A stretch of 64,000 nucleotides of DNA from assembly GCA_011049715.1 (NCBI GenBank), contig DRHF01000028.1, positions 7,449 through 71,448 of the forward strand. The letters are read 5' to 3'. The translations under genes and the position numbers were made by a program. Shown here one piece after another: positions 1 through 64,000 of this stretch. The notes under the pieces are model-generated. The model had not been told where the DNA came from. It did no database searches and was given only the letters and a program-made list of their open reading frames with translations. The stretch comes from Desulfobacterales bacterium (GTDB taxonomy: Bacteria; Desulfobacterota; Desulfobacteria; Desulfobacterales; UBA2156). Each line of letters starts with the position of its first letter. Positions within the stretch are counted from its first letter, which is position 1.

Positions 1-1194
1 GGCATCGGCGTTGATGAGACCTGGCGTGAGCTCTGTGCAGGAAAATCAGGAATTGGGGAAATCACCCGGTTCGATACCTCTGATTTTCAAACCAAGATTG
101 CCGGAGAGGTCAAAGATTTTCATCCCGAAGATTTTCTGACTCAAAAAGATGCCAGACGGACAACGACCTTTATCGCCTATGCCGTTGCTACCACCCGGAT
201 GGCCCTGGAAGATGCCAACCTTGTGATCGATCAATCCAATGCCGACCGGGTCGGCGTTTTCGTAGGATGCGGATTGGGGGGGCTGGCCTCCCTGGAGGAG
301 ACAAACAGAATCCTCGAAACGAGGGGCCCGAATCGCGTCAGCCCGTTTTTTATCCCCATGATGATCGGGAACATGGCCGCAGGGATGATTTCAATGCAGT
401 TTGGCGCCAAGGGTCCTAACGCATGCATGGCAACGGCCTGTGCAGCCGGGTCACACTCGATCGGCGATGCGTTCAAGCTTGTTCAACAGGGTAGAGCGGA
501 TGCCATGATTTCAGGAGGAGTTGAGTCGGTCATTACGGCTTCGTGCATCGCAGGGTTCAACGCCATGAAAGCCCTGTCCACACGAAATGACGCGCCTCAA
601 AAAGCATCCCGGCCTTTTGATCGGGATCGCGATGGTTTTGTTGTGGGTGAGGGATGCGGTATCGTTATCCTCGAAACCCTTGAAGCGGCGAGGGAGCGAG
701 GGGCTCACATTTATGCTGAAATATGCGGATACGGAATGTCCGGAGACGGATATCACATGACCGCCCCTTCACCGGATGGTGAGGGTGCGGCAAGATGTAT
801 GCTGGCGGCGATAAATGATGCCGGGATCTCTTACAAGCAGATCGACTACATCAATGCCCACGGTACCTCCACCCAATTGAACGACATGTATGAAACCCGG
901 GCGGTGAAAACCATATTCAAGGATCAGGCGCATTTAATACCGATCAGTTCAACCAAATCGATGACCGGCCACCTCCTCGGTGGTGCCGGCGGAATTGAAA
1001 CCGTTTTTACCGCTTTGACCATCGATGAAGGGGTCATTCCGCCGACCATCAATCTTGATAATCCGGGTGAAGAGTGCGATCTCGATTATGTTCCACACGT
1101 TTCCCGCAAGAAAGATGTCGAATTTGCCATGACCAATTCCTTTGGTTTCGGCGGTACCAATGGGAGCCTGGTTCTTAAAAAATACCGGGTTTAA
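1..1194 (+). CDS. fabF: 3-oxoacyl-ACP synthase II (KAS II), 5'-truncated by the window edge
   Basis: Frame 1 is open from base 1 (GIGVDETWRELCAGKSGIGEITRFD...) and runs into track ORF 199..1194. KAS motifs are present: ACAAGSHSIGDA, HGTSTQLND, GHLLGGAG. Confidence 0.9.
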   Translation, partial: GIGVDETWRELCAGKSGIGEITRFDTSDFQTKIAGEVKDFHPEDFLTQKDARRTTTFIAYAVATTRMALEDANLVIDQSNADRVGVFVGCGLGGLASLEETNRILETRGPNRVSPFFIPMMIGNMAAGMISMQFGAKGPNACMATACAAGSHSIGDAFKLVQQGRADAMISGGVESVITASCIAGFNAMKALSTRNDAPQKASRPFDRDRDGFVVGEGCGIVILETLEAARERGAHIYAEICGYGMSGDGYHMTAPSPDGEGAARCMLAAINDAGISYKQIDYINAHGTSTQLNDMYETRAVKTIFKDQAHLIPISSTKSMTGHLLGGAGGIETVFTALTIDEGVIPPTINLDNPGEECDLDYVPHVSRKKDVEFAMTNSFGFGGTNGSLVLKKYRV

Positions 1195-1418
1195 TCGGCC
1201 CGGATGCATTTTTACTCCGTGATAAGAAATTTCCTGTCCGAATCCTTTCATTTAAAGACCGTACTGAACCGCAACAACAAGCGGATTGACCGCAGCCTTC
1301 GGAAAAAATGATACTTTTTCTCTTGCGGAAATTAAAATACGGTTATATTTTAGGGGGTTATGTGAATATCTTTATTTTATATCCGTTTAGAACCGTTTAG
1401 ATCAATGGGAATGATAAA

Positions 1419-1880
1419 ATGGACGAACATATAAAATCAGTTTTGATCGGGTGTGACCATGCCGCCTATGATTTAAAAGAAAAGATCAAAATATATCTTA
1501 CTGAAAAGAACATCGATGTCGAGGATATTGGAACCTTTGGTACGGATTCGGTCGATTATCCCGATTTTGCAGCCCGGGTCGCATCGTCGGTCTCAAAAGG
1601 AGAATATGATCGTGGCATCCTCATCTGTGCAACCGGAATCGGCATGTCCATTGTTGCCAATCGATTCATCGGCGTCAGGGCAGCGCTTTGCAACGATCTC
1701 TTTTCAGCAACCCTGAGCAGACAGCACAACGATGCCAATATTCTGGTTATGGGAAGTCGGATCATCGGTGAGGGACTTGCCAGGGCAATCGTTAATATCT
1801 GGCTTGAAACGCCTTTTGACGAGGGACGTCACCGGCTCAGAATAGAAAAAATTGACCCGGTCACGAAAACACCTGGTTGA
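1419..1880 (+). CDS. rpiB: ribose-5-phosphate isomerase B
   Basis: 153 aa with the RpiB/LacAB pattern (GCDHAAYDLK, ICATGIGMSIVANR, NDANILVMG). Confidence 0.85.
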   Translation: MDEHIKSVLIGCDHAAYDLKEKIKIYLTEKNIDVEDIGTFGTDSVDYPDFAARVASSVSKGEYDRGILICATGIGMSIVANRFIGVRAALCNDLFSATLSRQHNDANILVMGSRIIGEGLARAIVNIWLETPFDEGRHRLRIEKIDPVTKTPG

Positions 1881-1932
1881 GGACCGGTAATCATGGGACA
1901 GAATGAAGACCGAAAATATAGAGAGTTGATAA

Positions 1933-2409
1933 ATGCCGGGTGAAGAAAACCGACCGTCATGGGAAGCCTATTTCATGGATATTGCCGCACTGGTGGCCAA
2001 ACGTTCCACCTGCCTGAGACGGGCGGTTGGGTCGGCGGTGGTAAAAAATAAACAGATCCTCGCCACCGGGTACAATGGCGCACCAACCGGTGTCCGGCAT
2101 TGCATCGAGGTCGGTTGTCTTCGTCAGCAGATGAATGTAGCCTCAGGTGAGCGGCATGAACTCTGCCGCGGGATCCATGCCGAACAAAATGCCATCATCC
2201 AAGCTGCATTTCACGGCGTTTCCATAAAGGGCGCCTGTCTTTTCTGTACAAATCTGCCATGTTCCATATGTGCCAAAATGATCATCAATGCCGGCATAAA
2301 AAAAATCTATTACAAGGACGGGTATGCTGATCAGATGTCGACTGAAATGCTGAGTGAAGCAGGTATTGAAGTCATTCGATTTAATCGCAACCATCGGGGG
2401 AGAGATTGA
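1933..2409 (+). CDS. deoxycytidylate (dCMP) deaminase, ComEB-type
   Basis: 158 aa with the cytidine/dCMP deaminase zinc motifs HAEQNAI and PCSICAKMI. Confidence 0.8.
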
Positions 2410-2864
2410 TGAAGTGTCCATTTTGCGGAAAACTTGACAACAAGGTCATCGATTCCAGGCTGACCAAGCATGGAGATTCAATCAGGAGACGTAGGGAATG
2501 TATCATTTGCGGGAGACGATTTACCACCTACGAGCATATTGAAGAAATTCCGATTATGATCATCAAGAAAGATGGCCGTCGTGAAGTCTTTTCCCGTGAA
2601 AAAGTCTACACCGGCATGAAAAAAGCATGTGAAAAGCGGGACATCAGTATCAATGTCATCGAAGAATTTGTCGATGAGCTTGAGCGGGATCTTAAGGAAA
2701 CAGGGGAAAAAGAAATCTCGTCACGGACTATCGGGGAAAAGATGATGACAAAACTCCAAGAACTGGATGATGTCGCTTATGTTCGATTTGCGTCGGTATA
2801 CCGGGAGTTCAAAGATGTAAACGATTTTGTCGCCGAACTTAAAAGCCTTTTGAGCGAACGGTAG
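2406..2864 (+). CDS. nrdR: transcriptional repressor NrdR
   Basis: 152 aa. N-terminal zinc ribbon (CPFCG...CIICGRRF) followed by an ATP-cone. Start overlaps the upstream stop by 4 nt. Confidence 0.9.
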
Positions 2865-2896
2865 AGGGGTGAACCCAAATTGGCGGCAGGTCGGCA

Positions 2897-4009
2897 ATGA
2901 ATGATAAACATTTCATGGAAATCGCACTTGCGCTCGCAAAAAAAGGAGAAGGATATACATCACCCAACCCGATGGTTGGCGCTGTTGTTGTGAAGGGCCA
3001 AACGGTTGTCGGAAAAGGTTTTCACAAAGCTGCGGGGGAAGATCATGCAGAGGTCATAGCGATTAACGACGCCGGTTTTTCTGCAAACGGCGCCACTTTG
3101 TATGTGACGCTTGAGCCTTGTAATCACACCGGGCGGACAAGTCCCTGCACGGAAAGAATTTTGGAGGCGGGGATCAGCCGCATGGTGGTGGCGATGAAAG
3201 ACCCGAATCCGGATATTGTAGGCGGGGGGATCACTTATTTAAAGAAAAAAGGCATCTCCGTATCATTGGGCGTATGTGAAAATGAGGCCGAAAGACTAAA
3301 CGAAGCCTTTATCAAATATGTTAACACCAAACGTCCGTTTGTAACCATAAAGTGCGCCTCGACACTGGATGGCCGCATTGCAACCCGAACCGGTGATGCC
3401 AGATGGGTTTCAGGTAATGCATCGAGAAAATTTGTCCACCGGTTGCGCCATCAGGTCGATGGTATTATGGTGGGTGTTGAAACAATAAAAAGAGATAATC
3501 CCCATCTGACAACCCGACTCGATGGAAAAAAGGGTCTCGATCCGACCAGGATCATTCTGGATACGCATCTTTCAGTCCCTGAAAATGCAAATGTGTTGTC
3601 GCCCGGTTCGGCGTCTGATACCCTTATTGTGACAGGAAAAACCGCACCTGATCCAGCCACGGCGGAAAAAAAAGCCCAAATAGAAAAAAGGGGTTTCAGG
3701 GTGATCGAGTCACCGGTTAAAGGCGGCTGGATCGATCTCGATCGCCTGATGGATCGCTTAGGAGCCATGGGGCTGACAAGCCTTCTTGTTGAAGGCGGGA
3801 GTCGTGTGATCGGATCAGCGCTTTCATCGGGCATCGGGGATAAAATACTGTTTTTTTACGCTCCCAAAATTCTTGGCGGCGATGATGGCTTCCCCATTTG
3901 CAAGGGGCCGGGGCCGGCATCGATGTCCGGATGTATACCGGTAAAAAATATCAGCGTTCATCGCTTTGAAAATGATGTCATGATCGAAGGATATATCGGA
4001 GCGGAGTAA
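2897..4009 (+). CDS. ribD: bifunctional riboflavin biosynthesis deaminase/reductase
   Basis: 370 aa. Deaminase motifs HAEVIAI and LEPCNHTGRTSPC, plus a C-terminal reductase half. Sits in a rib gene cluster. Confidence 0.9.
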   Translation: MNDKHFMEIALALAKKGEGYTSPNPMVGAVVVKGQTVVGKGFHKAAGEDHAEVIAINDAGFSANGATLYVTLEPCNHTGRTSPCTERILEAGISRMVVAMKDPNPDIVGGGITYLKKKGISVSLGVCENEAERLNEAFIKYVNTKRPFVTIKCASTLDGRIATRTGDARWVSGNASRKFVHRLRHQVDGIMVGVETIKRDNPHLTTRLDGKKGLDPTRIILDTHLSVPENANVLSPGSASDTLIVTGKTAPDPATAEKKAQIEKRGFRVIESPVKGGWIDLDRLMDRLGAMGLTSLLVEGGSRVIGSALSSGIGDKILFFYAPKILGGDDGFPICKGPGPASMSGCIPVKNISVHRFENDVMIEGYIGAE

Positions 4010-4105
4010 CCGATAAAATAGAGTTTACTCCCATAGGGTTATTCTTCGGATGTTTTTAAAGGTGATGTTTGAGAAAGAATGTATAGTTTGATTAGGAAGC
4101 CATAA

Positions 4106-4771
4106 ATGTTTACGGGAATTATCGAAGGACTCGGTACCATCACCACCATAAAATCTCTGGGCCTGGCCAAAAGATTTATCATAGACGCCGATTTCATCCT
4201 CGAGAAAACTCGGGTTGGAGATAGCATAGCTGTAAACGGGGCCTGTCTAACCGTTGTGGGGATTTCAGGAAAGCGGTTTGAAGTCGATCTATCCCCGGAA
4301 ACCCTTTCAAAGACAACCTTTGGCCGGGTAAAGACCGGAGAACGGATCAATATTGAACGGGCGCTCAAACTTTCTGACAGAGTTGATGGACATCTGGTTT
4401 CAGGACATATCGACGGCAGGGGCAGTATCAAACAGCGGGAAGCCCTGGGGAATTCAATCCGAATCACCGTCGCAGTTCCCGAAGCCCTTTTACGGTATAT
4501 GATACCCAAAGGATCGGTTGCCGTCGATGGTATCAGTTTGACCATCAATAGGTGTGGGGAGAACAGCTTTGACGTCAGTATTATTCCACACACGGCAAAA
4601 TTAACGACGATCGGCTTTAAAAAAAATGGCGATTCGATCAATATCGAAACAGATATGGTCGGAAAATATATTGAACGGTTTATGATGAGGGAAACCGATC
4701 GAACCGCGCAACAGAAAACAGGGGAATCGTCCATCGGGTTAGATTTTTTGGAAAAGACCGGTTTTCTCTAA
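4106..4771 (+). CDS. ribE: riboflavin synthase (alpha chain)
   Basis: 221 aa. Canonical [11 protein letters not shown]-terminus and two lumazine-binding repeats. Confidence 0.9.
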
Positions 4772-4837
4772 TCTGAACCGATTGATGCACATAGGGTCCA
4801 TTTTATTAATTGCAAACCAAGGAGATATTTACATACC

Positions 4838-6052
4838 ATGCCACTGATAACGATTGAAGAGGCGATTAACGACATACGGGAAGGCCGCATGGTCATCCTG
4901 GTTGATGATGAAGATCGGGAAAATGAGGGTGACCTTACAATGGCCGCTGAAAAGGTGACTCCGGCCGATATTAATTTTATGGCAAAATATGGGCGGGGAC
5001 TTATTTGCCTCACGATGACAGGGGAAAAGATCGATACGCTTGATCTTCCGCCGATGGTGAACAACAACACCTCACGGCTCCAAACCGGTTTTACCGTATC
5101 CATAGAGGCAAGATGCGGCGTGACCACCGGAATTTCTGCTGCCGACCGCGCCATCACCATACTTGCAGCGGTGGCAGATGATGCCAAACCGAGTGACCTG
5201 GTCAGACCTGGACATATCTTCCCCCTGCGGGCCAAAGAGGGCGGCGTCACGGTGCGGGCGGGTCAGACTGAAGGCTCGGTTGATCTGGCCCGGCTCACCG
5301 GTTTAAAACCTGCGGGGGTGATTTGTGAAATCATGGATGAAGACGGTACCATGGCTAGAATGCCGACACTGGAAAAATTCAGCAAAAAACATGAGATCGG
5401 CATCTGCACCATTGCAGATCTTATTGAGTATCGAATGCGTAACGAATCGTTTGTGCACCGGGTTGCTGAAACAGTGATTCCCACCGCCTATGCCGGTGAG
5501 TTTAAATCAATAGTATTTGTCAGTGATGTGGATGATCTGCTTCATATCGCCATGGTAAAGGGTGATATCGATACGGAGAAGCCTATTCTCGTGAGGGTTC
5601 ATTCAGAATGCCTGACCGGAGATATTTTTGGTTCACTCCGTTGTGACTGTGGCAATCAGTTGTACAGGGCAATGGAAATGATGAAAAATGAAGGATCCGG
5701 AGTTCTTTTGTACATCCGGCAGGAAGGAAGAGGAATTGGGCTGGTAAATAAGATGAAGGCTTATGCGCTGCAGGATAAGGGGCTTGATACGGTTGAGGCA
5801 AATGAAAAACTTGGCTTTGAACCCGACTTGAGAAATTATGGTATTGGTGCTCAAATCCTGGTGGATCTCGGGGTAAGAAAAATGAGACTTCTGACCAATA
5901 ATCCCAAAAAAATAGTCGGGCTTGAAGGATATGGGCTCAGTGTGGTTGAGCAGGTGCCGATTGAGATAGAGCCAAATGAATACAACCGGTGTTATCTAAA
6001 GTGCAAGCAACTCAAAATGGGACATCTGCTGAATATTGATGCCGCCCCTTAA
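4838..6052 (+). CDS. ribBA: bifunctional 3,4-dihydroxy-2-butanone-4-phosphate synthase / GTP cyclohydrolase II
   Basis: 404 aa. DHBP synthase N-half ([11 protein letters not shown]) and GCH-II C-half (HSECLTGD...CDCG). Confidence 0.9.
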
Positions 6053-6155
6053 GTTTTGGGGTTTGTCTGTCTTTTTTTGGTGACTTCATTTTTTAAGAAT
6101 TGATTAAAATTTTTCATCATAATCGATGTTTCGATTGAAATGAGGAGGGGGATAG

Positions 6156-6629
6156 ATGCCAAAAATTCTTGAGGCCAAACTAAACGCCGAAGGCAAAAAA
6201 TTTGCATTGGTGGTCAGCCGGTTCAACGATTTTATTACCGACAAGCTGGTTTCCGGAGCAATTGATGCCCTGGTACGCTGTGGTGCGAAGGATGAAGAGA
6301 TTGATCTTGTTAAGGTTCCGGGTTCATTTGAAATCCCACTGGTTGCCAAAAAGATGGCGGAAAAGGGCGTATATCACGCGGTTGTCTGCCTGGGGGCCGT
6401 GATCAGAGGTGACACACCCCATTTTGATTTCATATGCGCCGAAGTTTCCAAGGGGATCGCCCTGGCGAGCATGGAAACAAAAGTGCCGGTCCTTTTTGGA
6501 ATTATTACCGCAGATACACTTGAACAGGCCATCGAACGTGCGGGAGCCAAAGCCGGGAATAAGGGTTGGCATGCGGCAATGGCCGCCGTGGAAATGGCCA
6601 ACTTGATCGAAGTTGTTGATCAGGCATGA
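6156..6629 (+). CDS. ribH: 6,7-dimethyl-8-ribityllumazine synthase
   Basis: 157 aa with the lumazine synthase pattern ([30 protein letters not shown]). Confidence 0.9.
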
Positions 6630-7060
6630 TGATGGGCGGGCGTCGCGCATCACGGGTACGTGCCATGCAGGCGCTTTTTTATATGGACATGAACCGGAAC
6701 ATTTCCGGTGAAATGTTTGAGCGTTATTGTAACAATTTCGACTCGCCACAGGAGATACTTCCTTTTTTTACAAGGCTGGTAAAGGGCGTTATCGACGCCA
6801 AACCTGAAATCGATGCGATTATCGGACGCTTTTCCAGCAACTGGAAAATGAGTCGCATGTCCGGTGTCGACCGAAACGTCATGCGAATTGCAGTATATGA
6901 GCTTTTGTTCTGTGATGATATCCCACCAAAAGTAACGATCAACGAGGCGATTGATGTTGGGAAAAAATTTGGCACCAAAGAATCGGGTGCGTTTATCAAC
7001 GGCATCTTAGACAGTGTCCGAATCGCGCTGGGAAAGGAAGATATTTGTCCCAAAACTTGA
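6626..7060 (+). CDS. nusB: transcription antitermination factor NusB
   Basis: 144 aa. [14 protein letters not shown]-terminus and the conserved ribH-nusB adjacency with a 4-nt overlap. Confidence 0.85.
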
Positions 7061-7166
7061 TGAACTTGTAAAAACTTAAATTGACGGCCAATGAGACCCT
7101 GAAGCTTATTTTGAGGAATTAAAAAGCCGTCAATGTTGAAAATCAACTATTCGACAGGAGGCCGAA

Positions 7167-7793
7167 TTGATTATTAAATCATTAACGGTTGGCCCTATTA
7201 TGGCCAACTCTTTTATTTTGGGCTGTGAGCAAACAAAAGAAGCGGTTGTCATCGATCCGGGTGATGAAACCGATCGGATTCTATTATCGCTGGCGGAGTC
7301 AAAGCTGAGAGTAAGATATATCATCAACACCCATGGCCATTTCGACCATGTGGGAGGAAATAAAAAACTAAAAGATGCGACCCATGCGGATCTTATGATC
7401 CATGCTCTCGATGCCCCGATGCTGAAACACCTATCGGCGACTGCCGCAAACTGGGGGCTTTCAGCAGATGATTCATCACCGCCCGATCAAGAACTGAAAG
7501 ATAACGACACGATCGCCTTCGGTACCATCAAACTAAAGGTGATTCACACGCCGGGACACTCACCGGGAGGTATTTCACTTTATACCGATGGTTGTGTCTT
7601 CGTTGGGGATACTCTTTTTCAGGGCTCGATCGGACGCAGCGATTTTCCGGGTGGAGATCACGAAACGTTGATATCCAGTATCAGGGAAAAGCTATTTGTG
7701 CTTGGGGATGATGTCCGGGTCTATCCGGGACATGGCCCGGAAACCACCATCGGTCAGGAAAAAAAATATAATCCCTTTGTGGGACTGGGATAA
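7167..7793 (+). CDS. MBL-fold metallo-hydrolase (glyoxalase II-like)
   Basis: 208 aa with the HxHxDH motif (THGHFDHVGG) and a later HTPGHSPG. The track start is a TTG codon. Confidence 0.75.
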   Translation: MIIKSLTVGPIMANSFILGCEQTKEAVVIDPGDETDRILLSLAESKLRVRYIINTHGHFDHVGGNKKLKDATHADLMIHALDAPMLKHLSATAANWGLSADDSSPPDQELKDNDTIAFGTIKLKVIHTPGHSPGGISLYTDGCVFVGDTLFQGSIGRSDFPGGDHETLISSIREKLFVLGDDVRVYPGHGPETTIGQEKKYNPFVGLG

Positions 7794-7842
7794 AAAAGAG
7801 AGATAAACTCCCTCCGTTATGCGATGAAGTATCTGATATATT

Positions 7843-8277
7843 TCAAAACGCGCCCAGCTGGCACGATTTGATTTTTATCCCCATCGCCTCGCCGGCCCGA
7901 CTGACTGACAACCGTTGAACATTTAACCGCGATGCAATCGACCAGGCTCTTTCACACGGAAGCTTGCCGTCGACCAATGCGTTTTCGATAGCGTGTTTTA
8001 GGTCTTGTGTAATGCTGTTTTGAGGTTTTGCAACCTTTTTTCCGGCCTTATAGCCGAACAGCCCCAGCTGGCATTTGATAATTTTGACCCCGAGCAGATC
8101 AGCGGATATCCCGACTTCGCCGGATAAAACCTGAAGCTTTTCTACAATTTCAAATGCATCCGCACAGGGCAGTTCCTTTTCTTTTATGCGGTTTGATATT
8201 TCGTTTTCGATTGCGTTGTCTAATTTTATTTCAGACCCGTGCTTCGTTGCAAAGTTTTTCTTTTTACTCAAACCCAT
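7843..8277 (-). CDS. hypothetical protein with two internal Cys-containing repeats
   Basis: 144 aa. Two ~40-aa repeats (LPCADAFEIVEKL...VKIIKCQLGLFG and LPCERAWSIASRL...IKIKSCQLGAF) give four Cys in total. I do not recognise the family. Confidence 0.5.
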   Translation of the reverse strand: MGLSKKKNFATKHGSEIKLDNAIENEISNRIKEKELPCADAFEIVEKLQVLSGEVGISADLLGVKIIKCQLGLFGYKAGKKVAKPQNSITQDLKHAIENALVDGKLPCERAWSIASRLNVQRLSVSRAGEAMGIKIKSCQLGAF

Positions 8278-8496
8278 TCAATGTCTCCTTTCCAGATGAA
8301 TCGATTTGGATGGCTCAATTCAGCGCTCTGCACATCGCCATCCAAACCGCTTTACCTGTTTATCACAAGGCCTTATTTTATTCAACGGATATGGACGTTT
8401 TGGGTTTTAATTTGTTTTTCACCACAAATTGCATTATATAGATGATATTAAAAGGAATTTTTGAGAATTTGAAAAAAAGAAGGTTTTATACGCTTT

Positions 8497-9600
8497 ATGT
8501 CCTTGGTGATTAAACGAAAATCGACCCGCCAGATAAGGGTTGGAAATGTAAAAATCGGCGGTGATGCTCCTATCGTTGTTCAGTCGATGACAAATACACG
8601 GACACAGGATGTTCCGGCCACCACGGCGCAAATTCATCGAATGGAAAACAGCGGTTGTGAAATTGTCAGGGTGGCGGTGCCGGACATGGAGGCTGCTGCT
8701 GCCATATCTTCGATTAAAAAGAAGATTTCGATTCCGCTGATCGCAGATATTCACTTTGATTATCGTTTGGCAATTGCTGCAGCTGAAGCGGGCGCAGACG
8801 GATTGCGGCTCAATCCGGGAAATATCGGTGGCGTTAAAAAAGTAAAAGCCGTGGTTGATTCTGCCATGATGTTCAATATTCCGATCCGGATCGGCATCAA
8901 TTCGGGATCCCTTGAAAAAGATATCCTTAATAAATATAGGGGTGTTACGGCGGAAGCCATGGTCGAAAGCGCGATCAGGCATATCGAACTGCTTACCGCT
9001 CTTGATTTTCACGACATAAAAATTTCGATAAAAGCTTCTGATGTTCATCGAACGCTCGAAGCTTATCGACTTCTATCGTCAAAAACCGACCTTCCCCTTC
9101 ACCTTGGTGTGACGGAGGCAGGCACACTTTATTCCGGAATCGTAAAATCTTCCCTTGGCATCGGCATTCTCCTATCAGAAGGGATTGGGGATACGCTTCG
9201 GGTTTCATTAACCCGGGATCCGGTTGAAGAGGTAAGGGTGGGGTTTGAGATTTTAAAAGCGCTTGAGATCCGCAGGCATGGACCCGAGATTGTTTCGTGC
9301 CCCACCTGTGGTCGATGTAACATCGATCTTATTGGTATTGTCGAAAGCGTAGAAAAGGCGATGTTGAAAAAATCGCTTCCGATTAAGCTGGCGATAATGG
9401 GATGCATGGTTAATGGGCCAGGAGAGGCAAAAGAAGCAGATATCGGTATTGCCGGGGCAGATGGAATGGGGATTCTTTTTAGAAAAGGAAAGGTCACAAG
9501 GAAGTTTCCCCAGGGAAAACTTGTTGAAGTTCTTCTCAAAGAGGTCGATAAATACGAGACAATCGATCACCTTCAATTGAAAAATGATAACAAAGAATGA
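8497..9600 (+). CDS. ispG: 4-hydroxy-3-methylbut-2-en-1-yl diphosphate synthase
   Basis: 367 aa with IspG/GcpE motifs (VGNVKIGGDAPIVVQSMTNT, CPTCGRC, MGCMVNGPGE). Confidence 0.9.
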   Translation: MSLVIKRKSTRQIRVGNVKIGGDAPIVVQSMTNTRTQDVPATTAQIHRMENSGCEIVRVAVPDMEAAAAISSIKKKISIPLIADIHFDYRLAIAAAEAGADGLRLNPGNIGGVKKVKAVVDSAMMFNIPIRIGINSGSLEKDILNKYRGVTAEAMVESAIRHIELLTALDFHDIKISIKASDVHRTLEAYRLLSSKTDLPLHLGVTEAGTLYSGIVKSSLGIGILLSEGIGDTLRVSLTRDPVEEVRVGFEILKALEIRRHGPEIVSCPTCGRCNIDLIGIVESVEKAMLKKSLPIKLAIMGCMVNGPGEAKEADIGIAGADGMGILFRKGKVTRKFPQGKLVEVLLKEVDKYETIDHLQLKNDNKE

Positions 9601-9642
9601 AGCATCCAGCCCCTTTGAACCTGTGGCTATGAAAGGATTCAA

Positions 9643-11163
9643 ATGAAAATAAAGGCAAAAACCGCCATTTCACCCACTCGAACCGAAGACTACTCCGAGT
9701 GGTATCAGCAGGTTGTCAAGGCTTCCGATCTGGCGGAAAGATCACCCGTCCGGGGTTGTATGGTGATTAAACCCTGGGGTTATGCGCTTTGGGAAAATAT
9801 TGTGCGTGAGCTCGATGACATGTTCAAAGAAACCGGGGTCAAAAACGCCTATTTTCCACTTTTTATCCCGCTGTCATTCTTTGAAAAAGAGGCAGAGCAT
9901 GTCGAAGGCTTTGCAAAGGAATGTGCAGTGGTCACGCACCACAGGCTTGAAAAAATACCCGGAAAAGGCCTTATGCCTGCTGGACCGCTTCAGGAGCCGC
10001 TGGTTGTACGTCCGACTTCTGAAACGATCATCGGGGATTCATTTTCCAAATGGATCGACAGCTACCGGGACCTTCCGCTGCTGATCAACCAGTGGGGCAA
10101 CGTGGTCAGATGGGAGATGCGACCCCGGATATTTTTGAGAACTACTGAATTTTTATGGCAGGAAGGACACACCGCCCACGCCACGGCGGATGAAGCGATA
10201 GAGCGGACCCGGCTGATGCTCGATGTTTACGCTGAGTTGGTTGAAAAATATCTGGCAATTCCGGTGGTCAGGGGAAACAAAACCGCCTCAGAAAGATTTC
10301 CGGGCGCCGTGGACACTCTGTGCATCGAAGCGATGATGCAGGATAAAAAGGCACTCCAAGCCGGCACATCGCATTTTTTAGGGCAAAATTTTTCAAAGGC
10401 CTCCAATATCGTATTTCAATCCGCCGATGAAAAAGAGGAATATGCCTGGACCACTTCATGGGGGGCTTCCACACGATTGATTGGCGGGCTTATCATGACA
10501 CACGGTGACGATGATGGTATTATTATTCCGCCGAAAATTGCTCCTTCGCAAGTGGTTCTCCTGCCGATTTTTAGAAAACCAAAAGACCGGGCAAAGGTGA
10601 TGGAATTTACAGAAGGCCTGTCCAATGAACTAAAAAGTCTGCGGTATGGTTCAGGCAAGCTGAAAGTAGAAATTGATGACCGGGATATCGGTGGTGCCAG
10701 GGGATGGGACTGGGTTAAAAAGGGTATCCCGCTGCGTGTCGAAATAGGCCCGCGAGACATTGCGGACAACGCGGTCTATGTCGGACGTAGAGACAGGGGA
10801 CACAAAGAGAGAGAGTCGATCAAACGCGATCGTTTTGTAAAAGAGATAACCCGCATGCTAGATGAAATACAAAACACGCTTTTTGAACGGGCGGCTTCGT
10901 TCAAAAACGGCAACACCGTTGCCATTGATGATCGGAATGCTTTTTATCAATTCTTCACTCCAAGCAATCAGGAAAAACCCGAAATTCACGGCGGGTTTGT
11001 ATTGTCTCAGTGGTGCGGTTCAGCGGCATGTGAGTTGAAAATAAAAAACGATCTGGGCGTTACCATAAGGTGTATCCCCTTTGACAAAAAGACAGAAAGG
11101 GGCAAGTGTGTCTGCTGTGGCGGGACAGGAAATGGACGTGTCGTATTTGCCAAGGCGTATTGA
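9643..11163 (+). CDS. proS: proline--tRNA ligase (archaeal/eukaryote-like type)
   Basis: 506 aa. Class II aaRS features, a YSEWYQQV N-terminus, and a C-terminal zinc-binding domain ending in ...FAKAY. Confidence 0.9.
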   Translation: MKIKAKTAISPTRTEDYSEWYQQVVKASDLAERSPVRGCMVIKPWGYALWENIVRELDDMFKETGVKNAYFPLFIPLSFFEKEAEHVEGFAKECAVVTHHRLEKIPGKGLMPAGPLQEPLVVRPTSETIIGDSFSKWIDSYRDLPLLINQWGNVVRWEMRPRIFLRTTEFLWQEGHTAHATADEAIERTRLMLDVYAELVEKYLAIPVVRGNKTASERFPGAVDTLCIEAMMQDKKALQAGTSHFLGQNFSKASNIVFQSADEKEEYAWTTSWGASTRLIGGLIMTHGDDDGIIIPPKIAPSQVVLLPIFRKPKDRAKVMEFTEGLSNELKSLRYGSGKLKVEIDDRDIGGARGWDWVKKGIPLRVEIGPRDIADNAVYVGRRDRGHKERESIKRDRFVKEITRMLDEIQNTLFERAASFKNGNTVAIDDRNAFYQFFTPSNQEKPEIHGGFVLSQWCGSAACELKIKNDLGVTIRCIPFDKKTERGKCVCCGGTGNGRVVFAKAY

Positions 11164-11265
11164 TTTGCTTTCTGCATAACACATCCCCATGATGTATGTA
11201 TGCCGGCTGAAATCTGCCGGCTCGGTTTAGAACTCTATCGCCATTACCCCACGATGGGCGTGTCG

Positions 11266-13410
11266 ATGATCCGTATTAATGAAATTGTTGATAAAATTGC
11301 AAAAAACAATCCAGATGCTGATCTGGATCTCGTAGAGCGCGCATATATATATTCCGCACGGGTTCACGAAGGACAAGTTCGGCTATCCGGTGAACCATAT
11401 CTTTCCCATCCCCTCGAGGTGGCCGACATTCTCGCGGATATGAAGCTTGATTCGGTCAGCATTGCAGCGGGCCTCCTCCACGATGTTCTCGAAGATACCC
11501 ACGCGACACCGGAAGAGATAAAAAATATATTTGGTGAAGAAGTTTTTCATATCGTTTTCGGCGTCACCAAGCTGAGTACCCTCCCACTTGACAGCTCACA
11601 GGCCCGCCAGGCTGAAAGCATTAGAAAAATGATCCTCGCCATGGCCGATGATATTCGGGTTATCCTGATCAAGCTGGCAGACCGCCTTCACAATATGAGG
11701 ACCATCCAATTTCACAAAGAGAGCAAAAGAAAAGAAATCTCACAGGAAACCCTTGACATCTATTCACCGATTGCTGCGCGGTTGGGTATTTATTGGATAA
11801 AAAAGGAACTTGAAGAAATCTCTTTTATGAATCTCAATTATTCCGAATATTCAAAGATAAAAAGTCGAATCACGCAGGGGAGAGAGGAAAGTGAAAAATA
11901 TATTAAAACCGTCAAAAGTTTTATCCAAAAAAAGATGATGGAAGCGAACCTGCAATGCGAGGTTTTGGGCAGGTTCAAACATTTTTTCAGCATATATCAA
12001 AAGATGATAAACCAGAAACTTGCATTTGAGGACATATACGACATTATCGCATTTCGAATCATCCTTGATACAATACCCCAATGCTATGAAGCACTGGGGC
12101 TTTTGCATTCCATGTGGAAGCCGATTCCAAAAAAGTTCAAGGATTATATCGCCGTACCCAAACCCAACATGTACCAGGCCCTCCATACGACGGTAATCGG
12201 CCCTTTTGGCGAACGGGTGGAAATTCAGATCCGGACGTGGGAACTGGACCGGATTGCCAAATCCGGTATTGCCGCCCATTGGAGCTACAAGGAAGGGAAG
12301 TATATCGATGAGAAGGCGAGTAAAACATTTTCGTGGATTCAGGATCTGGTTGAAGATCAGGAAATTTTTAGAGACCCGACCGAATTTTTAGAAAATGTTC
12401 GCATTGACCTGTTCCCGGATGAAGTTTATCTGTTTACCCCCCAAGGTGAAATCAAAACACTGCCCCGGGGTGCAACCCCCGTCGACTTTGCCTATCTCAT
12501 CCACTCCGAAGTGGGAAACCAATGTACAGGCGCAAAAGTTAACGGGCGGATGGTTCCCCTTAAGACTGAATTGGAAACCGGAAATACAATCGAAATAATC
12601 ATCTCTAAAGGTCACCATCCGAGCAGGGACTGGCTTAATTTTGTAAAAACGGTCAAGGCCCGCTCCAGAATCAGGCATTGGATAAAGGTTCAGGAAAAAG
12701 AGCGGAGCTTAACTCTCGGTCGGGAAATGTGCGAAAAGGCATTTCGTAAATACCGACTCAATTTTAACGAAATTATGAAATCTGATAAGATGGAGAAGGT
12801 CATAGCTGATTTTGGATTCAAGTCACTCGACGACCTGATCGCAAGTGTGGGGTATGGCAAAATTACCCCCCTACAGATCGTCCGGAAGTTTAGCCCTAAA
12901 ACGGAAACAGAAGAGGCACAAAAATCTATCCTGACCAAAGTCATTGGCCGGGTCCGGAAGAAAAAACCGATAGGAGGCGTGGTGGTTAAGGGCGTTGATG
13001 ACATTCTCATCAAGTTTGGCAGGTGCTGTGAACCGGTTCCCGGAGACGCGATAACCGGTTACATCACCAGAGGTTATGGTGTAACCGTTCATCGGACCAG
13101 TTGCGTCAATGCGCTGAAAATGAGTTCGGAAAGACAGATCGATGTGGAGTGGAATATCGACACCGGAGAAACCTATCCGGTAAAGATTCGTGTTCGTTCT
13201 TATGATAGAGTGGGTTTGCTGGCCGATGTCGCTTCGAATATCAGTAAAAACGCTGCCAATATTCTCAGTGCCAAAACAGAGGCGAATGAAGACAAAATAG
13301 TTATCAGTTTATTTACCATCGCGGTTGAGGATACCGACCACTTAAACAAGGTTCTATCGGCAATTAAAAAGGTGAAAAATGTTCAGGAGGTCAAACGAAT
13401 TAATCGTTAA
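11266..13410 (+). CDS. rel: bifunctional (p)ppGpp synthetase/hydrolase (RelA/SpoT homologue)
   Basis: HD hydrolase domain ([10 protein letters not shown]...HDVLEDT), synthetase domain, and TGS and ACT domains. I prefer the ATG at 11266 ([10 protein letters not shown]) over the track start at 11200. Confidence 0.9.
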
Positions 13411-13598
13411 GCAACCTTAACAACCCGCCCTGATTTTATACAGTTGGTACAAACAACCATTCGTTTAACCCTTCCGTTATGCAAAGTCCGTACCCTTTGA
13501 AGGTTCGGATTAAACCGCCGCTTGTTCAGGTTGTGGGCGTGACTCACATGGTTTCCTACCTGTGGCTTTTTTCCGCATATATCACACATTCTCGACAT
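13407..13598 (-). CDS. rpmB: 50S ribosomal protein L28
   Basis: 63 aa starting [23 protein letters not shown], typical of L28. Its stop region overlaps the rel stop by 4 nt, convergently. Confidence 0.9.
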
Positions 13599-13701
13599 GA
13601 TTTATTCTCCTTGCAACATACCTTTTTTATCAGACAGCACGCTGTCTTTTATACTCCATAGACAAACACTCCGGCGGATTGGGGGTGCAAACGTCGAACA
13701 A

Positions 13702-14352
13702 CTATTCTCTTTTTTCCAGCAAGGCTTCCAACCGTGCAATATACACCAATGCCTTTTGGTGGGCGCCGACATCAGGGTGGTTGGATACCAGTGCCTTGAA
13801 ACGCTTTAAGGCCGCTTTGTAGTGCTTGCTCTTAAAATAAAACAGACCGACGTAAATTTCGTGTCCGGCAATGCTTTTCAAACTTTTTTTGATCAACCCG
13901 GCCGATTTTATAGCATAGGGGTTTGTTGGAAACTGTTTAACCAAACGGTGGAATGTATCAAGCGCCTTTCGGGCAGGGGCCTGATCCCTGTCCCGCGTAT
14001 CGATTTGTTCAAAATAACTGAGTCCAATTTGATAGATAACATAGGGTACGGCTTCATTTCTGGGATGCAGATTTTCGAATTCTTCATACGCGAAGATCGC
14101 CTCTTCATACTCCTTTAACTTATAGTAGGCGTCCCCGATTTTCAATTCCGCGAGAATCGCATATTTACTAAAGGGGTACCAGTTCTTAAGTGTCTCAAAC
14201 GATTCGATACTGCTTCGATAATTTCCGCTTTTAAATTGATCCATTCCATCGCTCGCCAGTTCGGGTGCGAGTTTTTGCTCTTTTGATCTAAACAGGGCAC
14301 AGCCCGGGAAAAAGAGAAGCGCAATGAGACATAAGATGAACAGTCGTTTCAT
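13702..14352 (-). CDS. bamD: outer membrane protein assembly factor BamD-like TPR lipoprotein
   Basis: 216 aa. Signal peptide with lipobox (LLFFPGC) and TPR-like repeats typical of BamD/YfiO. Confidence 0.7.
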   Translation of the reverse strand: MKRLFILCLIALLFFPGCALFRSKEQKLAPELASDGMDQFKSGNYRSSIESFETLKNWYPFSKYAILAELKIGDAYYKLKEYEEAIFAYEEFENLHPRNEAVPYVIYQIGLSYFEQIDTRDRDQAPARKALDTFHRLVKQFPTNPYAIKSAGLIKKSLKSIAGHEIYVGLFYFKSKHYKAALKRFKALVSNHPDVGAHQKALVYIARLEALLEKRE

Positions 14353-15281
14353 TGTAGATGGCTCTCGATATAATGTTGTGCTGAAAATGCTGCGATGGCA
14401 GCGTCGCCGACCGCCGTAACAACTTGCCGTAAAGGGGTAGTCCTTACATCACCTGCCGCAAATACGCCCGGAACCGAAGTCTCCATATTGGTATCGACTA
14501 TCACAAAACCGAAACTATCCAGTTTAACCTCATCCCCTAAAAACTCCGTATTCGGATTTATTCCCACCCATATAAAGCATCCATCAACCGCAAGTTCCCT
14601 GGTTTCATTGGTTTTGACATTTCTTACCGTTATCTTTTCAACACCGGTCGACCCGCTTATTTTGCTGACTACGGAGTCCCAAATAAACTCTATTTTATCA
14701 TTTGCAAACGCACGTTCCTGCAAAATAGTTTCCGCTCTCAGCTGATCCCGTCGATGGATTTGATAGACCTTCTTTGCGAATTTGGTCAGAAACACGCTTT
14801 CTTTGACCGCTGTATCACCACCCCCCACAGCAGCCACAACCTGCTCTTTGAAAAACGGACCATCGCAGGTACCGCAAAAAGATACGCCCCTGCCTAAAAA
14901 CTTCTCTTCTCCCGGCACTCCCAACCTTTTTGGGGTAGCGCCGGTAGCGATGATGACCGTATGGGTTGAAATGGAACGATCGCTGAGTTGAATTTTTTTT
15001 ATCCGGTTAGAGAAATCAATGAAACGAACTTCGTCAATTATAATCTTGAGATCTACCTTTTTAACCTGTTCGGTCAATTTCTGTACCAGGTCAAAACCGC
15101 TGAGTCCTTCGGGAAAGCCCGGATAGTTTTCAATCCAGTCTGTAATCAGGACCTGCCCGCCAGGTGCTGCCTTCTCCAATAGGACGACCTTTAACCTGGC
15201 ACGTGCGGCATAAAGACCGGCGGCCAGCCCGGCCGGGCCGCCGCCGATAATAACAAGATCAAAATCAACGTTTTTCATCAC
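14349..15281 (-). CDS. trxB: thioredoxin-disulfide reductase
   Basis: 310 aa. FAD motif GGGPAGLAAGLYAAR and redox CGTC in VSFCGTCDG. Lies adjacent to trxA. Confidence 0.9.
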   Translation of the reverse strand: MMKNVDFDLVIIGGGPAGLAAGLYAARARLKVVLLEKAAPGGQVLITDWIENYPGFPEGLSGFDLVQKLTEQVKKVDLKIIIDEVRFIDFSNRIKKIQLSDRSISTHTVIIATGATPKRLGVPGEEKFLGRGVSFCGTCDGPFFKEQVVAAVGGGDTAVKESVFLTKFAKKVYQIHRRDQLRAETILQERAFANDKIEFIWDSVVSKISGSTGVEKITVRNVKTNETRELAVDGCFIWVGINPNTEFLGDEVKLDSFGFVIVDTNMETSVPGVFAAGDVRTTPLRQVVTAVGDAAIAAFSAQHYIESHLQ

Positions 15282-15289
15282 CGGATACT

Positions 15290-15619
15290 TTACAAAATAT
15301 TTTTTATAGCTACCTCTAGTTTTGATTTGGCAACCATACCGGTAATCTGATCAACAACATTTCCGTCTTTGAAGAAAATTAAGGTTGGAATGGCCCTGAT
15401 GCCATATTTGCCGGGTGTAACAGGATTATCATCCACATTGCACTTTGCAAATTTGACTTCATTCTCAAACGTACTTGCAAGCTCTTCAACCATCGGTCCG
15501 ATTGCCCTGCATGGACCACACCATGGTGCCCAAAAATCGACAAGAACAGGTTCTTCCGATTGTAATACCTCGGAGTCGAAATTCTTATCATCGATCTCAA
15601 TAATCCCTTTAACCATCAC
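15290..15619 (-). CDS. trxA: thioredoxin
   Basis: 109 aa with the WCGPC active site (FWAPWCGPCRAI). Confidence 0.9.
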   Translation of the reverse strand: MMVKGIIEIDDKNFDSEVLQSEEPVLVDFWAPWCGPCRAIGPMVEELASTFENEVKFAKCNVDDNPVTPGKYGIRAIPTLIFFKDGNVVDQITGMVAKSKLEVAIKNIL

Positions 15620-15759
15620 ACCACATCCTTTCTGAAATTAATGGGGATAAACATGCTGAAATATAGTAATAGCGCATTCGAATGTCAACCATGTCTTTTT
15701 GACCATCGCCTTAAAAAAATAGGTGATACATAAGGAATGTTTTGAATGCCGGTGAAATA

Positions 15760-15787
15760 TTGACATCTCCAAACTATTTCATATAGA
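15760..15787 (+). promoter_or_regulatory. candidate sigma70-type promoter of the rubrerythrin gene
   Basis: TTGACA at 15760-15765, a 16-nt spacer, then TATAGA at 15782-15787, about 75 nt upstream of the ATG at 15863. Confidence 0.35.
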
Positions 15788-15862
15788 TTTGATCAACGCC
15801 CCTTTTGACATGATGGGGTGAATCTTCAAATTAAACAGCCATTTCTTATGTTGGGAGGCATC

Positions 15863-16363
15863 ATGTCTAACAAAACAGAAAAGAATCTGGCGTTCGCATT
15901 TGCAGCTGAATCAAAAGCCGCCGCCCGTAACTCTGTTTTTGCCATAAAGGCGAAACGGGATGGATACCCACAATTTTCCCATCTTTTCAAGGCGGTGGCA
16001 GAAGCAGAATCGGTTCATGCGAGACGATACCTCAGGTTAATGCGGGGAAAAATCGGAACCACAGAAGAAAACCTGGAAAGCGCGTTTAAAAGCGAAATAA
16101 AGGCCTATCTGGAGGAATACCCGAGGTTGATCAAGGAGGCTTCAGAAGAAGGGATGGATGTGCCAAAAAAAGCATTTTCCGAATCTAGGGATGTTGAAAA
16201 CAGGCATGCGGAGCTTTATAAGAGTGCCATCAATGATCTGCTATCCGACCGTATATCGGCGTATTATGTGTGTCAGATCTGTGGTTATATCAGCGAGGCG
16301 AAGGCTCCTGAAAAATGCCCTGTCTGTGGTGCCATCAAAGAAAAATTTAAGGAGATAGAATAG
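15863..16363 (+). CDS. rbr: rubrerythrin
   Basis: Ferritin-like diiron domain (EAESVHARRY) plus a C-terminal rubredoxin motif (CQICGY...CPVCG). The ATG at 15863 is preceded by GGGAGG; the track start 15818 is a GTG further upstream. Confidence 0.85.
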   Translation: MSNKTEKNLAFAFAAESKAAARNSVFAIKAKRDGYPQFSHLFKAVAEAESVHARRYLRLMRGKIGTTEENLESAFKSEIKAYLEEYPRLIKEASEEGMDVPKKAFSESRDVENRHAELYKSAINDLLSDRISAYYVCQICGYISEAKAPEKCPVCGAIKEKFKEIE

Positions 16364-16476
16364 AATTGGTTTGAAAATCGTTTATAATAAGCAATAGCGG
16401 CCTTTTCCAATTGAACCGTATGGATCAACGCCAGTTCGAAATTTTTTAAAAGAAATGCGTAATATGGAAAAAAACT

Positions 16477-16917
16477 GTGGTTGACTTAAAGCGTTCTGCA
16501 TACCCAAAATATCCTCGCGTGGCTGTGGGCGCCTTTGTATTTCATCAAAACCGGGTTTTGCTCGTGAAACGGGGAGCCCCGCCGGCGATAGGGAAATGGG
16601 CGATTCCAGGGGGAAGTGTGGAATTGGGTGAAACCCTTCAGGAAGCAGCAGAACGGGAAATTTTTGAAGAGACCGGTATTACCATACACGCACGGATGCC
16701 GGCCTTCACGTTTGATGTGGTCGATCGGGATGAGATGGGTCGGATCCGGTTTCACTACGTGATCGTTGACTTAATGGCAGATTATATAAGCGGTGAACCC
16801 CGAGCGGGAGACGATGCTCTCGATGTCCGCTGGGCATCTTCCAGCGATATCGAAAACCTTGATGTAAGTGAAAAGACGGTCCAGGTGTTGAACCAGATTT
16901 TCAAGTTCGGAATATAA
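16477..16917 (+). CDS. NUDIX hydrolase
   Basis: 146 aa with a Nudix box (GGSVELGETLQEAAEREIFEETGI). Confidence 0.8.
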   Translation: MVDLKRSAYPKYPRVAVGAFVFHQNRVLLVKRGAPPAIGKWAIPGGSVELGETLQEAAEREIFEETGITIHARMPAFTFDVVDRDEMGRIRFHYVIVDLMADYISGEPRAGDDALDVRWASSSDIENLDVSEKTVQVLNQIFKFGI

Positions 16918-16944
16918 ACACAAAATGCAGTAAAAGAGATTCGC

Positions 16945-17502
16945 ATGCAGCAAGATCGCATCCGGTGGAATCAAAAATATACCGATAAAACCTATCCGGC
17001 CAACCCCTCACGGATTGTTCAGGACTTTTATAATCTGGCCCCAAAGGGAAGGGTGCTGGACATTGCTGCCGGAAATGGACGAAACGCCCTCTTTCTTGCA
17101 AAAAACGAATTTTATGTCGACGCCGTCGATATTTCGGATGTGGGATTAAACCGGGTGTCAAAACGCCATATTAATCTGAACCTGATCTGTGCAGATCTCG
17201 ATAATTTTAATATCCCTAAAAACCGCTACAGCCTGATCGTCAACTGCCGGTTTTTGGAAAGGCGGCTGTTTCCGTCCATTCAGGAAGGCCTTGTATCCGG
17301 CGGTCTCCTCATTTTCGAGACATATCTTGAGCCTCTTGGGAAAAAAGTCGAAAAACCTTCAAGGCGGAAGCATCTACTCAAGAAAAATGAACTTCTTCAT
17401 GCTTTTTTGCCACTACAAATCCGCTTTTATCGGGAAACGAGGGAGTCAGATGAAGATGGGTCCGAATATATTGCCTCCCTTGTTGGGATGAAAAATGGAT
17501 AA
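16945..17502 (+). CDS. class I SAM-dependent methyltransferase (TehB-like)
   Basis: 185 aa with SAM motif I (VLDIAAGNGRNALFLA...VDAVDIS). Confidence 0.65.
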   Translation: MQQDRIRWNQKYTDKTYPANPSRIVQDFYNLAPKGRVLDIAAGNGRNALFLAKNEFYVDAVDISDVGLNRVSKRHINLNLICADLDNFNIPKNRYSLIVNCRFLERRLFPSIQEGLVSGGLLIFETYLEPLGKKVEKPSRRKHLLKKNELLHAFLPLQIRFYRETRESDEDGSEYIASLVGMKNG

Positions 17503-18298
17503 AAGAACCCGCATCGGCGCGTTGATTTCAGGTGGCGGGACAAACCTGCAGGCAATCATCGACGGGTGTGAAACCGGCCGAATCGATGGCGAAATGGTGT
17601 TCGTGGGGTCTGACAACCCGAAAGCTGCAGGTCTGAAAAGGGTCATAAAGCACCGTATCCCTGCCTTTTCTGTGGACTATGAGACAATCCTGCAAAACTT
17701 TAAAACAGACCCTGAAAAAATTCCCTCACCGATAGATTTCGATCTAACGGATCTGCTTTCCAAGCAGTCCATTTTTTCTGCAGATGCCGCCCCTGAGAAG
17801 ATAAATGCTTTTTTCACTTCCAGGGCAATCGCAGAGGCCCGGCTTTTGGCTGAAATGAAGGCTTTTCCATTCGATGTTCTGGTCCTGGCAGGATTTATGC
17901 GGGTATTGACCCCCTACTTTATCGACAGGATCAATACTCACCCCGGCCATTTCCGAATCATGAACATCCACCCTGCTCTTCTCCCCTCATTTACCGGTAC
18001 GGACGGGTATGGCGATACGTATCGGTACGGGTGCAAGATCGGCGGGTGTACAGTCCATTTTGTAGATTACGGGGAAGATTCCGGCCCGATAATCGGACAG
18101 AAAGCGTTTGAGATTGATGGAGACGATACGATTGAGACGATCAAAAAAAAAGGGTTGAAGCTGGAGTGGGAGCTTTACCCGCAATGCATACAACTGTTTG
18201 CTGAAGGCCGTCTTAAAATCGTCAACCGGTCCTATAGACTAAAAAACGGAAAAAAAGCCACAAAAACAGTTGTGAAAGTTATGTTACCCCGACTGTAG
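17495..18298 (+). CDS. purN: phosphoribosylglycinamide formyltransferase, long form
   Basis: 267 aa with PurN motifs (ISGGGTNLQAI, LAGFMRVL, NIHPALLPSF, GCTVHF). It carries roughly 40 extra residues between the first and second conserved blocks. Confidence 0.8.
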   Translation: MDKRTRIGALISGGGTNLQAIIDGCETGRIDGEMVFVGSDNPKAAGLKRVIKHRIPAFSVDYETILQNFKTDPEKIPSPIDFDLTDLLSKQSIFSADAAPEKINAFFTSRAIAEARLLAEMKAFPFDVLVLAGFMRVLTPYFIDRINTHPGHFRIMNIHPALLPSFTGTDGYGDTYRYGCKIGGCTVHFVDYGEDSGPIIGQKAFEIDGDDTIETIKKKGLKLEWELYPQCIQLFAEGRLKIVNRSYRLKNGKKATKTVVKVMLPRL

Positions 18299-18562
18299 AC
18301 TTGACCCAACCGCATCGATCTCAGGTATAACCTGAATCCTTTTTTCCAGATCGGCGGGCATATCAGATACCGAACCGGTGAAAACGAGATGATCGGTTTG
18401 ATATTTGTCAATCAACCGCTCGTAGACGGAAAAAATGCTGTCCCAACCTCTTTTTTCTAGACTTACGGCATCAATTAACCGGCTAGATGTGACAACGCCA
18501 AAATCTGTAAAGGATGCACCACGATCAATTCCAATAATCGGCCTGTTCTTTAAGTCATTCAT
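18284..18562 (-). CDS. hypothetical small protein
   Basis: 92 aa from the ATG at 18562 (MNDLKNRPIIGIDRGASFTDFG, weakly ASKHA-phosphate-1-like). The longer track ORF would overlap the PhoU-like gene. Coding status is uncertain. Confidence 0.3.
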   Translation of the reverse strand: MNDLKNRPIIGIDRGASFTDFGVVTSSRLIDAVSLEKRGWDSIFSVYERLIDKYQTDHLVFTGSVSDMPADLEKRIQVIPEIDAVGSSLQSG

Positions 18563-18614
18563 CGCTATTCTATAATTTGTTGTTGTTGAGCAAACAAACG
18601 GAAAATGTGACGGA

Positions 18615-19286
18615 CTATTTCTTTTCTGCCTCAAATCCGATTCGATCAATCGGGTTAACGACACTGGTTGTGATATTTCGCAGATGCGAATTGATTCGTT
18701 TTAGCCAGCGGGCGTAGATACCGAGAGAAACTGAATTTCCGGGCCGGATTCCCTTATCTTCTTCTTTAACCAGGGCGAACAGACAATCGTCGCAGGCCTT
18801 GTTAACCCATTTATATTCTTTCAAAATCTCCAAAGCCAGGCTGCTGTCTCCGCCCTCAAAGCTTTGCTTGGTTTTGATAAAATTATTCTCCAGGGACTTT
18901 TCAATCTCCTGAACCGATTCTTCGAATTTTCCTCCATACAACTTGCTAGGATGGTTCAATGCCAGATCGACTATGTTCTTGGTATAATCGCCGATGCGTT
19001 CAATATCGATGATGATGCTCATCAGGACCAGGCCGGAAGGTAATTTTTCTGGACCGCTGACCGCGAGATGGTTAAACACATTCCGCCTAACTTCCCGTTC
19101 GTAACTGTTAATCTGTTTATCCTTTTCACGTACATCTATATCCCCTTCACTGCCTTCTCTGAACCGGAGCGATTCTTTGGCCTTTAAAAACATCTCCCGA
19201 GTAATATCCAGCATCTCGAATGACCGTTGGTAAGCACGATCCATCAATGTGTCTTTCTGAAAAATTGCTATCCATTGTTTAAACAT
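18615..19286 (-). CDS. PhoU-domain protein, partner of the Na/Pi cotransporter
   Basis: 223 aa with a PhoU-like repeat containing IERIGDYTKNI. Lies immediately downstream of the Na/Pi cotransporter gene. Confidence 0.7.
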   Translation of the reverse strand: MFKQWIAIFQKDTLMDRAYQRSFEMLDITREMFLKAKESLRFREGSEGDIDVREKDKQINSYEREVRRNVFNHLAVSGPEKLPSGLVLMSIIIDIERIGDYTKNIVDLALNHPSKLYGGKFEESVQEIEKSLENNFIKTKQSFEGGDSSLALEILKEYKWVNKACDDCLFALVKEEDKGIRPGNSVSLGIYARWLKRINSHLRNITTSVVNPIDRIGFEAEKK

Positions 19287-19298
19287 TGGTCACGCTCC

Positions 19299-20399
19299 TT
19301 ACTTAAAAAAATAAATCAAAGTTATCGGTAAAATAAAAAATACGAAAATAATATATAAAACCGGAATAAATTTTCTCCTGGTTGAAAGCGTTGCAAATCT
19401 CACTGCCAAGGTGATGGGAACAAACTTAAATGGCCACCAAATAACGATTCCTGAGATATTGAATATCAGATGGGAAAATGCCACAATTATCGCCGAAAGA
19501 TTTCCGGTTACGAGTGCAGCCAGTATGGCTGTTATCGTCGTCCCGATGTTTGCGCCTAAAGTGTACGGAAAAATCTGGACAATGGTCAAAAGCCCTGCTC
19601 CCGCCATCGGCACCACCAGTGAAGTGGTAATGGAACTGCTCTGCACCATGGACGTAAGAATTATGCCCACAAGAAAGGCCCGCCTGGCATTTTTGAATAG
19701 GTGCCGGTCAAACCAGGCTTCCGTTTTTTCTACGACCAGACGCTTGAGGGATTTCACCATAAGGACCAATGACAACATCAATAAAATCAGTGACAGTACA
19801 AGAAGCACCCAGGGGTATTCACCCATCATATTCTTCAAAAGCCCAACCGCGGGTTTGGTCAGGGCCTTGACTGGACTTAATAATTTTAGTCCTCCGATGT
19901 GTTGAAATTCCTGACCAAGAAAAGTTGCGATTCGACCGAGAAAATTCGTGAAATACTGCAAGGGAAACAGCACGAGAACAGCCAGCAAATTAAAAAAGTC
20001 ATGGACGATCGCTGCGGAAAATGAACGCTGAAATTCTAAATTGCGGTTTATTTGAGTTAAAGATACCAATATATTTGTAACCGATGTGCCGATATTGGCA
20101 CCCATGATGATCGGGATTGCGTTATCGATATTCAATGCCCCTCCGGCTACGAGCCCAACGACAATCGTAGTCGTTGATGACGATGACTGGATGATAGATG
20201 TTGCCAGTATGCCGATGAACAGTCCCACAAAGGGGTTCGTGGTGCTTTTGATCAAGCCTTCTGCCAGGCCCTTTCCAAACATCTTAAGGGAAGTTCCCAT
20301 CAACTCAAGGCTGAGCAGGAATAAATACAGGAACAAAATCAACAAAAAAACATTGAAAAGGCTGTTGTAAAGGTGGGAAAAATTTCTGATCGATTTCAT
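19299..20399 (-). CDS. Na+/phosphate cotransporter family protein
   Basis: Polytopic membrane protein with duplicated QSSSxT motifs (IIQSSSSTTTIVV, MVQSSSITTSLVV). I prefer the ATG at 20399 (MKSIRNF); the track start 20453 is a TTG. Confidence 0.8.
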   Translation of the reverse strand: MKSIRNFSHLYNSLFNVFLLILFLYLFLLSLELMGTSLKMFGKGLAEGLIKSTTNPFVGLFIGILATSIIQSSSSTTTIVVGLVAGGALNIDNAIPIIMGANIGTSVTNILVSLTQINRNLEFQRSFSAAIVHDFFNLLAVLVLFPLQYFTNFLGRIATFLGQEFQHIGGLKLLSPVKALTKPAVGLLKNMMGEYPWVLLVLSLILLMLSLVLMVKSLKRLVVEKTEAWFDRHLFKNARRAFLVGIILTSMVQSSSITTSLVVPMAGAGLLTIVQIFPYTLGANIGTTITAILAALVTGNLSAIIVAFSHLIFNISGIVIWWPFKFVPITLAVRFATLSTRRKFIPVLYIIFVFFILPITLIYFFK

Positions 20400-20469
20400 C
20401 AAGACTTTTTCAATATCAACGCAAAAAGATCCCGGCGTCGGGATTTTTCGCAAGACAAACCCAAATGGT

Positions 20470-21078
20470 TTACAACTTACTCAAACCAGCTGAACCGCTT
20501 TCGTCTAGTAGTGTCCATATGATTTGAAACGAATTTTTAACAATCGATGCGATGTGTCCTTTAAAAAAATGATGTTCGATATGAAATCGGACTCCCCGGT
20601 GTTGGGTGATCAGATGACTATCATCTATCACACTCTCGATGTGGCATTTTGAAAGTTCTGCCAGCCCGGTTCCAACCGCCTTGAGGGTCGCCTCCTTTGA
20701 AGTCCAGTACCGAAAGAACGACTTAAATTTATTGTCGTCTATCAGGCTCCATTCTCTACTATCCGCTATTTTATCAAAAAGAGGTTCTGGACAGGGACGA
20801 ATTTCTTCGATATCAATCCCGATCTGTTCGGGACAAATCACAGCTGCGACATATTTGGATTTATGTGTAAGAGACCAGTAAATTCCGTTAAAGGGAAGCG
20901 GCGCCCCATTTTTATTCTTTTTCAGCTCGCCCAAAACAACACCACTTTTTTGAGCGGATATTTCAAGGGCTTCTCTGGCACGATGCCTTAGGGCCTGTAC
21001 CTTTTCTCTGGCCAACTGTTTCCTGCTATTTTTGGGAACAGGCAATATGACGGGATATATGGGGTTTCTATTGTTCAT
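20470..21078 (-). CDS. 4'-phosphopantetheinyl transferase (Sfp-type)
   Basis: 202 aa with PPTase motifs (WSLTHKSKY, IGIDIEEI, WTSKEATLKAVG). Confidence 0.75.
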   Translation of the reverse strand: MNNRNPIYPVILPVPKNSRKQLAREKVQALRHRAREALEISAQKSGVVLGELKKNKNGAPLPFNGIYWSLTHKSKYVAAVICPEQIGIDIEEIRPCPEPLFDKIADSREWSLIDDNKFKSFFRYWTSKEATLKAVGTGLAELSKCHIESVIDDSHLITQHRGVRFHIEHHFFKGHIASIVKNSFQIIWTLLDESGSAGLSKL

Positions 21079-21946
21079 CTTTTATCTTCAATACTTCCTC
21101 ATAAACCCGGCTTTTGGGCAGGCCATATTTTTTTGCCACCGCTTTTGCGATAGCTGAAGGCGTTTCATCCCGGTTTTTTAAGCCCATCTCTATTTCCGCC
21201 CGTAATGTTGTTTCTGAAACATCGTCCTTTATTTCACCTCCCATGACAACGAGCGTGCATTCGCCTCTTATTACGGAACGATCTGCGAGGGTGCTGATTA
21301 TTGCAGAGAGCCTACCCCTTATAAATTCTTCGTAAATCTTGGTCATCTCCCGGGACAATACACCGGGCCGGTCCCCCATGATCGTTTGAATGTCCTTTAG
21401 AAGGGTCAGAACCCGGCGGGGGGATTCATAAAATATAAGGGTACGCTTTTCAACGGCGAGTTCTTTCAGCCTTTTAATTCGATTTCCCTTTGTCCGGGGT
21501 AGAAATCCCTCAAAGACAAATGAATCGGTTGGAAGACCTGATACAGAAAGAGCGGCAATGGCGGCAGATGCCCCGGGAACCGGAATGATCCTTGTACGAT
21601 TTGCAACCGCCATTTTTATCAGACGATACCCGGGGTCTGATACCAGGGGTGTTCCTGCCTTTGAAACAACCGCCACTGAGGAGCCTCTTTTGATCCTGTC
21701 TATCAGTTCAGGTGTACGGCTTATCTCGTTGTGGTCGTGGTAAGAAATCAGGCGGGCACCTTCGATCCGGTGATGGGAAAGGAGTCTGGCGGTATGTCTG
21801 GTATCTTCTGCTGCAATAAAATCGACCGCTTTAAGTATTTTCAGCGCCCTTAACGTAATATCGTCCAGGTTGCCGATCGGCGTGGCAACGATATAAAGAC
21901 CGGCCTCCAACTGCATGTGTTCCGGATCATCCATAGGCGAGTTCAA
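21068..21946 (-). CDS. rsmI: 16S rRNA (cytidine1402-2'-O)-methyltransferase
   Basis: 292 aa. Tetrapyrrole-methylase fold with an N-terminus typical of RsmI (LYIVATPIGNLDDITLRALKILK...AEDTRHT). Confidence 0.9.
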   Translation of the reverse strand: MNSPMDDPEHMQLEAGLYIVATPIGNLDDITLRALKILKAVDFIAAEDTRHTARLLSHHRIEGARLISYHDHNEISRTPELIDRIKRGSSVAVVSKAGTPLVSDPGYRLIKMAVANRTRIIPVPGASAAIAALSVSGLPTDSFVFEGFLPRTKGNRIKRLKELAVEKRTLIFYESPRRVLTLLKDIQTIMGDRPGVLSREMTKIYEEFIRGRLSAIISTLADRSVIRGECTLVVMGGEIKDDVSETTLRAEIEMGLKNRDETPSAIAKAVAKKYGLPKSRVYEEVLKIKDEQ

Positions 21947-22301
21947 AGGCGTTTTTAATGAGCTCTATTTCGGGTTTATCTCCACCCGCGGTGACCGCCA
22001 CCACATCAAACCGGGCTTTTGTCCGGGTCTGTTTTGTAGATTTAAGGTACCACAGCGCGACCATTGAAATTTTCCTTTGTTTTTTTAGGGTAACCCCCCA
22101 TTTTGGATTAGCGTAATAAGATGACCTTCTCGCTTTAACCTCCACAAAAACAAGGGTATCTTTATCCTTAGCAATGATATCAATTTCACCCAATTTTGTG
22201 CGATAATTCTGTATTAAAATCTTATATCCGTTCTTTTTTAAATACCTGGCTGCAACGGATTCGCTTTTTTTCCCGAATTCCTGGCTATCGCTCAGCATCA
22301 C
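21927..22301 (-). CDS. YraN-family endonuclease
   Basis: 124 aa with the UPF0102 pattern (GEIDIIAKD...LVFVEVKAR). The conserved rnhB-yraN-rsmI order is present. Confidence 0.8.
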   Translation of the reverse strand: MMLSDSQEFGKKSESVAARYLKKNGYKILIQNYRTKLGEIDIIAKDKDTLVFVEVKARRSSYYANPKWGVTLKKQRKISMVALWYLKSTKQTRTKARFDVVAVTAGGDKPEIELIKNAFELAYG

Positions 22302-22918
22302 AGATACTCTTTCACCCCTTTGAAGCTACGTCTGTGTATGGGACAGCACCCGAAAGTTTTTATCGCTTCCCTGTGCGCCCGGGTCGGATATCCTTTGTGG
22401 CGGTAAAATCCAAATTCCGGATAATCCTGGTGATACCTTTCCATCAAGCGGTCCCGGGTTACCTTGGCAATTATAGATGCTGCGGCGATGGAAACACTGA
22501 GGATATCTCCTTTGGGTATCGGTTTTTGCAGGATGTCTGACGAAACAAAGTCTGAAATCCGGTGAAGACCGTCTATCAGAAGGATGTTCGGTTGCGGGTG
22601 AAGGTTTTTCACCGAAATAGCCATGGAGAGAAGCGATGCATTGAGGATGTTGATCCGATCAATTTCCACGGGATCGACGATACCGATACCGATAGAAAGT
22701 GCATGTTGATAAATGACCGGAAGAATTTTGTGCCGCTGTCTTGGGGTCAGTCGTTTTGAATCCGGCAGATCCCAAATTGGAAACGAAAAGGGGAGAACAA
22801 CCGCTGCAGAGACAACCGGTCCGGCCAGCGGGCCCCGACCGGCCTCATCAATACCGGCAATTCTTTTACAACCGTTCTCTATGGCTTTTTTTTCAAATGT
22901 CCACAGGTCGTGTTCCAC
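22298..22918 (-). CDS. rnhB: ribonuclease HII
   Basis: 206 aa with RNase HII motifs (GIDEAGRGPLAGPVV, DSKRLT). Confidence 0.9.
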   Translation of the reverse strand: MEHDLWTFEKKAIENGCKRIAGIDEAGRGPLAGPVVSAAVVLPFSFPIWDLPDSKRLTPRQRHKILPVIYQHALSIGIGIVDPVEIDRINILNASLLSMAISVKNLHPQPNILLIDGLHRISDFVSSDILQKPIPKGDILSVSIAAASIIAKVTRDRLMERYHQDYPEFGFYRHKGYPTRAHREAIKTFGCCPIHRRSFKGVKEYL

Positions 22919-23035
22919 GGCATCAACATCCGGGGACTCTTTTTTGAGACTTTCGTTATCACCGGTTACCTAGATAAAAAGAAAGATCGTTTTGGATATC
23001 TTTGAAGAGATGGGCGCTTATATTCGGGTTTGGTT

Positions 23036-23377
23036 TCAGCGGCGTTCCCTTATTCTTGCGGCTTTACCCCTCAGTTTACGCAAATAATAGATCTTTGCCC
23101 TGCGGACACGCCCCCTGGAAATCACCTCAATTTTATCGATGATCGGAGAATGGAGTGGGAAAATACGCTCGACGCCCACGCCGTATGAAACTTTTCTTAC
23201 TGTAAATGTTGCGTTGGTTCTTCCTTTACGTTTACTGATAACCACACCCTGGAAGACCTGGATACGCTCTTTTTCACCTTCCCTGATCTTGACATTCACC
23301 TTAACCGTATCACCGGCAGAAAAATCAGGGTGATCAAGCCGCATCATTTCTTTTTCAAGCTGTTCTATCGTTTCCAT
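23036..23377 (-). CDS. rplS: 50S ribosomal protein L19
   Basis: 113 aa with the typical L19 sequence ([26 protein letters not shown]). Confidence 0.95.
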
Positions 23378-23505
23378 AATTTTATCCTTTTGTATTATTT
23401 ATTTTAATGTCGTGGATGAGCACTAGTTAAATGTTAGCTGAAAAGTTCAGTTTTTTTTGCTGACCTGTGCCCTTTAACCGACAATAGGGATTATTGCAAT
23501 GAAAT

Positions 23506-24093
23506 TTATCGCCCCAGCAATCGATCCAAAATAATTGATGCTGCTGATCGGACCGAAAGGTGATTGTATCCGGTACAGCCGGTGACCGGTTCAAGCAGGT
23601 AGTCTGCTCTGGCGAGGATTCTTCTGGAAAGCCCCCATCCCGTGCCAAAGATTAATAGATAGACGCTCTCTTTTTTTAGCATCTCGCGAAACTGGTAAAA
23701 ACCGATTTCTCGCCGACCGTTCATCAACCTCTGATCCGCACCGGTGACAACCGTTACCGGCGTCGCTTTTTCCTTTGCTTTGATATGATCGATCACGTCA
23801 TCCAACGCAGGTTTGATCCTGATCAGTTCTAACGCGGCACGCCGTTTTGGATTGTATCTTGAGCCGACTCCGCTGACCCAGTGTGAAATAATCCTGTTAA
23901 CGAGGGCTTGCTGATCCGTTAAAGGGGTCACCACATAAAATGCTCTCACCCCGTATGTTTTTGCTACCCTGGATATGTCATGCAAGTCTAAATTGGTTAC
24001 GGCAGATGCAATGGTGTCGCCGTTTTTATTGATTACCGGATAGTGCAGCAGGGCCACGTAAAGATTGGGTGCGAATAATTTCTTCAATCTCAA
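23506..24093 (-). CDS. SPOUT-like RNA methyltransferase family protein
   Basis: 195 aa located between trmD and rplS. The C-terminal LIFGTGWGL...GYNHLSVRSAASIILDRL resembles a SPOUT knot motif. Its first 68 nt overlap the trmD 3' end, so the start is uncertain. Confidence 0.55.
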   Translation of the reverse strand: MRLKKLFAPNLYVALLHYPVINKNGDTIASAVTNLDLHDISRVAKTYGVRAFYVVTPLTDQQALVNRIISHWVSGVGSRYNPKRRAALELIRIKPALDDVIDHIKAKEKATPVTVVTGADQRLMNGRREIGFYQFREMLKKESVYLLIFGTGWGLSRRILARADYLLEPVTGCTGYNHLSVRSAASIILDRLLGR

Positions 24094-24868
24094 AACACCA
24101 CTTCTTTAGGATATATGACTCTTGTTCGGTCAAGATTCTGTCTTTCAACAGATCTTTTCTTTTCAAAAAGGTCCGAATCAACGCTGTTTCAAGGCGCCAT
24201 TTTTCAATTTCCTGATGGTTTCCCGACAGCAGCACTTCAGGGACATTTTCTCCCTCAAAGGTTCGGGGTCTGGTATAATGAGCATGTTCCAACAGGTCAT
24301 CGGAAAACGAATCTCTCTCGGCTGAGTCGGCTCCCCCCAACGATCCTGGGATCAAACGGGTGATGGCATCGATGATGATCATCGCCCCGAGCTCTCCACC
24401 TGTTAAAACATAATCGCCGACCGAGATTTCATGATCGATGAAATCACTGCAGATCCGTTCATCGACACCTTCGTATCGGCCGCAAACCAGAATGAGCCCC
24501 TTTTCGGATGCGAATTTTAGGGCCATCTTCTGATTAAAAACTTGCCCCTGAGGTGTCAGGAGAATCGTTTTTGAGTCAGGGATTTCATTTTGGGCATACC
24601 GAATCGCTGCTGCCATCGGCTCGGGCTTCATCACCATCCCACAGCCACCGCCATATGGCCTATCATCGGTCGTCCGGTGCCTGTCCTTGGCAAAATCTCT
24701 GATATTGACGGTGGAAACGTTTATCGTCTTTTGATCGATCGCCTTTCTAATAATTCCATGTTCCCAAAACGAAAAAAAGAGTTCCGGAAAAATTGTCAGA
24801 TTGACAAAGCGGATAACCGGCGCCCGGTCGCTATTTTTTGATCCAGCCTGTCTTTCCGATCCCCTCAC
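24026..24868 (-). CDS. trmD: tRNA (guanine37-N1)-methyltransferase
   Basis: TrmD motifs (TIFPELF, DDRPYGGGCGMVM, CGRYEGVDER, GDYVLTGGE). The GTG start overlaps the rimM stop (GTGA). Confidence 0.9.
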   Translation of the reverse strand: MRGSERQAGSKNSDRAPVIRFVNLTIFPELFFSFWEHGIIRKAIDQKTINVSTVNIRDFAKDRHRTTDDRPYGGGCGMVMKPEPMAAAIRYAQNEIPDSKTILLTPQGQVFNQKMALKFASEKGLILVCGRYEGVDERICSDFIDHEISVGDYVLTGGELGAMIIIDAITRLIPGSLGGADSAERDSFSDDLLEHAHYTRPRTFEGENVPEVLLSGNHQEIEKWRLETALIRTFLKRKDLLKDRILTEQESYILKKWCFEIEEIIRTQSLRGPAALSGNQ

Positions 24869-25389
24869 AACAGTCCTTCCGGTAAATCGACCTTCATGAT
24901 CTTTTTTTCAAGATCAACAGCCAAAACCACCGACTCGAGGGCCGGAATCATAATCTCGGAACCATTTTTTTGTTTCGGATCTTTTACCACATAGACATCG
25001 TTGCTCCCTGTGGGCATGATCGAATCAACTTGGCCGAGGTATCTTTCATCTGCCGTAAAGACAGAAAGACCGATGATGTCAAACCAGTAATAAAGACCGT
25101 CTTCAAGATCCGGAAGTGTTTTCTTCTCAATCAAAAGATCAGAACCGATCAGCGATCCGACCTGATCGCGATCGGTTATGCCCTTGAGAGATAAAAGAAC
25201 TCCACGGGTATGCGATTTGGCCCAATTTATTTCAAATGTCTTTTCCAACGCTTTTGGCGTTCTGACTAGAATCCGGCTGCCGGGTTCGAAAACCGACAGA
25301 GATTCGACACAAGTGTATACCCGTATGGTTCCCTTGACACCATGGGCGCCAACAATTTTTCCAACCGGGAGAAATCTGTCTTTTTTCAC
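24865..25389 (-). CDS. rimM: ribosome maturation factor RimM
   Basis: 174 aa with the pattern VGKIVGAHGVKGTIRV. The conserved rpsP-KH-rimM-trmD order is present. Confidence 0.85.
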   Translation of the reverse strand: MKKDRFLPVGKIVGAHGVKGTIRVYTCVESLSVFEPGSRILVRTPKALEKTFEINWAKSHTRGVLLSLKGITDRDQVGSLIGSDLLIEKKTLPDLEDGLYYWFDIIGLSVFTADERYLGQVDSIMPTGSNDVYVVKDPKQKNGSEIMIPALESVVLAVDLEKKIMKVDLPEGLL

Positions 25390-25393
25390 AAAA

Positions 25394-25624
25394 TCATTCT
25401 ATGATCTCAAGGACGGCCCGTTTTTTTATTTTCGCAGATGCCGCGCTGAGTATGGTCCGCATCGCCCGCGCCGTCCTCCCTTGCTTTCCGATAACTTTGC
25501 CCAGATCCTCTTTGGCCACTTTAAGTTCCAATACCGATGTCTGGTTTCCCTCCACTTCTTCTACCGATACCTGCTCCGGATTGTCTACCAATGATTCGGC
25601 AATATACTTGATCAAATCTTTCAT
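25394..25624 (-). CDS. KH-domain RNA-binding protein (YlqC-like)
   Basis: 76 aa from the ATG at 25624 ([19 protein letters not shown]...[17 protein letters not shown]). The track ORF extends a further 15 codons upstream. Confidence 0.8.
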
Positions 25625-25665
25625 AGCCCCATCTCCTATACAGGTTGTAAGAATTCGGGATAACG

Positions 25666-25923
25666 TCACTCAGCAAGATTAGCAAAAAAGTCCTCTTTTT
25701 TCAAAAGACTTTTGACCGTATCTGTGGGAATGGCACCCTGATCGATCCAGTATCTGATTCGATCCTGTTTCATCGACACTTCTGCCGGGTCAAGCAACGG
25801 ATTATAGGTGCCGACCATTTCAATAAATTTTCCGTCACGTGGCTTTTCAACGTCGGCCACAACAATCCTGTAAAAAGGTCTTTTTTTTGAGCCGTGTCTG
25901 GCTAACCTGATTTTTACTGGCAT
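25666..25923 (-). CDS. rpsP: 30S ribosomal protein S16
   Basis: 85 aa starting [24 protein letters not shown]. Confidence 0.95.
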
Positions 25924-25935
25924 ATCAAATCTCCC

Positions 25936-27267
25936 TCATATCGGCAACATTCCGCGGTCGATTCCGTGAATACCGCCTTTGTTGATTTTCTTCATTATTT
26001 TCATTACTTGTGTATAATTTTTTAACAACCTGTTCACATCCTGCAGGCTGGTACCGCTCCCCTTGGCAATCCGCTTCCGGCGGCTCCCATTGATGATGTT
26101 ATGTTGGCGACGTTCCTGGGGCGTCATGGAATTGATCGCCGCTTCTATCCTGACGAATTCTTTTTCGTCCACCTTTAGATTCTTTAGGTGTTTGTTTTTA
26201 CCCATCCCCGGGATCATATTGATCAGTTCGGAGAACGAACCCATTTTGCGTATCTGAACCATCTGGTCCCTGAAGTCTTCCAATGTGAATTGATTTTTTC
26301 TCAGCTTTTTTTCGAGGGCTGCCGCTGCTTTTTCGTCAACCACTTCTTGGGCCTTTTCGATCATCGTAAGGACATCCCCCATTCCGAGTATCCGAGAGGA
26401 CATCCGGTCGGGATGAAAAGGCTCCAGTGCATTCAGCTTTTCGCCGACACCAATAAATTTTATCGGCTTGTTTGTGATTGCCCGGATCGAGATCGCCGCC
26501 CCGCCCCGAGCGTCACCATCCATCTTTGTCAGGATGACACCACCAATATCGAGCGCACGATCAAATGATTGGGCGATATTCACCGCGTCCTGGCCGGTCA
26601 TGGCATCGGCCACAAGAAGAATATCCGAGGGCTTCACCGCGTCCTTGATCCGAGAGAGTTCACCCATCAACTCCTCATTCACGTGAAGCCGGCCGGCTGT
26701 ATCGAGAAGGAGCGTGTCGCACCCTTCATGCTGAGCAGCTGTTCTAGCCTCACGGCAAATCTGAACCGGATCCATTTCAACGTTGGAAGGAAAAACCGGT
26801 ACAGATAACTGTTCTCCGAGTTTTCTTAACTGGTCGATCGCTGCCGGCCGGTAAACATCGGCCGGCACCAGATAGGGTTTTCTTCCTTCTTTTCTCAACA
26901 AAACAGAAAGCTTGCCCGCAGTTGTTGTTTTCCCGGATCCCTGGAGGCCGACCAGCATGATCGATATCGGTTTGGCGCCCGATAGTTGCAGCCCCTTGTG
27001 CTGGGATCCCATCAGCGCCGTAAGCGTTTCATTTACGATTTTGATGACCTGCTGCCCGGGTGTAAGGCTCGCCATCACCTCCTGGCCCAAGGCCCGTGTC
27101 TTTATATCCGAAATAAGTTTTTTTACTACCTTGTAATGGACATCGGCTTCCAGAAGCGCCATTCGGACTTCTTTTAACCCGGCCTCGATGTTCTTCTCCG
27201 ATAGTTTGCCGTGGCCCTTCAGCTTCTTAAATACCAAATTGAGCTTTTCACTGAGATCTTCAAACAT
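25936..27267 (-). CDS. ffh: signal recognition particle protein Ffh
   Basis: 443 aa. NG domain (GLQGSGKTTTAGKL, DTAGR) and a Met-rich M domain. Confidence 0.95.
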   Translation of the reverse strand: MFEDLSEKLNLVFKKLKGHGKLSEKNIEAGLKEVRMALLEADVHYKVVKKLISDIKTRALGQEVMASLTPGQQVIKIVNETLTALMGSQHKGLQLSGAKPISIMLVGLQGSGKTTTAGKLSVLLRKEGRKPYLVPADVYRPAAIDQLRKLGEQLSVPVFPSNVEMDPVQICREARTAAQHEGCDTLLLDTAGRLHVNEELMGELSRIKDAVKPSDILLVADAMTGQDAVNIAQSFDRALDIGGVILTKMDGDARGGAAISIRAITNKPIKFIGVGEKLNALEPFHPDRMSSRILGMGDVLTMIEKAQEVVDEKAAAALEKKLRKNQFTLEDFRDQMVQIRKMGSFSELINMIPGMGKNKHLKNLKVDEKEFVRIEAAINSMTPQERRQHNIINGSRRKRIAKGSGTSLQDVNRLLKNYTQVMKIMKKINKGGIHGIDRGMLPI

Positions 27268-27314
27268 AAAAAACCTTTCATGTTAACTAAAACCTTGAAA
27301 TTATTATTATATAG

Positions 27315-28403
27315 ATGTTATGTCAAGGTAAAATGATACATTTATCTAAAAAAACAGATATAAAAGAACTTTCCACCGATCAACTGACACTTTGGCTCCA
27401 AAACAGAGGGTTCCGGTCTTTTCACGCGGGTCAAATTTTTAAGTGGGTTTATCTACACCAGGCAGACGCCTTTGAAACCATGACCGATTTGGCCAAAGAA
27501 TTGAGGCGCTTGCTTTCGGCCCACTTTACAATAAACCGGCTTGAGAAAAAACAGGTAGAGACATCAAAAGATGGCACTCGAAAATACCTTTTCAAACTGG
27601 CTGACGGAAAACATGTTGAAAGCGTAATCATTCCTGAAAGAGATCACGACACACTTTGTATATCAAGTCAGGTGGGGTGTGCCCAAGGATGCAGATTCTG
27701 TTTGACCGGCCGATACGGCTTGACCAGAGATCTCACAAAAGGTGAAATTGTCTCCCAGGTACGCGACATTACGAAAGAGATGAACGATTCCGCACGCCTG
27801 ACCAACATCGTTCTGATGGGGATGGGTGAACCGCTGGCCAATTATCAAAACGTTGTCCGTGCCCTTGAAACGATAACAGACAGTGATTTTGGTCTAAAAT
27901 TTTCAAACCGCAAGGTGACCCTCTCCACCGCCGGCCTGGTCTCCAAACTGCCTGATTTAAGTCGGGATACCCGGGTCAATCTGGCCGTATCGCTAAATGC
28001 CACAGAAAATAAGACCCGCGACAGGTTGATGCCGATCAACCGCAGGTTTCCGGTGGAAGAATTGATGGCTGCATGCAGGGGATATCGTTTGCACGCCGGT
28101 CGGAGGATCACTTTTGAATATATCCTGATTCAAGGTGTAAACGACTCGGTTGAAGACGCCAAACGCCTCTGTAAACTCATCAGGCCGATCAAGGCCAAAA
28201 TTAATCTCATTCCGCTTAACGAACACAAAAGTTGTGAGTTCAGACGGCCGTCAGCCTCCGTCATCGAACGGTTTCAAGAAATCCTGCATCAAAACAACTA
28301 TACGGTCATCATTCGGCAGAGCAAGGGGCAGGATATATCTGCTGCCTGTGGTCAGTTGAGTGCCCACCCGACGTCACACCGGATCAAACCGGATATCGCC
28401 TGA
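27315..28403 (+). CDS. rlmN: 23S rRNA/tRNA adenine-C2 methyltransferase, radical SAM
   Basis: 362 aa with the CxxxCxxC motif (CAQGCRFCLTG), GMGEPLAN, and CGQL near the C-terminus. The start could also be the ATG at 27333. Confidence 0.9.
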   Translation: MLCQGKMIHLSKKTDIKELSTDQLTLWLQNRGFRSFHAGQIFKWVYLHQADAFETMTDLAKELRRLLSAHFTINRLEKKQVETSKDGTRKYLFKLADGKHVESVIIPERDHDTLCISSQVGCAQGCRFCLTGRYGLTRDLTKGEIVSQVRDITKEMNDSARLTNIVLMGMGEPLANYQNVVRALETITDSDFGLKFSNRKVTLSTAGLVSKLPDLSRDTRVNLAVSLNATENKTRDRLMPINRRFPVEELMAACRGYRLHAGRRITFEYILIQGVNDSVEDAKRLCKLIRPIKAKINLIPLNEHKSCEFRRPSASVIERFQEILHQNNYTVIIRQSKGQDISAACGQLSAHPTSHRIKPDIA

Positions 28404-31400
28404 CCGGCTTCCAGTAGATCTGTTTTGCTTTTTCTATAAAAGATGCACCGCGTGTTTTGGTGGAAATCAACAGGGAATAGAGTGTGGGGACGACGATGAG
28501 CGTCAGAATAGTTGAAATCATAAGCCCAAAAATAACCACAAGCGCCATGGATTGCCACCATTGGGTCGATTCACTGACATAAGACATGCTCATTTTGTGA
28601 AAATCGAAGGAGATGCCGGTCACCATCGGCAAGAGGCCTAAAATGGTGGTAATAGCGGTCAGAAGGACCGGGCGAAGCCGGGTGGCGCCTGCGGATATAA
28701 CCGCGTGGTTCAGGTCCATTCCTCTTTTTATGAGCTTGTTGGTATAATCGATCAACACGATGGCATTGTTGACCACGACACCGGCCAAAGAGAACACTCC
28801 GACACCTGTCATGATGATGCCAAAGGGGGACTTAAAAAGGGCCAAGCCGAGAAACGCACCCCCCAAGGATAAGATAACCGATGTCAGAATAATCAAAGGC
28901 TGGGCCACGGAATTGAAAAGGGATACCAGGATGAGAAATATTAAAAACACCACGATTACAAACGTTTTGGAGAGAAATGCCTCTGATTCTTTCTGAAATT
29001 CAAATTCACCGGTAAATTGAATCCGATATCCGGCCGGGAGGGCAAAGCCTTTCAGCATCTTTTCCGCCTGCACACGAGCAACCGGACCGGGAATCTTTGT
29101 TTCATCCACATCGGCTTTAACGGTGACAACCCGGTTGTGATTGATTCGGACAATATTGCCGATACTCCCCGAGTAATCGATGGATGCGATGGAGGTCAGC
29201 GGGACCAATTGCCCTGAGGGGGCCGGCAGCATCAATTTATAGAGCACATCCAATACCGATCGGTCTGCTTTACGAAGGATGACGGAAATGTCATAATCTT
29301 CATCCCCCTCACGATAGGTGGAAATATTCAAGCCATTATATGCGGTTTTTAGAGCAAATCCGATAATCTCGGTCGAAAGACCGAAAAGAGCGGCCTTTTG
29401 CCGGTCCACCCTGACGTGTATGGACGGGATCCCCGAAACATAATCATCCTGGATATCCTCAATAAAGGGTATTTTTTCGAGAATCCCTCTGATCTTTTTT
29501 GCCATATCTCCCAGCACCCGGAAGTTATCGCCGGAAATTTCGATATTGATCGGTGCGCCGGTGGGCGGACCTTCTTCTGCTTTTGCAACTGTGATTTTTG
29601 CTCCCGGGATCCCCTTTACCCGTTTTCGAATCTCTTCGACGGTCAAGTTCGAAGACCGTCTGCGATCTTCCAGGTCAATAAACTGAATCCCGATATGGGT
29701 GGGTGAGTTGGGACTAAACGCATCGCCGCCCCCGGACAGGACAACCGCCTTGGCGTAAATATGTTCAATATTATCCATATCACCGGGTGCAAGAAACTCT
29801 TCGCCGCTCGCCTTGTGATGCAATCGGGGCATATAAAAAGATTCGTAACGATCGATGGGAGTCATGGGGGGGCCATCGATCTCTTTTTCCGCCTTTTCGA
29901 GCAAGGCCATTTCTGTTTTTTTAACGATACGATCGACGTATTCCAAATCCGCCCCTTCCGGCGGGACAATATTGACATAGAGGTTGTGGGGTTCGATATC
30001 TGGAAAAAATTCTACCGGTTTTTCCAGGCCTACCGCCAACAGCCAAAACTGAAAAAAGAGGATCAGAGATGCAAAGGATATCAGGACGACGGCGACCCGA
30101 TGTTTGAGGGATTTAGCGAGGAGACTTGCATAAGACCTAAGAAGAAACCCTTTGATCTCTACCGGTTTTTCACCGGCCTTTTGAACCTCATCCGCACTCA
30201 ATGGTTCATGGGCGCCTTTGCTTGGATGCTTGAGCTTTGCAAAGGTAGCGGTGAGTGCCGGGTTGATAACCAGCGCTACAAAAAGACTCGATGAAAGGGT
30301 GATGACCAGGGTGATAGGTAGATATTTCATGAATTCACCCATGATCCCGGGCCAGAAAATCAAGGGGAAAAAAGCGGCCAGGGTGGTGAGGGTGGAGCCG
30401 ATGACCGGTTGTGCCACTTCTGCAGTGGCCTGCATGGCAGCCTGAATACGGGAGACCCCCTGCTCCATGTAGCGATAAATATTTTCAATGATCACGATGG
30501 CGTTATCAACCAGCATCCCCAGAGCCAGGGTTAATGAAAAAAGGACCACCATATTGAGGGTGATATCGAGTGCATAAAGAATGGCAAAGGATAACAGCAT
30601 GGAAAAGGGAATGGCAAGACTGACCAAAACGGCGTTTCTAAACCCCAGGGCGAAAAAAAGAACGACAATGACCAACGCCAGTCCGGAAAGGATATTGTTT
30701 TCCAGATCCGCGACCATCAACCGAATATCTTTTGCCTGATCCATCAGCTTGGTAATCCGGGTTCCTTTTGGCCAGGCCGGTTTTTTTTGTTGAATCAGTT
30801 CTTCAATCTGATCGGCGATGGCGATGATGTTTTCACCCACCCGCTTTTTGACCGAAATATTGACCGATTCGCTGCCGTCCAACCGCGATCGGCTGGTTTC
30901 GTCTTTGAAGCCGTCTTTGACTTTGGCAAGATCCTTCAGATAGATCGGGTTGCCGTCTACCACGTTTAACACCAGGCCATAGATTTCGTCCGGTGTTGAA
31001 AATTCCCCGGGAACGCGCAGCTGATAACGACCGTCCCCGAGGGTGATAGCGCCACCCGAGGTGTTCTGGTTCTCGCTGTTGACCACGGTTTGGAATCTTG
31101 TCACCGGTATTTGATAGTAGGCAAGCTTGTCCGGTTCGACTTCGATTTTGATTTCGCGTTCGAGCCCACCGGTGACATCCACCTCCAAAACACCCGGAAT
31201 CGATTCGATGTCTTCTTCAAGATCATCGGCGATCTCCTTTAAACAGGTGAGTCCGCAATCACCTGATAGAGCGTAGACAACAATGGGTAGCTCGGAAAAA
31301 TTGACCTCAAAGACCGATGGGTCGTCTTCCAGGTCTCCCGGAAGATCCTTTTTGGCCTCATCCACTTTGTCTTTGACTTTTTGAAGAACCTCATCGATGT

Positions 31401-31698
31401 CGGTTCCCGGAATAAATTCGATATTGATCTGCGAGTCGCCCTCAGCGCTGACAGAGTGAATCTTTTTTACCCGGTCAAGCCCTTTGAGTTTTTTCTCTAT
31501 GGGGATCGTGATGGCGGTTTCAATATCCGAAGAGGAGACACCCTTATAGCTGGTTGAGATAAATACATTGGGAATCGTGATATCCGGCGCGCTCTCCCTA
31601 GGGAGCACCATATAGCAGTAAATCCCGACAACGAGTATAATCATGCCAAGGACCATCACACTGATCCGGTTTCGGATAGCGGTGGTTGAAATGATCAT
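28384..31698 (-). CDS. RND-family efflux transporter permease (AcrB/HAE1-like)
   Basis: 1104 aa from the ATG at 31698 (MIISTTAIRNRISV), which overlaps the MFP stop (ATGA). 12-TM architecture with two large periplasmic loops. The 43-codon upstream extension in the track is unlikely to be translated. Confidence 0.9.
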   Translation of the reverse strand: MIISTTAIRNRISVMVLGMIILVVGIYCYMVLPRESAPDITIPNVFISTSYKGVSSSDIETAITIPIEKKLKGLDRVKKIHSVSAEGDSQINIEFIPGTDIDEVLQKVKDKVDEAKKDLPGDLEDDPSVFEVNFSELPIVVYALSGDCGLTCLKEIADDLEEDIESIPGVLEVDVTGGLEREIKIEVEPDKLAYYQIPVTRFQTVVNSENQNTSGGAITLGDGRYQLRVPGEFSTPDEIYGLVLNVVDGNPIYLKDLAKVKDGFKDETSRSRLDGSESVNISVKKRVGENIIAIADQIEELIQQKKPAWPKGTRITKLMDQAKDIRLMVADLENNILSGLALVIVVLFFALGFRNAVLVSLAIPFSMLLSFAILYALDITLNMVVLFSLTLALGMLVDNAIVIIENIYRYMEQGVSRIQAAMQATAEVAQPVIGSTLTTLAAFFPLIFWPGIMGEFMKYLPITLVITLSSSLFVALVINPALTATFAKLKHPSKGAHEPLSADEVQKAGEKPVEIKGFLLRSYASLLAKSLKHRVAVVLISFASLILFFQFWLLAVGLEKPVEFFPDIEPHNLYVNIVPPEGADLEYVDRIVKKTEMALLEKAEKEIDGPPMTPIDRYESFYMPRLHHKASGEEFLAPGDMDNIEHIYAKAVVLSGGGDAFSPNSPTHIGIQFIDLEDRRRSSNLTVEEIRKRVKGIPGAKITVAKAEEGPPTGAPINIEISGDNFRVLGDMAKKIRGILEKIPFIEDIQDDYVSGIPSIHVRVDRQKAALFGLSTEIIGFALKTAYNGLNISTYREGDEDYDISVILRKADRSVLDVLYKLMLPAPSGQLVPLTSIASIDYSGSIGNIVRINHNRVVTVKADVDETKIPGPVARVQAEKMLKGFALPAGYRIQFTGEFEFQKESEAFLSKTFVIVVFLIFLILVSLFNSVAQPLIILTSVILSLGGAFLGLALFKSPFGIIMTGVGVFSLAGVVVNNAIVLIDYTNKLIKRGMDLNHAVISAGATRLRPVLLTAITTILGLLPMVTGISFDFHKMSMSYVSESTQWWQSMALVVIFGLMISTILTLIVVPTLYSLLISTKTRGASFIEKAKQIYWKPVRRYPV

Positions 31699-32858
31699 TT
31701 CATCAAATCCTCCATATCCTTGATACTGCGGACGATTTTTACTTCCTGGCCCGGGTTGACATTTCGTTGTCCCACCACGATCACCCGATCCCCTTTTTTG
31801 AGTCCGCTTTTGATCTGTATGCGCCATCCGTCAAGCAATCCCAACTCCACCGTTCGGGTAGCGACATGTTTATCATTGACGATATAAACAATTTTTTCCT
31901 TGGGTCGGTTGATAACAGCATAAATTGGCACTGAAATACCGTTTAAAATCTCTTTTTTTACAATCTCGACCCGGGCAAACATATCCGGCAGGATCTCTTT
32001 GTTGACATTTTCGATGACCAGATTTAAATTATACAACCGGGCCATGGAGTCGGCCGTGTTTGACAGAAAATGTTTTTTTGCCCTAAACGTTTTTCCGCCC
32101 AGGGCATCGATTTTAACTTCAAAATCATTCAAATGTCTGACCGCATCCACATCGGATTCAGGGATACCCACCTTGACCTTGATACGGTTAATCTGAATAA
32201 TTTCCGCCACCGGATCAGCGGCACTCAAATATTGGCCTTCTTCGATAAAAAGACGGTTGACGACTCCACTCAACGGGGAGCGGATGATACATCGCTCCAG
32301 ATCCAGGGCAGCGTTTGCCATGGCGGCCTTGAGGTTCTCCACTTTTGCAAAAGTTTCATCAAGCCGGGCCTGGGTCGATGAGCCTATTTTTTGTAATTTT
32401 TCAAGCCGATTCAGGGAAGCTTTGGCTGCATTGTAAGAAGCTCTGATGGAAAGAAAGTTATTTTTAAAATCCCTGTTATCAAGCCGGGCGATGATGTTCC
32501 CCTTTATGATATGTTCGCCCTCTTTAACGGATTTCTTGAGCACTTTTCCCTTCACTTCCGATAATACCTTCAATTGAATCCAAGGGGCGGTCACCCCGGG
32601 CAGGTTGATACGATCACGGATAGGCGAGGGGGCAATTTCGAGGGTCACCACGTTCACCGCGGTTTGCTCCTGGGCGAGGCCGGCTGATTTTTCAGCGGCA
32701 ATTCGCTCTTTTTTGGTTTGAATCCGTTGAAAAAGATTCGCGATGATTACCACCAATACAATCAGAAAAATAAATGGCAGGGTCCCCCAGATTCGTTCGA
32801 TCCATCTCTTTTTTGTGCGAGACGGTTTGGGCTGTTCTGTTTCTGTGTTTGCTTTCAT
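31695..32858 (-). CDS. RND efflux periplasmic adaptor (membrane fusion protein)
   Basis: 387 aa. N-terminal TM helix, coiled-coil hairpin region and barrel domains. Translationally coupled to the RND permease. Confidence 0.85.
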   Translation of the reverse strand: MKANTETEQPKPSRTKKRWIERIWGTLPFIFLIVLVVIIANLFQRIQTKKERIAAEKSAGLAQEQTAVNVVTLEIAPSPIRDRINLPGVTAPWIQLKVLSEVKGKVLKKSVKEGEHIIKGNIIARLDNRDFKNNFLSIRASYNAAKASLNRLEKLQKIGSSTQARLDETFAKVENLKAAMANAALDLERCIIRSPLSGVVNRLFIEEGQYLSAADPVAEIIQINRIKVKVGIPESDVDAVRHLNDFEVKIDALGGKTFRAKKHFLSNTADSMARLYNLNLVIENVNKEILPDMFARVEIVKKEILNGISVPIYAVINRPKEKIVYIVNDKHVATRTVELGLLDGWRIQIKSGLKKGDRVIVVGQRNVNPGQEVKIVRSIKDMEDLMK

Positions 32859-32895
32859 CGTCTTTTATTTCAATATGATCCGGTGTCTAAAGGTA

Positions 32896-33594
32896 TTACA
32901 GGTTAAAAGGGCCGATACCTGATTTTCCAATCTGTATTTTTGGATCGTTGAGGATATATTCGTCCGGAAACGGTTTCTTGAGAATCATCCGGAGGAGATG
33001 GTGCAGATAAAAATCCATCTGCTCCTTTAGGTTCAGGTAATTTTCAGATACCAGGCTGTGTAACCCGATACCATCAAGAAACGCTAAAAAATTCACCGCA
33101 ATCTTTTCGGCATCCTTGGCGATTTCGGGTCGAAAGAGACCTTTTGATATGCCATCAAGCAATATATCCACCACCATCTGGCGAGATTCGACCAGCATTT
33201 CCTTTACCAGATGACGCTTGTTAAAGAGAACCCCATTTTTAACCAGGGTCTGCTGCATGACCTCATAGATCAGACGCATGGTCTCCAAATCTTCAGGATC
33301 GCAGATCTCGGCCATTGTTTCGGCTACGACATAGAATTGCCGAACCGGATCCTCGATGCCTTCAGTTTTTCCGGCGATACGCCGCCACAACTGTGCGGAC
33401 CACTCCCTGATGGCGGCCAGAAAGATTTCTTCTTTGGTTGCGAAATACTCATATATGGTTCCTTTGCCGATATCGGCGCCTTCAGCAATTCGGCTGACAC
33501 TGGTAGCCTGGTAACCTTTTTGAGAAAACAATTTCAACGCGACGCGGGCAATCAGTCTTGTTTTTTCTTCCCTGTTCACAATGATAGGTGACAT
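32896..33594 (-). CDS. TetR/AcrR-family transcriptional regulator
   Basis: 232 aa with an N-terminal TetR HTH (FSQKGYQATSVSRIAEGADIGKGTIYEYF). It is the first gene of the tetR-MFP-RND operon. Confidence 0.85.
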   Translation of the reverse strand: MSPIIVNREEKTRLIARVALKLFSQKGYQATSVSRIAEGADIGKGTIYEYFATKEEIFLAAIREWSAQLWRRIAGKTEGIEDPVRQFYVVAETMAEICDPEDLETMRLIYEVMQQTLVKNGVLFNKRHLVKEMLVESRQMVVDILLDGISKGLFRPEIAKDAEKIAVNFLAFLDGIGLHSLVSENYLNLKEQMDFYLHHLLRMILKKPFPDEYILNDPKIQIGKSGIGPFNL

Positions 33595-33741
33595 GATTAT
33601 AACGAGAGTATGATATCCATATTCAACGGGTTTAGGATCTTATTGAAACATCTATTCCGACCAACGGGTCTAATATAAAACAAGCATATGACTTGTCAAC
33701 ACGTATGAACACATATTTCTATAACTATATTGTATTATTAA

Positions 33742-33885
33742 CTATTAAGCTAAAATCAGCTCATAAAAAGACACTATAATTTCAAATAAATGGCCGACCG
33801 GTCGGTCATTTTGATCGGAAAGACCGAATTCATCCCGTGTGTGGAGATCGGAAATACCGCTTGACTCATAGAATCCTTTTCCTTA
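33742..33885. repeat. copy A of a 144-bp intergenic repeat (tetR / acyl-CoA synthetase control region)
   Basis: Aligned by eye with 59677-59820: same orientation, 9 mismatches in 144 nt. Contains the palindrome at 33789-33810. Confidence 0.85.
33789..33810. promoter_or_regulatory. 22-bp near-perfect palindrome, candidate TetR operator (copy A)
   Basis: AATGGCCGACCGGTCGGTCATT; its reverse complement differs at 2 positions. Lies in the tetR-proximal intergenic region. Confidence 0.45.
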
Positions 33886-34176
33886 TCGATGTGTTCAGCG
33901 CCGTCTCTGAAAAATTTATCCAGAATGAAATCAAATCAGATGATCCCGGACTTATCATCTACACCTCCGGCACCACCGGCAAGCCCAAAGGGGCGATTCT
34001 CACTCAGAAGAACCTGATCCACGATGCTCGAACTATCATCAATATTTGGGAAATCACCGATTCAGATGTATTGTGTCACGCCCTCCCACTTTTTCATATC
34101 CACGGGTTATGTTTTGCACTCCACACCGCTTTGATGGCAGGATCTGTGGTGCTCATGCTCGATGAATTTTCGCCGG
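33886..34176 (+). pseudogene. internal fragment of an acyl-CoA synthetase gene (diverged copy of 60329-60619)
   Basis: 291 nt with 12 mismatches against 60329-60619. Encodes the AMP-binding motif IYTSGTTGKPKG. It lacks its own 5' ~500 nt and everything after the EFSP codons. Track ORF 33837..34349 is a chimeric read-through. Confidence 0.85.
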
Positions 34177-34372
34177 ACTGGTTTCCAGTAGATCTGTTTT
34201 GCTTTTTCGATAAAAAGCCAGTTGACGACTCCGCCCTTCAACGGGGAGCGGATGATACATCGCTCCAGATTCTGGGCAGCGTTTGCCATGGCGGCCTTGA
34301 GGTTCTCCACCCTTGCAAAGGTTTCATCAAGTTGGGCCTGGGTCGATGAGCCTATTTTTCTGTAAATTTTCT
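34177..34372 (-). pseudogene. fused remnant: last codons of an RND permease joined to an internal piece of an MFP gene
   Basis: 34177-34208 matches 28403-28434 (2 mismatches; encodes EKAKQIYWKPVRR on the minus strand). 34206-34372 matches 32241-32402 (about 90 percent by eye, with a 3-nt indel). Confidence 0.8.
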
Positions 34373-34373
34373 C

Positions 34374-34402
34374 TTGACAACCGGAAAAAGAACCAATCTA
34401 AT
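34374..34402 (+). promoter_or_regulatory. candidate promoter of the GntR gene
   Basis: TTGACA at 34374-34379, a 17-nt spacer, then TCTAAT at 34397-34402. Followed by two GTATACAAA boxes (34406-34414 and 34442-34450). Confidence 0.3.
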
Positions 34403-34449
34403 AGAGTATACAAAATAGTCGAAATTATTAAGGACGATATGGTATACAA

Positions 34450-35106
34450 ATGGCTAAATCATTATTGAGAGAAAAAATTTACCAAACAATCAGAGATGAT
34501 ATTACCTACGGAAAGTTCGCACCTGGAGAGCGACTTGTTGAAGACAGATTGGTTGAAGAGTTTAAAGCCAGCAGGAGTCCTATACGAGAAGCTTTGAGGC
34601 AGTTGGAAAGTGAGGGCTTGATTACATTTGAAAGAAATAAAGGAATTACAATTGCCAGGCTATCGATTAAGCAGGTGGATGAAATATATACCTTGCGTTG
34701 CTTATTGGAAAGCGGTGCTGCGTGTCTAACTGCTGAAAGCATCACGAAAAAAGACGTGGCACATCTAAGAGATTTGCAGGAGAAGTTAAGAGTAGCGGTA
34801 AAAAATATGGATCTACGAGATTGGCTTCATAATAATGCCTTGTTTCATAATTTTTTGTGTGAACACTGTGGAAATAGCAACTTGATTCAAGTGCTTGATA
34901 ATCTTAAACGAAGGGTTTACCGATATCACTACATAACTGTTAGTGTTCCCGGGCATTTTGAAACTTACCTTGGGCATCACGAAGGAATGTTGCAAGCATG
35001 CGAAAAGAATGATGGAGAAATGGCAGAAAAATATATGAAGCTCCATTTGAAAACAGTTAAAGATGTCCTGATAAACCATTTAAATAAAATAACTCCAAAC
35101 TATTAG
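34450..35106 (+). CDS. GntR-family transcriptional regulator (FadR/FCD subfamily)
   Basis: 218 aa. N-terminal winged HTH (RLVEDRLVEEFKASRSPIREALRQLESEGLI) and a C-terminal helical FCD-like domain. Confidence 0.85.
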   Translation: MAKSLLREKIYQTIRDDITYGKFAPGERLVEDRLVEEFKASRSPIREALRQLESEGLITFERNKGITIARLSIKQVDEIYTLRCLLESGAACLTAESITKKDVAHLRDLQEKLRVAVKNMDLRDWLHNNALFHNFLCEHCGNSNLIQVLDNLKRRVYRYHYITVSVPGHFETYLGHHEGMLQACEKNDGEMAEKYMKLHLKTVKDVLINHLNKITPNY

Positions 35107-35111
35107 TGGGA

Positions 35112-35558
35112 ATGTTCGGAAACGGAGCAAAGCAGGTGATTAAAAAAATCGATCATATCGGGATTGCTGTTAAGGATCTGAAAAATACTTTGAATATGTA
35201 CAAAAGGGTTTATGGACTGGAGGCAATAAAAATAGAAACGCATGAAGATATAAAGATAAAGATCGCATTCATCCCGATAGGGGAAGTCCTTATCGAACTA
35301 TTGGAAGCAACAGAGCCCGGAGCGGGAAGGATAGGGCATTTCCTGGAGGAAAAAGGCGAAGGCCTTCACCATATAGCCTTAAGAGTAGAAAGTATCAATC
35401 GAGCAATGGAAAAGCTTAAACAGATTAATATCCCACTCAGGGATAAAGAGCCTCGGGATGGAGGTGATGGTTCTAAGATAGCATTTATCGAGCCGGAGTC
35501 CACACAAAACGTTCTAACCGAACTTGTTGAAAGAAAACGAGAGGTGACGGGAAATTGA
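35112..35558 (+). CDS. methylmalonyl-CoA epimerase-like VOC (glyoxalase fold) protein
   Basis: Epimerase pattern IDHIGIAVKDL...IELLE...GEGLHHIALRV...IAFIEP...VLTELVE. The ATG at 35112 is preferred; the track GTG at 35106 overlaps the GntR stop. Confidence 0.8.
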   Translation: MFGNGAKQVIKKIDHIGIAVKDLKNTLNMYKRVYGLEAIKIETHEDIKIKIAFIPIGEVLIELLEATEPGAGRIGHFLEEKGEGLHHIALRVESINRAMEKLKQINIPLRDKEPRDGGDGSKIAFIEPESTQNVLTELVERKREVTGN

Positions 35559-35560
35559 GA

Positions 35561-37135
35561 ATGAACATTCGGGATCTGCTGGAGAAACAAGCTGAAAAGT
35601 ATCCTGATAAAATATTTCTTTATTTTGAGGAAGAAAAAATCAATTACCAGGGTTTTAATCTTACAGTCAATCGAATTGCGAACGCGTTTAAAAAAATGGG
35701 GATCAAAAAAGGTGAGATGGTAGCCATCATGCTTCCCAACTCTCCTGCTTTTCTTTATACATGGATGGGCCTTAATAAAATAGGTGCCGTGGAGGTGCCT
35801 ATCAATATAGGCTTTAAAGAAACTGAGGTGAAATATATTCTACAGCATTCGGAAGCTTCAGCGATTGTAATCCATCAGGGCTACTATCCTATATTGAGCG
35901 GGATCAAAAAGGAAGAATTGCCCGATTTAAGAAATGTCATTTTTCATGGGGATGAAGCCACTCCTTACGAAACTATCCCATTCTCTACTTTGCTGGATGA
36001 GAAGGCTGAACTGGAAGAGGTCGCCATTTCCGAAGAAGATCCAGCTGCTTGTATTTACACCTCGGGAACCACAGATCGTCCTAAAGGTGTCCTTAATTCC
36101 CACAGAAGCTGGGTGCTAACAGGGGAGGCCTATGTATATACTGTGGGGATTACCTCTGAGGATCGTGTCATGACCCCCAACCCGCTTTTTCATGCAAATG
36201 CTCAGGTCTATTCAACCATGGGCTCCCTGGTGGCGGGAGCAAGTTTAATTTTACTGAAACATTTCAGTTCCTCTCGAATTTTGGAACAGGCACGGCATTA
36301 TAATGCAACTAAGATGGTCCTGGTTCAGGCTGTAACACCTTGGTTCTGGAATCGTCCGCGCAGGGAAGATGATGGAGACACCCCTGTAAAGACGATGGTG
36401 GCAGGAAATGTGCCTGCAGAAATATATCATGATTTTGAGCAACGGTTTCAGCTAAATATCCAGACCATTTACTCACTTACAGAGGCGCCCTTTGCCATTA
36501 TGGGGCCCAGACAAGGGACACAACCGAGGAAACCAGGGGGTATTGGTGTGCCTATGGAACATCCTGACCCGTCGATTAAAAACGAGGTAAAGATTGTTGA
36601 TGATACAGGCGCAGAGATTCCTTTGGGGCAGCAGGGAGAAATTATCATCCGAAATCCATCTACGATGATTGGATATTTTAAGAATCCTGAAAAGACGGCT
36701 GAAACAAAAAAAGATGGTTGGATTCATACAGGTGATATAGGGTATCAGGATGAAAATGGTTATCTATTCTTCGTAGGAAGGAAAAAGGAAGTTATACGCC
36801 GTAGAGGAGAACTGATTTCCCCTGCTGAGATAGAATCCGTTATTAATAGTCACCCAAGTGTTGATGAAACAGCCGTCATGGGTGTCCCATCCGGATTGGG
36901 AACAGGAGAAGAGGAGGTAAAAGCCTATGTGCGTTTGAAGCCTGGTGCAATCATTAATTCCGAAGAGATTGTATCCTGGTGTAATGGGAAATTAGCGGAA
37001 TTCAAGATCCCCCGTTTCCTGGAATTCTGCAATGATTTTCCCAGAAGCGCCATAGGCCGCATTCAAAAAAGCATATTAAAGGCAGAAAAACAAGATCTCA
37101 CTGATGGATGCTATGACCGCCTGAAGGAGGGATGA
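35561..37135 (+). CDS. AMP-forming acyl-CoA ligase (class I adenylate-forming enzyme)
   Basis: About 524 aa with motifs IYTSGTTDRPKGV, GWIHTGDIG and RKKEVIRRRGELISPAEIE. The ATG at 35561 lies just after the epimerase stop. Confidence 0.85.
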   Translation: MNIRDLLEKQAEKYPDKIFLYFEEEKINYQGFNLTVNRIANAFKKMGIKKGEMVAIMLPNSPAFLYTWMGLNKIGAVEVPINIGFKETEVKYILQHSEASAIVIHQGYYPILSGIKKEELPDLRNVIFHGDEATPYETIPFSTLLDEKAELEEVAISEEDPAACIYTSGTTDRPKGVLNSHRSWVLTGEAYVYTVGITSEDRVMTPNPLFHANAQVYSTMGSLVAGASLILLKHFSSSRILEQARHYNATKMVLVQAVTPWFWNRPRREDDGDTPVKTMVAGNVPAEIYHDFEQRFQLNIQTIYSLTEAPFAIMGPRQGTQPRKPGGIGVPMEHPDPSIKNEVKIVDDTGAEIPLGQQGEIIIRNPSTMIGYFKNPEKTAETKKDGWIHTGDIGYQDENGYLFFVGRKKEVIRRRGELISPAEIESVINSHPSVDETAVMGVPSGLGTGEEEVKAYVRLKPGAIINSEEIVSWCNGKLAEFKIPRFLEFCNDFPRSAIGRIQKSILKAEKQDLTDGCYDRLKEG

Positions 37136-37208
37136 GATGTTACTTTGCAAACAACTTCGGATTAGGCAAAAATAATAGACTTTTAGGTGACTAAAAGGAG
37201 TGTGTATT

Positions 37209-38240
37209 GTGGGAATAAAGGTTATACAGCAAGGTGTTGGATATTTAGGTAAAAAAGCGATTGAGCTCATGTTAAGGAAAAATATTGAGGTGGTTGCCGC
37301 GATAGGCCATCAAAGCCATATAGGGGAAGATATAGGCAAATTGGCTGGATTAGGGGAGGTGGGAGTTAAAGTCACTAATGATGTTCAGAAGGTGCTCGAG
37401 AACGTGAAAGCAGATGTAGTTTCAAATTGTACGGGAACAACATTATTGGGGGTATACGAACACATAAAGCCTTTTATTGAAGCCGGTATTAATGTGGTGA
37501 CAATGGCAGAAGAGTTTGGTTATCCATGGTACAGAGCACCTAAGCTGTCCAAAGAAATACATACAAATGCTAAAGCAAACAATGTGACAGTAGTCGGCAC
37601 GGGTCTTAATCCCGGTTTTTCATGGGATTTTATTCCCATCGCCTACATTAGTGCCTGTTGGAGGGTTGACAAAATAAAGGCTCGTAGGGTAACTGACTGG
37701 AGCAAAACAAGCCCCAGGCGGGCTCTTTTGAGGTTTGGTAAGAAGCCAGAAGAGTTTAGGAAAGGGGTGGTGGAAGGAAAAATTCCTTTGCATACGGGAT
37801 TCTATGAATGCATGCACTTGCTTGCGGATTCACTAAATTGGAAATTGGATAAGATAGTAGTAACTTGGGAAATGGCGGTTTCAAAAAGTTTTCGTGAGGC
37901 GGAGTTTGTTACTGTACAGCCTGGAACGACTGTTGGTTTCAAACAAGTGGCAACAGGAATAGTAGGTGGAGAAGCCAGGATAGTATTAGAGCTGTGTCCT
38001 TTTGTACACCCAAATTTGGACGAGGACGGAGTAGAATCAGGAGAAACCATATGGATCGAAGGAGAGCCGAGTTTTACGATCACCACAAAATGGGCCCCAG
38101 TAGAAGATGGAACGCCGCTTTGCACGGTAGCTCGGCTGGTGAACACTTTACAATCTGCTATAGAAGCCGAAAGCGGATTGCTTGCTGTGACCGATCTGCC
38201 ATTGACTAAAACCGTGCGAATTAGAGAAGTTGTCAAATGA
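37209..38240 (+). CDS. DapB-like NAD(P)-binding oxidoreductase; candidate of the 2,4-diaminopentanoate dehydrogenase / native amine dehydrogenase family
   Basis: About 343 aa. N-terminal Rossmann motif (IKVIQQGVGYLGKKAI) and a C-terminal DapB-like domain. The GTG at 37209 lies 8 nt after AAGGAG. The family call is from memory and is not certain. Confidence 0.5.
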   Translation: MGIKVIQQGVGYLGKKAIELMLRKNIEVVAAIGHQSHIGEDIGKLAGLGEVGVKVTNDVQKVLENVKADVVSNCTGTTLLGVYEHIKPFIEAGINVVTMAEEFGYPWYRAPKLSKEIHTNAKANNVTVVGTGLNPGFSWDFIPIAYISACWRVDKIKARRVTDWSKTSPRRALLRFGKKPEEFRKGVVEGKIPLHTGFYECMHLLADSLNWKLDKIVVTWEMAVSKSFREAEFVTVQPGTTVGFKQVATGIVGGEARIVLELCPFVHPNLDEDGVESGETIWIEGEPSFTITTKWAPVEDGTPLCTVARLVNTLQSAIEAESGLLAVTDLPLTKTVRIREVVK

Positions 38241-38375
38241 AGTTTATAATATGGGAGTCGCTCATGGCTCGATACGGGGTTACTTTTATCCCAAGATGAT
38301 TCTAGATGGAAAGACAGGTTTACCTTTAAACGATATAGCTTTCTCTCGATTAAAGAAGTATCACGATAAAATAGG

Positions 38376-39749
38376 ATGGTTATGGTGAAAGAAGAGAAGT
38401 GGTCACGGTTACAAGATAAGATATATGAAGCGTATATGCAAAGGACACCTAAGTCCAAACAGATGTACAAGAGAGCACTCACGAACTTAGCTGGTGGTGT
38501 ATGTGGTCACGCAAGGCTGTTCCAGCCTTACCCACTTTATATGACTCATGGAATAGAAAGCAAAATATGGGATGTAGATACAAATGAGTACATCGATTGC
38601 TTTTTAAATGCCGGCTCTTTACTCTTAGGTCATTCCCATCCGGAGGTTATTAAGGAAATAAGGCAAGAAAGTGGAAAGGGATTGCTTGTTTACAACTCAG
38701 ATTTGGAAGTTAGGTGTGCTGAGCGGCTAAAAGAGGTCATCCCCTGTGCTGAGAGAGTGCGATTTGCAAACAGCGGTACTGAGGCAGTTATGTTCGCAGT
38801 TAGGGTTGCGAGGGAGTTTACTGGAAAGAATAAGATAATCAAGTTTTATGGGCATTACCACGGTCAAGATGACCAATTCCTAATTGGTACATCGACTAAT
38901 GAAGATGAGGTGATTTCATCAGGAGTGCCTCAAGACAGTTTAACAAATACGGTCTTATTGAGGTATAATTTCATCGAGGATGTAGTTCGTAAACTTGACG
39001 AAGATGATGATATTGCTGGAATAATTTTAGATCCGCAGATGAGCATGGGAGGCATATTCCCTGCAAGCATAGAATACTTAAAAAAGCTGAGACGTTTGTC
39101 AGAAGAGCGAGGAGTTGTTTTAATATTTGATGAGGTGATAACTGGTTTCAGATTAGCATTAGGAGGGGCACAGGAATATTTTGGGGTCACGCCTGACCTG
39201 GCGTGTTATTCTAAAAGTATAGCTGGTGGAGCCAAGTTTGCTGCATTTATGGGAAAGGAAGAGATAATGGAAAGGTTAGTTCCGGATGGCTTCAGCGCAT
39301 ACACCGGGGGGGGAAAGTCTGTTTTCCAATCGGGGACATATAATGACGGGATGGCGGCAATAGCGGGAGCCCTAGCAGCAATTAAGGTCTACAAGAAATT
39401 GAGCGAAAAAGGTGAGTATGAAAAGCTACATAAACGTACTGCAAATTTAGCTAAAGCCATTGAAATAGCATTTAAGGAGCGACGAATAGGGTGTCAGGTG
39501 AATTGCTTAGGTGCCTCTCTCAAAATATTTCTAACAGATCTGGAACCTTCATTCGAAACGTATTGCAAGCTTGATCGAATGGTTCTTTTCTTGTTCTTCT
39601 TAAGCCTAATCAATCATGGAATAATATTGTCATGGCCTTCATCGGGGTCAATTTTTCTATCCTTTGTACACACAGATGAGGATAATGAAAAGATAATTGA
39701 AGCAGTTAATTTAAGTTTGGAAAAATACAGGTTTGAAGAGGCTATATGA
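38376..39749 (+). CDS. class III (omega/GSA-aminomutase-like) PLP-dependent aminotransferase
   Basis: 457 aa with motifs FANSGTEAVMFAVRVAR, DEVITGFRL and YSKSIAGG (the putative PLP lysine). Confidence 0.85.
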   Translation: MVMVKEEKWSRLQDKIYEAYMQRTPKSKQMYKRALTNLAGGVCGHARLFQPYPLYMTHGIESKIWDVDTNEYIDCFLNAGSLLLGHSHPEVIKEIRQESGKGLLVYNSDLEVRCAERLKEVIPCAERVRFANSGTEAVMFAVRVAREFTGKNKIIKFYGHYHGQDDQFLIGTSTNEDEVISSGVPQDSLTNTVLLRYNFIEDVVRKLDEDDDIAGIILDPQMSMGGIFPASIEYLKKLRRLSEERGVVLIFDEVITGFRLALGGAQEYFGVTPDLACYSKSIAGGAKFAAFMGKEEIMERLVPDGFSAYTGGGKSVFQSGTYNDGMAAIAGALAAIKVYKKLSEKGEYEKLHKRTANLAKAIEIAFKERRIGCQVNCLGASLKIFLTDLEPSFETYCKLDRMVLFLFFLSLINHGIILSWPSSGSIFLSFVHTDEDNEKIIEAVNLSLEKYRFEEAI

Positions 39750-40003
39750 AGGAAACTACAAACTCTATCGAGGCTATGGAGAGATCACCTCCGGAAATCT
39801 CTGGCACCTACGGTTCGTCAAGGAAGAGCTTTACAGGCATCTTTGAGAATAACTTAAATCAGGCGATTAAAAATGATGGGAAAGGAGGTTTATTACCTTA
39901 ATAATCGCGAGTGGAAAAAGTCTAGACGTTAAGGAATCTCACAACGATGACAAAGCTAAAGTAAAATTAAACAAATAATACATTAAAATAAGGAGATAAG
40001 ATC

Positions 40004-41185
40004 ATGAAGAACAAAATATCGTTGCCATTTTTAACTATAATATTGATAACCAGTTATCTATTGGTCGTTAGTGCTATATCAGCACCAGCGGCAGCCGTTG
40101 AGCGAAAGCCGATATTAGTAGGGATGAGCTGGGACATCACCGGCTGGAATGCACCAAGTGGACGACCAGAGGGTGATGGCGCTATTCTAGCTGTAGAGGA
40201 TTGGAACGAAAGGGGAGGAGTTTTTGGCGGACATAAGGTTGAATACCTTTTTCGTGATGACGAATCAGACCCAATAAAGGCTGCGGGTATAGCACGAGAG
40301 TTTATTAGGAAAAGAGCGATCGCTGTAGTAGGCGGTGCTTCTTCCACCGGAGCTATCGCTACGGTAGGGATATTAGCCCCAGCGAAGATCCCTTTTGTCC
40401 ATAACGCAGGTTCACTAAAAGCCCTTCAAAGGGGCCCAGATGGTAAAGTATACTCCTTTAGTTCTGTAGGCTATACACCCCAATGGCCTGCGGTAACATT
40501 TCATCACATGCAAAAGAACAGTTACAAGAGGATTGCTTTAATCTACACGAAAGCCGCATTTGGGATAGCTGTAGCTGAGGAGGTCCGCAAGGCAGTTGTG
40601 GAGAAATGGGGGCCAAAATATGGAATGGAGATTGTCTCTGATATTGGGGTTGAGATGAAAGCTGTAGATCTTTCCAGTGAAGTAGCTAAGATTAAGAAGA
40701 GTAAGCCTGACGCCATATGGTGCGGCCTTTATGCAGGAAACCAAGCAGCTTTTGCTGTGGGTCTCAGGACAACCAACTGGCTGCCGCCTCCGCCCTTTTA
40801 CGTTATAGACGCCTGGGTCCACGAGGTCATGGCAGCGCGTGGCCGCAAACTCATGTGGGGTGCTGTGGGCTGGGGCGGTGTTGACTCCCGTAGAAAAGAT
40901 GTGCAGGAGCTGAATGCCAGGTTTAAGAAGAGGTTTGGATACGAATCTATAGGGGCGATGCTACTTGGTTATGATGCTATGAATGTGATACTTCATGCGA
41001 TAGATAAAGTGGGGACCGATCCTTTAAAGATTCGAGACATAATTGAAAAGGAGGATTTCCCCAGTTTCAGGGGCAGACAAGGGACGTTGACATACTACAA
41101 CGCGGAAAATGGGTATAATGCACTGAAACCAGAGGACCATGTGTTATTCCGAGTGAATGAAAAAGGCGAGGAGATCATTGAGTGA
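40004..41185 (+). CDS. ABC transporter periplasmic substrate-binding protein (LivJ/K-like, type 1 PBP)
   Basis: 393 aa. Signal peptide (MKNKISLPFLTIILITSYLLVVSAISAPAAA) and a Leu/Ile/Val-binding-protein-like fold pattern. Confidence 0.85.
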   Translation: MKNKISLPFLTIILITSYLLVVSAISAPAAAVERKPILVGMSWDITGWNAPSGRPEGDGAILAVEDWNERGGVFGGHKVEYLFRDDESDPIKAAGIAREFIRKRAIAVVGGASSTGAIATVGILAPAKIPFVHNAGSLKALQRGPDGKVYSFSSVGYTPQWPAVTFHHMQKNSYKRIALIYTKAAFGIAVAEEVRKAVVEKWGPKYGMEIVSDIGVEMKAVDLSSEVAKIKKSKPDAIWCGLYAGNQAAFAVGLRTTNWLPPPPFYVIDAWVHEVMAARGRKLMWGAVGWGGVDSRRKDVQELNARFKKRFGYESIGAMLLGYDAMNVILHAIDKVGTDPLKIRDIIEKEDFPSFRGRQGTLTYYNAENGYNALKPEDHVLFRVNEKGEEIIE

Positions 41186-41370
41186 TACCAGGAATGGCAG
41201 TGGTACTCGATATTGTACTTAGTTCGCTAGGAGGCTGTCCGAAAATAAAGATTCTGAAACTACTATCATAGCATATTTTGCTAAATAATAGTGAAACATA
41301 CTGGATATAGTAATTAAGATAATGATATTTTCATTCTCGTATAGGGACAGACTTCTAGTAGGCAGTTCTA

Positions 41371-41465
41371 AGCCGAGGATGCTGCAGCTCTGAGACGTCC
41401 AAGGGTGACGCTGTAGTATACTACTGAGAACCCTTGGCAAGGAAGGAGATGCGGTATCCTCGGCT
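41371..41465 (+). other. 95-nt nested inverted-repeat element inside a 528-nt noncoding gap (possible structured RNA)
   Basis: Three helices are visible. AGCCGAGGAT (41371-41380) pairs with ATCCTCGGCT (41456-41465). CCAAGGGT (41399-41406) pairs with ACCCTTGG (41430-41437). The central palindrome is GTAGTATACTAC (41413-41424). Confidence 0.4.
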
Positions 41466-41713
41466 TGCCCGTAGGGTAAAATGCCAAAATAAATCCTATT
41501 CCTGGATGTCACCTTTGGTCTACTCCAGCTAATTGAATCCATTATCTCTAAAGCTTGCAATTATTGCTATAAACAACCCTTTGGCATTCTTATTATGCAA
41601 CTATAGGGTAAAAGGAACTGATAGTAATTAGAGATAAGGTGCAGTTGCTCAAGTAACGATAATGTCAAAAGTTTTATGAAAACTATTGACCAAATACTAT
41701 TAGGAGGATAATT

Positions 41714-42697
41714 ATGAATATTTTATACCTTAAGAGGAGCGAGGTTGAGAGCTTGATAACCCAGAGGGACGTAATCTCTATGTGTGAAAAAGTATTCAAA
41801 ACTTTTGAGGAAGGAGCGTCTTTACAAGAGTGTCATCTAATTTATTTCAAGCCGGGATACGATCCCTTTAAGGAGCCTATAACAGATGCTTTAATCGTTA
41901 AACCTGTTTATAGTAAGTCCTTGAACATAGCTGGTGGAAAAAACGTATTCTATTTTTTAGCCAATGCGGAAAAGGGACTTCCGATCAATCCACAACTTAC
42001 ATACCTGAGTGATGTAGAAACAGGAGCTTTTCTGGCTGTGATGAGAGGTGATATTATAACACAACTGAGGACGAGCGGCAACAGTGCTGTGGCAGCGAAG
42101 TATTTAGCAAGAAGGGACTCATCAAGTATAGCAATAATAGGCTGTGGCGCCCAAGGGAAGGGGCATTTGTTGGCGATGAGGGAGCTCTTCAATATCAAGG
42201 ACATTAGGATATATGATATTAGGAAAGAGGCTATGGGAAAGTACATAGATGAAATGGGTGAGAGACTAAATGTAGATATAAAAGCTTCTGACAATCCCAA
42301 AGATGCCGTACAAGGGGCTGATATTGTATGCATGGTTACAACAGCTGCCAAGCCTCTAGTTTTTGAAGAGTGGATTGAGCGCGGATGCTTTGTTTCAGCG
42401 GTACACGCCTTCAGCGATTTTGATGTCAAATTTACCAAGAAAGCTGATAAATTCTTGATTGGGGAGAGGAAATCCGATGTTAATTATCTTTCCTCTAAGT
42501 TTAAGGAATTTTCGGAGAGTGACGTGTATGGGGCGATTGGAGAGATAATATTGGGTAAGAAGCCCGGCAGAACAAATGATGATGAAAGGACATTGTTCGT
42601 GCATCCGGGAGTAGTAGGTACTACTGACCTTGCTTTAGCTTCAATTGCCTATGAAAGGGCCAAAGAAGAAGGGGTAGGAATTAATTTAGAGCCTTAG
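41714..42697 (+). CDS. ornithine cyclodeaminase / mu-crystallin family protein, paralog 1
   Basis: 327 aa with the OCD_Mu_crystall pattern (ITQLRTSGNSAVAAKYLAR, IIGCGAQGKGHL). Strong RBS (TAGGAGGA) upstream. Confidence 0.8.
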   Translation: MNILYLKRSEVESLITQRDVISMCEKVFKTFEEGASLQECHLIYFKPGYDPFKEPITDALIVKPVYSKSLNIAGGKNVFYFLANAEKGLPINPQLTYLSDVETGAFLAVMRGDIITQLRTSGNSAVAAKYLARRDSSSIAIIGCGAQGKGHLLAMRELFNIKDIRIYDIRKEAMGKYIDEMGERLNVDIKASDNPKDAVQGADIVCMVTTAAKPLVFEEWIERGCFVSAVHAFSDFDVKFTKKADKFLIGERKSDVNYLSSKFKEFSESDVYGAIGEIILGKKPGRTNDDERTLFVHPGVVGTTDLALASIAYERAKEEGVGINLEP

Positions 42698-42807
42698 CAG
42701 CCAACAATGAAATAGCGAAAGGAGGCACTTTTATAAGCTACAAAATACATGGCTACAGGTTTGAAAATAACTAGGTTTATAGATAGTTTTAAAGGAGGAT
42801 TATACAA

Positions 42808-43788
42808 ATGCTGTTATATCTGAAGGAAAGCGAAATTGAAAGTCTAATTAATTATTCGGAAGTGATGCAAATATGTGAGGATTCATACAGGGCATTCGAA
42901 GAGGAAACCTCTCTTCAAGAAGCTTATGTAATGTACTTTTGGGAAGGATTCGACCCTAAGAGAGATCCTTTTACGGATTGCTCGATTACCCAGCCTTGCT
43001 ATAGTAAATTTATGAAAGTCGCAGGAGTAAAAACGTGTCATTATTTTCTTAGCAACCCTGAAAAGGGCTTAGATGTTATACAAATATTGGTGTGCTTAAG
43101 CGATCACGAGACTGGGATCCCTCTTTCAATAATGCCGGGAAATTTTATAACACAACTGAGGACGAGCGGCAACAGTGCTGTGGCAGCGAAGTATTTAGCC
43201 AGAAGGGGCTCATCAAGTATAGCAATAATAGGCTGTGGCCACCAAGGGAAGGGCCATTTGTTGGCGATGAGGGAGCTCTTCGATATCAAGGACATTAGGA
43301 TATATGATATTAGGAAAGAGGCTATGGAAAAGTACAGAGATGAAATGGGTGTGAGACTAAATGTAGATATAAAAGTTTCTGACAATCCCAAAGATGCCGT
43401 AAAAGGGGCTGATATTGTATGCATGGTTACAACAGCTGCCAAGCCTCTAGTTTTCGAAGAGTGGATTGAGAGCGGATGCTTTGTTTCAGCGGTACACGGC
43501 TTCAGCGATTTTGACATCAAATTTACCAAGCAAGCTGATAAATTCTTGATTGGGGAGAGGAGGTCCGATGTTAATTTGCTTTCCTCAAGGTTTAAAGAAT
43601 TCTCGGAGAGTGACGTGAATGGGACAATTGGAGAGATAATATTGGATAAGAAGCACGGCAGAACAAATGATGATGAAAGGACGTTGTTTGCGAATCCTGG
43701 GATATTAAGCTTGCCGGACATGTTAATAGCTTCTACCGTGTATCAAAGGGCAATGAAAAAAGGAATGGGAATGAAACTCGAGAGTTGA
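42808..43788 (+). CDS. ornithine cyclodeaminase / mu-crystallin family protein, paralog 2
   Basis: 326 aa, same family. The C-terminal two-thirds are nearly identical to paralog 1 and the N-terminal third is strongly diverged. Confidence 0.8.
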   Translation: MLLYLKESEIESLINYSEVMQICEDSYRAFEEETSLQEAYVMYFWEGFDPKRDPFTDCSITQPCYSKFMKVAGVKTCHYFLSNPEKGLDVIQILVCLSDHETGIPLSIMPGNFITQLRTSGNSAVAAKYLARRGSSSIAIIGCGHQGKGHLLAMRELFDIKDIRIYDIRKEAMEKYRDEMGVRLNVDIKVSDNPKDAVKGADIVCMVTTAAKPLVFEEWIESGCFVSAVHGFSDFDIKFTKQADKFLIGERRSDVNLLSSRFKEFSESDVNGTIGEIILDKKHGRTNDDERTLFANPGILSLPDMLIASTVYQRAMKKGMGMKLES

Positions 43789-43971
43789 AATCAAGAGTAG
43801 CAGAAACTTGTAAAAGTTTCCTCTTATGAATTTCATTAACAATATTGATAGGTTATTCAAGACGGGGTCAGCATTAAAGTATTTAACGTTAACCCAAGAA
43901 AGCATAAAAGCATAATTTTTTACTATGGGACCCAGCCCAGGACTTAGATACTTAGATAGGGACAAAGCATA

Positions 43972-44835
43972 ATGGATATTTTTCTATTAGCTTTATTTGG
44001 AGGTTTAGCTTTAGGATGCATTTATGGCTTAGTTGGGGTTAGCTTTAACGCGATTTATAATGTGTGCCAGCTCGTTAATTTTGCCCAGGGGCATTTTGCT
44101 ATGTTGGCAATTGTGAGCTGGTATTTTCTAATCGTAGTCTACAAGGTGCCTATAGCCATCGCTTTGGTAATCATGATAGTTGTTTCCATGCTATTTGGGG
44201 TAGCTATTCAATTTCTCGTGGCAGAGCCTTTGATTCGACGTAAGATTCCATTAGTGTCCTTGGTGATAGCTACCTTAGGTGCCGGTCTCTGTGCAGAGGG
44301 AATTGCGGGCATTTTTACTAACTTCAGTATCCTTTTGATCGAACCGGTATTTGGTTACATGACTATAAAAGTAGGACCGGTGGGGCTGCTTATGCAGTAT
44401 GTACTCATCTATGGCTGTACCGTATTCTTGTGTTTTTTTTATTGGTGGTTTTTGGAGAAGACCTGGATAGGTTTACGATTAAGGGCTGTAGGTGTTAATG
44501 CTGAAATGGCAAGTTTGGAAGGTGTAAATTTGAACAAAATAAGATGCCTTGCATGGTGCATAAGTGCTGGCATATGTGCAATTGCTGGCTGGTTGATAGG
44601 CCCACTCATTCAGTCATCCGCTTTGGTTGGTCTGTCCCTGGTAATTTATGGCTTTGTGGCTGCCGCTATAGGAGGATTTCGATCTTCATTTGGGCCGTTG
44701 TTGGGTGGAATTTTAATAGGATTACTTATCTCATTTTCTCGCGCTTATCTACACCCTGCGGCCGGCGAGCTAGCGATGTTTTTAGCGCTAATTTTAATTT
44801 TAACATTTCGGCCTAAAGGGCTTATAGTAGCATAG
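43972..44835 (+). CDS. branched-chain-amino-acid-type ABC transporter permease (LivH-like)
   Basis: 287 aa polytopic protein. LivH-type N-terminus (GLALGCIYGLVGVSFNAIY). Confidence 0.85.
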   Translation: MDIFLLALFGGLALGCIYGLVGVSFNAIYNVCQLVNFAQGHFAMLAIVSWYFLIVVYKVPIAIALVIMIVVSMLFGVAIQFLVAEPLIRRKIPLVSLVIATLGAGLCAEGIAGIFTNFSILLIEPVFGYMTIKVGPVGLLMQYVLIYGCTVFLCFFYWWFLEKTWIGLRLRAVGVNAEMASLEGVNLNKIRCLAWCISAGICAIAGWLIGPLIQSSALVGLSLVIYGFVAAAIGGFRSSFGPLLGGILIGLLISFSRAYLHPAAGELAMFLALILILTFRPKGLIVA

Positions 44836-44886
44836 GTAACACATAGACAGGGAATACCTCTCGTATAGTAACGTAAACGAAGTGCA

Positions 44887-45825
44887 TTGGAGTTATACGT
44901 GGTAAGAAATCCAAAAGTTGTTATCAATATTGTTGTGGTGATTAGTCTCATCGTAATGCCGTTGGTTTTGCCGATCCAGTTCGTATACTGGGGAATGATA
45001 AGCTATCTTGGTGCTATAATCGCATTGGCATTCAATGTTTCCTATGGGTATTGTAGGCTTTTTAACTTTGCTTTGTCTGGTTTTAGTATGTTAGGTGGTT
45101 ATTGCACAGCGATAATGATTGATAAATTAAATGTGCCATTTATCGTGGCGTTACCTATCAGCATTATTTTTTCAATACTGTTTGCCAGAGTTCTAGGGAC
45201 ATTATTACTGCGTCTTCGCCATTGGTTGTTTGGGTTAGCTTCTTTATGTTTCTCTATGATTATTTCTATATCGGTAGAACAACTACTTGTTCCGCTTACT
45301 AACGGTGAAGACGGCATACAATTGCCTGCTCTAGTGGTTTTCGGACATACGATGGGTGAATTGTTTTACTATTACCTTCTTTTTGCTGTAACGGTGTTCT
45401 GTTATTACATCTCTCACATCGTGTGGGTTTCTCATATTGGACGCGCAATGAGAGCTATTGGGAGCAATGAAACTGTTGCTATTTCAGTAGGCACAGATGT
45501 CCCGAATTATTTGAACCTCGGGTTTTTAATTAGCGCTGCTTTTGCATCTTTGGTTGGAGCTATATGGGTCCAGGCGAGTAGTTGGGCATCACCGAAGTTT
45601 TTCGATCTGGGATTTAATATAGACGGTTTCACAGCAGCCATTGTAGGAGGCGTGGGGGCCCCACTGGGGGCACTTGTTGGTGGAGTGATTTTTTTCATCT
45701 TGCCGCAAATATTTATTGCTTTTGAGAAGTATCATATATTATTTCAAGGCCTTGTGCTGGTATCTATATTAAGATTCCTTCCACTCGGCATTGTGGGAAC
45801 TCTCCAAAGCAAATATAGAAGGTAG
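44887..45825 (+). CDS. branched-chain-amino-acid-type ABC transporter permease (LivM-like)
   Basis: About 310 aa polytopic protein. The start is uncertain: the track gives TTG at 44887, and a GTG at 44899 lies 6 nt after GGAG. Confidence 0.8.
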   Translation: MELYVVRNPKVVINIVVVISLIVMPLVLPIQFVYWGMISYLGAIIALAFNVSYGYCRLFNFALSGFSMLGGYCTAIMIDKLNVPFIVALPISIIFSILFARVLGTLLLRLRHWLFGLASLCFSMIISISVEQLLVPLTNGEDGIQLPALVVFGHTMGELFYYYLLFAVTVFCYYISHIVWVSHIGRAMRAIGSNETVAISVGTDVPNYLNLGFLISAAFASLVGAIWVQASSWASPKFFDLGFNIDGFTAAIVGGVGAPLGALVGGVIFFILPQIFIAFEKYHILFQGLVLVSILRFLPLGIVGTLQSKYRR

Positions 45826-45842
45826 AGGTTTACATTTCAATC

Positions 45843-46604
45843 ATGGCATTGTTAGACATCCGATCGATAAATAAGAGTTTTGGCGGATTAAAAGCCCTTT
45901 CGGGCGTGAGCTTAAGCCTGATAAAAGGGGAGATACTTGCTTTAATTGGACCCAATGGGTCTGGAAAGACGACGCTACTTAACGCGATTTGTAGAATACA
46001 TGAAGTAGATTCGGGTGAGATTCTATTCAATGGGGAGGCAATTACTAATTTGTATCCATGGAACATTTCCAAAAAGGGAATCGGGCGCACTTTTCAACTA
46101 CAAGGAATAATGGAGGACGCAACCGTTTTCGAAAATGTATTTATAGGGGCTGAAGCGTGGGAGGATAAGGGGTTTTTAAATCTCCTCTTAAGACTGCCTA
46201 GTGGTCAAGCTGAAGAAAGAAGGGCTCGAGAGAAAGCCAAAGAAAGTATATTGTTTGTTGGCCTTGAACATCGATCACATGAGAAGGCAATTAATCTACC
46301 TCTCGGGGAAATGCGTTTAGTAGAGATAGCCAGGGCTCTTTTGTCAGAACCGGAGATCTTAATTATGGATGAAAGCTTTAGTGGACTAAGTATGCCAGAA
46401 GCAGAATTGTTACAGCAGAAATTGCTGGAAGTCAATTCAAGGGGGATTTCTATTCTCTTTGTGGAGCACAATATGAGGATCGTAAGAAATTTAGCCCAGC
46501 GTGTGTACGTATTGAACTTTGGAGAACTTTTGGCGCAAGGAACGCCTGACGATGTCATGGCTGATGAGAGCGTAATAGAGGCGTATCTTGGAAGGTGGCG
46601 CTGA
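45843..46604 (+). CDS. ABC transporter ATP-binding protein (LivG-like)
   Basis: 253 aa. Walker A (GPNGSGKTT), signature-like LPLGEMRLVEIARAL, and Walker B (ILIMDE). Confidence 0.9.
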   Translation: MALLDIRSINKSFGGLKALSGVSLSLIKGEILALIGPNGSGKTTLLNAICRIHEVDSGEILFNGEAITNLYPWNISKKGIGRTFQLQGIMEDATVFENVFIGAEAWEDKGFLNLLLRLPSGQAEERRAREKAKESILFVGLEHRSHEKAINLPLGEMRLVEIARALLSEPEILIMDESFSGLSMPEAELLQQKLLEVNSRGISILFVEHNMRIVRNLAQRVYVLNFGELLAQGTPDDVMADESVIEAYLGRWR

Positions 46605-46605
46605 G

Positions 46606-47307
46606 ATGACCTTACAGGTTACGGACGTTTTTGCTAGCTATGGGCCTTTTAAAGTATTGAAGTCTGTCTCGATAGAGGTAAAGCCCGAACAATGCATAAG
46701 CGTTATTGGGCAAAATGGAGCTGGCAAGTCAACTTTGTTGCGCGCTATTTTAGGTCTTTTAGGATTGGAGAGCGGTCAGGTAACCTTTGAAGGTAAAGAC
46801 ATAACAAATCTCTCACCTTGGGAACGGGCAAAGATCGGCCTTATCCTTGTTCCCGAAGGTCGGCATATTTTCGGGCCATTGACAGTGTATGAGAATCTAA
46901 GCATTGGTTGCGTTAAGTATCAACGAAAGAAAAGGCTAAAGAAAAGGCTTGACTTTGTCTATGAACTTTTTCCTTTTTTACAACAGAGAGAGAATCAAAC
47001 GAGTGCTACTCTGAGTGGTGGCGAGCAACAGATGTTAGCAATTGCTCGCGCGTTAATGGCGCAACCCAAGCTCATGTTATTGGACGAGCCTTCCCTAGGC
47101 TTATCTCCTGTTATGATTGAAGCGCTGTCAAAAACTCTTGAAGAGGTAAAGAGGACAAGCTCTTTACTATTGGTAGAACAAAACGTACGGCTAGCGCTAA
47201 ATTTAGCTGAAAAGATGTACATGTTACATGGGGGGCAAGTTGTCTTCCAAGGAACGGATAAGGAATTTGAGTCAGAACCTAAATTTTTGGAGTTGTATTT
47301 TGGATGA
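46606..47307 (+). CDS. ABC transporter ATP-binding protein (LivF-like)
   Basis: 233 aa from the ATG at 46606. Walker A (GQNGAGKST), signature LSGGEQQ, and Walker B (LMLLDEPS). Confidence 0.9.
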   Translation: MTLQVTDVFASYGPFKVLKSVSIEVKPEQCISVIGQNGAGKSTLLRAILGLLGLESGQVTFEGKDITNLSPWERAKIGLILVPEGRHIFGPLTVYENLSIGCVKYQRKKRLKKRLDFVYELFPFLQQRENQTSATLSGGEQQMLAIARALMAQPKLMLLDEPSLGLSPVMIEALSKTLEEVKRTSSLLLVEQNVRLALNLAEKMYMLHGGQVVFQGTDKEFESEPKFLELYFG

Positions 47308-47431
47308 AGGGCGCAGGTCTTCAATGTAGAAATTCCTCTGTGGGGGGTGTTAAGTTTCAAAAAGATGAATTTAAGAATTAGCCTGTTTAAAATAGAATGG
47401 TCTCAAGAGGGAAAGGAGAAGACTGTAAATT

Positions 47432-49249
47432 ATGAAGGCGAGAAAAGAAGAGATCGACCAACTTGATCCTGTGCTGGTTGCAGTAATTCATGCAAGAATG
47501 GATGGGATCATAAGAGAAATGGTTCAGACTGTTCTTCGAACATCCCGTAACCCTATACTTTACTCAGCTAAAGACTTTTCATGTTCCATATTGACTCATG
47601 ATGCCAAATTGCTAACAATGGCTGACAGTATACCAATCCATCTCATGAGTATGGGCCATGCTCTCCCAGCTGTAGTTGAATGTTTTAAGGAGGATTTGCA
47701 CCCTGGAGACTGTTTTCTTAACAACGATCCCTATTCCGGTAACAGTCATGTGGGTGATCACACTATGTTTGCCCCAGTTTTCTATGAAGGAGAACTTATC
47801 TGTTGGGTCTCAACCTTATGCCATCTAATAGACGCAGGGGGAGCTAGACCGAGTAGCACCGATCCGCTTTCTATAGACGTCTTTGAGGAGGGAATACATT
47901 TTCCTTCGATTAGGGTAGTTCGAGAGTACGAGGAAGTATCAGAGATGGTTCGGTTTTTTAAAGTTAATTTCCGTTATCCTGAGAGATGGTATGGTGATTT
48001 CCTCGCTCAAATAGGTTCACTTCGAAGGGCTGAAACGGAAATTGTTAAGTTATGCAAAAAATACGGGGCTGAGGTAATTAAGAGGTTTCAGAATGAATTC
48101 ACTTCATATGGCGACAGGCGGATGAGAGAGGAGATTAGCAAACTGCCCAAGGGAGCGTGGCAAACAGATGCACTAAGCGAAAAGATTGAGCCGTGGTGTC
48201 CTAAAGGAATACCTTTAAAAGTGAAGATGAGCATTGACCCGGAGAAGGCCGAAATATGTTTCGATCTCAGGGAAATGCCCGATAATCTTCCTTGGGGTCG
48301 TAATCTTAGCGAGGCCACAAGCAAAGGTGCATGCATTCAAGCAACTATGGCATGTCTTGATCCAACACTACCCAGCAATGATGGTGTCTTCAAACATTTT
48401 AAATTCCTTTTAAGAGAGGGAGCTGTTGTTGGGATACCCAAATGGCCTGCTTCAACATCTGCAGCTACAATTGGTATCGCCGATCATATCAGTAACTTAA
48501 TATTCGAATTATGGGAAAGGGTTGAACCTGGGAGGGGGCACGCGTCTTCCGGATATCTTGCAGCGTGCGGAGCTTCAACCTCAGGGATTGATTTCCGTAC
48601 CAACCAGGCTTATGGTCACATACATTTCCTGGCTGTTAGTGGTGGCGGAGCTTCGTTAGGTTATGATGGATGGCCAAACTTCTTTGCTCCCGCTATCCAG
48701 GGATGTATGTTTCTAGACTCAGTTGAACTTACCGAACTAGCGATTCCCGAAACAATTTGGGAATTAGGAATTGTTACAGATAGTGGTGGTGCGGGTAAGT
48801 GGAGAGGAGGTGTAGCCACTTTTTTTAGGATTCAGCCTAGATCTAAGGCTATATATGGTATTCCGAAGGCCTACGGACATACAGCTCGAATTTTTGGAGT
48901 GAAAGGTGGCCGAAACGGCTCAAATGCCAGACACTGGCTAGAAAAGCATCCAACAATGGAGAAAGTGGAAGAGTTAAAAAATAGTGGGGAATTTTTAGTG
49001 AACCCGGATTCATATTGGATTGCTCAGGCCAGTGGGGGGGGTGGTTACGGTAATCCATTTGAGCGCAATCCTGAGGCAGTGCGGGAAGATGTGCAAAATA
49101 ACCTGGTATCAGAAGAGTTAGCGAGAAATGTATATGCAGTAATACTTAAGCGAGGTCTTGAGTTTAATCTTTTTGAAGTAGATTACATGGCTACTAAGCA
49201 ACTTCGTTATAAGTCGAGAAAGAAGAGCAAGGGAGGAGTTAGAAAATGA
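47432..49249 (+). CDS. hydantoinase B / oxoprolinase family protein (HyuB-like subunit)
   Basis: 605 aa with Hydantoinase_B family features (DPVLVAVIHARMDGIIREM..., NNDPYSGNSHVGDH, GGGGYGNP). Confidence 0.85.
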   Translation: MKARKEEIDQLDPVLVAVIHARMDGIIREMVQTVLRTSRNPILYSAKDFSCSILTHDAKLLTMADSIPIHLMSMGHALPAVVECFKEDLHPGDCFLNNDPYSGNSHVGDHTMFAPVFYEGELICWVSTLCHLIDAGGARPSSTDPLSIDVFEEGIHFPSIRVVREYEEVSEMVRFFKVNFRYPERWYGDFLAQIGSLRRAETEIVKLCKKYGAEVIKRFQNEFTSYGDRRMREEISKLPKGAWQTDALSEKIEPWCPKGIPLKVKMSIDPEKAEICFDLREMPDNLPWGRNLSEATSKGACIQATMACLDPTLPSNDGVFKHFKFLLREGAVVGIPKWPASTSAATIGIADHISNLIFELWERVEPGRGHASSGYLAACGASTSGIDFRTNQAYGHIHFLAVSGGGASLGYDGWPNFFAPAIQGCMFLDSVELTELAIPETIWELGIVTDSGGAGKWRGGVATFFRIQPRSKAIYGIPKAYGHTARIFGVKGGRNGSNARHWLEKHPTMEKVEELKNSGEFLVNPDSYWIAQASGGGGYGNPFERNPEAVREDVQNNLVSEELARNVYAVILKRGLEFNLFEVDYMATKQLRYKSRKKSKGGVRK

Positions 49250-51318
49250 GTTTTCGCATGGCAATGGATATAGGAGGAACATTCACAGATTTAGCAGTTT
49301 TTGATGAAGAGACAAAAGATGTTGAGTCATTTAAATCTTTCAGTACAGCAAAGCTTGTTGACGGTGTGATCGAGTGTGCATGGGTAGCCGCCAGATTTTA
49401 CGGGATGGACCTTAAGGAGTTATTGACTCGTACGAATCGAATAATGCATGGTTCTACAATCGCCACTAATACTGTAATTCAGCGGAAGGGGGCTAACACA
49501 GGATTAATAACTACTATGGGGCATGGCAGTATTCTCTATCGGGGGGAGGCCATGAAGGAAGATGCTTTCAATCATAAGATCCTCTATCCCCGTCCTTTGA
49601 TTCCTCAATATTTATGCCAAGAAATAGAAGAAAGGATTAACAGCGAAGGTGAGGTAGAAGTGCCCTTGAGAGAAGATAGTGTTTTAGCTGCTGTTCACCA
49701 GTTCAAGAAATGGAAAATTGAAGCTATCGCGGTGTGTTTGCTGTGGTCAATTATCAACGATCAGCATGAACAACGTGTAAAGGAAATTATTAAAAAAGAA
49801 TGGTCTGAGATCTTCGTATCAATAAGTTCTGAAGTGCAACCTACGATTCGTGAATATCAAAGAACTTGTTGTGTAGTTTTAGATGCCATGTTAAAACCAG
49901 TTACAATGAGCTATATGAGAGAGTTTGACGAAACTCTCAGAGAGAATGGGTTTAAAGGAGAGTGGTTCTTTGTGACCTCGGCCGGCGGGGTAGTAGATCC
50001 TAGTGAACTGCAGTCCAGGCCCGTGAATGCACTTTATTCTGGGCCGTCTATGGGCCCATCAACTGGGCTTTTGTTTGCCGAGCAAGAGGGAGTTAAGAGT
50101 GTGATTACGGTAGACATGGGTGGCACTAGCTTTGATGTTAGTGCTATAGCGGATGGCGTGATCCCTGTGACCAAAAGTGCTAGGGTTGGGTCTTTTCCTA
50201 CTGGTATGACTTCGATTGAAGTTTTGACGTTGGGCGCAGGCGGAGGCAGTATTGCTCGCGTTGATACGGGAGGATTGCTCCATGTTGGCCCACAAAGTGC
50301 CGGAGCGCAGCCTGGCCCTGCTTGCTATGCCAAAGGTGGTGACATGCCTACAGTGACTGATGCTAATATAGTTTTAGGATATATCAATCCAGAGTACTAC
50401 CTCGGGGGCGAAGTGAAGATAAACGCAAAGTTATCATTGCAGGTCATCAAAGAAAAAATCGCTAAGCCCCTCGAATGCGCATCTGCTGAGGCAGCGGCTG
50501 GCATTCATCAGGTGGTTAATGAAAACATGATAGGCGGTATTTTGGAAATGACTGTAAGGAGAGGAATTGATCCGAGGGAATTTGTAATAGTTGTGGGGGG
50601 AGGGGCAGCATCGATTCACGCTGCAAGGATTGCTAAAGAATTGGGCGTTTTAAAGATCATCATCCCAAAAGCTGCGCCAGTTTTGTGTGCATTAGGTATG
50701 CTAAATTCTGATATCACATCAAGCTTTTCAATCAGCAAGTTTACTCAAAGTAATCGATTTGACTTTGAGGCTGTGAATGATTCGCTTGCCGAAATTGAAG
50801 AGAAAACAAAGAATTTCCTGGCTAAATCGAAAATATCTGCCAAAGACATGCGATTTAAATATTATGTAGCCGGAAGATACCCAAGGCAGGCTACTGAGCT
50901 TGAAGTGCCTTTGACAAAGAGTAGAGTCACGCCTGAAATGATTCCGCAGTTGAAAAAGAACTTTGACGCTATTTATGAGAGGAGATATGGAGTAGCTGAT
51001 CCAACATCCAGTATTGAATTCATAGACTGGAGGGCTGTAGGCATAGGATGTTTACCAGGATTGACATTCAAAAAACAACAAGCTTCTAAGGGTAAGGATC
51101 CTTCAAACGCATTTAAAGGCAGGCGCAGTGCTTACTTTATAGAGGAGAAAGGAGCGTTCATAGAAACGCCTGTGTACGATGGCAATAAACTTGCGTGCGG
51201 GATGGAAATTAAAGGACCTGCTATAGTGGAGGACACTCTTACCACAACATTAGTGATACCCGACTATAGACTTAAAATTAATGAATTTCACAGTTACGTT
51301 ATGGAACCGACTGCCTAA
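49246..51318 (+). CDS. hydantoinase A / oxoprolinase family protein (HyuA-like subunit)
   Basis: 690 aa. ASKHA-type N-terminus (MDIGGTFTDLAVFD) and a second phosphate motif (VDMGGTSFDVS). ATGA overlap with the B subunit gene. Confidence 0.85.
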   Translation: MSFRMAMDIGGTFTDLAVFDEETKDVESFKSFSTAKLVDGVIECAWVAARFYGMDLKELLTRTNRIMHGSTIATNTVIQRKGANTGLITTMGHGSILYRGEAMKEDAFNHKILYPRPLIPQYLCQEIEERINSEGEVEVPLREDSVLAAVHQFKKWKIEAIAVCLLWSIINDQHEQRVKEIIKKEWSEIFVSISSEVQPTIREYQRTCCVVLDAMLKPVTMSYMREFDETLRENGFKGEWFFVTSAGGVVDPSELQSRPVNALYSGPSMGPSTGLLFAEQEGVKSVITVDMGGTSFDVSAIADGVIPVTKSARVGSFPTGMTSIEVLTLGAGGGSIARVDTGGLLHVGPQSAGAQPGPACYAKGGDMPTVTDANIVLGYINPEYYLGGEVKINAKLSLQVIKEKIAKPLECASAEAAAGIHQVVNENMIGGILEMTVRRGIDPREFVIVVGGGAASIHAARIAKELGVLKIIIPKAAPVLCALGMLNSDITSSFSISKFTQSNRFDFEAVNDSLAEIEEKTKNFLAKSKISAKDMRFKYYVAGRYPRQATELEVPLTKSRVTPEMIPQLKKNFDAIYERRYGVADPTSSIEFIDWRAVGIGCLPGLTFKKQQASKGKDPSNAFKGRRSAYFIEEKGAFIETPVYDGNKLACGMEIKGPAIVEDTLTTTLVIPDYRLKINEFHSYVMEPTA

Positions 51319-51489
51319 ACTTATTGAAGAAAGATAACGAAAAAACTATAATCTCTGGGCAGAGGAGTAGACCGAAAGCTGCTCATAGCGAATATGATAA
51401 GTGCAGAGATCACTGACGTGGAGGTTTATTCAGAACTTAATACATTCAGATGAGTAAGGTTTCCTATATTATATGAAGGGAGGGGTGGA

Positions 51490-53319
51490 ATGAAAGGTTG
51501 GTGTGGAAAGCTGTTAAGGGTTAATTTGACGAAAGTAGCTACATCAGTTGAGGAAATTGATCAAAGAATGATGAGGGATTATTTAGGCGGCCGGGGGTTA
51601 GGAGCAAGATATTTATATAATGAGATTGACCCACAGATAGATCCCTTAAGCAAAGAAAACAAACTTATATTTGCTGCAGGGCCAGTTACGGGGACTACTG
51701 CTTTGGCTGCAAGTAGATACGAAGTTGTAACGAAGGCCCCGCTAACAGGGACAATTGGAGGTGCTAATTCAGCCGGATTTTGGGGTCCGGAACTCAAATT
51801 TGCAGGCTACGACATGATTATCTTTGAAGGAATTTCTGATGAGCCTGTGTATCTTTGGATAGATAACGAGAAAGCAGAAATCAGGTCTGCTATTCACCTC
51901 TGGGGAGAGGATACATTTACAACGCAGAAAAAGATTTGGGAGGAAACTAATAAAAAAGCCAGGGTTGCCTGTATTGGACCCGCAGGCGAGAAATTGGTGA
52001 AATTTGCTTGTATAATCAATGATAACGGTCGCGCGGCTGGTCGTGGGGGGGTTGGTGCTGTAATGGGGTCGAAAAAGTTAAAGGCAATAGCAGTACGAGG
52101 AACAAACAGGGTACCTGTGGCTGATAAAGATTACCTGAGTAATGTAGTCAAAAAGGCCTGGGCCGAGCTGCCAAAGCCGCAGAAGCTCACAGAGTATGGA
52201 ACGGCCTATGTGCTGGAGTTTGTTAACGCAATTGGCGCGTTGCCTACAAGGAATTGGCAGGCTGGAATATTCGAAGGTGCAGATAAGATTGGTGCCGAGG
52301 CTGTTAAGAGGATATTGCTTAAGAAAGCTGCATGTTGTTTTAGCTGTCCGATGGCTTGTGGGCGTGAGACAGAGGTTAACGAATCTGGGTTTGACGGTAA
52401 AGGGCCTGGAGCGGAATATGAAGGTCTGGCTTCTTTAGGATCTGCCTGTGGAATAGATAACTTAGCAGCTATAATGAAGGCTTATTATATTTGTAATGAA
52501 CTTGGCATGGATGTGATGAGTGCGGGCTATACAGTAGCCCTGGCTATGGAAATGGCTGAAAAAGGATATTTACCAGAAGAAGATGTCGGCCTGAAGCTAA
52601 ATTTTGGCAATGCCCCAGCTATGGTTGAGCTTGTTAGAAAAATGGGCAATCGGGAAGGCTTCGGGAATATTCTTGCAGAAGGGTCGTATATATTAGCTGA
52701 AAGATATGGCCACTTAGAATTATCGGTAACTGTGAAAAAACAAGAGCCTGCTGCATATGATCCTCGTGGTATGCAAGGTATTGGATTGGCTTATGCAACA
52801 TCAACCAGGGGAGCCTGCCATATGCGGAGCCAAATGGAGGATATAGATGGATTTGCCATGACGAACAACCCAGCCTTATTTGGACTACCTTTGGGGAGCC
52901 AGGATAGACTGGCTACTACAGGTAAAGCAGCCTACTTAATAGTAATGGAGAACGACAAAGCTGTTATTGATTCGATGGGTATCTGTGCTTTCATGTCTGC
53001 CTATAAAATGGGATTGGAATACGTTTTGACAGTTCTTGCAGCGGTCACTGGGGTCAGCTATGGGGTCTGTAATTATTTGAAGACAGGTGAAAGGATTTGG
53101 AATTTGGAGAGATTATTCAATTTAAAGGCAGGGTTTACAGCTAAGGATGACACATTACCAAAAAGGTTCCTTGAAGAACCATTGGCGGAGGGCCCTTCAA
53201 AGGGAAATGTCTGTAAGCTTGAAAAAATGAAGCAAGAATATTATCAGTTGAGGGGATGGGATGATCAAGGAGTACCCACTGAAAAGAAATTGAGAGAATT
53301 AGGGTTGATTAACTCGTGA
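51490..53319 (+). CDS. aor: aldehyde:ferredoxin oxidoreductase family (tungstopterin) enzyme
   Basis: 609 aa. AOR N-terminal domain (GKLLRVNLT...YLGGRGLGARYLY) and 4Fe-4S ligand region (CFSCPMACGRE...GICAF). Confidence 0.9.
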   Translation: MKGWCGKLLRVNLTKVATSVEEIDQRMMRDYLGGRGLGARYLYNEIDPQIDPLSKENKLIFAAGPVTGTTALAASRYEVVTKAPLTGTIGGANSAGFWGPELKFAGYDMIIFEGISDEPVYLWIDNEKAEIRSAIHLWGEDTFTTQKKIWEETNKKARVACIGPAGEKLVKFACIINDNGRAAGRGGVGAVMGSKKLKAIAVRGTNRVPVADKDYLSNVVKKAWAELPKPQKLTEYGTAYVLEFVNAIGALPTRNWQAGIFEGADKIGAEAVKRILLKKAACCFSCPMACGRETEVNESGFDGKGPGAEYEGLASLGSACGIDNLAAIMKAYYICNELGMDVMSAGYTVALAMEMAEKGYLPEEDVGLKLNFGNAPAMVELVRKMGNREGFGNILAEGSYILAERYGHLELSVTVKKQEPAAYDPRGMQGIGLAYATSTRGACHMRSQMEDIDGFAMTNNPALFGLPLGSQDRLATTGKAAYLIVMENDKAVIDSMGICAFMSAYKMGLEYVLTVLAAVTGVSYGVCNYLKTGERIWNLERLFNLKAGFTAKDDTLPKRFLEEPLAEGPSKGNVCKLEKMKQEYYQLRGWDDQGVPTEKKLRELGLINS

Positions 53320-53550
53320 AAAGTCGAAATACGCGGAGTCGGCGTTAATAATATGGAGACGGCTATTATAGATGACAAGTTGACAACAACAGTAATTAAT
53401 CCTGGCCGGAAAGGTAAAGTAAACAATTCCAAGAGCTATATCTTGGAGGATATCGGGAAGGCCTAAAATGCGGTGTAGCGCCCCCCTCCCCGCCCTTTGG
53501 GCGGTCACAGTCATGTGGCTTTGCCTAAAAAGTCTCAAAGGACGCAGAGT

Positions 53551-53799
53551 ATGATTGTGGAAATAAAAATATCTTTTCCCCTTCGTCAGTATATACCAAG
53601 TTCCGTCAGACGTTTGGAGGGGGGTAAATGGGATATACCTAAAGGGACAAAGGTGTTAAAAATGGTGGAAATGTTAGGCCTCACTGAAGAAAAGTCCAAG
53701 AGCCTTCTGCTTCTGGTCAATGGCCATCATGTTGACAGGGAGAGAGTTTTGGATGACGGTGATTGTCTGCATGTTTTCCCGTTAATAAGTGGGGGTTGA
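53551..53799 (+). CDS. MoaD/ThiS-family small beta-grasp protein
   Basis: 82 aa from the ATG at 53551, ending ...VFPLISGG with the C-terminal Gly-Gly of sulfur carriers. Lies adjacent to aor. Confidence 0.6.
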   Translation: MIVEIKISFPLRQYIPSSVRRLEGGKWDIPKGTKVLKMVEMLGLTEEKSKSLLLLVNGHHVDRERVLDDGDCLHVFPLISGG

Positions 53800-54127
53800 T
53801 TCATGACTGCAATATGTTGAGACTTTTTGAGTTTTTTTGTTTCAATCCAAGTTTGACAAGCCTACTGTTAAGTACTTGAAAAAGGGTACAAAAATAAGGA
53901 TGAGGTATTAATGAGCCAACGTGGAGCAAGTAAAACAATAAATTGCCTATGCATTTTCCCAGAAACGGTGATTAAAACGATACGTAATCTCCCATAAATA
54001 CGCTTGTAAATGCTTTTCTGAAACAACACATCGTGTTGTTTCTCAGATTACTGCCTTTGCATTAGAAATAACTTTATGAATCCAGGGCAATAATCTGCCT
54101 GTGGCTTTGGGATCTCTGAGAACAATG

Positions 54128-55673
54128 CTACCCCTATAACGTTCCTAAAAAAACTTGATATTCGCCTCATGATTTGCCATACTACGAAAAAACCCTTTAA
54201 CGTAGGAGGCAAGCCATGCTACCAGTTTTGCGAAGAGACGAATATCTTTACTCGGTTCCAAAGTTTGACCTTGGCGAAGGGGATATTAAAGGTTTCATGA
54301 ATGAACTCGTAGGGTTCCATGAGCAATTTTCCGATTGCTTTCACCGTAGCGAATCCAGAGAGCACTTTTTCAACTACATGGCTGGGCAATTCAGCGACCT
54401 GGAACGAAAATCCATCGAACCTATCGCCTTAGGAGTTAAAGATGGAAATGTAAGGGCATTACAGCGATTTGTAATAAGCGTTGCGTCATGGGATGATGAT
54501 AAAATCATTTTCAAATATCGTAGTCTAGTTAACGAGGACCTCGGAAGTCAAGATGGAGCTTTGATTTTTGATGAAAGTGGCTTTATCAAAAAGGGCCAGG
54601 ACTCAGTGGGGGTGGCTCGACAGTATTGTGGCACAGCCGGCAAGGTCGACAATTGCCAAGTGGGCGTATTTGCCGCCTATGTATCCGAGCATGGGTACGC
54701 GATGGTCGACAAACGCCTGTTCATTCCTGAGCAATGGTTTTCGGAAGAATACCATGAGCGTCGGCAAAAATGTAATATGCCCGAGGATTCTGTGTTTCAG
54801 ACAAAGCCGCAGTTGGCTGCTGAAATGCTAATGGATATCAATTCGGAAAACGTATTGCCTTTTTTAAGTATGTCCTTGCCGATTCAATATACGGTGTGAG
54901 CCCCGAATTCATTGGAGCGGTGGAAAACTTACCGGGCATAACCTACTTCGTATCGGTCCATAAAAAAACACTCTGTTAGCTTAAACGACCAATGACCATT
55001 AGCAAGCGGTATCGATGGGGAGGCAAGGAACGAACCAAAATCGTTTTGGCCGACACCGACAGCAAACCAGTATCGGTCTGTGAGCTGGCCAAAAACATCA
55101 ACGATTATTTCTGGTACCGTCGCCAGGTGTCAGAAGGTGCGAAAGGCCCCATTGTGTATGAGTTTACACGGCGTCGAGTCATCTTGTCTGCTTCGGGGTT
55201 ACCGGAAAAAACCGTATGGTTGCTCATTCGAGGCACCATCGGCGACGATCCCCAATACAGCTATTTCATCAGCAACGCTCAGAGAAGCACGCAACTAAAG
55301 ACCCTTATTTGGCTCAGCGGCTTGCGCTGGGCGATCGAACAGTGTTTCGAGGAAGCCAAAACCGAGTTGGGCATGGACCACTACGAAGTGCGCAAGTTTA
55401 TGGCCTGGTATCATCACATCCTCACGTGCATAATGGCACATTTCTTTCTCTGGCACCTAAAAATCAGGTTGGGGAAAAAAAGCACCATCTATTACGCTAT
55501 CGCAGCTTAGAGTTTTGCTCAAACTACTGTTGCCAATGAAAAAACACACCTTTGAAACATTGATTGAACAGGTTGTTTGGATTCAGAACCGAAACCATCG
55601 TGCCTATCTCTCGCATAGGCGAAGACGACTATTTAAATTTGTCAAAGAGCAATAAATAACGTTGTAGGGCTAC
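54128..55673 (+). mobile_element. IS701-family-like insertion sequence, decayed
   Basis: About 1.55 kb. Tentative imperfect terminal inverted repeats: CTACCCCTATAACGTT (54128-54143) and AACGTTGTAGGGCTAC (55658-55673), 13/16 complementary. CTA lies on both flanks. It contains a single disrupted DDE transposase reading frame. Confidence 0.65.
54216..55655 (+). pseudogene. IS701-like DDE transposase, disrupted by two homopolymer frameshifts and one in-frame stop
   Basis: The protein continues across frames at three lesions. At the T6 run (54860-54865) it reads ...ENVLPF / KYVLADSIYGVSPEF. An in-frame TAG lies at 54977-54979 (HKKTLC*LKRPMT). At the A7 run (55475-55481) it reads ...RLGKK / APSITLSQLRVLL...FVKEQ*. 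Confidence 0.75.
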
Positions 55674-55777
55674 AATATGAGAGATTTTTATGAAAATCCC
55701 GCTAGGGAAATCAGAATGACACATAAGCACTGTTGATGAAAGGGTGATAATAAATAGCATTAAAAAGGGATAGTAAT

Positions 55778-56185
55778 ATGACTGTTCAGAAAAAGAAACT
55801 CAGGGTATTGATAGGTAAGCTTGGTTTAGACGGACATGATCGGGGAGCGAAGATTATTGCGAGGGCCTTACGGGATGCCGGGATGGAAGTGATTTTTACA
55901 GGGCTAAGAAAAACTCCGCAAGATATTACGAGGATAGCTGTTGAAGAAGATGTGGATATCATTGGTATCAGCCTTCTTTCCAGTGCGCATGAGACATTAT
56001 TGCCTGAACTGTGCCGATTATTAAAGGAAAATGATGCAGGAGATATCTCGGTGGTAGCCGGCGGGATAATTCCCAAAGATGATATTCCGGTTTTGAAACA
56101 AGCAGGTGTTAAAGCAGTTTTTGGCCCTGGTGATACACTTATGAAAATCATTAGTTATATTGAGTCTATAGAAACAACTGAGTAG
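55778..56185 (+). CDS. B12-binding small subunit of an acyl-CoA mutase
   Basis: 135 aa with the DxHxxG cobalamin motif (LGLDGHDRGAKIIA) and a later GGIIP. Confidence 0.85.
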   Translation: MTVQKKKLRVLIGKLGLDGHDRGAKIIARALRDAGMEVIFTGLRKTPQDITRIAVEEDVDIIGISLLSSAHETLLPELCRLLKENDAGDISVVAGGIIPKDDIPVLKQAGVKAVFGPGDTLMKIISYIESIETTE

Positions 56186-56188
56186 GAA

Positions 56189-57190
56189 ATGCATTTAACA
56201 GAAAAAAATCAGAGAGATAGTTTTGTGCTTGAATTGGTGGACAAAATGTTGAAAGGCTCAGTAAGAGCGCTTGGCAAGCTCATTACATTAATCGAGGATG
56301 AGTGCCCCGGATCGTTAGAGGCATTAAAAAAGGTGTATTATCACACAAAGGATGCATATGTAGTTGGATTAACAGGGGCTCCCGGGACAGGAAAAAGCAC
56401 ACTTGTCGATCGGATGGCAGTAGAGATAAAAAGGCAGGGTTTCAAGGTGGGGATTATTGCAATTGATCCGTCAAGCCCGTTCACAGGTGGGGCCTTTCTT
56501 GGTGATAGAGTGCGTATGATGAGCAGCTCTAATGAGAATGATATTTACATACGAAGTATGGGCACTCGAGGAAGCTTGGGAGGTCTTTCAGAAGCAACGG
56601 CAAGTACAGTCAAAATATTGGATGCGTTTGGAAAAGATTTTGTTTTGATCGAAACGGCCGGCACAGGTCAGGCGGAAGTTGATGTGATTAAGGAAACGGA
56701 TACAACGGTTGTAGTATGCGTGCCAGGACTGGGTGATGAGATTCAGACAATGAAAGCAGGGGTGATGGAGATCGGAGACATATTTGTTGTGAACAAGGCT
56801 GATCTGCAAGACGCTGACAGGTTAGCTGGAGATATTGAAACGATGCTACACATGGCTTATGGATCTAAGGAATGGATTCCGCCAATCATAAAGACAATCG
56901 CCACCGAGGGCACGGGTGTTGTTACTCTTATTGAAGAAATACTTAATCATCGTGAATATTTGATCAAAAGTGGTTTGCTAAAGAGCAAGAGGATAAGAAG
57001 AATTAAGCAAGAAATTATGGAAATTGCAAAAAACAAGATTATTGACAAAATCAATAATTCAGCAAATGGAGCGAATCAAGTTTCCGATGAGTTATTAAAT
57101 GAAATCATGCTGCGAGAGAAGGATCCTTATACGGCTGCGGAGGAGATTATTGGTAACTTTACTGAAGTTTTTCAGAAGTCTCATTTATAA
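56189..57190 (+). CDS. meaB: methylmalonyl-CoA mutase-associated GTPase (MeaB/ArgK)
   Basis: 333 aa. P-loop GAPGTGKSTL, ETAGTGQAE and NKADL. Confidence 0.9.
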   Translation: MHLTEKNQRDSFVLELVDKMLKGSVRALGKLITLIEDECPGSLEALKKVYYHTKDAYVVGLTGAPGTGKSTLVDRMAVEIKRQGFKVGIIAIDPSSPFTGGAFLGDRVRMMSSSNENDIYIRSMGTRGSLGGLSEATASTVKILDAFGKDFVLIETAGTGQAEVDVIKETDTTVVVCVPGLGDEIQTMKAGVMEIGDIFVVNKADLQDADRLAGDIETMLHMAYGSKEWIPPIIKTIATEGTGVVTLIEEILNHREYLIKSGLLKSKRIRRIKQEIMEIAKNKIIDKINNSANGANQVSDELLNEIMLREKDPYTAAEEIIGNFTEVFQKSHL

Positions 57191-57221
57191 AAACTAAGTA
57201 AAAAACCGGAAAGGGAGGCAT

Positions 57222-57627
57222 ATGACAACCATGTCAGGAACAGTTGACCATATTGGGATGGCAGTCAAGGATATTGAAAAATCAATATCCTTTTTTAAGG
57301 AGGTTTTCGGAGCGGAATTGCTTCGTAAAAACGTTGTAGGAGAACAGAATTTAATATCCGGCGTGATTTCGCTGGGGAGCATAAATGTTGAGTTGATGCA
57401 ATCTACGAAAGATAATAGCGTTATAGACAAATTCATTAAAAAAAAGGGGGGAAGGAGTTCACCACATATCTATTCAGGCAGAAGACTTAGATCGATTTTT
57501 GGGAAAGTTGGATTCAAAGAACATCAAAATTTTGAATAAGCTTGCAAACAGTGACTATAAAATAGCATTTATTCATCCTGAGAGGGCATTTGGCGTGTTG
57601 ATAGAAGTTATTGAAAGATTAACGTAA
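57222..57627 (+). pseudogene. second methylmalonyl-CoA epimerase-like VOC gene, frameshifted in an A8G6 tract
   Basis: Frame A gives MTTMSGTVDHIGMAVKDIEKS...DKFIKKKG. After the run aaaaaaaagggggg (about 57441-57454) the family-typical continuation (EGVHHISIQAEDLDRFL...IAFIHPERAFGVLIEVIERLT*) is in the +1 frame and ends at 57627. Confidence 0.75.
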
Positions 57628-57742
57628 GTAATAAGAAGAGATGAAAAACCAAGATTTCTTTTAAGAATATTTTCCGGAAATAAATATGGGGGCAACACAG
57701 GGAAAGTTTTTTACGGAGGCTTTTATGGGAAAGGGCAATAAA

Positions 57743-59413
57743 ATGAAAAAATTAATACAGGAAAATGAAAAATGGGAAAATGAAATTCTATCAGATGAAC
57801 TTAAGAAATCGGGGGAGAGAAAAGCTGATTTTAGTACCGCTTCCGGTATCCCTATAAAGAGATTATATTCACCGATTGATATGGAGGGCAAGGGCTTTGA
57901 TTATTTAAGAGACCTGAATTTTCCAGGATCTTATCCATTTACCAGGGGTAAAACACCGACAATGTACAGGAGTGACTTCTGGATTTTTGGACAATATGCC
58001 GGTTTTGGAACGGCAGAAGAGGCAAATAAAAGGTATAAATATTTAATGTCAAAGGGTTCTTCGGGTCTGTCTGTGGCCTTGGATCTTCCCACCCAAGTGG
58101 GCCTTGACTCTGATCATGATTTAGCCCGCGGTGAGGTTGGTAAAGTGGGTGTTGCCATTAATTCATTTAAAGACATTGAAGATTTGTTTGACGGAATTCC
58201 CCTGAATAAGCCAAGGCAGATCAGCACAACCGCCAACTCTATGGGGCCTGTCTGGGCTGCGATGCTCATAGCCTTAGGAAAAAAGCAGGGCGTTTCTCCT
58301 GAGAAATATAACTTGCGTCTTCAAAATGATAGTCTAAAGGAGTTTATCGCCCGTGGAACCTATATATTTCCGCCAAGTCCATCTTTGAAATTTTCTTGCG
58401 ATGTGATCGAGTATTTCGCGAATAATTCTCCGGGATGGTTTCCCATATCCATTTCCGGATATCATATTAGAGAAGCAGGGGCAACGGCAGTGCAAGAAGT
58501 GGCATTCACCATGGCAAATGCAATTGCGTATATCGAAGAAACCCTTAGCAGAGGTCTATCATTTGAAAAATTTGGTCCTCAATTAAGCGTTTTCTTGTCT
58601 TCCGGAATGGATCTGTTTGAGGAAATTGCAAAATTCAGGGCGATGAGAAGAGTGTGGTCTCGAATAATAAAAGAAAGATTCAAAATTGACGATTCAAAAC
58701 TATTGGCCTTAAACTTAATCTGCTTTACCGCCGGCTCAACCTTAACCGCCCAGCAGCCTTATAATAATTTAATGAGGGTAACGATTGAAGCCCTGGCTTC
58801 CGTCCTTGGCGGGTGCCAATCCCTTTTACCATCCTCTATGGACGAAGCGTTGTGTACACCTACGGAAAAAGCTGTTACTCTTTCTTTGAGGACACAGCAA
58901 ATCCTGGCCTATGAGACTAATATTGCCAGTACTATTGACCCGTTAGGAGGATCCTATTTCGTCGAGACATTAACTTTCGAGATCGAGGAAAGCGTTTTGG
59001 ATTACCTCGATAAAATTGATGAGATGGGAGGAGCAGTGCGTGCCATTGAAAATGGATTCTTCCAGAAAGAAATTTCCGAAGCATCGTTTCGTCGATATCA
59101 AAAGATAGAGACTGGAGAAGATGTGGTTGTGGGAGCTAATAAATTTGTCCACGATGAGGATACGAATATCGAAATAATGAAGACAGATCCGGAGTCAGAA
59201 ATACGGCAAGTGGAAAAAGTGAGGCGTGTGCGAAAAGAGAGAAACAATGACAGAGTTGAAAAAGCATTAGGGGAATTGAGAAAGAGTGCTGACAGGAATG
59301 ATAATCTGGTTCCCCCAATTTTAGAAGCCGTGAAATCCTATGCGACCATTGGGGAGATATGTGATGTATTGCGAGATGTCTATGGCGAACACGATCAACC
59401 CTCTTGTTACTGA
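57743..59413 (+). CDS. acyl-CoA mutase large (catalytic) subunit, methylmalonyl-CoA-mutase-like
   Basis: About 556 aa with MCM TIM-barrel motifs (PFTRG...MYRSDFWIFGQYAGFGT, LSVALDLPTQVG, QNDSLKEFIARGTYIFPP). The track start 57686 is upstream; I prefer the ATG at 57743. Confidence 0.9.
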   Translation: MKKLIQENEKWENEILSDELKKSGERKADFSTASGIPIKRLYSPIDMEGKGFDYLRDLNFPGSYPFTRGKTPTMYRSDFWIFGQYAGFGTAEEANKRYKYLMSKGSSGLSVALDLPTQVGLDSDHDLARGEVGKVGVAINSFKDIEDLFDGIPLNKPRQISTTANSMGPVWAAMLIALGKKQGVSPEKYNLRLQNDSLKEFIARGTYIFPPSPSLKFSCDVIEYFANNSPGWFPISISGYHIREAGATAVQEVAFTMANAIAYIEETLSRGLSFEKFGPQLSVFLSSGMDLFEEIAKFRAMRRVWSRIIKERFKIDDSKLLALNLICFTAGSTLTAQQPYNNLMRVTIEALASVLGGCQSLLPSSMDEALCTPTEKAVTLSLRTQQILAYETNIASTIDPLGGSYFVETLTFEIEESVLDYLDKIDEMGGAVRAIENGFFQKEISEASFRRYQKIETGEDVVVGANKFVHDEDTNIEIMKTDPESEIRQVEKVRRVRKERNNDRVEKALGELRKSADRNDNLVPPILEAVKSYATIGEICDVLRDVYGEHDQPSCY

Positions 59414-59676
59414 ATCGTGTAAGACTTGTAAAAGTCAGACTTGGTGAATCTGTCATTTCGAACATAGGCAGAAATCTTATGTTTTCAATGCCTGCCCTCC
59501 TCGCCTGAGCAGCTCGTAATGGCGGCTAGGTGGCGGGTAAGCCTCTCACGTTGAAGATTTTTCACTTCGATCGAAATAGCAACTGGATTGTATAGGAATT
59601 TCCTTTTTATGACAATGGGATGATCGGAGGCCATTTGACGAACAATATTTCATTTTATTTGTGTAATCATGTGGCG

Positions 59677-59820
59677 CTATTAAGCTAAAATAAGCTCATA
59701 AAAAGACACTATAATTTCAAATAAATGGCCGACTGGTCGGTCATTTTGATTGGAAAGACCCAATTCAGCCCGCGTGTGGAAATCGGAAATACCGCTTGAC
59801 TCACAGAAACCTTTTCCTTA
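59677..59820. repeat. copy B of the 144-bp intergenic repeat (upstream of the intact acyl-CoA synthetase)
   Basis: Matches 33742-33885 (9 mismatches by eye). Marks the right boundary of the island. Confidence 0.85.
59723..59744. promoter_or_regulatory. candidate TetR operator palindrome (copy B)
   Basis: AATGGCCGACTGGTCGGTCATT, which differs by one base from copy A. Lies about 165 nt upstream of the ACS ATG. Confidence 0.4.
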
Positions 59821-59907
59821 ATTTCATGAAAACATTTATCACATTAGCGAGGTCGTAAATTTCAAAAAAGAATAAATGGCAACCCAGACAATAGGGTGGA
59901 GGAGAAA

Positions 59908-61437
59908 ATGTTTGAAGAGTCATTCGGGGATTGTTTTAGAAAATCCTTTTTAACCCATCAAAACAACAATGCGATCACTTTTATTAGAGATGGAAAGGTA
60001 GAAACAGAAATCTCATATATTGAATTGGACCGACATACCAACCGGATGGCCCACGGGTTTCAGACTCTAGGGATTAAAAAGGGAGACCGCGTCATTCTGT
60101 TCATTCAAAAATCTCTGTTTTTGGTGGTTTCTCATCTGGCGCTTCAAAAGATAGGGGCTGTCTCCGTACCATTGAATCCGGGATTTAGAAAATCTGAAAT
60201 GAAATATTTGATCCAGGACGCAAAGGTAAAAGTAATATTATCCGATCCCGCCAAGGAAGCCCTCATCAGGGAAGTAGATCCGAACCTCACCAATTTGGTG
60301 ATTGATTCTCAAAAACCTTATCATGACATCGATGTTTTCAGCGGTGTCTCCGAAAAATTTATCCCGAATAAAATCAAATCAGATGATCCCGGGCTTATCA
60401 TCTACACCTCCGGCACCACCGGCAAGCCCAAAGGGGCGATTCTTACCCAGAAGAATCTGATCCATGATGCTCGAACTATCATCAATATTTGGGAAATCAC
60501 CGATTCAGATGTATTGTGTCACGCCCTCCCACTTTTTCATATCCACGGGTTATGTTTTGCACTCCACACCGCTTTGATGGCAGGATCTGTGGTGCTCATG
60601 CTCGATGAGTTTTCGCCGGGCCGGGTTTTGTCTGTTCTGAGGAAAGAACACGGGCGGTATACTCCCACGATTTTTATGGCGGTCCCCGCCATGTATGGCA
60701 AATTACTCAACCATGTTGGAGGGAAAAAACTCGATTTTGAACATCTGCGTCTCTGTACATCCGGCTCCGCCCCCCTACTCCCAAAAGATTTTAAGCGGAT
60801 AAAAAGAATGTTTGGCAAAGAACCGGTGGAACGTGAAGGTATGTCAGAAACCGGGATGAATTTTTCTAATCCATTGAAGGGTAAACGAAAGCCCGGGTCT
60901 ATTGGGTTGCCCCTGCCGGATCTTGAGGTGAAGATTGTCGACCCCAATACCTTTGAGGTTATGCCCCGGGGGCAACAAGGCGAAATTTGGCTAAACGGTC
61001 CTGCAATCACCCCGGGTTACTGGCGTAAGCCGGAAGAAACCGCCTTGGCATTTGAAAACGGATGGTTTAGGACCGGTGACATGGGGAGGATTGATGAGGA
61101 CGGGTATTACTACCTCACAGATCGCATCAAGCATATCATCATCTCCGGTGGTGAAAATATATCCCCAAAAGAGGTAGAGATAATCATTAACCGGATTGAG
61201 GATGTGGTAGAATCATCTGTGGTCGGTATCCCCGATGAAAAGTGGGGAGAAAAGGTCGTCGCAGCTGTTGTTCTAAAGCCCGGTTCAATGGTTAAATCAA
61301 ATGATATCAAAAAATTCTGTAAGGATCATCTTCATAGCTGGAAATGTCCCAAAGAGATTGTTTTACCCAAAAAGCTGCCCAAAAACACGATGGGAAAAAT
61401 AATGAAAGAATCGGTAAAAAAATTGTTTAATGGCTAA
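59908..61437 (+). CDS. AMP-forming acyl-CoA synthetase
   Basis: 509 aa from the ATG at 59908 (RBS GGAGGAG). Motifs IYTSGTTGKPKG, GWFRTGDMG and GGENISPKEVE. Confidence 0.85.
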   Translation: MFEESFGDCFRKSFLTHQNNNAITFIRDGKVETEISYIELDRHTNRMAHGFQTLGIKKGDRVILFIQKSLFLVVSHLALQKIGAVSVPLNPGFRKSEMKYLIQDAKVKVILSDPAKEALIREVDPNLTNLVIDSQKPYHDIDVFSGVSEKFIPNKIKSDDPGLIIYTSGTTGKPKGAILTQKNLIHDARTIINIWEITDSDVLCHALPLFHIHGLCFALHTALMAGSVVLMLDEFSPGRVLSVLRKEHGRYTPTIFMAVPAMYGKLLNHVGGKKLDFEHLRLCTSGSAPLLPKDFKRIKRMFGKEPVEREGMSETGMNFSNPLKGKRKPGSIGLPLPDLEVKIVDPNTFEVMPRGQQGEIWLNGPAITPGYWRKPEETALAFENGWFRTGDMGRIDEDGYYYLTDRIKHIIISGGENISPKEVEIIINRIEDVVESSVVGIPDEKWGEKVVAAVVLKPGSMVKSNDIKKFCKDHLHSWKCPKEIVLPKKLPKNTMGKIMKESVKKLFNG

Positions 61438-61878
61438 ACAACTCGAGTTTCGCATCTTTGATTTTTCAAAAATCCACCTCCGGCGCGAAGCGAACTAAAA
61501 TTTGGTATTGCTTCGCTATATCGGGAATCCGATGAAGATACAAAATCGATTATCAAATGCGCGAATGAGGTTCGGTATCGGGCAAAACAGGAAGGTTGAA
61601 CCTTTGATTGTACAACCACCGATTTTCCTTGACAAACAAACTTTCTTTTCGTTACGCTTTCACCAAAATGCCGGCACTGGATTTCTCACTTTTATCACAG
61701 GGCAACAACAGATGGCTCTATATCATCCTGTGAAACATCATTTCCCGCAACATCAACACAACTCAATGGATAAAATCTGCTTTGTTAAAACCAATAAAAA
61801 ACGGCACCGGAGGGTTGCAGATTTTTTTTGAATCTGTTATCCATCATCGATACACCGGTAACAGGAAACTATTGAAAA

Positions 61879-62313
61879 ATGGAGGAGTTTCCGATGAATC
61901 AAAATGAGAATAATGGTAGTGTCCGGGACAAAAACACCGCTGAGAACGGCCTGGAACTGTTAAAGATAACTCGTGAATCTTTTCGTACACCGGTCAGTGG
62001 CGCCGGTACCGAGACTGCTCAAATTGACGACCAACTTTTTGATATTGAAAATATTGGCCCGAGCGGAATCGGAATCCGAGTCGCACAGGCCGATATGTTT
62101 TCCGTTAATCAGGAACTCGATTCGATTCAGCTTGTTTTGGAAGGAAACGCTTTTCATTTCAAAGGGAGGGTTATTCATTTCTCTCCCGACGGAGCCGGCA
62201 AGTTCCTCTGTGGCATAGAGTTTGTTGACATGGACCGGAAAAGCGAGGAAAAGCTCCTTGAATACCTCCAAAAGAGCCGGACCGAATTGTTTCCAAAACA
62301 AAGGGAGGATTGA
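61879..62313 (+). CDS. PilZ-domain-like protein
   Basis: 144 aa. RxxxR (RESFR) followed about 25 aa later by an IGPSGIGI motif and a beta-barrel-like remainder. RBS GGAGGAG lies upstream. The D/N of the second motif is not canonical. Confidence 0.55.
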   Translation: MEEFPMNQNENNGSVRDKNTAENGLELLKITRESFRTPVSGAGTETAQIDDQLFDIENIGPSGIGIRVAQADMFSVNQELDSIQLVLEGNAFHFKGRVIHFSPDGAGKFLCGIEFVDMDRKSEEKLLEYLQKSRTELFPKQRED

Positions 62314-62381
62314 TTGAGGACGATTGTCGGGGGGCGGTCAATGACGGCTCTGTTTGTGCGGGATAAAAGGAAAGCGAAACG

Positions 62382-62753
62382 ATGGCGGAAAACAAAAAAA
62401 AACAAGATGTTTTGAAGGCGATTTTAAGCGACTCGGAAGATAACTTTGTTCCGGGCGTAAAAGAACTGGAAAAACTGATTCACCGTTCCGTTGTGATAGA
62501 AAAACCCGAGGCAGAGAAAAAGAAAAGACCCAAAAAGAGAAAAACAACATACTATCTCACCGAAGAGATCTTCGAAAATCTCGGTGACGCCAAAGAAATA
62601 ATAAGAAAAATGCTTCCCGATATTCAAAAATCTAAAATTTCTAAGACCCGGATCGTCAACTCCGCTTTAAAAATGATATTAAAAGAATTTGAATCCAAAG
62701 GGGGCGACAGCACATTGGTAAAACAAATTCAAAAGCGTGATCCAAAATCATGA
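62382..62753 (+). CDS. small basic protein with a predicted ribbon-helix-helix-like C-terminal half
   Basis: 123 aa. Lys-rich tract (EKKKRPKKRK), then TTYYLTEEIFENLGDAKEIIRKM...SKTRIVNSALKMIL (strand-helix-helix by eye). Lies directly upstream of the ParA-like gene. Confidence 0.4.
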   Translation: MAENKKKQDVLKAILSDSEDNFVPGVKELEKLIHRSVVIEKPEAEKKKRPKKRKTTYYLTEEIFENLGDAKEIIRKMLPDIQKSKISKTRIVNSALKMILKEFESKGGDSTLVKQIQKRDPKS

Positions 62754-62787
62754 TTCTTGCCCTAGAACACAAACAGGAGGCTGTCTG

Positions 62788-63702
62788 ATGGTTGTCACGT
62801 GCCCAAATTGTAAAAAACAGCATGATATAGATGAAAAGCGAATCCCGGTGAACGTTAAAGTCGCCCGCTGTAGAGCCTGCGGGCAACGATTTTCACTATA
62901 TCCATCTGAAAAAACAGATTCGCCTGACCAAAGACCGGGAAAAGCACCGAGGAAAATCGGTGTGACCCTCAGCAAGGGGGGTGTAGGAAAAACAACAACC
63001 GCAGTCAATCTGGCCGCGGGTCTCGCCCTTGCCGGAAAAAAAGTGTTACTTGTCGATACAGACACCCAGGGTCAAGATAGTTACATGTTGGGGACAAAGC
63101 CGAAAGCAGGCCTGACGGAACTGGTTGCAGGAGAGCTTGCCCCGGAGGAGATTATCACTTTGGCAAGGGAGGGGTTATGGATTTTGGCCGGTGGAAAATC
63201 GCTTGCCGGACTTAAACGATTGATCGACAGAAAAGATTTTGGAGGAGAACTAACCCTTACCGAAGCACTGGCCCCGTTGGAAGACCAATATGACTACATT
63301 ATTGTTGATACCTCTCCGGGCTGGGATCCGTTGACCGTAAACGTTCTGTTTTATATCGAGGAAATATTAACGCCCGTTTCGCTTGAGGTGATGGCACTGC
63401 ATGGACTTTTGGAATTTTTAAAAAGCGTTTCGACGATTCAGAGATATCGAAAGGAACTCGCCCTTCGGTATATCCTCCCGACGTTTTTGGATTACAGGGT
63501 CAAACATCCAACCGATATCCTGGGCAAGCTTGAAAAGCTATACAGTCACATGCTTTGCACCCCGATCCGGTATAATGTGACGCTTTCGGAAGCGCCTGGA
63601 TATGGACAGACAATTTATGAATTTGCACCCGGATCAAATGGGGCAGAGGACTATCGGGAGCTGATACGGAAGGTTGCCGACGACCCTTCCCTTTTCCAAT
63701 AG
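62788..63702 (+). CDS. ParA/MinD-family ATPase with an N-terminal MJ0042-type zinc ribbon
   Basis: 304 aa from the ATG at 62788 (AGGAGG 7 nt upstream). Zinc ribbon CPNCKK...CRACGQRF, then deviant Walker A (LSKGGVGKTTTAVNLA) and Walker B (IIVDTSPG). Confidence 0.8.
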   Translation: MVVTCPNCKKQHDIDEKRIPVNVKVARCRACGQRFSLYPSEKTDSPDQRPGKAPRKIGVTLSKGGVGKTTTAVNLAAGLALAGKKVLLVDTDTQGQDSYMLGTKPKAGLTELVAGELAPEEIITLAREGLWILAGGKSLAGLKRLIDRKDFGGELTLTEALAPLEDQYDYIIVDTSPGWDPLTVNVLFYIEEILTPVSLEVMALHGLLEFLKSVSTIQRYRKELALRYILPTFLDYRVKHPTDILGKLEKLYSHMLCTPIRYNVTLSEAPGYGQTIYEFAPGSNGAEDYRELIRKVADDPSLFQ

Positions 63703-63876
63703 ACGCTTACCCTCCACATCATCAAGCCTTTGGTGATTTGCTTAGATCACCGGTCCACCGCAAGTATTCTATCTTTCTCGGTTGTAAAATCAGATGATGC
63801 TTTTTAATGTTTTAAAACCGTAAAAGGACACCGGTTAAGCGGATAATTGAGATGAAATCGATAAGTGAGGTTTAAC

Positions 63877-64000
63877 CATGCTGGAAGACAAGGCCAGAGC
63901 CGGCAAAATTAGAAAGAGATTACGATTGACCTATCCCGAAGTCACGACACAGCTCCATTACGGGACATCCTTCGAACTTCTTGTTGCGACCATATTGTCC
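63877..64000 (+). CDS. nth: endonuclease III, 3'-truncated by the window edge
   Basis: MLEDKARAGKIRKRLRLTYPEVTTQLHYGTSFELLVATILS matches the Nth N-terminus pattern (...FELLIAVLLSAQ). Not in the ORF track because it is cut by the window end. Confidence 0.65.

What the first reader, a model, noticed from the sequence alone, without database searches (positions are those of the whole stretch)
33742..34372. Mosaic scar made of four diverged copies of nearby loci joined at microhomologies, consistent with a tandem duplication followed by deletions and island replacement
Read by eye, four collinear blocks each match another place in this window in the same orientation.
- Block 1: 33742-33885 matches 59677-59820 (tetR/ACS intergenic DNA, 9 mismatches in 144 nt).
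- Block 2: 33886-34176 matches 60329-60619 (interior of the acyl-CoA synthetase gene). There are 12 mismatches in 291 nt. Eleven fall in the first ~135 nt, and about 145 identical nt follow, which looks like a gene-conversion or recombination tract.
- Block 3: 34177-34208 matches 28403-28434 (the final codons of the RND permease).
- Block 4: 34206-34372 matches 32241-32402 (middle of the MFP gene), about 90 percent with a 3-nt indel.

Each junction sits on a short shared string: CCTTA(TC), TCGCC, and TTC-GATAAAAAG.

The block order is what a simple four-step history would leave:
1. A unit of about 6 kb, running from the RND 3' end to the middle of the ACS gene, was tandemly duplicated. The ACS-middle / RND-3' junction is the duplication novel joint.
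2. Most of the second RND copy and half of the second MFP copy were deleted.
3. About 500 nt of the first ACS copy were deleted.
4. The stretch of the second unit equivalent to 32403-33741 (MFP 5' half, tetR, part of the intergenic region) was replaced by the 25-kb island.

The surviving functional genes are RND-MFP-tetR from unit 1 and ACS from unit 2.
Basis: partly seen in the sequence, partly recalled or inferred. Interest (0 to 1): 0.65.

Follow-up and report, generated by a model that had tools for sequence, protein, structure and literature searches.

The report
Decayed duplication scar beside a catabolic island
A 630-base patchwork of dead gene fragments next to a 25-kb acquired gene island in an uncultured marine-sediment sulfate-reducer relative is real, and it records a duplication-type rearrangement later trimmed by sloppy deletions, which is an ordinary kind of genome scar.

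Summary
Window 33742-34372 consists of four collinear, same-strand, diverged copies of nearby DNA: the tetR/ACS intergenic region, the ACS interior, the RND 3' end and the MFP middle. BLAST E-values run from 1e-12 to 1e-135. At least four independent metagenome assemblies contain the junctions, so it is not a misassembly.

A 94.6 %-identical relative (UBA2156-type) has tetR directly beside an intact ACS gene, with no scar and no island.

The simple in-situ four-step history is only partly supported:
- Junction 1 also occurs in widespread relatives ("Z-type") that have neither the island nor a working ACS gene.
- The scar fragments are no closer to the resident genes than alleles of sister lineages are.
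- The CCTTA(TC) microhomology is not at the breakpoint.
- The "gene-conversion tract" is only weakly supported.

My best reading is a non-functional relic with the topology of a direct duplication of the RND-MFP-tetR-ACS' unit. It was built stepwise through illegitimate joins (1-12 nt of microhomology). The island occupies the second unit.

I could not decide whether the second unit arose in place long ago or was imported from a sister lineage. This is a known kind of feature and of low to moderate interest.

The parts
28384..31827 (-). Resident RND permease gene of unit 1. Its last codons are the template for block 3. It overlaps the RlmN stop at 28403.
   Evidence: Pfam ACR_tran, E 1e-204. 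Conserved in L001, L003 and L055.
31695..32858 (-). Resident membrane-fusion protein gene. Codons about 153-207 are the template for block 4.
   Evidence: Pfam HlyD_D23 and HlyD_3; alignments.
32896..33594 (-). Resident TetR-family regulator, first gene of the tetR-MFP-RND operon.
   Evidence: Pfam TetR_N. An 11/12 sigma-70-like promoter lies on the minus strand at 33699-33672.
33742..33885 (+). Block 1: the native tetR/ACS intergenic DNA, continuous with the tetR side. It forms a 144-nt direct repeat with 59677-59820. It contains a near-perfect palindrome at 33788-33811.
   Evidence: Relatives run straight through it from tetR. The palindrome appears.
33885..33886 (+). Junction 1: the intergenic region joined to ACS codon 145, removing about 508 nt. 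One nt of microhomology. Shared with Z-type relatives.
   Evidence: Also seen in Logan contigs of X2, X3 and X6.
33886..34176 (+). Block 2: a fragment of the acyl-CoA (malonyl/methylmalonyl-CoA-type) synthetase, codons 145-241, in frame, with no stop codons. It is a distinct allele ('S-type').
   Evidence: Pfam AMP-binding on ORF 33837-34349. Codon comparison. Allele comparison.
34171..34182 (+). Junction 2: the duplication-type novel joint, ACS middle to RND 3' end, inside the imperfect microhomology TCGCCnGnCCGG.
   Evidence: Spanned by L049, L050, L051 and L052.
34177..34208 (+). Block 3: the last codons of an RND permease copy, on the antisense strand.
34199..34208 (+). Junction 3: a 3.8-kb deletion between the RND 3' end and the MFP middle, at the 10-nt repeat TTCGATAAAA.
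34206..34372 (+). Block 4: a fragment of an MFP gene copy (codons about 153-207, antisense). It carries an in-frame 3-nt insertion, a 1-nt frameshift and private non-synonymous changes.
34366..34372 (+). Junction 4: the MFP fragment joined to the island's left end, just upstream of the GntR promoter-like TTGACA, with about 5 nt of A/T microhomology.
   Evidence: Homology to GntR modules in L086, L087, L089 and L090 starts at 34367.
34373..59676 (+). 25.3-kb catabolic island. Genes in order: GntR, glyoxalase/epimerase-like, second acyl-CoA synthetase, diaminopentanoate-dehydrogenase-like, class III aminotransferase, LIV-type ABC transporter, two ornithine-cyclodeaminase-family genes, hydantoinase A/B, aldehyde:ferredoxin oxidoreductase, ThiS-like, degenerate DDE transposase, B12-binding/MeaB/methylmalonyl-CoA-mutase-type genes.
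   Evidence: Pfam scans. GC 0.40-0.44 against 0.45-0.49 in the flanks. Absent from U-type and Z-type relatives.
59677..59820 (+). Second copy of block 1. It continues into the intact ACS upstream region.
59896..61437 (+). Intact acyl-CoA synthetase gene ('W2' allele). The database gene call is 509 aa and starts with MFEES.
   Evidence: Pfam AMP-binding plus AMP-binding_C. Cluster member P0255.

Best explanation
Window 33742-34372 is a non-functional rearrangement scar, not a gene or a regulatory device.

The ancestral layout was RlmN | RND-MFP-tetR (minus strand) | intergenic region | ACS (plus strand). A direct, tandem-type duplication of the roughly 6.3-kb unit from the RND 3' end to the ACS middle created the novel joint ACS-mid/RND-3' (junction 2). 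The redundant material was then trimmed in separate illegitimate-recombination events:
- Junction 1 removed the ACS promoter-proximal 508 nt of the left, truncated ACS copy.
- Junction 3 removed 3.8 kb of the second RND-MFP copy.
- A 25-kb catabolic island took the place of the second MFP 5' half, tetR and part of the intergenic region (junction 4 and the right border at 59676/59677).

The working genes are RND-MFP-tetR of unit 1 and ACS of unit 2.

Shown:
- the blocks, their order and the joints
- the ancestral layout in relatives
- independence from assembly
- junction 1 is older than the split from Z-type relatives

Inferred:
- that a duplication, rather than another route, made junction 2
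- the order of events
- that the duplication is old, at least as old as the split between the window lineage and Z-type, and about as deep as the divergence among the sampled alleles, with later recombination between copies or lineages blurring the ages

I put the duplication topology at about 0.8. I put this in-situ version at about 0.45. The version in which unit 2 was imported from a sister lineage (rival 1) gets about 0.4.
For: - All four blocks are confirmed, collinear and on the same strand. By my own counting, about 1 in 48 random arrangements of three same-locus fragments would fit a single-wrap duplication order.
- Junction 2 joins the distal end of the unit to its proximal end, within 10/12 shared bases.
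- Relatives L003, L059 and L060 show tetR-intergenic-ACS with no scar and no island.
- Everything broken in the window is redundant with an intact copy.
- Junctions 2-4 lie in short microhomologies (5-12 nt) and junction 1 in a single shared base, as expected for RecA-independent joins.
- The whole scar sits in one JGI contig (L049). Parts of it are in L001, L050, L051, L052 and L054, which come from other assemblies.
- In block 1 the two window copies are closer to each other (9/144) than either is to Z-type (17-23) or U-type (23-24).
- Block 4 shows pseudogene decay: a frameshift, and all private changes non-synonymous.
Against: - The scar fragments are 4-9 % diverged from the resident genes and are not their closest relatives. 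Block 2 lacks all three private changes of the resident ACS allele. Its private-change count (6) equals that of the functional U-type allele.
- Block 2's changes are 8 synonymous-codon against 4 non-synonymous-codon differences, with no stop codons in 97 codons. That is how a working allele evolves, not a copy truncated from birth.
- Block 4 shares 2-3 states with the outgroup L004 against the window, Z-type and U-type genes.
- Z-type relatives carry junction 1 but nothing else of the scar. Under this model that needs a 27.5-kb deletion starting inside the 291-nt remnant.
- No intermediate with an intact second unit was found in any contig or run examined.
Confidence: 0.45

Rival explanations
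1. Import from a sister lineage, by homology-facilitated illegitimate recombination or Campbell-type integration.

The common ancestor of the window lineage and Z-type had a single ACS gene (S-type allele), which junction 1 inactivated. Z-type went on losing it in small steps. The window lineage instead took up a roughly 26-kb segment from a sister lineage. In that donor the pump operon had already been reduced to the RND-3' and MFP-middle remnants and replaced by the island.

The segment's right end recombined homologously in or beyond ACS. Its left end joined illegitimately, at TCGCCnGnCCGG, inside the native ACS pseudogene. This makes a duplication-like topology from two different alleles.
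For: - Junction 1 plus S-type bases are shared with Z-type contigs that lack everything else.
- Z-type shows further small deletions typical of stepwise pseudogene decay.
- A third allele (L063) shows that ACS loss in a single-copy context happens in this clade.
- S, W2, V and U ACS alleles are roughly equidistant, and S evolves like a functional allele.
- Block 4 lies outside the window/Z-type/U-type group at 2-3 sites.
- The RND-MFP-tetR region is visibly mosaic between lineages, so recombination between them is frequent.
- The window type was seen only in one group of samples, whereas Z-type and U-type are widespread.
- The mechanism is documented in several bacteria (PMC3240628; discussed for relic-leaving gene displacement in PMC5361080).
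Against: - The required donor arrangement (RlmN, RND remnant, MFP remnant, island, ACS) was not found.
- None of the 15 listed members of the 34-member ACS cluster carries the S-type signature.
- The homologous crossover cannot be located.
- Block 1's two window copies are more alike than the native copy is to Z-type. This needs later conversion or a hypervariable patch.
Confidence: 0.4
2. Single-event template switching (MMBIR/FoSTeS-like). While a break at the island's insertion point was being repaired, the polymerase copied short stretches from nearby templates and joined them at microhomologies. All junctions would have formed at once.
For: The fragments are short (32-291 nt) and come from loci within 6 kb of the original site, and three of the four junctions lie in microhomologies.
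Against: - Junction 1 exists on its own in Z-type relatives.
- Block 1 is not a copy but the native intergenic DNA, continuous with tetR.
- The order and orientation fit a duplication exactly, which random template choice would rarely give.
- The fragments are 4-9 % diverged from the supposed templates.
Confidence: 0.05
3. Assembly chimera: strain variants of a mixed population were stitched together by the assembler.
For: - The source is a metagenome.
- The Logan contigs of run X1 lack the scar at 99 % or more likeness, and one contig stops at 33740.
Against: - The shared strings at the joints are 1-12 nt, far below any assembler k-mer.
- L049 (JGI) spans all four junctions in one contig. L050, L051, L052, L001 and L054, from other assemblies and runs, span subsets with 0-1 differences inside the scar.
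- The Logan gap is explained if the diverged repeat copies were collapsed as bubbles.
Confidence: 0.02

Closest known systems
Tandem duplication join points and their decay in bacterial chromosomes (RecA-independent, microhomology-mediated duplication followed by loss or remodelling)
   Same: A novel joint links the distal end of a unit to its proximal end in direct orientation, at a short imperfect homology. The remnants are collinear, and only redundant copies are damaged.
   Different: The copies here are 4-9 % diverged and not sister sequences. No intact second unit is seen anywhere. One junction is shared with lineages that lack the duplication joint.
Homology-facilitated illegitimate recombination (one homologous anchor, one microhomology join; PMC3240628), and relic-leaving displacement of gene cassettes (PMC5361080)
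   Same: Foreign DNA bearing an island sits next to relics of the displaced native gene. The illegitimate join lies in a short G+C-rich microhomology. Allele divergence is at the level seen between lineages.
   Different: The donor arrangement and the homologous crossover were not observed. The inserted DNA begins with relics of the recipient's own neighbouring genes, which requires a donor with the same neighbourhood.
Genomic islands of the integrase/att type
   Same: A 25-kb block of accessory catabolic genes with lower G+C, absent from close relatives and flanked by a direct repeat.
   Different: There is no integrase, no tRNA and no att-like short repeat. The flanking repeat is 144 nt of ordinary intergenic DNA. 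The only transposase is an internal, degenerate fragment with no terminal inverted repeats.
MMBIR/FoSTeS complex rearrangements (reviewed in PMC2583991)
   Same: Several short segments from nearby loci are joined, three of the four junctions at microhomologies.
   Different: The junctions did not all arise together, and the order is strictly that of a duplication.

Membership tests
Remnant of an in-situ tandem duplication | A novel joint connects the distal end of the unit to its proximal end, in direct orientation | tested here: met
   ACS position 60619 is joined to RND position 28403 at 34176/34177, within TCGCCnGnCCGG.
Remnant of an in-situ tandem duplication | All remnants are collinear with two successive units | tested here: met
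   The order is intergenic, ACS-mid, joint, RND-3', MFP-mid, island, intergenic, ACS.
Remnant of an in-situ tandem duplication | A single-copy ancestral arrangement exists in relatives | tested here: met
   L003, L059 and L060 show tetR-intergenic-ACS contiguous at 92-95 % identity.
Remnant of an in-situ tandem duplication | Duplicate fragments are sister to the resident copies rather than to other lineages' alleles | tested here: inconclusive
   Met for block 1. Not met for block 2, which is a basal allele with none of W2's private changes. Not met for block 4. The region is a recombination mosaic.
Remnant of an in-situ tandem duplication | Intermediate states exist, such as an intact second unit behind the joint | tested here: not met
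   None was found in the genome and metagenome scans or in the Logan contigs of 11 runs (X1-X4, X6, X7, X13, X19, X32-X34) laid across junctions 2-4. Absence in these collections is not proof.
Homology-facilitated illegitimate recombination / import from a sister lineage | One illegitimate end at a microhomology | tested here: met
   Junction 2.
Homology-facilitated illegitimate recombination / import from a sister lineage | A homologous crossover at the other end | tested here: inconclusive
   Sliding divergence against Z-type, V-type and U-type shows no clear switch point.
Homology-facilitated illegitimate recombination / import from a sister lineage | The donor arrangement exists in nature | tested here: not met
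   All contigs with the identical GntR gene carry the window arrangement. GntR homologues at 76-89 % identity sit in unrelated contexts.
Integrase-type genomic island | An integrase or recombinase at a border, and a tRNA or att target | tested here: not met
   Pfam scans of the ORFs of 100 aa or more between 34450 and 59413 found no integrase or recombinase. No tRNA in the window.
Integrase-type genomic island | Compositional deviation and absence from close relatives | tested here: met
Assembly artefact | Junctions supported by a single assembly only | tested here: not met
   L049, L050, L051, L052, L001 and L054.

The most novel reading that the evidence does not exclude
Position 33885 (equivalent to 59820), one base before a perfect 10-nt palindrome (TTTCATGAAA) in the ancestral tetR/ACS intergenic region, may be a sequence-directed recurrent breakpoint. 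Two different deletion alleles use exactly this base: junction 1, joined to ACS codon 145, and L063, joined to window 61711. Module boundaries also recur nearby at 61470/61471-61483. If so, the DNA downstream of the tetR-side control region would be a hotspot where gene modules (ACS, the PilZ/ParA-like module, the island) are repeatedly swapped or deleted by a hairpin- or site-directed mechanism.
Probability: 0.1. Interest if true: 0.55.

Novelty: new member of a known kind. Interest (0 to 1): 0.3.

Why it matters
The locus is a cleanly resolved natural record of how an accessory catabolic island became fixed next to an efflux-pump operon in an uncultured Desulfobacteraceae-type population. 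At least five structural alleles of the same locus coexist in marine sediments:
- the ancestral U-type
- the scar plus island (the window type)
- Z-type
- L063-type
- V-type

It could serve as a test case for telling in-situ duplication from inter-lineage import in metagenomes. It is also a caution for annotators: the 170-aa ORF across the scar is called as an AMP-binding protein, but it is a chimera of dead fragments. It introduces no new mechanism.

Tried and rejected
1. A search of the 5.8-billion-protein index with the 51-aa translation of block 4, to find a living MFP allele of the scar type. No candidate shared enough words, so the search was uninformative.
2. An exact look-up of the scar ORF and of the long ACS ORF. 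Neither is on record under those starts.
3. High-stringency laying of Logan contigs from the source-type runs, to get read-like support. The scar is missing from those contigs, probably collapsed with its paralogues. This neither supports nor refutes it.
4. A search for a full-length S-type ACS among the 90 %-identity cluster members. The 15 of 34 members shown are U-, W2- or V-type.
5. A search for runs holding S-type words beyond the Z-type deletion point. Only five words were sampled, and the hits were ordinary ACS alleles.
6. Sliding divergence to locate a recombination crossover right of ACS. No clear signal.
7. Reading the block-1 TTGACT...TAATTT as the ACS promoter. The consensus scan does not call it, so I make no promoter claim. 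The palindrome at 33788-33811 could be an operator or a terminator-like hairpin; this is unresolved.
8. Terminal inverted repeats around the DDE transposase fragments. None of 14 nt or more.
9. tRNA and Rfam scans of the window. Nothing found.
Full report

Yes.

| Block | Scar coordinates | Matches | Identity | E-value |
|---|---|---|---|---|
| 1 | 33742-33885 | 59677-59820 | 9 mismatches in 144 nt | 1e-58 |
| 2 | 33885-34184 | 60328-60627 | 95 % | 3e-135 |
| 3 | 34170-34215 | 28396-28441 | 4 mismatches in 46 nt | 1.5e-12 |
| 4 | 34202-34371 | 32237-32402 | 90.6 %, two indels | 6e-62 |

The only other repeat in the window is a 559-nt patch shared by two adjacent ornithine-cyclodeaminase-family genes inside the island.

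The gene assignments hold:
- RlmN at 27315-28403(+)
- RND permease at 28384-31827(-)
- membrane-fusion protein (MFP) at 31695-32858(-)
- TetR regulator at 32896-33594(-)
- an AMP-binding acyl-CoA synthetase (ACS) at 59896-61437(+), whose ~69 %-identical homologues are named malonyl/methylmalonyl-CoA synthetase by their sources

**2. Is it an assembly artefact?**

No. Other assemblies contain the same sequence.
- L049 (JGI sample 3300005253) covers 32679-35372 in one contig and is identical to the window throughout the scar.
- L050 and L001 (a MEGAHIT assembly of SRR1555744) cover 34039-37604 and 22896-34149.
- L051 and L054 (JGI 3300005663) and L052 (SRR1555743) cover further parts, with 0-1 differences inside the scar.

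The strings shared at the joints are 1-12 nt, far shorter than any assembler word.

The Logan contigs of run X1 stop at 33740 and resume at 34281. I attribute this to the diverged repeat copies being collapsed by the assembler. It is not evidence either way.

**3. The joints**

- **Junction 1** (33885/33886) joins ...CCTTTTCCTTA to TCGATG... of ACS codon 145. Only one base is shared at the breakpoint. It would be relevant only if a further 8 nt had been lost.
- **Junction 2** (34176/34177) is the ACS-middle/RND-3' joint. It lies in TCGCCnGnCCGG, with 10 of 12 bases shared.
- **Junction 3** lies in TTCGATAAAA, 10 nt. The relatives and the scar agree on G where the window's RND gene now has T.
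- **Junction 4** joins the MFP fragment to the island. It could be defined because homologous GntR modules in other contigs begin to align at 34367. The overlap is about 5 nt of ATTTT, just upstream of the TTGACA in front of GntR.

**4. Relatives**

The genome and metagenome scans with TetR, plus exact-protein look-ups, gave five structural types of this locus.

| Type | Contigs | Layout |
|---|---|---|
| U-type | L003 (Desulfobacteraceae bacterium UBA2156), L059, L060; about 94.6 % identical | RND-MFP-tetR, intergenic region, intact ACS. No scar, no island. Also lacks window 61471-63794. |
| Window type | L001, L049-L052, L054 | Scar plus island |
| Z-type | L053, L055-L058; about 96 % identical | tetR, block 1, the same junction 1, about 83 nt of block 2 carrying every scar-specific base, then a new joint at CACCTCCGGC to window 61483, followed by two further small deletions. 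No island, no working ACS. |
| L063-type | L063 only | ...CCTTTTCCTTA joined directly to window 61711 |
| V-type | L091, L092 | An ACS allele 95 % identical to the window's, with the downstream module but different upstream DNA |

Z-type and U-type variants occur in many marine-sediment runs. The window type appears only in one group of samples.

**5. What the topology says**

Block 1 is not a copy. It is the native intergenic DNA, continuous with tetR in every relative. The sequence then runs through:
- ACS-middle
- the joint
- RND-3'
- MFP-middle
- the island
- a second copy of the intergenic region
- the intact ACS gene

This is exactly the order of two successive units of a direct duplication of the roughly 6.3 kb from the RND 3' end to the ACS middle. 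Three internal losses follow, one of them filled by the island.

By my own counting, only about 1 in 48 random orders and orientations of three fragments would fit. I therefore accept the duplication-type topology with a probability of about 0.8.

**6. What the divergence says**

The simple in-situ history weakens here.

*Block 2*. Comparing the scar allele (S), the window's intact ACS (W2), V-type and U-type gives these private changes:

| Allele | Private changes |
|---|---|
| S | 6 |
| W2 | 3 |
| V | 3 |
| U | 6 |

S carries none of W2's private changes, so the four alleles are roughly equidistant. S differs from W2 by 8 synonymous-codon and 4 non-synonymous-codon differences. It has no stop codon or frameshift in 97 codons. 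That is the pattern of a working allele, whereas a copy truncated at junction 2 would never have worked.

*Block 4*. The scar keeps the outgroup (L004) state at 2-3 sites, including Q165 and N186. At those sites the window, Z-type and U-type genes share derived states. It is about equally far (10-12 differences in 166 nt) from all three. It does show pseudogene decay: a frameshift, an extra codon, and private changes that are all non-synonymous.

*Block 1* points the other way. The two window copies differ at 9 sites. The scar copy differs from Z-type at 17 sites and from U-type at 24.

No single tree fits all three blocks. A sliding comparison of the window, Z-type and U-type over RND-MFP-tetR shows a recombination mosaic, so conflict of this kind is expected.

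*The identical tract in block 2.* All 12 S-W2 mismatches taken together are unevenly spread (P = 0.002). But functional allele pairs show the same gradient (W2-U 9:3, W2-V 5:2), and the scar's private changes alone give P = 0.08. Gene conversion is possible but not required.

**7. Two histories remain**

Z-type would then have lost 27.5 kb in one deletion starting inside the 291-nt remnant.

(b) *Import from a sister lineage.* Junction 1 killed a single-copy S-type ACS in the common ancestor of the window lineage and Z-type. Z-type kept decaying in small steps. The window lineage took up a roughly 26-kb segment from a sister lineage in which the pump operon had already been reduced and replaced by the island. 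One end recombined homologously. The other joined illegitimately inside the dead ACS gene, which is homology-facilitated illegitimate recombination (described in PMC3240628; relic-leaving displacement is discussed in PMC5361080).

Both histories need five or six events. I put (a) at about 0.45 and (b) at about 0.40. The diagnostic sequences that would decide between them are listed under next steps.

Single-event template switching is unlikely, because junction 1 exists on its own. A chimeric assembly is excluded for practical purposes.

**8. The island**

Window 34373-59676 carries, in order:
- a GntR regulator
- a glyoxalase/epimerase-like gene
- a second acyl-CoA synthetase
- a diaminopentanoate-dehydrogenase-like gene
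- a class III aminotransferase
- a LIV-type ABC transporter
- two ornithine-cyclodeaminase-family genes
- hydantoinase A and B
- an aldehyde:ferredoxin oxidoreductase
- a ThiS-like gene
- a split, degenerate DDE transposase
- B12-binding, MeaB and mutase genes

Its G+C is 0.40-0.44, against 0.45-0.49 in the flanks. No integrase or recombinase turned up in the Pfam scans of its large ORFs. There is no tRNA and no Rfam match in the window.

Homologous GntR-epimerase-ACS2 and B12-MeaB-mutase modules (76-89 % at the protein level) occur in other marine contigs, in other contexts and without the 18.6 kb in between. The island is therefore itself a mosaic.

**9. Function**

I see no evidence that the scar does anything. 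The 170-aa ORF at 33837-34349 is a chimera: intergenic read-through, ACS codons 145-241, then antisense RND and MFP sequence. Gene callers annotate it as an AMP-binding protein.

The scar duplicates a palindrome (33788-33811 and 59723-59746). It could be a TetR operator or a terminator-like hairpin. This is untested.

**10. Verdict**

This is a known kind of feature, a rearrangement scar beside an acquired island. It is well documented here by population-level alleles and is of low to moderate interest.

The one oddity is that two different deletion alleles share the same left breakpoint at 33885, next to a 10-nt palindrome. The second allele rests on a single 1.2-kb contig.

Noticed in passing
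window 33885 / 59820; L063:560-620: Two different deletion alleles use exactly the same left breakpoint, after ...CCTTTTCCTTA. One is junction 1, joined to ACS codon 145. The other is L063, joined to window 61711. In the ancestral sequence the next bases are A followed by the perfect palindrome TTTCATGAAA. The second allele rests on one 1169-nt contig.
   Followed up: partly
window 61471-63794: A 2.3-kb module (a 109-aa ORF, a PilZ-domain protein, a 123-aa ORF and a ParA/MinD-like ATPase with a zinc ribbon) is present in the window, Z-type and V-type. U-type relatives have 10 unrelated bases in its place. Z-type also lacks 61534-61618 and 61667-61853.
   Followed up: partly
window 42051-42609 and 43142-43700: Two adjacent ornithine-cyclodeaminase-family genes in the island share a 559-nt patch at 93.6 % identity. 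This points to a local gene duplication or conversion.
   Followed up: no
window 54216-55510: A split DDE transposase: a DDE_5 N-terminal part, then a weak DDE_Tnp_1 C-terminal part in a second ORF. No terminal inverted repeats of 14 nt or more. It is probably a dead insertion sequence lying between the two halves of the island.
   Followed up: partly
L049 (equivalent to window 33390-33405 and 35373-35722): One near-identical JGI contig has a 16-nt deletion inside tetR, which is a frameshift. It also has a 350-nt deletion that fuses the glyoxalase-like gene to the second acyl-CoA synthetase. These are either population variants or assembly errors.
   Followed up: no
window 34367-37116 and 55703-58644; L086, L088: In other marine contigs, homologues of the island's first three genes and of its B12-binding/MeaB/mutase genes are linked by a different, shorter middle (mutase, thiolase, ChsH2-like). 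The 18.6 kb at window 37117-55702 therefore looks like a later insertion into an older module.
   Followed up: partly
L091:1-131, L092:1-67: V-type contigs carry an ACS allele 95 % identical to the window's. Homology starts only 29 nt before the start codon, at window 59867. The upstream DNA matches nothing in the window, so this is a fifth arrangement of the locus.
   Followed up: no
window 33788-33811 and 59723-59746: A near-perfect 24-nt palindrome (AAATGGCCGACCGGTCGGTCATTT) lies in both copies of block 1. It is identical in Z-type relatives and differs at 2 bases in U-type. It is scored as terminator-like on both strands but lies in a divergent promoter region, so it may be the TetR operator.
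   Followed up: partly

What the first reader, a model, noticed from the sequence alone, without database searches (positions are those of the whole stretch)
34373..59676. A ~25-kb compositionally distinct island that may encode an undescribed anaerobic route for a lactam, cyclic amino acid or diamino acid
Directly visible in the sequence:
- Arg is mostly AGA/AGG in this segment and third codon positions are A/T-rich.
- Almost every gene is preceded by an AGGAGG-like RBS. The flanks (1-33.6 kb and 59.9-64 kb) mostly use CGN Arg codons and weaker RBSs.
- The segment starts and ends exactly at duplicated flank DNA (33742-34372 and 59677-59820).
- There is no integrase or tRNA, only one decayed IS.

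Gene content: GntR regulator, epimerase-like VOC protein, CoA ligase, DapB-like amine dehydrogenase candidate, class III aminotransferase, Liv-type ABC importer, two OCD/mu-crystallin paralogs, a HyuB+HyuA pair, W-type aldehyde:ferredoxin oxidoreductase, MoaD-like protein, and a split B12 acyl-CoA mutase with MeaB and a second epimerase.

Each family is well known, but I know of no characterised pathway with this combination. A coherent reading is:
1. Uptake by the Liv-type importer.
2. Ring opening or ring chemistry by the ATP-dependent Hyu-type lactamase and the OCD-type cyclodeaminase or imine reductase.
3. Removal of the amino group by the aminotransferase or amine dehydrogenase, giving an aldehyde or ketone.
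4. Oxygen-independent oxidation of the aldehyde by AOR.
5. CoA activation by the ligase.
6. Epimerase and B12 mutase entry into succinyl/propionyl-CoA metabolism.

Candidate substrates are proline, pipecolate, lysine, ornithine, 5-oxoproline, 2-pyrrolidone, valerolactam and ectoine-like compounds. The substrate cannot be deduced from the sequence alone.
Basis: partly seen in the sequence, partly recalled or inferred. Interest (0 to 1): 0.8.

Follow-up and report, generated by a model that had tools for sequence, protein, structure and literature searches.

The report
Acquired anaerobic nitrogen-compound breakdown gene island
A sulfate-reducer-type bacterium from deep-sea sediment carries a 25-kb block of foreign genes that most likely imports and breaks down a nitrogen-containing ring compound or diamino acid without oxygen; the block is built from gene modules that recur in other uncultured anaerobes, its parts resemble known lactam and auxin breakdown routes, and its substrate is still unknown.

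Summary
Genes in 34,373-59,676 have GC3 0.40 against 0.49 in the flanks, AGA/AGG makes up 61% of Arg codons against 34%, and the tetranucleotide profile is clearly foreign. The segment is bounded by imperfect (91-96%) copies of flank DNA. It has no tRNA and no integrase, only a decayed IS.

The host is a marine-sediment Desulfobacterales bacterium. Its flank proteins have dozens of relatives at 90% identity or more; the island proteins have none outside this sample.

All gene-family calls were confirmed, with two refinements:
- The "DapB-like" gene is a 2,4-diaminopentanoate-dehydrogenase/AmDH4-type amine dehydrogenase.
- The aminotransferase is HemL-like.

The island is not a random neighbourhood. 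OCD-OCD-LivHMGF-HyuB-HyuA-AOR, next to the same mutase, recurs at 53-72% identity in a MAG binned as Hodarchaeota. An AOR-HyuBA trio recurs in a Syntrophaceae MAG. GntR-epimerase-ligase-amine dehydrogenase recurs at 61-84%, and elsewhere sits next to mutase, thiolase and DUF35 genes.

The claim that the combination has no precedent is too strong. The anaerobic indoleacetate (iaa) pathway combines a Hyu-type lactam hydrolase, a CoA ligase and a B12 mutase, and the caprolactam pathway combines a lactamase and an aminotransferase.

The mutase keeps the carboxylate-binding Tyr/Arg but is not a canonical methylmalonyl-CoA mutase. The substrate is unresolved. My verdict is a new variant of a known kind, of moderate interest.

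The parts
33742..34371 (.). Left junction scar. It is a mosaic of four diverged copies of nearby host DNA: ligase upstream region, ligase internal piece, AcrB-end piece and HlyD internal piece.
   Evidence: Searches give 91-96% identity to 59677-59820, 60328-60619, 28396-28441 and 32237-32402. The independent assembly L116 confirms the window up to 34149.
34450..35106 (+). GntR/FCD-family transcriptional regulator
   Evidence: Pfam GntR plus FCD. Conserved at 61-62% at the head of the same module in L032, L033 and L034.
35106..35558 (+). VOC-fold protein resembling methylmalonyl-CoA epimerase (Epi1)
   Evidence: Pfam Glyoxalase_4. TIGR03081 scores 114.8 bits against a cut-off of 114.95. It always sits next to the ligase in L032-L035, at 51-76% identity.
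35555..37135 (+). AMP-forming acyl-CoA ligase. Its start overlaps the end of Epi1 by 4 nt.
   Evidence: Pfam AMP-binding plus AMP-binding_C. No NCBIfam equivalog reaches its cut-off. No PDB relative at 1e-60. 50-83% identical in L032-L035.
37200..38240 (+). NAD(P)-dependent amine dehydrogenase of the 2,4-diaminopentanoate dehydrogenase / AmDH4 family (Ord-like)
   Evidence: Pfam DAP_DH_C plus DapB_N. NF040740 scores 246 bits against a cut-off of 400. Best PDB hits are 7xdu and 6g1h/6g1m. The Glu and Arg aligned with positions 102 and 161 of chain 6g1m are kept. The residues aligned with positions 163 (Asn) and 264 (His) are Thr and Leu. Two subfamily-invariant Arg residues (R174, R178) are present.
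38376..39749 (+). Class-III PLP enzyme of the HemL-like subgroup (aminotransferase or aminomutase)
   Evidence: Pfam Aminotran_3. TIGR00713 hemL scores 338 bits against a cut-off of 527. Best PDB hits are GSA aminomutases, followed by D-phenylglycine and beta-transaminases and the MycA aminotransferase domain.
40004..41185 (+). Periplasmic solute-binding protein of the Liv/Peripla_BP_6 type
   Evidence: Pfam. Only weak PDB relatives, E >= 1e-13, so there is no ligand inference.
41714..42697 (+). OCD/mu-crystallin family enzyme, paralog 1
   Evidence: Pfam. Best PDB hit is 6t3e, a delta1-pyrroline-2-carboxylate reductase. No NCBIfam equivalog cut-off is reached. The subfamily is extremely rare; the ortholog in L004 is 70% identical.
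42808..43788 (+). OCD/mu-crystallin family enzyme, paralog 2. Its central 540 nt are homogenised with paralog 1.
   Evidence: Pfam. The ortholog in L004 is 71% identical. Concerted evolution is shown.
43972..47307 (+). LivH/LivM permeases and LivG/LivF ATPases of an ABC importer (43972-44835, 44887-45825, 45843-46604, 46588-47307)
   Evidence: Pfam BPD_transp_2 twice, plus ABC_tran with BCA_ABC_TP_C. Same order in L004 at 53-68% identity.
47432..49249 (+). HyuB, the metal-containing hydrolytic subunit of an ATP-dependent lactamase/hydantoinase-family enzyme
   Evidence: Pfam Hydantoinase_B. CapB model scores 286 bits against a cut-off of 1000. Best PDB hit is caprolactamase 6yra_B at 1e-63, against carboxylases at 1e-25 to 1e-34. 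The Asp48-His106-Asp109-His131 tetrad is present; there is no vicinal Cys-Cys.
49246..51318 (+). HyuA, the ATP-binding subunit. Its start overlaps the end of HyuB.
   Evidence: Pfam Hydant_A_N, Hydantoinase_A and Hydant_A_C. CapA model scores 610 bits against a cut-off of 1000. The motifs DIGGTFTD, DMGGT and GAQPGP are present (motifs defined in PMC8453981).
51490..53319 (+). Tungsten-type aldehyde:ferredoxin oxidoreductase of the AOR clade
   Evidence: Pfam AFOR_N plus AFOR_C. PDB 9mqx at 7e-189 and 1aor at 3e-170. Orthologs lie next to HyuBA in L004 (64%) and L010 (66%).
53497..53799 (+). ThiS/MoaD-like small protein. The true start is probably near 53515.
   Evidence: Pfam ThiS. Called as a 94-aa gene in L001.
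54216..55510 (+). Decayed IS: a DDE_5 transposase split into two ORFs, with flank-like codon usage and no recognisable terminal inverted repeats
   Evidence: Present at the same place in the independent assembly L001.
55778..56185 (+). B12-binding small subunit of an acyl-CoA mutase
   Evidence: Pfam B12-binding. TIGR00640 scores 161 bits against a cut-off of 57. 79-80% identical in L035.
56189..57190 (+). MeaB-type G-protein chaperone
   Evidence: Pfam MeaB, 290 bits.
57222..57627 (+). Second epimerase-like VOC gene, frameshifted in an A5G6 run near 57441-57451
   Evidence: Pfam Glyoxalase on the first 75 residues. The rest of the domain reads in the next frame. The same 105-aa ORF appears in L001.
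57686..59413 (+). Large subunit of a B12 acyl-CoA mutase. It has the Tyr104/Arg223 carboxylate-binding signature but a non-canonical pocket.
   Evidence: Pfam MM_CoA_mutase. NF006944 scores 534 bits against a cut-off of 876. Best PDB hit is HcmA 4r3u, then human MCM. Motif analysis.
59677..59820 (.). Right boundary: the resident copy of the ligase upstream region, which is duplicated at 33742-33885

Best explanation
The segment is a horizontally acquired catabolic island in the chromosome of an uncultured marine-sediment Desulfobacterales bacterium. It joins three gene modules that also occur, separately or in other combinations, in other uncultured anaerobes.

**Modules**
- **Module B:** binding protein, two OCD paralogs, LivHMGF, HyuB/HyuA, AOR and a MoaD-like protein.
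- **Module A:** GntR regulator, epimerase-like VOC protein, acyl-CoA ligase and an Ord-like amine dehydrogenase, here followed by a HemL-like PLP enzyme.
- **Module C:** split B12 acyl-CoA mutase, MeaB and a second, frameshifted epimerase.

**Most likely mechanism** (every catalytic step is inferred from family membership and gene linkage; none is shown)
1. The ABC system imports a nitrogenous compound. It is probably a cyclic imino acid, lactam or diamino acid of the proline/pipecolate/ornithine/lysine kind.
2. The two OCD enzymes carry out NAD(P)-linked chemistry on a ring C=N or C-N bond next to a carboxylate.
3. HyuBA opens a lactam ring at the cost of ATP.
4. The amine dehydrogenase turns an amine on a substituted carbon into a ketone. 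The PLP enzyme turns a terminal amine into an aldehyde.
5. AOR oxidises the aldehyde (or the cyclic imine/hemiaminal form) to the acid with ferredoxin, without oxygen.
6. The ligase makes the CoA thioester.
7. The epimerase and the B12 mutase rearrange a carboxylated acyl-CoA so that it can be cleaved or decarboxylated. This parallels the rearrangement of substituted succinyl-CoA in the anaerobic indoleacetate and alkane routes.

**What is shown**
- The foreign composition of the segment.
- The family identity of every gene.
- The catalytic motifs of HyuA and HyuB.
- The Tyr/Arg signature of the mutase.
- The recurrence of the modules elsewhere.
For: **Foreign origin**
- GC3, Arg-codon and tetranucleotide shifts.
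- Flank housekeeping proteins (Ffh, RelA/SpoT, ProS) belong to 90%-identity clusters of 34-47 members named Desulfobacterales. Island proteins belong to clusters of 1-4 members; the contigs I traced and the only source name in these clusters (LCGC14, marine sediment metagenome) point to this sample.

**Linkage**
- L004: mutase (72%), OCD1 (70%), OCD2 (71%), LivHMGF (53-68%), HyuB (70%), HyuA (64%) and AOR (64%) in the same order.
- L010, a Syntrophaceae MAG: AOR (66%) directly upstream of HyuB/HyuA (47%).
- L032 and L033: GntR (61%), VOC (76%), ligase (82%) and Ord-like (84%).
- L034 and L035: Liv transporter, Amidohydro_2, Ord-like, mutase, VOC, ligase, thiolase and DUF35, with McmS-MeaB-mutase in addition in L035.
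- Among 80 distant Ord-like loci, 9 carry a HemL-like gene and 4-5 carry HyuA-HyuB, which lies immediately downstream of the Ord-like gene in L054, L084 and L091.

**Enzyme level**
- HyuA has all three ATP motifs and HyuB has the metal tetrad. The gene order is B then A, as in the cap genes (PMC8453981).
- HyuB is far closer to caprolactamase and N-methylhydantoinase than to the ketone carboxylases.
- The nearest relatives of the OCD paralogs are Pyr2C reductases. One sits next to a proline-racemase-family gene and another next to an AcnX-family gene (Pfam AcnX; from my own knowledge, the cis-3-hydroxyproline dehydratase family).
- The AOR belongs to the broad-specificity AOR clade.
- The mutase keeps Tyr104 and Arg223.

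**Precedent**
- The iaa pathway uses IaaM, IaaB, IaaCE and IaaGH in the same logic (PMC8360864; PMC8453981).
Against: - No substrate, transcript or activity data exist.
- Module A occurs without module B (L032, L033), and module B occurs without a visible module A (L004). They could therefore serve different substrates.
- Gaps of 255 nt and 529 nt flank the binding-protein gene, which would allow separate transcription units.
- The island lacks the thiolase/DUF35 pair and any decarboxylating enzyme that related loci or the iaa route carry, so the end of the pathway is open.
- An IS remnant separates AOR/MoaD from the mutase genes, and the second epimerase is frameshifted, so module C may be impaired.
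- No NCBIfam equivalog cut-off is reached by any catalytic protein, apart from the generic mutase domain models. Specificities are therefore unknown.
- The two outer junctions are not confirmed by an independent assembly.
Confidence: 0.5

Rival explanations
1. Several independent operons were brought together by transfer and are merely adjacent: an amine/amino-acid module (GntR to aminotransferase), a lactam or imino-acid uptake and ring-opening module (binding protein to AOR), and an ordinary succinate/propionate module (mutase, MeaB, epimerase). There is no common substrate.
For: - Module A stands alone, with a DAO-type oxidase instead of the aminotransferase, in L032 and L033.
- L004 shows modules B and C without module A in the 22 kb I could see.
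- Long intergenic gaps lie at 39750-40003 and 41186-41713.
- The tetranucleotide profile of 56-60 kb (correlation 0.78) differs from that of 40-48 kb (0.46-0.50).
- An IS remnant sits between modules B and C.
Against: - The mutase is linked to module B in L004 and to module A in L034 and L035. Ord-like genes are linked to HyuAB and to HemL-like genes in distant lineages. The parts are therefore connected pairwise in several independent genomes.
- The mutase is not a canonical MCM.
- All genes are co-directional, with uniform GC3 of 0.35-0.45.
Confidence: 0.22
2. HyuBA is an ATP-dependent carboxylase, not a lactamase. The Ord-like dehydrogenase turns an imported amine into a ketone, HyuBA carboxylates the ketone to a beta-keto acid, and the ligase (with thiolase in related loci) completes the breakdown. 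AOR handles the aldehydes formed from primary amines.
For: - Ord-like genes lie immediately upstream of HyuA-HyuB in L054, L084 and L091.
- Thiolase/DUF35 follows the ligase in L034 and L035.
- Acetone and acetophenone carboxylases belong to the same superfamily, and caprolactamase itself needs bicarbonate for ATP turnover (PMC8453981).
Against: - HyuB matches caprolactamase (1e-63) and N-methylhydantoinase (8e-51) far better than acetophenone carboxylase (1e-34) or acetone carboxylase (1.6e-25). The match to acetone carboxylase covers only part of the protein.
- HyuA scores 610 bits on the CapA model against 360 bits on ApcC.
- No gene lies between LivF, HyuB, HyuA and AOR that could encode the small extra subunit. 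That the characterised ketone carboxylases need such a subunit is from my own knowledge.
Confidence: 0.1
3. The island is a decaying remnant that no longer works as a pathway. It is foreign DNA kept by chance.
For: - Split transposase, frameshifted epimerase and a scrambled left junction.
- The island proteins are found only in this sample.
Against: - Twenty of the 21 non-IS genes are intact over 24 kb.
- HyuA, HyuB and the mutase keep their catalytic motifs.
- The first epimerase copy is intact.
- The frameshift lies in a homopolymer run and could be an error or a slippage site.
Confidence: 0.1
4. The segment is an assembly chimera that joins a Desulfobacterales chromosome to DNA of another organism at repeated sequence.
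For: - Independent assemblies break at or near both junctions. L116 ends at 34149, L117 at 33787 and L001 at 59249.
- The composition differs sharply.
Against: - The repeats at the junctions are only 91-96% identical, which is too diverged to mislead an assembler easily.
- The left mosaic, including the join at 33885, is reproduced in an independent assembly (L116, 99.95%).
- The IS remnant inside the island has flank-like codon usage, which suggests residence in this host.
- The resident ligase gene resumes in register on the right side.
Confidence: 0.04

Closest known systems
Anaerobic indoleacetate (iaa) pathway of Aromatoleum aromaticum / Azoarcus evansii (IaaM, IaaB, IaaCE, IaaL, IaaGH, IaaF)
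   Same: - Both are oxygen-independent breakdown routes for an N-heterocycle.
- Both use a periplasmic binding protein, an AMP-forming CoA ligase, a two-subunit Hyu-like ATP-dependent hydrolase that opens a lactam ring, and a B12 acyl-CoA mutase acting on a carboxylated (substituted succinyl/malonyl) CoA ester.
- iaa-like operons are predicted in sulfate reducers and in an archaeon (PMC8360864; PMC8453981).
   Different: - The island has no IaaF-type decarboxylating acyl-CoA dehydrogenase and no IaaL-type CoA transferase.
- The island adds two OCD enzymes, an Ord-like amine dehydrogenase, a HemL-like PLP enzyme and a tungsten-type AOR.
- Nothing points to an aromatic substrate.
- I could not compare sequences with IaaC, IaaE, IaaG or IaaH, because none were available to the tools.
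Caprolactam / valerolactam catabolism in Pseudomonas (CapAB or OplBA, plus an omega-aminotransferase and an aldehyde dehydrogenase)
   Same: - An ATP-dependent lactamase encoded in the order B then A, with the same ATP motifs and metal tetrad.
- It is followed in the pathway by a class-III aminotransferase and then oxidation of the aldehyde to a dicarboxylate (PMC8453981; PMC6061476 abstract).
- CapB is the best solved relative of HyuB.
   Different: - Both subunits score far below the equivalog cut-offs (610 and 286 bits against 1000).
- The vicinal Cys-Cys of the caprolactam pocket is absent.
- The aminotransferase belongs to the HemL-like subgroup.
- From my own knowledge, the Pseudomonas route uses an NAD-dependent aldehyde dehydrogenase; here the only aldehyde-oxidising enzyme encoded is a ferredoxin-dependent tungsten-type AOR.
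- OCD, amine dehydrogenase and B12 mutase have no counterpart in that route.
Delta1-pyrroline-2-carboxylate / delta1-piperideine-2-carboxylate reductases of the OCD/mu-crystallin family (hydroxyproline and D-amino-acid routes)
   Same: - The best solved relative is 6t3e.
- The next-nearest natural relatives lie beside a proline-racemase-family gene and an AcnX dehydratase gene.
- The Rossmann motif is intact in both paralogs.
   Different: - Only 41-51% identity to those relatives.
- No NCBIfam equivalog cut-off is met.
- Here the enzyme is a tandem pair with a homogenised cofactor domain and divergent substrate domains. I have not seen this described for known members.
2,4-Diaminopentanoate dehydrogenase (Ord) and the native amine dehydrogenase AmDH4
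   Same: - Same fold and domain pair.
- The Glu and Arg aligned with positions 102 and 161 of AmDH4 chain 6g1m are kept (I recall these as the catalytic Glu and the carboxylate-binding Arg).
   Different: - NF040740 scores 246 bits against a cut-off of 400.
- The residues aligned with positions 163 (Asn) and 264 (His) of chain 6g1m are Thr and Leu here.
- Two extra invariant Arg residues are present.
- No ornithine aminomutase or 2-amino-4-ketopentanoate thiolase genes are nearby.
Methylmalonyl-CoA mutase / epimerase / MeaB module
   Same: - Split large and B12-binding subunits, a MeaB chaperone and an adjacent epimerase-like VOC gene.
- Tyr and Arg at the positions that bind the substrate carboxylate.
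   Different: - 45% identical to human MCM and 44% to HcmA, which are themselves 45% identical to each other.
- The HCQ and HTNS motifs shared by human MCM and HcmA read ICF and LPSS here.
- Among the 50%-identity representatives, this aromatic variant is a minority within the Tyr/Arg class.

Membership tests
ATP-dependent lactamase family (hydantoinase/oxoprolinase; CapAB type) | Two subunits, HyuA (ASKHA ATP-binding) and HyuB, encoded side by side | tested here: met
   Pfam Hydantoinase_B (401 bits) and Hydant_A_N/Hydantoinase_A/Hydant_A_C. The genes overlap at 49246-49249, in the order B then A as in P. jessenii (PMC8453981).
ATP-dependent lactamase family (hydantoinase/oxoprolinase; CapAB type) | ATP motifs DxGGTxTD, DxGGT and GxxPGP in the A subunit, and the Asp-His-Asp-His metal tetrad in the B subunit | tested here: met
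   HyuA has DIGGTFTD (8), DMGGT (290) and GAQPGP (353). HyuB has D48, H106, D109 and H131, a constant offset of 7 from CapB D41/H99/D102/H124. These residues are invariant in alignment A1.
Caprolactamase proper (CapA/CapB equivalogs) | Score above the NCBIfam equivalog cut-off, and the vicinal Cys-Cys platform of the caprolactam pocket | tested here: not met
   610 and 286 bits against cut-offs of 1000. There is no CC dipeptide in HyuB.
Acetone / acetophenone carboxylases | Closer similarity to carboxylase subunits than to hydrolases, and an additional small subunit gene | tested here: not met
   Carboxylase matches are much weaker. No extra ORF lies between LivF, HyuB, HyuA and AOR.
Anaerobic indoleacetate (iaa) cluster | Hyu-like hydrolase, CoA ligase, B12 mutase and binding protein together | tested here: met
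   Met at family level only. The pathway description comes from PMC8360864 and PMC8453981.
Anaerobic indoleacetate (iaa) cluster | IaaF-type decarboxylating acyl-CoA dehydrogenase and IaaL-type CoA transferase | tested here: not met
   None of the 22 island ORFs hits an acyl-CoA dehydrogenase or CoA-transferase family.
Canonical methylmalonyl-CoA mutase | Tyr and Arg that bind the substrate carboxylate (human MUT RQYAGF and MVRNTY) | tested here: met
   Tyr104 in GQYAGF and Arg223 in IARGTY.
Canonical methylmalonyl-CoA mutase | The remaining pocket motifs shared by human MCM and HcmA (HCQ, HTNS/G), and the equivalog score | tested here: not met
   The window reads ICF and LPSS. NF006944 scores 534 bits against a cut-off of 876, although that model describes the fused form. 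That these positions line the pocket is from my memory of the P. shermanii structure and was not tested here.
2,4-Diaminopentanoate dehydrogenase (Ord) | Equivalog score, and a neighbourhood with ornithine aminomutase and 2-amino-4-ketopentanoate thiolase | tested here: not met
   246 bits against a cut-off of 400. No such neighbours in the window or in L032-L035.
Ornithine cyclodeaminase proper | Equivalog score for ornithine cyclodeaminase | tested here: not met
   NF005762 scores 103 bits against a cut-off of 350. The best models are archaeal alanine dehydrogenase (183 against 409) and an OCD-family model (167 against 417).
Tungsten-type aldehyde:ferredoxin oxidoreductase, AOR clade | Both AFOR domains at full length, and closest similarity to characterised AORs rather than to FOR, GAPOR, WOR5 or BamB | tested here: met
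   Pfam 469 and 279 bits. PDB 9mqx at 7e-189 and 1aor at 3e-170, against FOR at 1e-100, WOR5 at 2e-71 and BamB at 2e-66. The metal content cannot be tested.
Horizontally acquired genomic island | Deviant composition, and absence from close relatives of the host | tested here: met
   Composition. The cluster-size contrast is 34-47 members for flank proteins against 1-4 for island proteins. I could not retrieve an empty site in a related genome.
Horizontally acquired genomic island | Integrase, tRNA target or perfect direct repeats | tested here: not met
   No tRNA and no integrase family. The flanking repeats are 91-96% identical and scrambled.

The most novel reading that the evidence does not exclude
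The conserved block of two OCD paralogs, a tungsten-type AOR and HyuBA may be an undescribed oxygen-independent way to open saturated N-heterocycles.

1. An OCD-type dehydrogenase makes the cyclic imine.
2. AOR oxidises the imine, hemiaminal or amino-aldehyde form to a lactam or amino acid.
3. The ATP-dependent lactamase opens the ring.
4. A new clade of B12 mutase then takes over. It keeps the carboxylate-binding Tyr/Arg but has an aromatic pocket, and it would rearrange a substituted succinyl-CoA.

The block would have been exchanged between sulfate-reducing bacteria and Asgard archaea.
Probability: 0.2. Interest if true: 0.8.

Novelty: new variant of a known kind. Interest (0 to 1): 0.55.

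Why it matters
How strict anaerobes in marine sediment break down proline/pipecolate-type rings, lactams and diamino acids is still poorly mapped, as far as I know.

- **Enzymes to test.** The island offers a compact, conserved set of candidates. In particular it links AOR with HyuBA, and it contains a non-canonical mutase that keeps the Tyr/Arg signature. All of these could be expressed and assayed directly.
- **Possible new chemistry.** If the triad works as proposed, it would add a tungsten-dependent step to N-heterocycle ring opening. It would also extend the "substituted succinyl-CoA mutase" logic of the auxin and alkane routes to aliphatic nitrogen compounds.
- **Possible cross-domain transfer.** The near-identical gene order in a contig binned as Hodarchaeota would, if the binning is right, be a case of metabolic gene transfer between bacteria and Asgard archaea.

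Tried and rejected
- **Promoter/terminator scan of 53300-62000.** Counts were no higher than in shuffled sequence, so it was not used.
- **Rfam scan of the whole window.** No riboswitch or other RNA that could hint at a ligand.
- **tRNA scan.** None found.
- **Genome-collection scan with a HyuB profile.** It returned only relatives of 47% identity or less. It found neither the window's genome nor a second full cluster, but it did yield the AOR-HyuBA trio in L010.
- **Metagenome scan with the Ord-like profile.** It returned only members at 31-37% identity because one pattern was generic. These were useful only for linkage statistics.
- **Plasmid search with HyuB.** Only distant rhizobial, agrobacterial and similar homologs of 45% identity or less.
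- **Search for IS ends.** No convincing terminal inverted repeats.
- **Literature.**
  - No paper combines hydantoinase, OCD and AOR.
  - No paper combines acyl-CoA mutase, amine dehydrogenase and thiolase.
  - The single paper holding both "levulinyl-CoA" and "mutase" concerns engineered Pseudomonas putida; going by its title and abstract it does not describe such an enzyme.
  - The original iaa paper (PMC3370604) is not held.
  - PMC4207700 was uninformative.
- **Rejected idea: a levulinyl-CoA to 2-methylacetoacetyl-CoA mutase fed by an AmDH4-like 4-aminopentanoate dehydrogenase.**
  - The window's mutase keeps the carboxylate-binding Arg and Tyr. Only the extra mutase of L035 has Phe/Thr at those positions.
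  - The residues aligned with Asn163 and His264 of AmDH4 chain 6g1m are replaced by Thr and Leu.
- **Rejected ideas: ectoine or creatinine as substrate.** Neither accounts for the mutase, and the ectoine idea also leaves HyuBA without a role. The glycine-reductase-type genes beside L004 are absent from the window.
- **Binding-protein ligand inference.** PDB relatives are too distant.

Full report
**1. Observation**

A sliding GC profile shows 0.44-0.49 in 1-33 kb, dropping to 0.39-0.44 in 34-59 kb, with a strong positive GC skew because every island gene is on the + strand.

Per-gene statistics confirm a sharp difference:
- Mean GC3 is 0.395 for 20 island genes and 0.487 for 40 flank genes (Mann-Whitney p = 1.4e-8).
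- AGA/AGG makes up 61% of Arg codons in the island and 34% in the flanks (Fisher p = 1e-16).
- The strand-symmetrised tetranucleotide profile of 4-kb windows correlates 0.90-0.95 with the left flank outside the island and 0.46-0.78 inside it.

The Shine-Dalgarno claim is weaker. A match of 5 nt or more lies before 9/20 island genes and 4/40 flank genes. At 4 nt the difference is not significant, and the starts were chosen mechanically.

There is no tRNA, no Rfam match and no integrase. The only mobile-element remnant is a DDE_5 transposase split by a frame change and a stop. Its codon usage resembles the flanks.

**2. Boundaries**

The left junction contains two more pieces: 34170-34215 against 28396-28441, and 34202-34371 against 32237-32402, both at 91%.

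Along the + strand the host order of these pieces is D (AcrB end), C (HlyD), TetR, A (ligase upstream), B (ligase interior). The scar reads A'-B'-D'-C', then the island, then A and B. This is what an old duplication, or an incoming homeologous copy, of the efflux-TetR-ligase region would leave after deletions, with the island sitting where TetR would be in the second copy. This reading is inference.

Independent assemblies give partial support:
- L116 reproduces window 22896-34149 at 99.95%, including the A'|B' join.
- L029, L002, L003 and L001 reproduce 39676-43419 and 43425-59249, including the IS and the frameshifted epimerase.
- No independent contig crosses 34150-34450 or 59250-59900.

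**3. Host and donor**

- The flank encodes ProS, RelA/SpoT, Ffh, RpsP, RimM, TrmD, RplS and RNase HII.
- Ffh, RelA and ProS fall in 90%-identity clusters of 34-47 sequences named Desulfobacterales or Desulfobacter.
- HyuA, AOR, the mutase, the aminotransferase and the ligase fall in clusters of 1-4 sequences; the contigs I traced and the only source name in these clusters (LCGC14, marine sediment metagenome) point to this sample, alongside run SRR1555744 of PRJNA259156.

The island is therefore accessory DNA in a widespread lineage.

**4. Gene content**

The refinements are as follows.

*Amine dehydrogenase.* The "DapB-like" gene carries the DAP_DH_C domain. Its best solved relatives are 7xdu and AmDH4 (6g1h, 6g1m).
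- It keeps the Glu and Arg aligned with positions 102 and 161 of AmDH4 chain 6g1m.
- The residues aligned with positions 163 (Asn) and 264 (His) of that chain are Thr and Leu.
- It has two subfamily-invariant Arg residues that AmDH4 lacks.

*Class-III enzyme.* It is HemL-like. That subgroup also holds beta-transaminases, D-phenylglycine aminotransferase and the MycA aminotransferase domain.

*HyuA and HyuB.* They carry all the ATP motifs and the metal tetrad defined for caprolactamase, in the same B-A gene order. They lack the Cys-Cys platform and score far below the equivalog cut-offs. HyuB is much closer to caprolactamase and N-methylhydantoinase than to the ketone carboxylases.

*AOR.* It belongs to the broad-specificity AOR clade.

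*Second epimerase.* It is frameshifted in an A5G6 run.

*Mutase large subunit.*
- It keeps Tyr104 and Arg223, the residues that bind the carboxylate in methylmalonyl-CoA mutase (the role of these residues is from established knowledge of the P. shermanii and human enzymes).
- It reads ICF and LPSS where human MCM and HcmA read HCQ and HTNS/HTNG.
- It is 45% identical to human MCM and 44% to HcmA, which are 45% identical to each other.
- Among 50%-identity representatives near it, 50 have Tyr/Arg. Most of those have HxQ and HTN, and a minority have an aromatic residue as here.

I therefore treat the mutase as a carboxylate-recognising acyl-CoA mutase of unknown specificity, not as a proven MCM.

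**5. Linkage in other genomes**

This is the main new evidence.

*L004.* In a 5.8-billion-protein search, the closest HyuB (69%) lies on a 34-kb contig binned as Candidatus Hodarchaeota. The contig carries, in this order: thiolase, DUF35, a MeaB fragment, mutase (72%), OCD1 (70%), OCD2 (71%), LivHMGF (53-68%), HyuB, HyuA (64%) and AOR (64%). Glycine-reductase-type GrdE/GrdB genes follow.

*The OCD subfamily is almost unique to these two loci.* The next relatives are 51% and about 41-44% identical. Two of them sit beside a proline-racemase-family gene or beside an AcnX-family gene with a TRAP transporter.

*L010.* A Syntrophaceae MAG has AOR (66%) directly upstream of HyuB/HyuA (47%).

*Module A.*
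- GntR-VOC-ligase-Ord-like recurs at 61-84% in L032 and L033, followed there by a DAO-type oxidase.
- In L034 and L035 it is embedded in this order: Liv transporter, Amidohydro_2, Ord-like, mutase, VOC, ligase, thiolase, DUF35. L035 adds McmS (79-80%), MeaB (67%) and a second mutase (73-74%).
- The extra mutase of L035 has Phe/Thr at the two specificity positions.

*Distant Ord-like loci.* Among 80 loci at 31-37% identity, nine carry a HemL-like gene and four or five carry HyuA-HyuB. The pair lies immediately downstream of the Ord-like gene in L054, L084 and L091.

*Other close HyuBA homologs.* They sit with Liv-type transporters or a class-III aminotransferase.

The parts of the island are thus connected pairwise in several independent lineages, with the mutase as the common partner of modules A and B.

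**6. Mechanism**

The best-supported reading is a catabolic route for an imported nitrogenous compound.

Shown:
- The family identities of all genes.
- The intact catalytic motifs.
- The recurrent gene linkage.

Inferred:
- SBP-dependent ABC import.
- NAD(P)-linked imino-acid chemistry by the two OCD enzymes.
- ATP-driven lactam opening by HyuBA.
- Deamination by the amine dehydrogenase (to a ketone) and by the PLP enzyme (to an aldehyde).
- Ferredoxin-linked oxidation of the aldehyde by AOR.
- CoA activation by the ligase.
- Epimerisation, then B12-dependent rearrangement of a carboxylated acyl-CoA, with thiolysis or decarboxylation by enzymes encoded elsewhere.

The tight AOR-HyuBA linkage suggests a more specific possibility: AOR produces the lactam, or its open form, from a cyclic imine that the OCD enzymes make. 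This is speculative.

I put 0.5 on the general reading.

**7. Comparison with known systems**

Two characterised routes already contain large parts of this logic.

*The anaerobic indoleacetate pathway.* It uses a binding protein (IaaM), a CoA ligase (IaaB), a Hyu-like ATP-dependent hydrolase that opens the lactam ring of 2-oxoindoleacetate (IaaCE), and a B12 mutase that interconverts (2-aminophenyl)succinyl-CoA and (2-aminobenzyl)malonyl-CoA (IaaGH). Predicted iaa operons occur in sulfate reducers and in Ferroglobus (PMC8360864; PMC8453981).

*The caprolactam pathway.* It uses CapAB followed by an aminotransferase (PMC6061476 abstract; PMC8453981).

The island is a member of neither:
- It lacks IaaF and IaaL.
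- It fails the caprolactamase equivalog tests.
- It adds the OCD pair, the Ord-like dehydrogenase and the tungsten-type AOR.

No paper in the library combines hydantoinase, OCD and AOR.

**8. Rivals**

| Rival | Probability | Main argument against |
|---|---|---|
| Independent operons that are merely adjacent | 0.22 | Cross-linkage of the modules in several genomes |
| HyuBA as a ketone carboxylase downstream of the amine dehydrogenase | 0.10 | Similarity pattern favours hydrolases; no third subunit gene |
| A decaying remnant | 0.10 | 20 intact genes and conserved catalytic motifs |
| An assembly chimera | 0.04 | Repeats are diverged; the left scar is reproduced independently |

**9. Verdict**

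- The island is a new variant of a known kind: an anaerobic catabolic cluster for an N-heterocycle, lactam or amino compound, built around a Hyu-type ATP-dependent hydrolase and a B12 acyl-CoA mutase.
- The substrate is unknown.
- Interest is moderate, at 0.55. The conserved OCD-OCD-ABC-HyuBA-AOR block, the non-canonical mutase and the possible bacterium-Asgard sharing are real leads. Nothing here overturns current understanding, and function remains to be shown.

Noticed in passing
window 41714-42697 and 42808-43788; L004 4328-5311 and 5419-6405: The two OCD paralogs evolve in concert. Their central 540 nt (the Rossmann domain) are 93% identical within the window and 96% within L004, but only 79-80% between the two genomes. 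The first 360 nt and the last 90 nt are about 56% identical between paralogs and 71-72% between orthologs. Repeated gene conversion of the cofactor domain must have occurred in both lineages while the substrate/dimer domains stayed distinct.
   Followed up: yes
window 33742-34371: The left junction is a patchwork of four fragments copied from the neighbouring AcrB, HlyD and ligase region at 91-96% identity. They lie in the permuted order A'-B'-D'-C'. This suggests an old duplication, or a homeologous incoming copy, of that region followed by deletions.
   Followed up: partly
window 57222-57627: The second methylmalonyl-CoA-epimerase-like gene is split by a frameshift in an A5G6 homopolymer run. 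The same ORF appears in an independent assembly. It could be a true pseudogene, a slippage site or a shared sequencing error.
   Followed up: partly
window 54216-55510: The IS remnant inside the island has flank-like codon usage (GC3 0.47-0.63, AGR 15-25%). This suggests it entered after the island arrived in this host. L034 carries an intact 413-aa DDE_5 transposase near its copy of module A.
   Followed up: no
L035 12443-14107: A second acyl-CoA mutase large subunit sits next to the VOC-ligase pair. It has Phe and Thr at the two specificity positions where MCM has Tyr/Arg and HCM has Ile/Gln. In one search the commonest non-Tyr/Arg pair was Phe/Gln (5 representatives, the pair I recall for ICM) and no Phe/Thr pair appeared. 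It may act on an uncharged substrate. The representative search shows a wide variety of residue pairs at these positions.
   Followed up: partly
L004 16742-19420: GrdE-like and GrdB-like genes (substrate-specific component B of glycine/sarcosine/betaine reductase) lie directly downstream of AOR on the contig binned as Hodarchaeota. The GrdB-like ORF appears to read through an in-frame stop, as expected for a selenoprotein. The archaeal assignment of this contig was not checked.
   Followed up: no
L054, L084, L091 (about 10001-14900 in each): Distant Ord-like amine dehydrogenase genes (32-34%) are immediately followed by HyuA-HyuB pairs in A-B order. This independent linkage of the two families is not explained by any described pathway that I know of.
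   Followed up: partly
L034 and L035, about 8900-9840: An Amidohydro_2-family gene precedes the Ord-like gene, in the place where the window has HyuBA further downstream. It may be an ATP-independent alternative for ring opening or decarboxylation.
   Followed up: no
window 41186-41713: A 529-nt gap between the binding-protein gene and OCD1 contains only an antisense 113-aa ORF with no family hit on record (the corresponding called gene in L029). No RNA family matched. It may hold a promoter or regulatory region.
   Followed up: no
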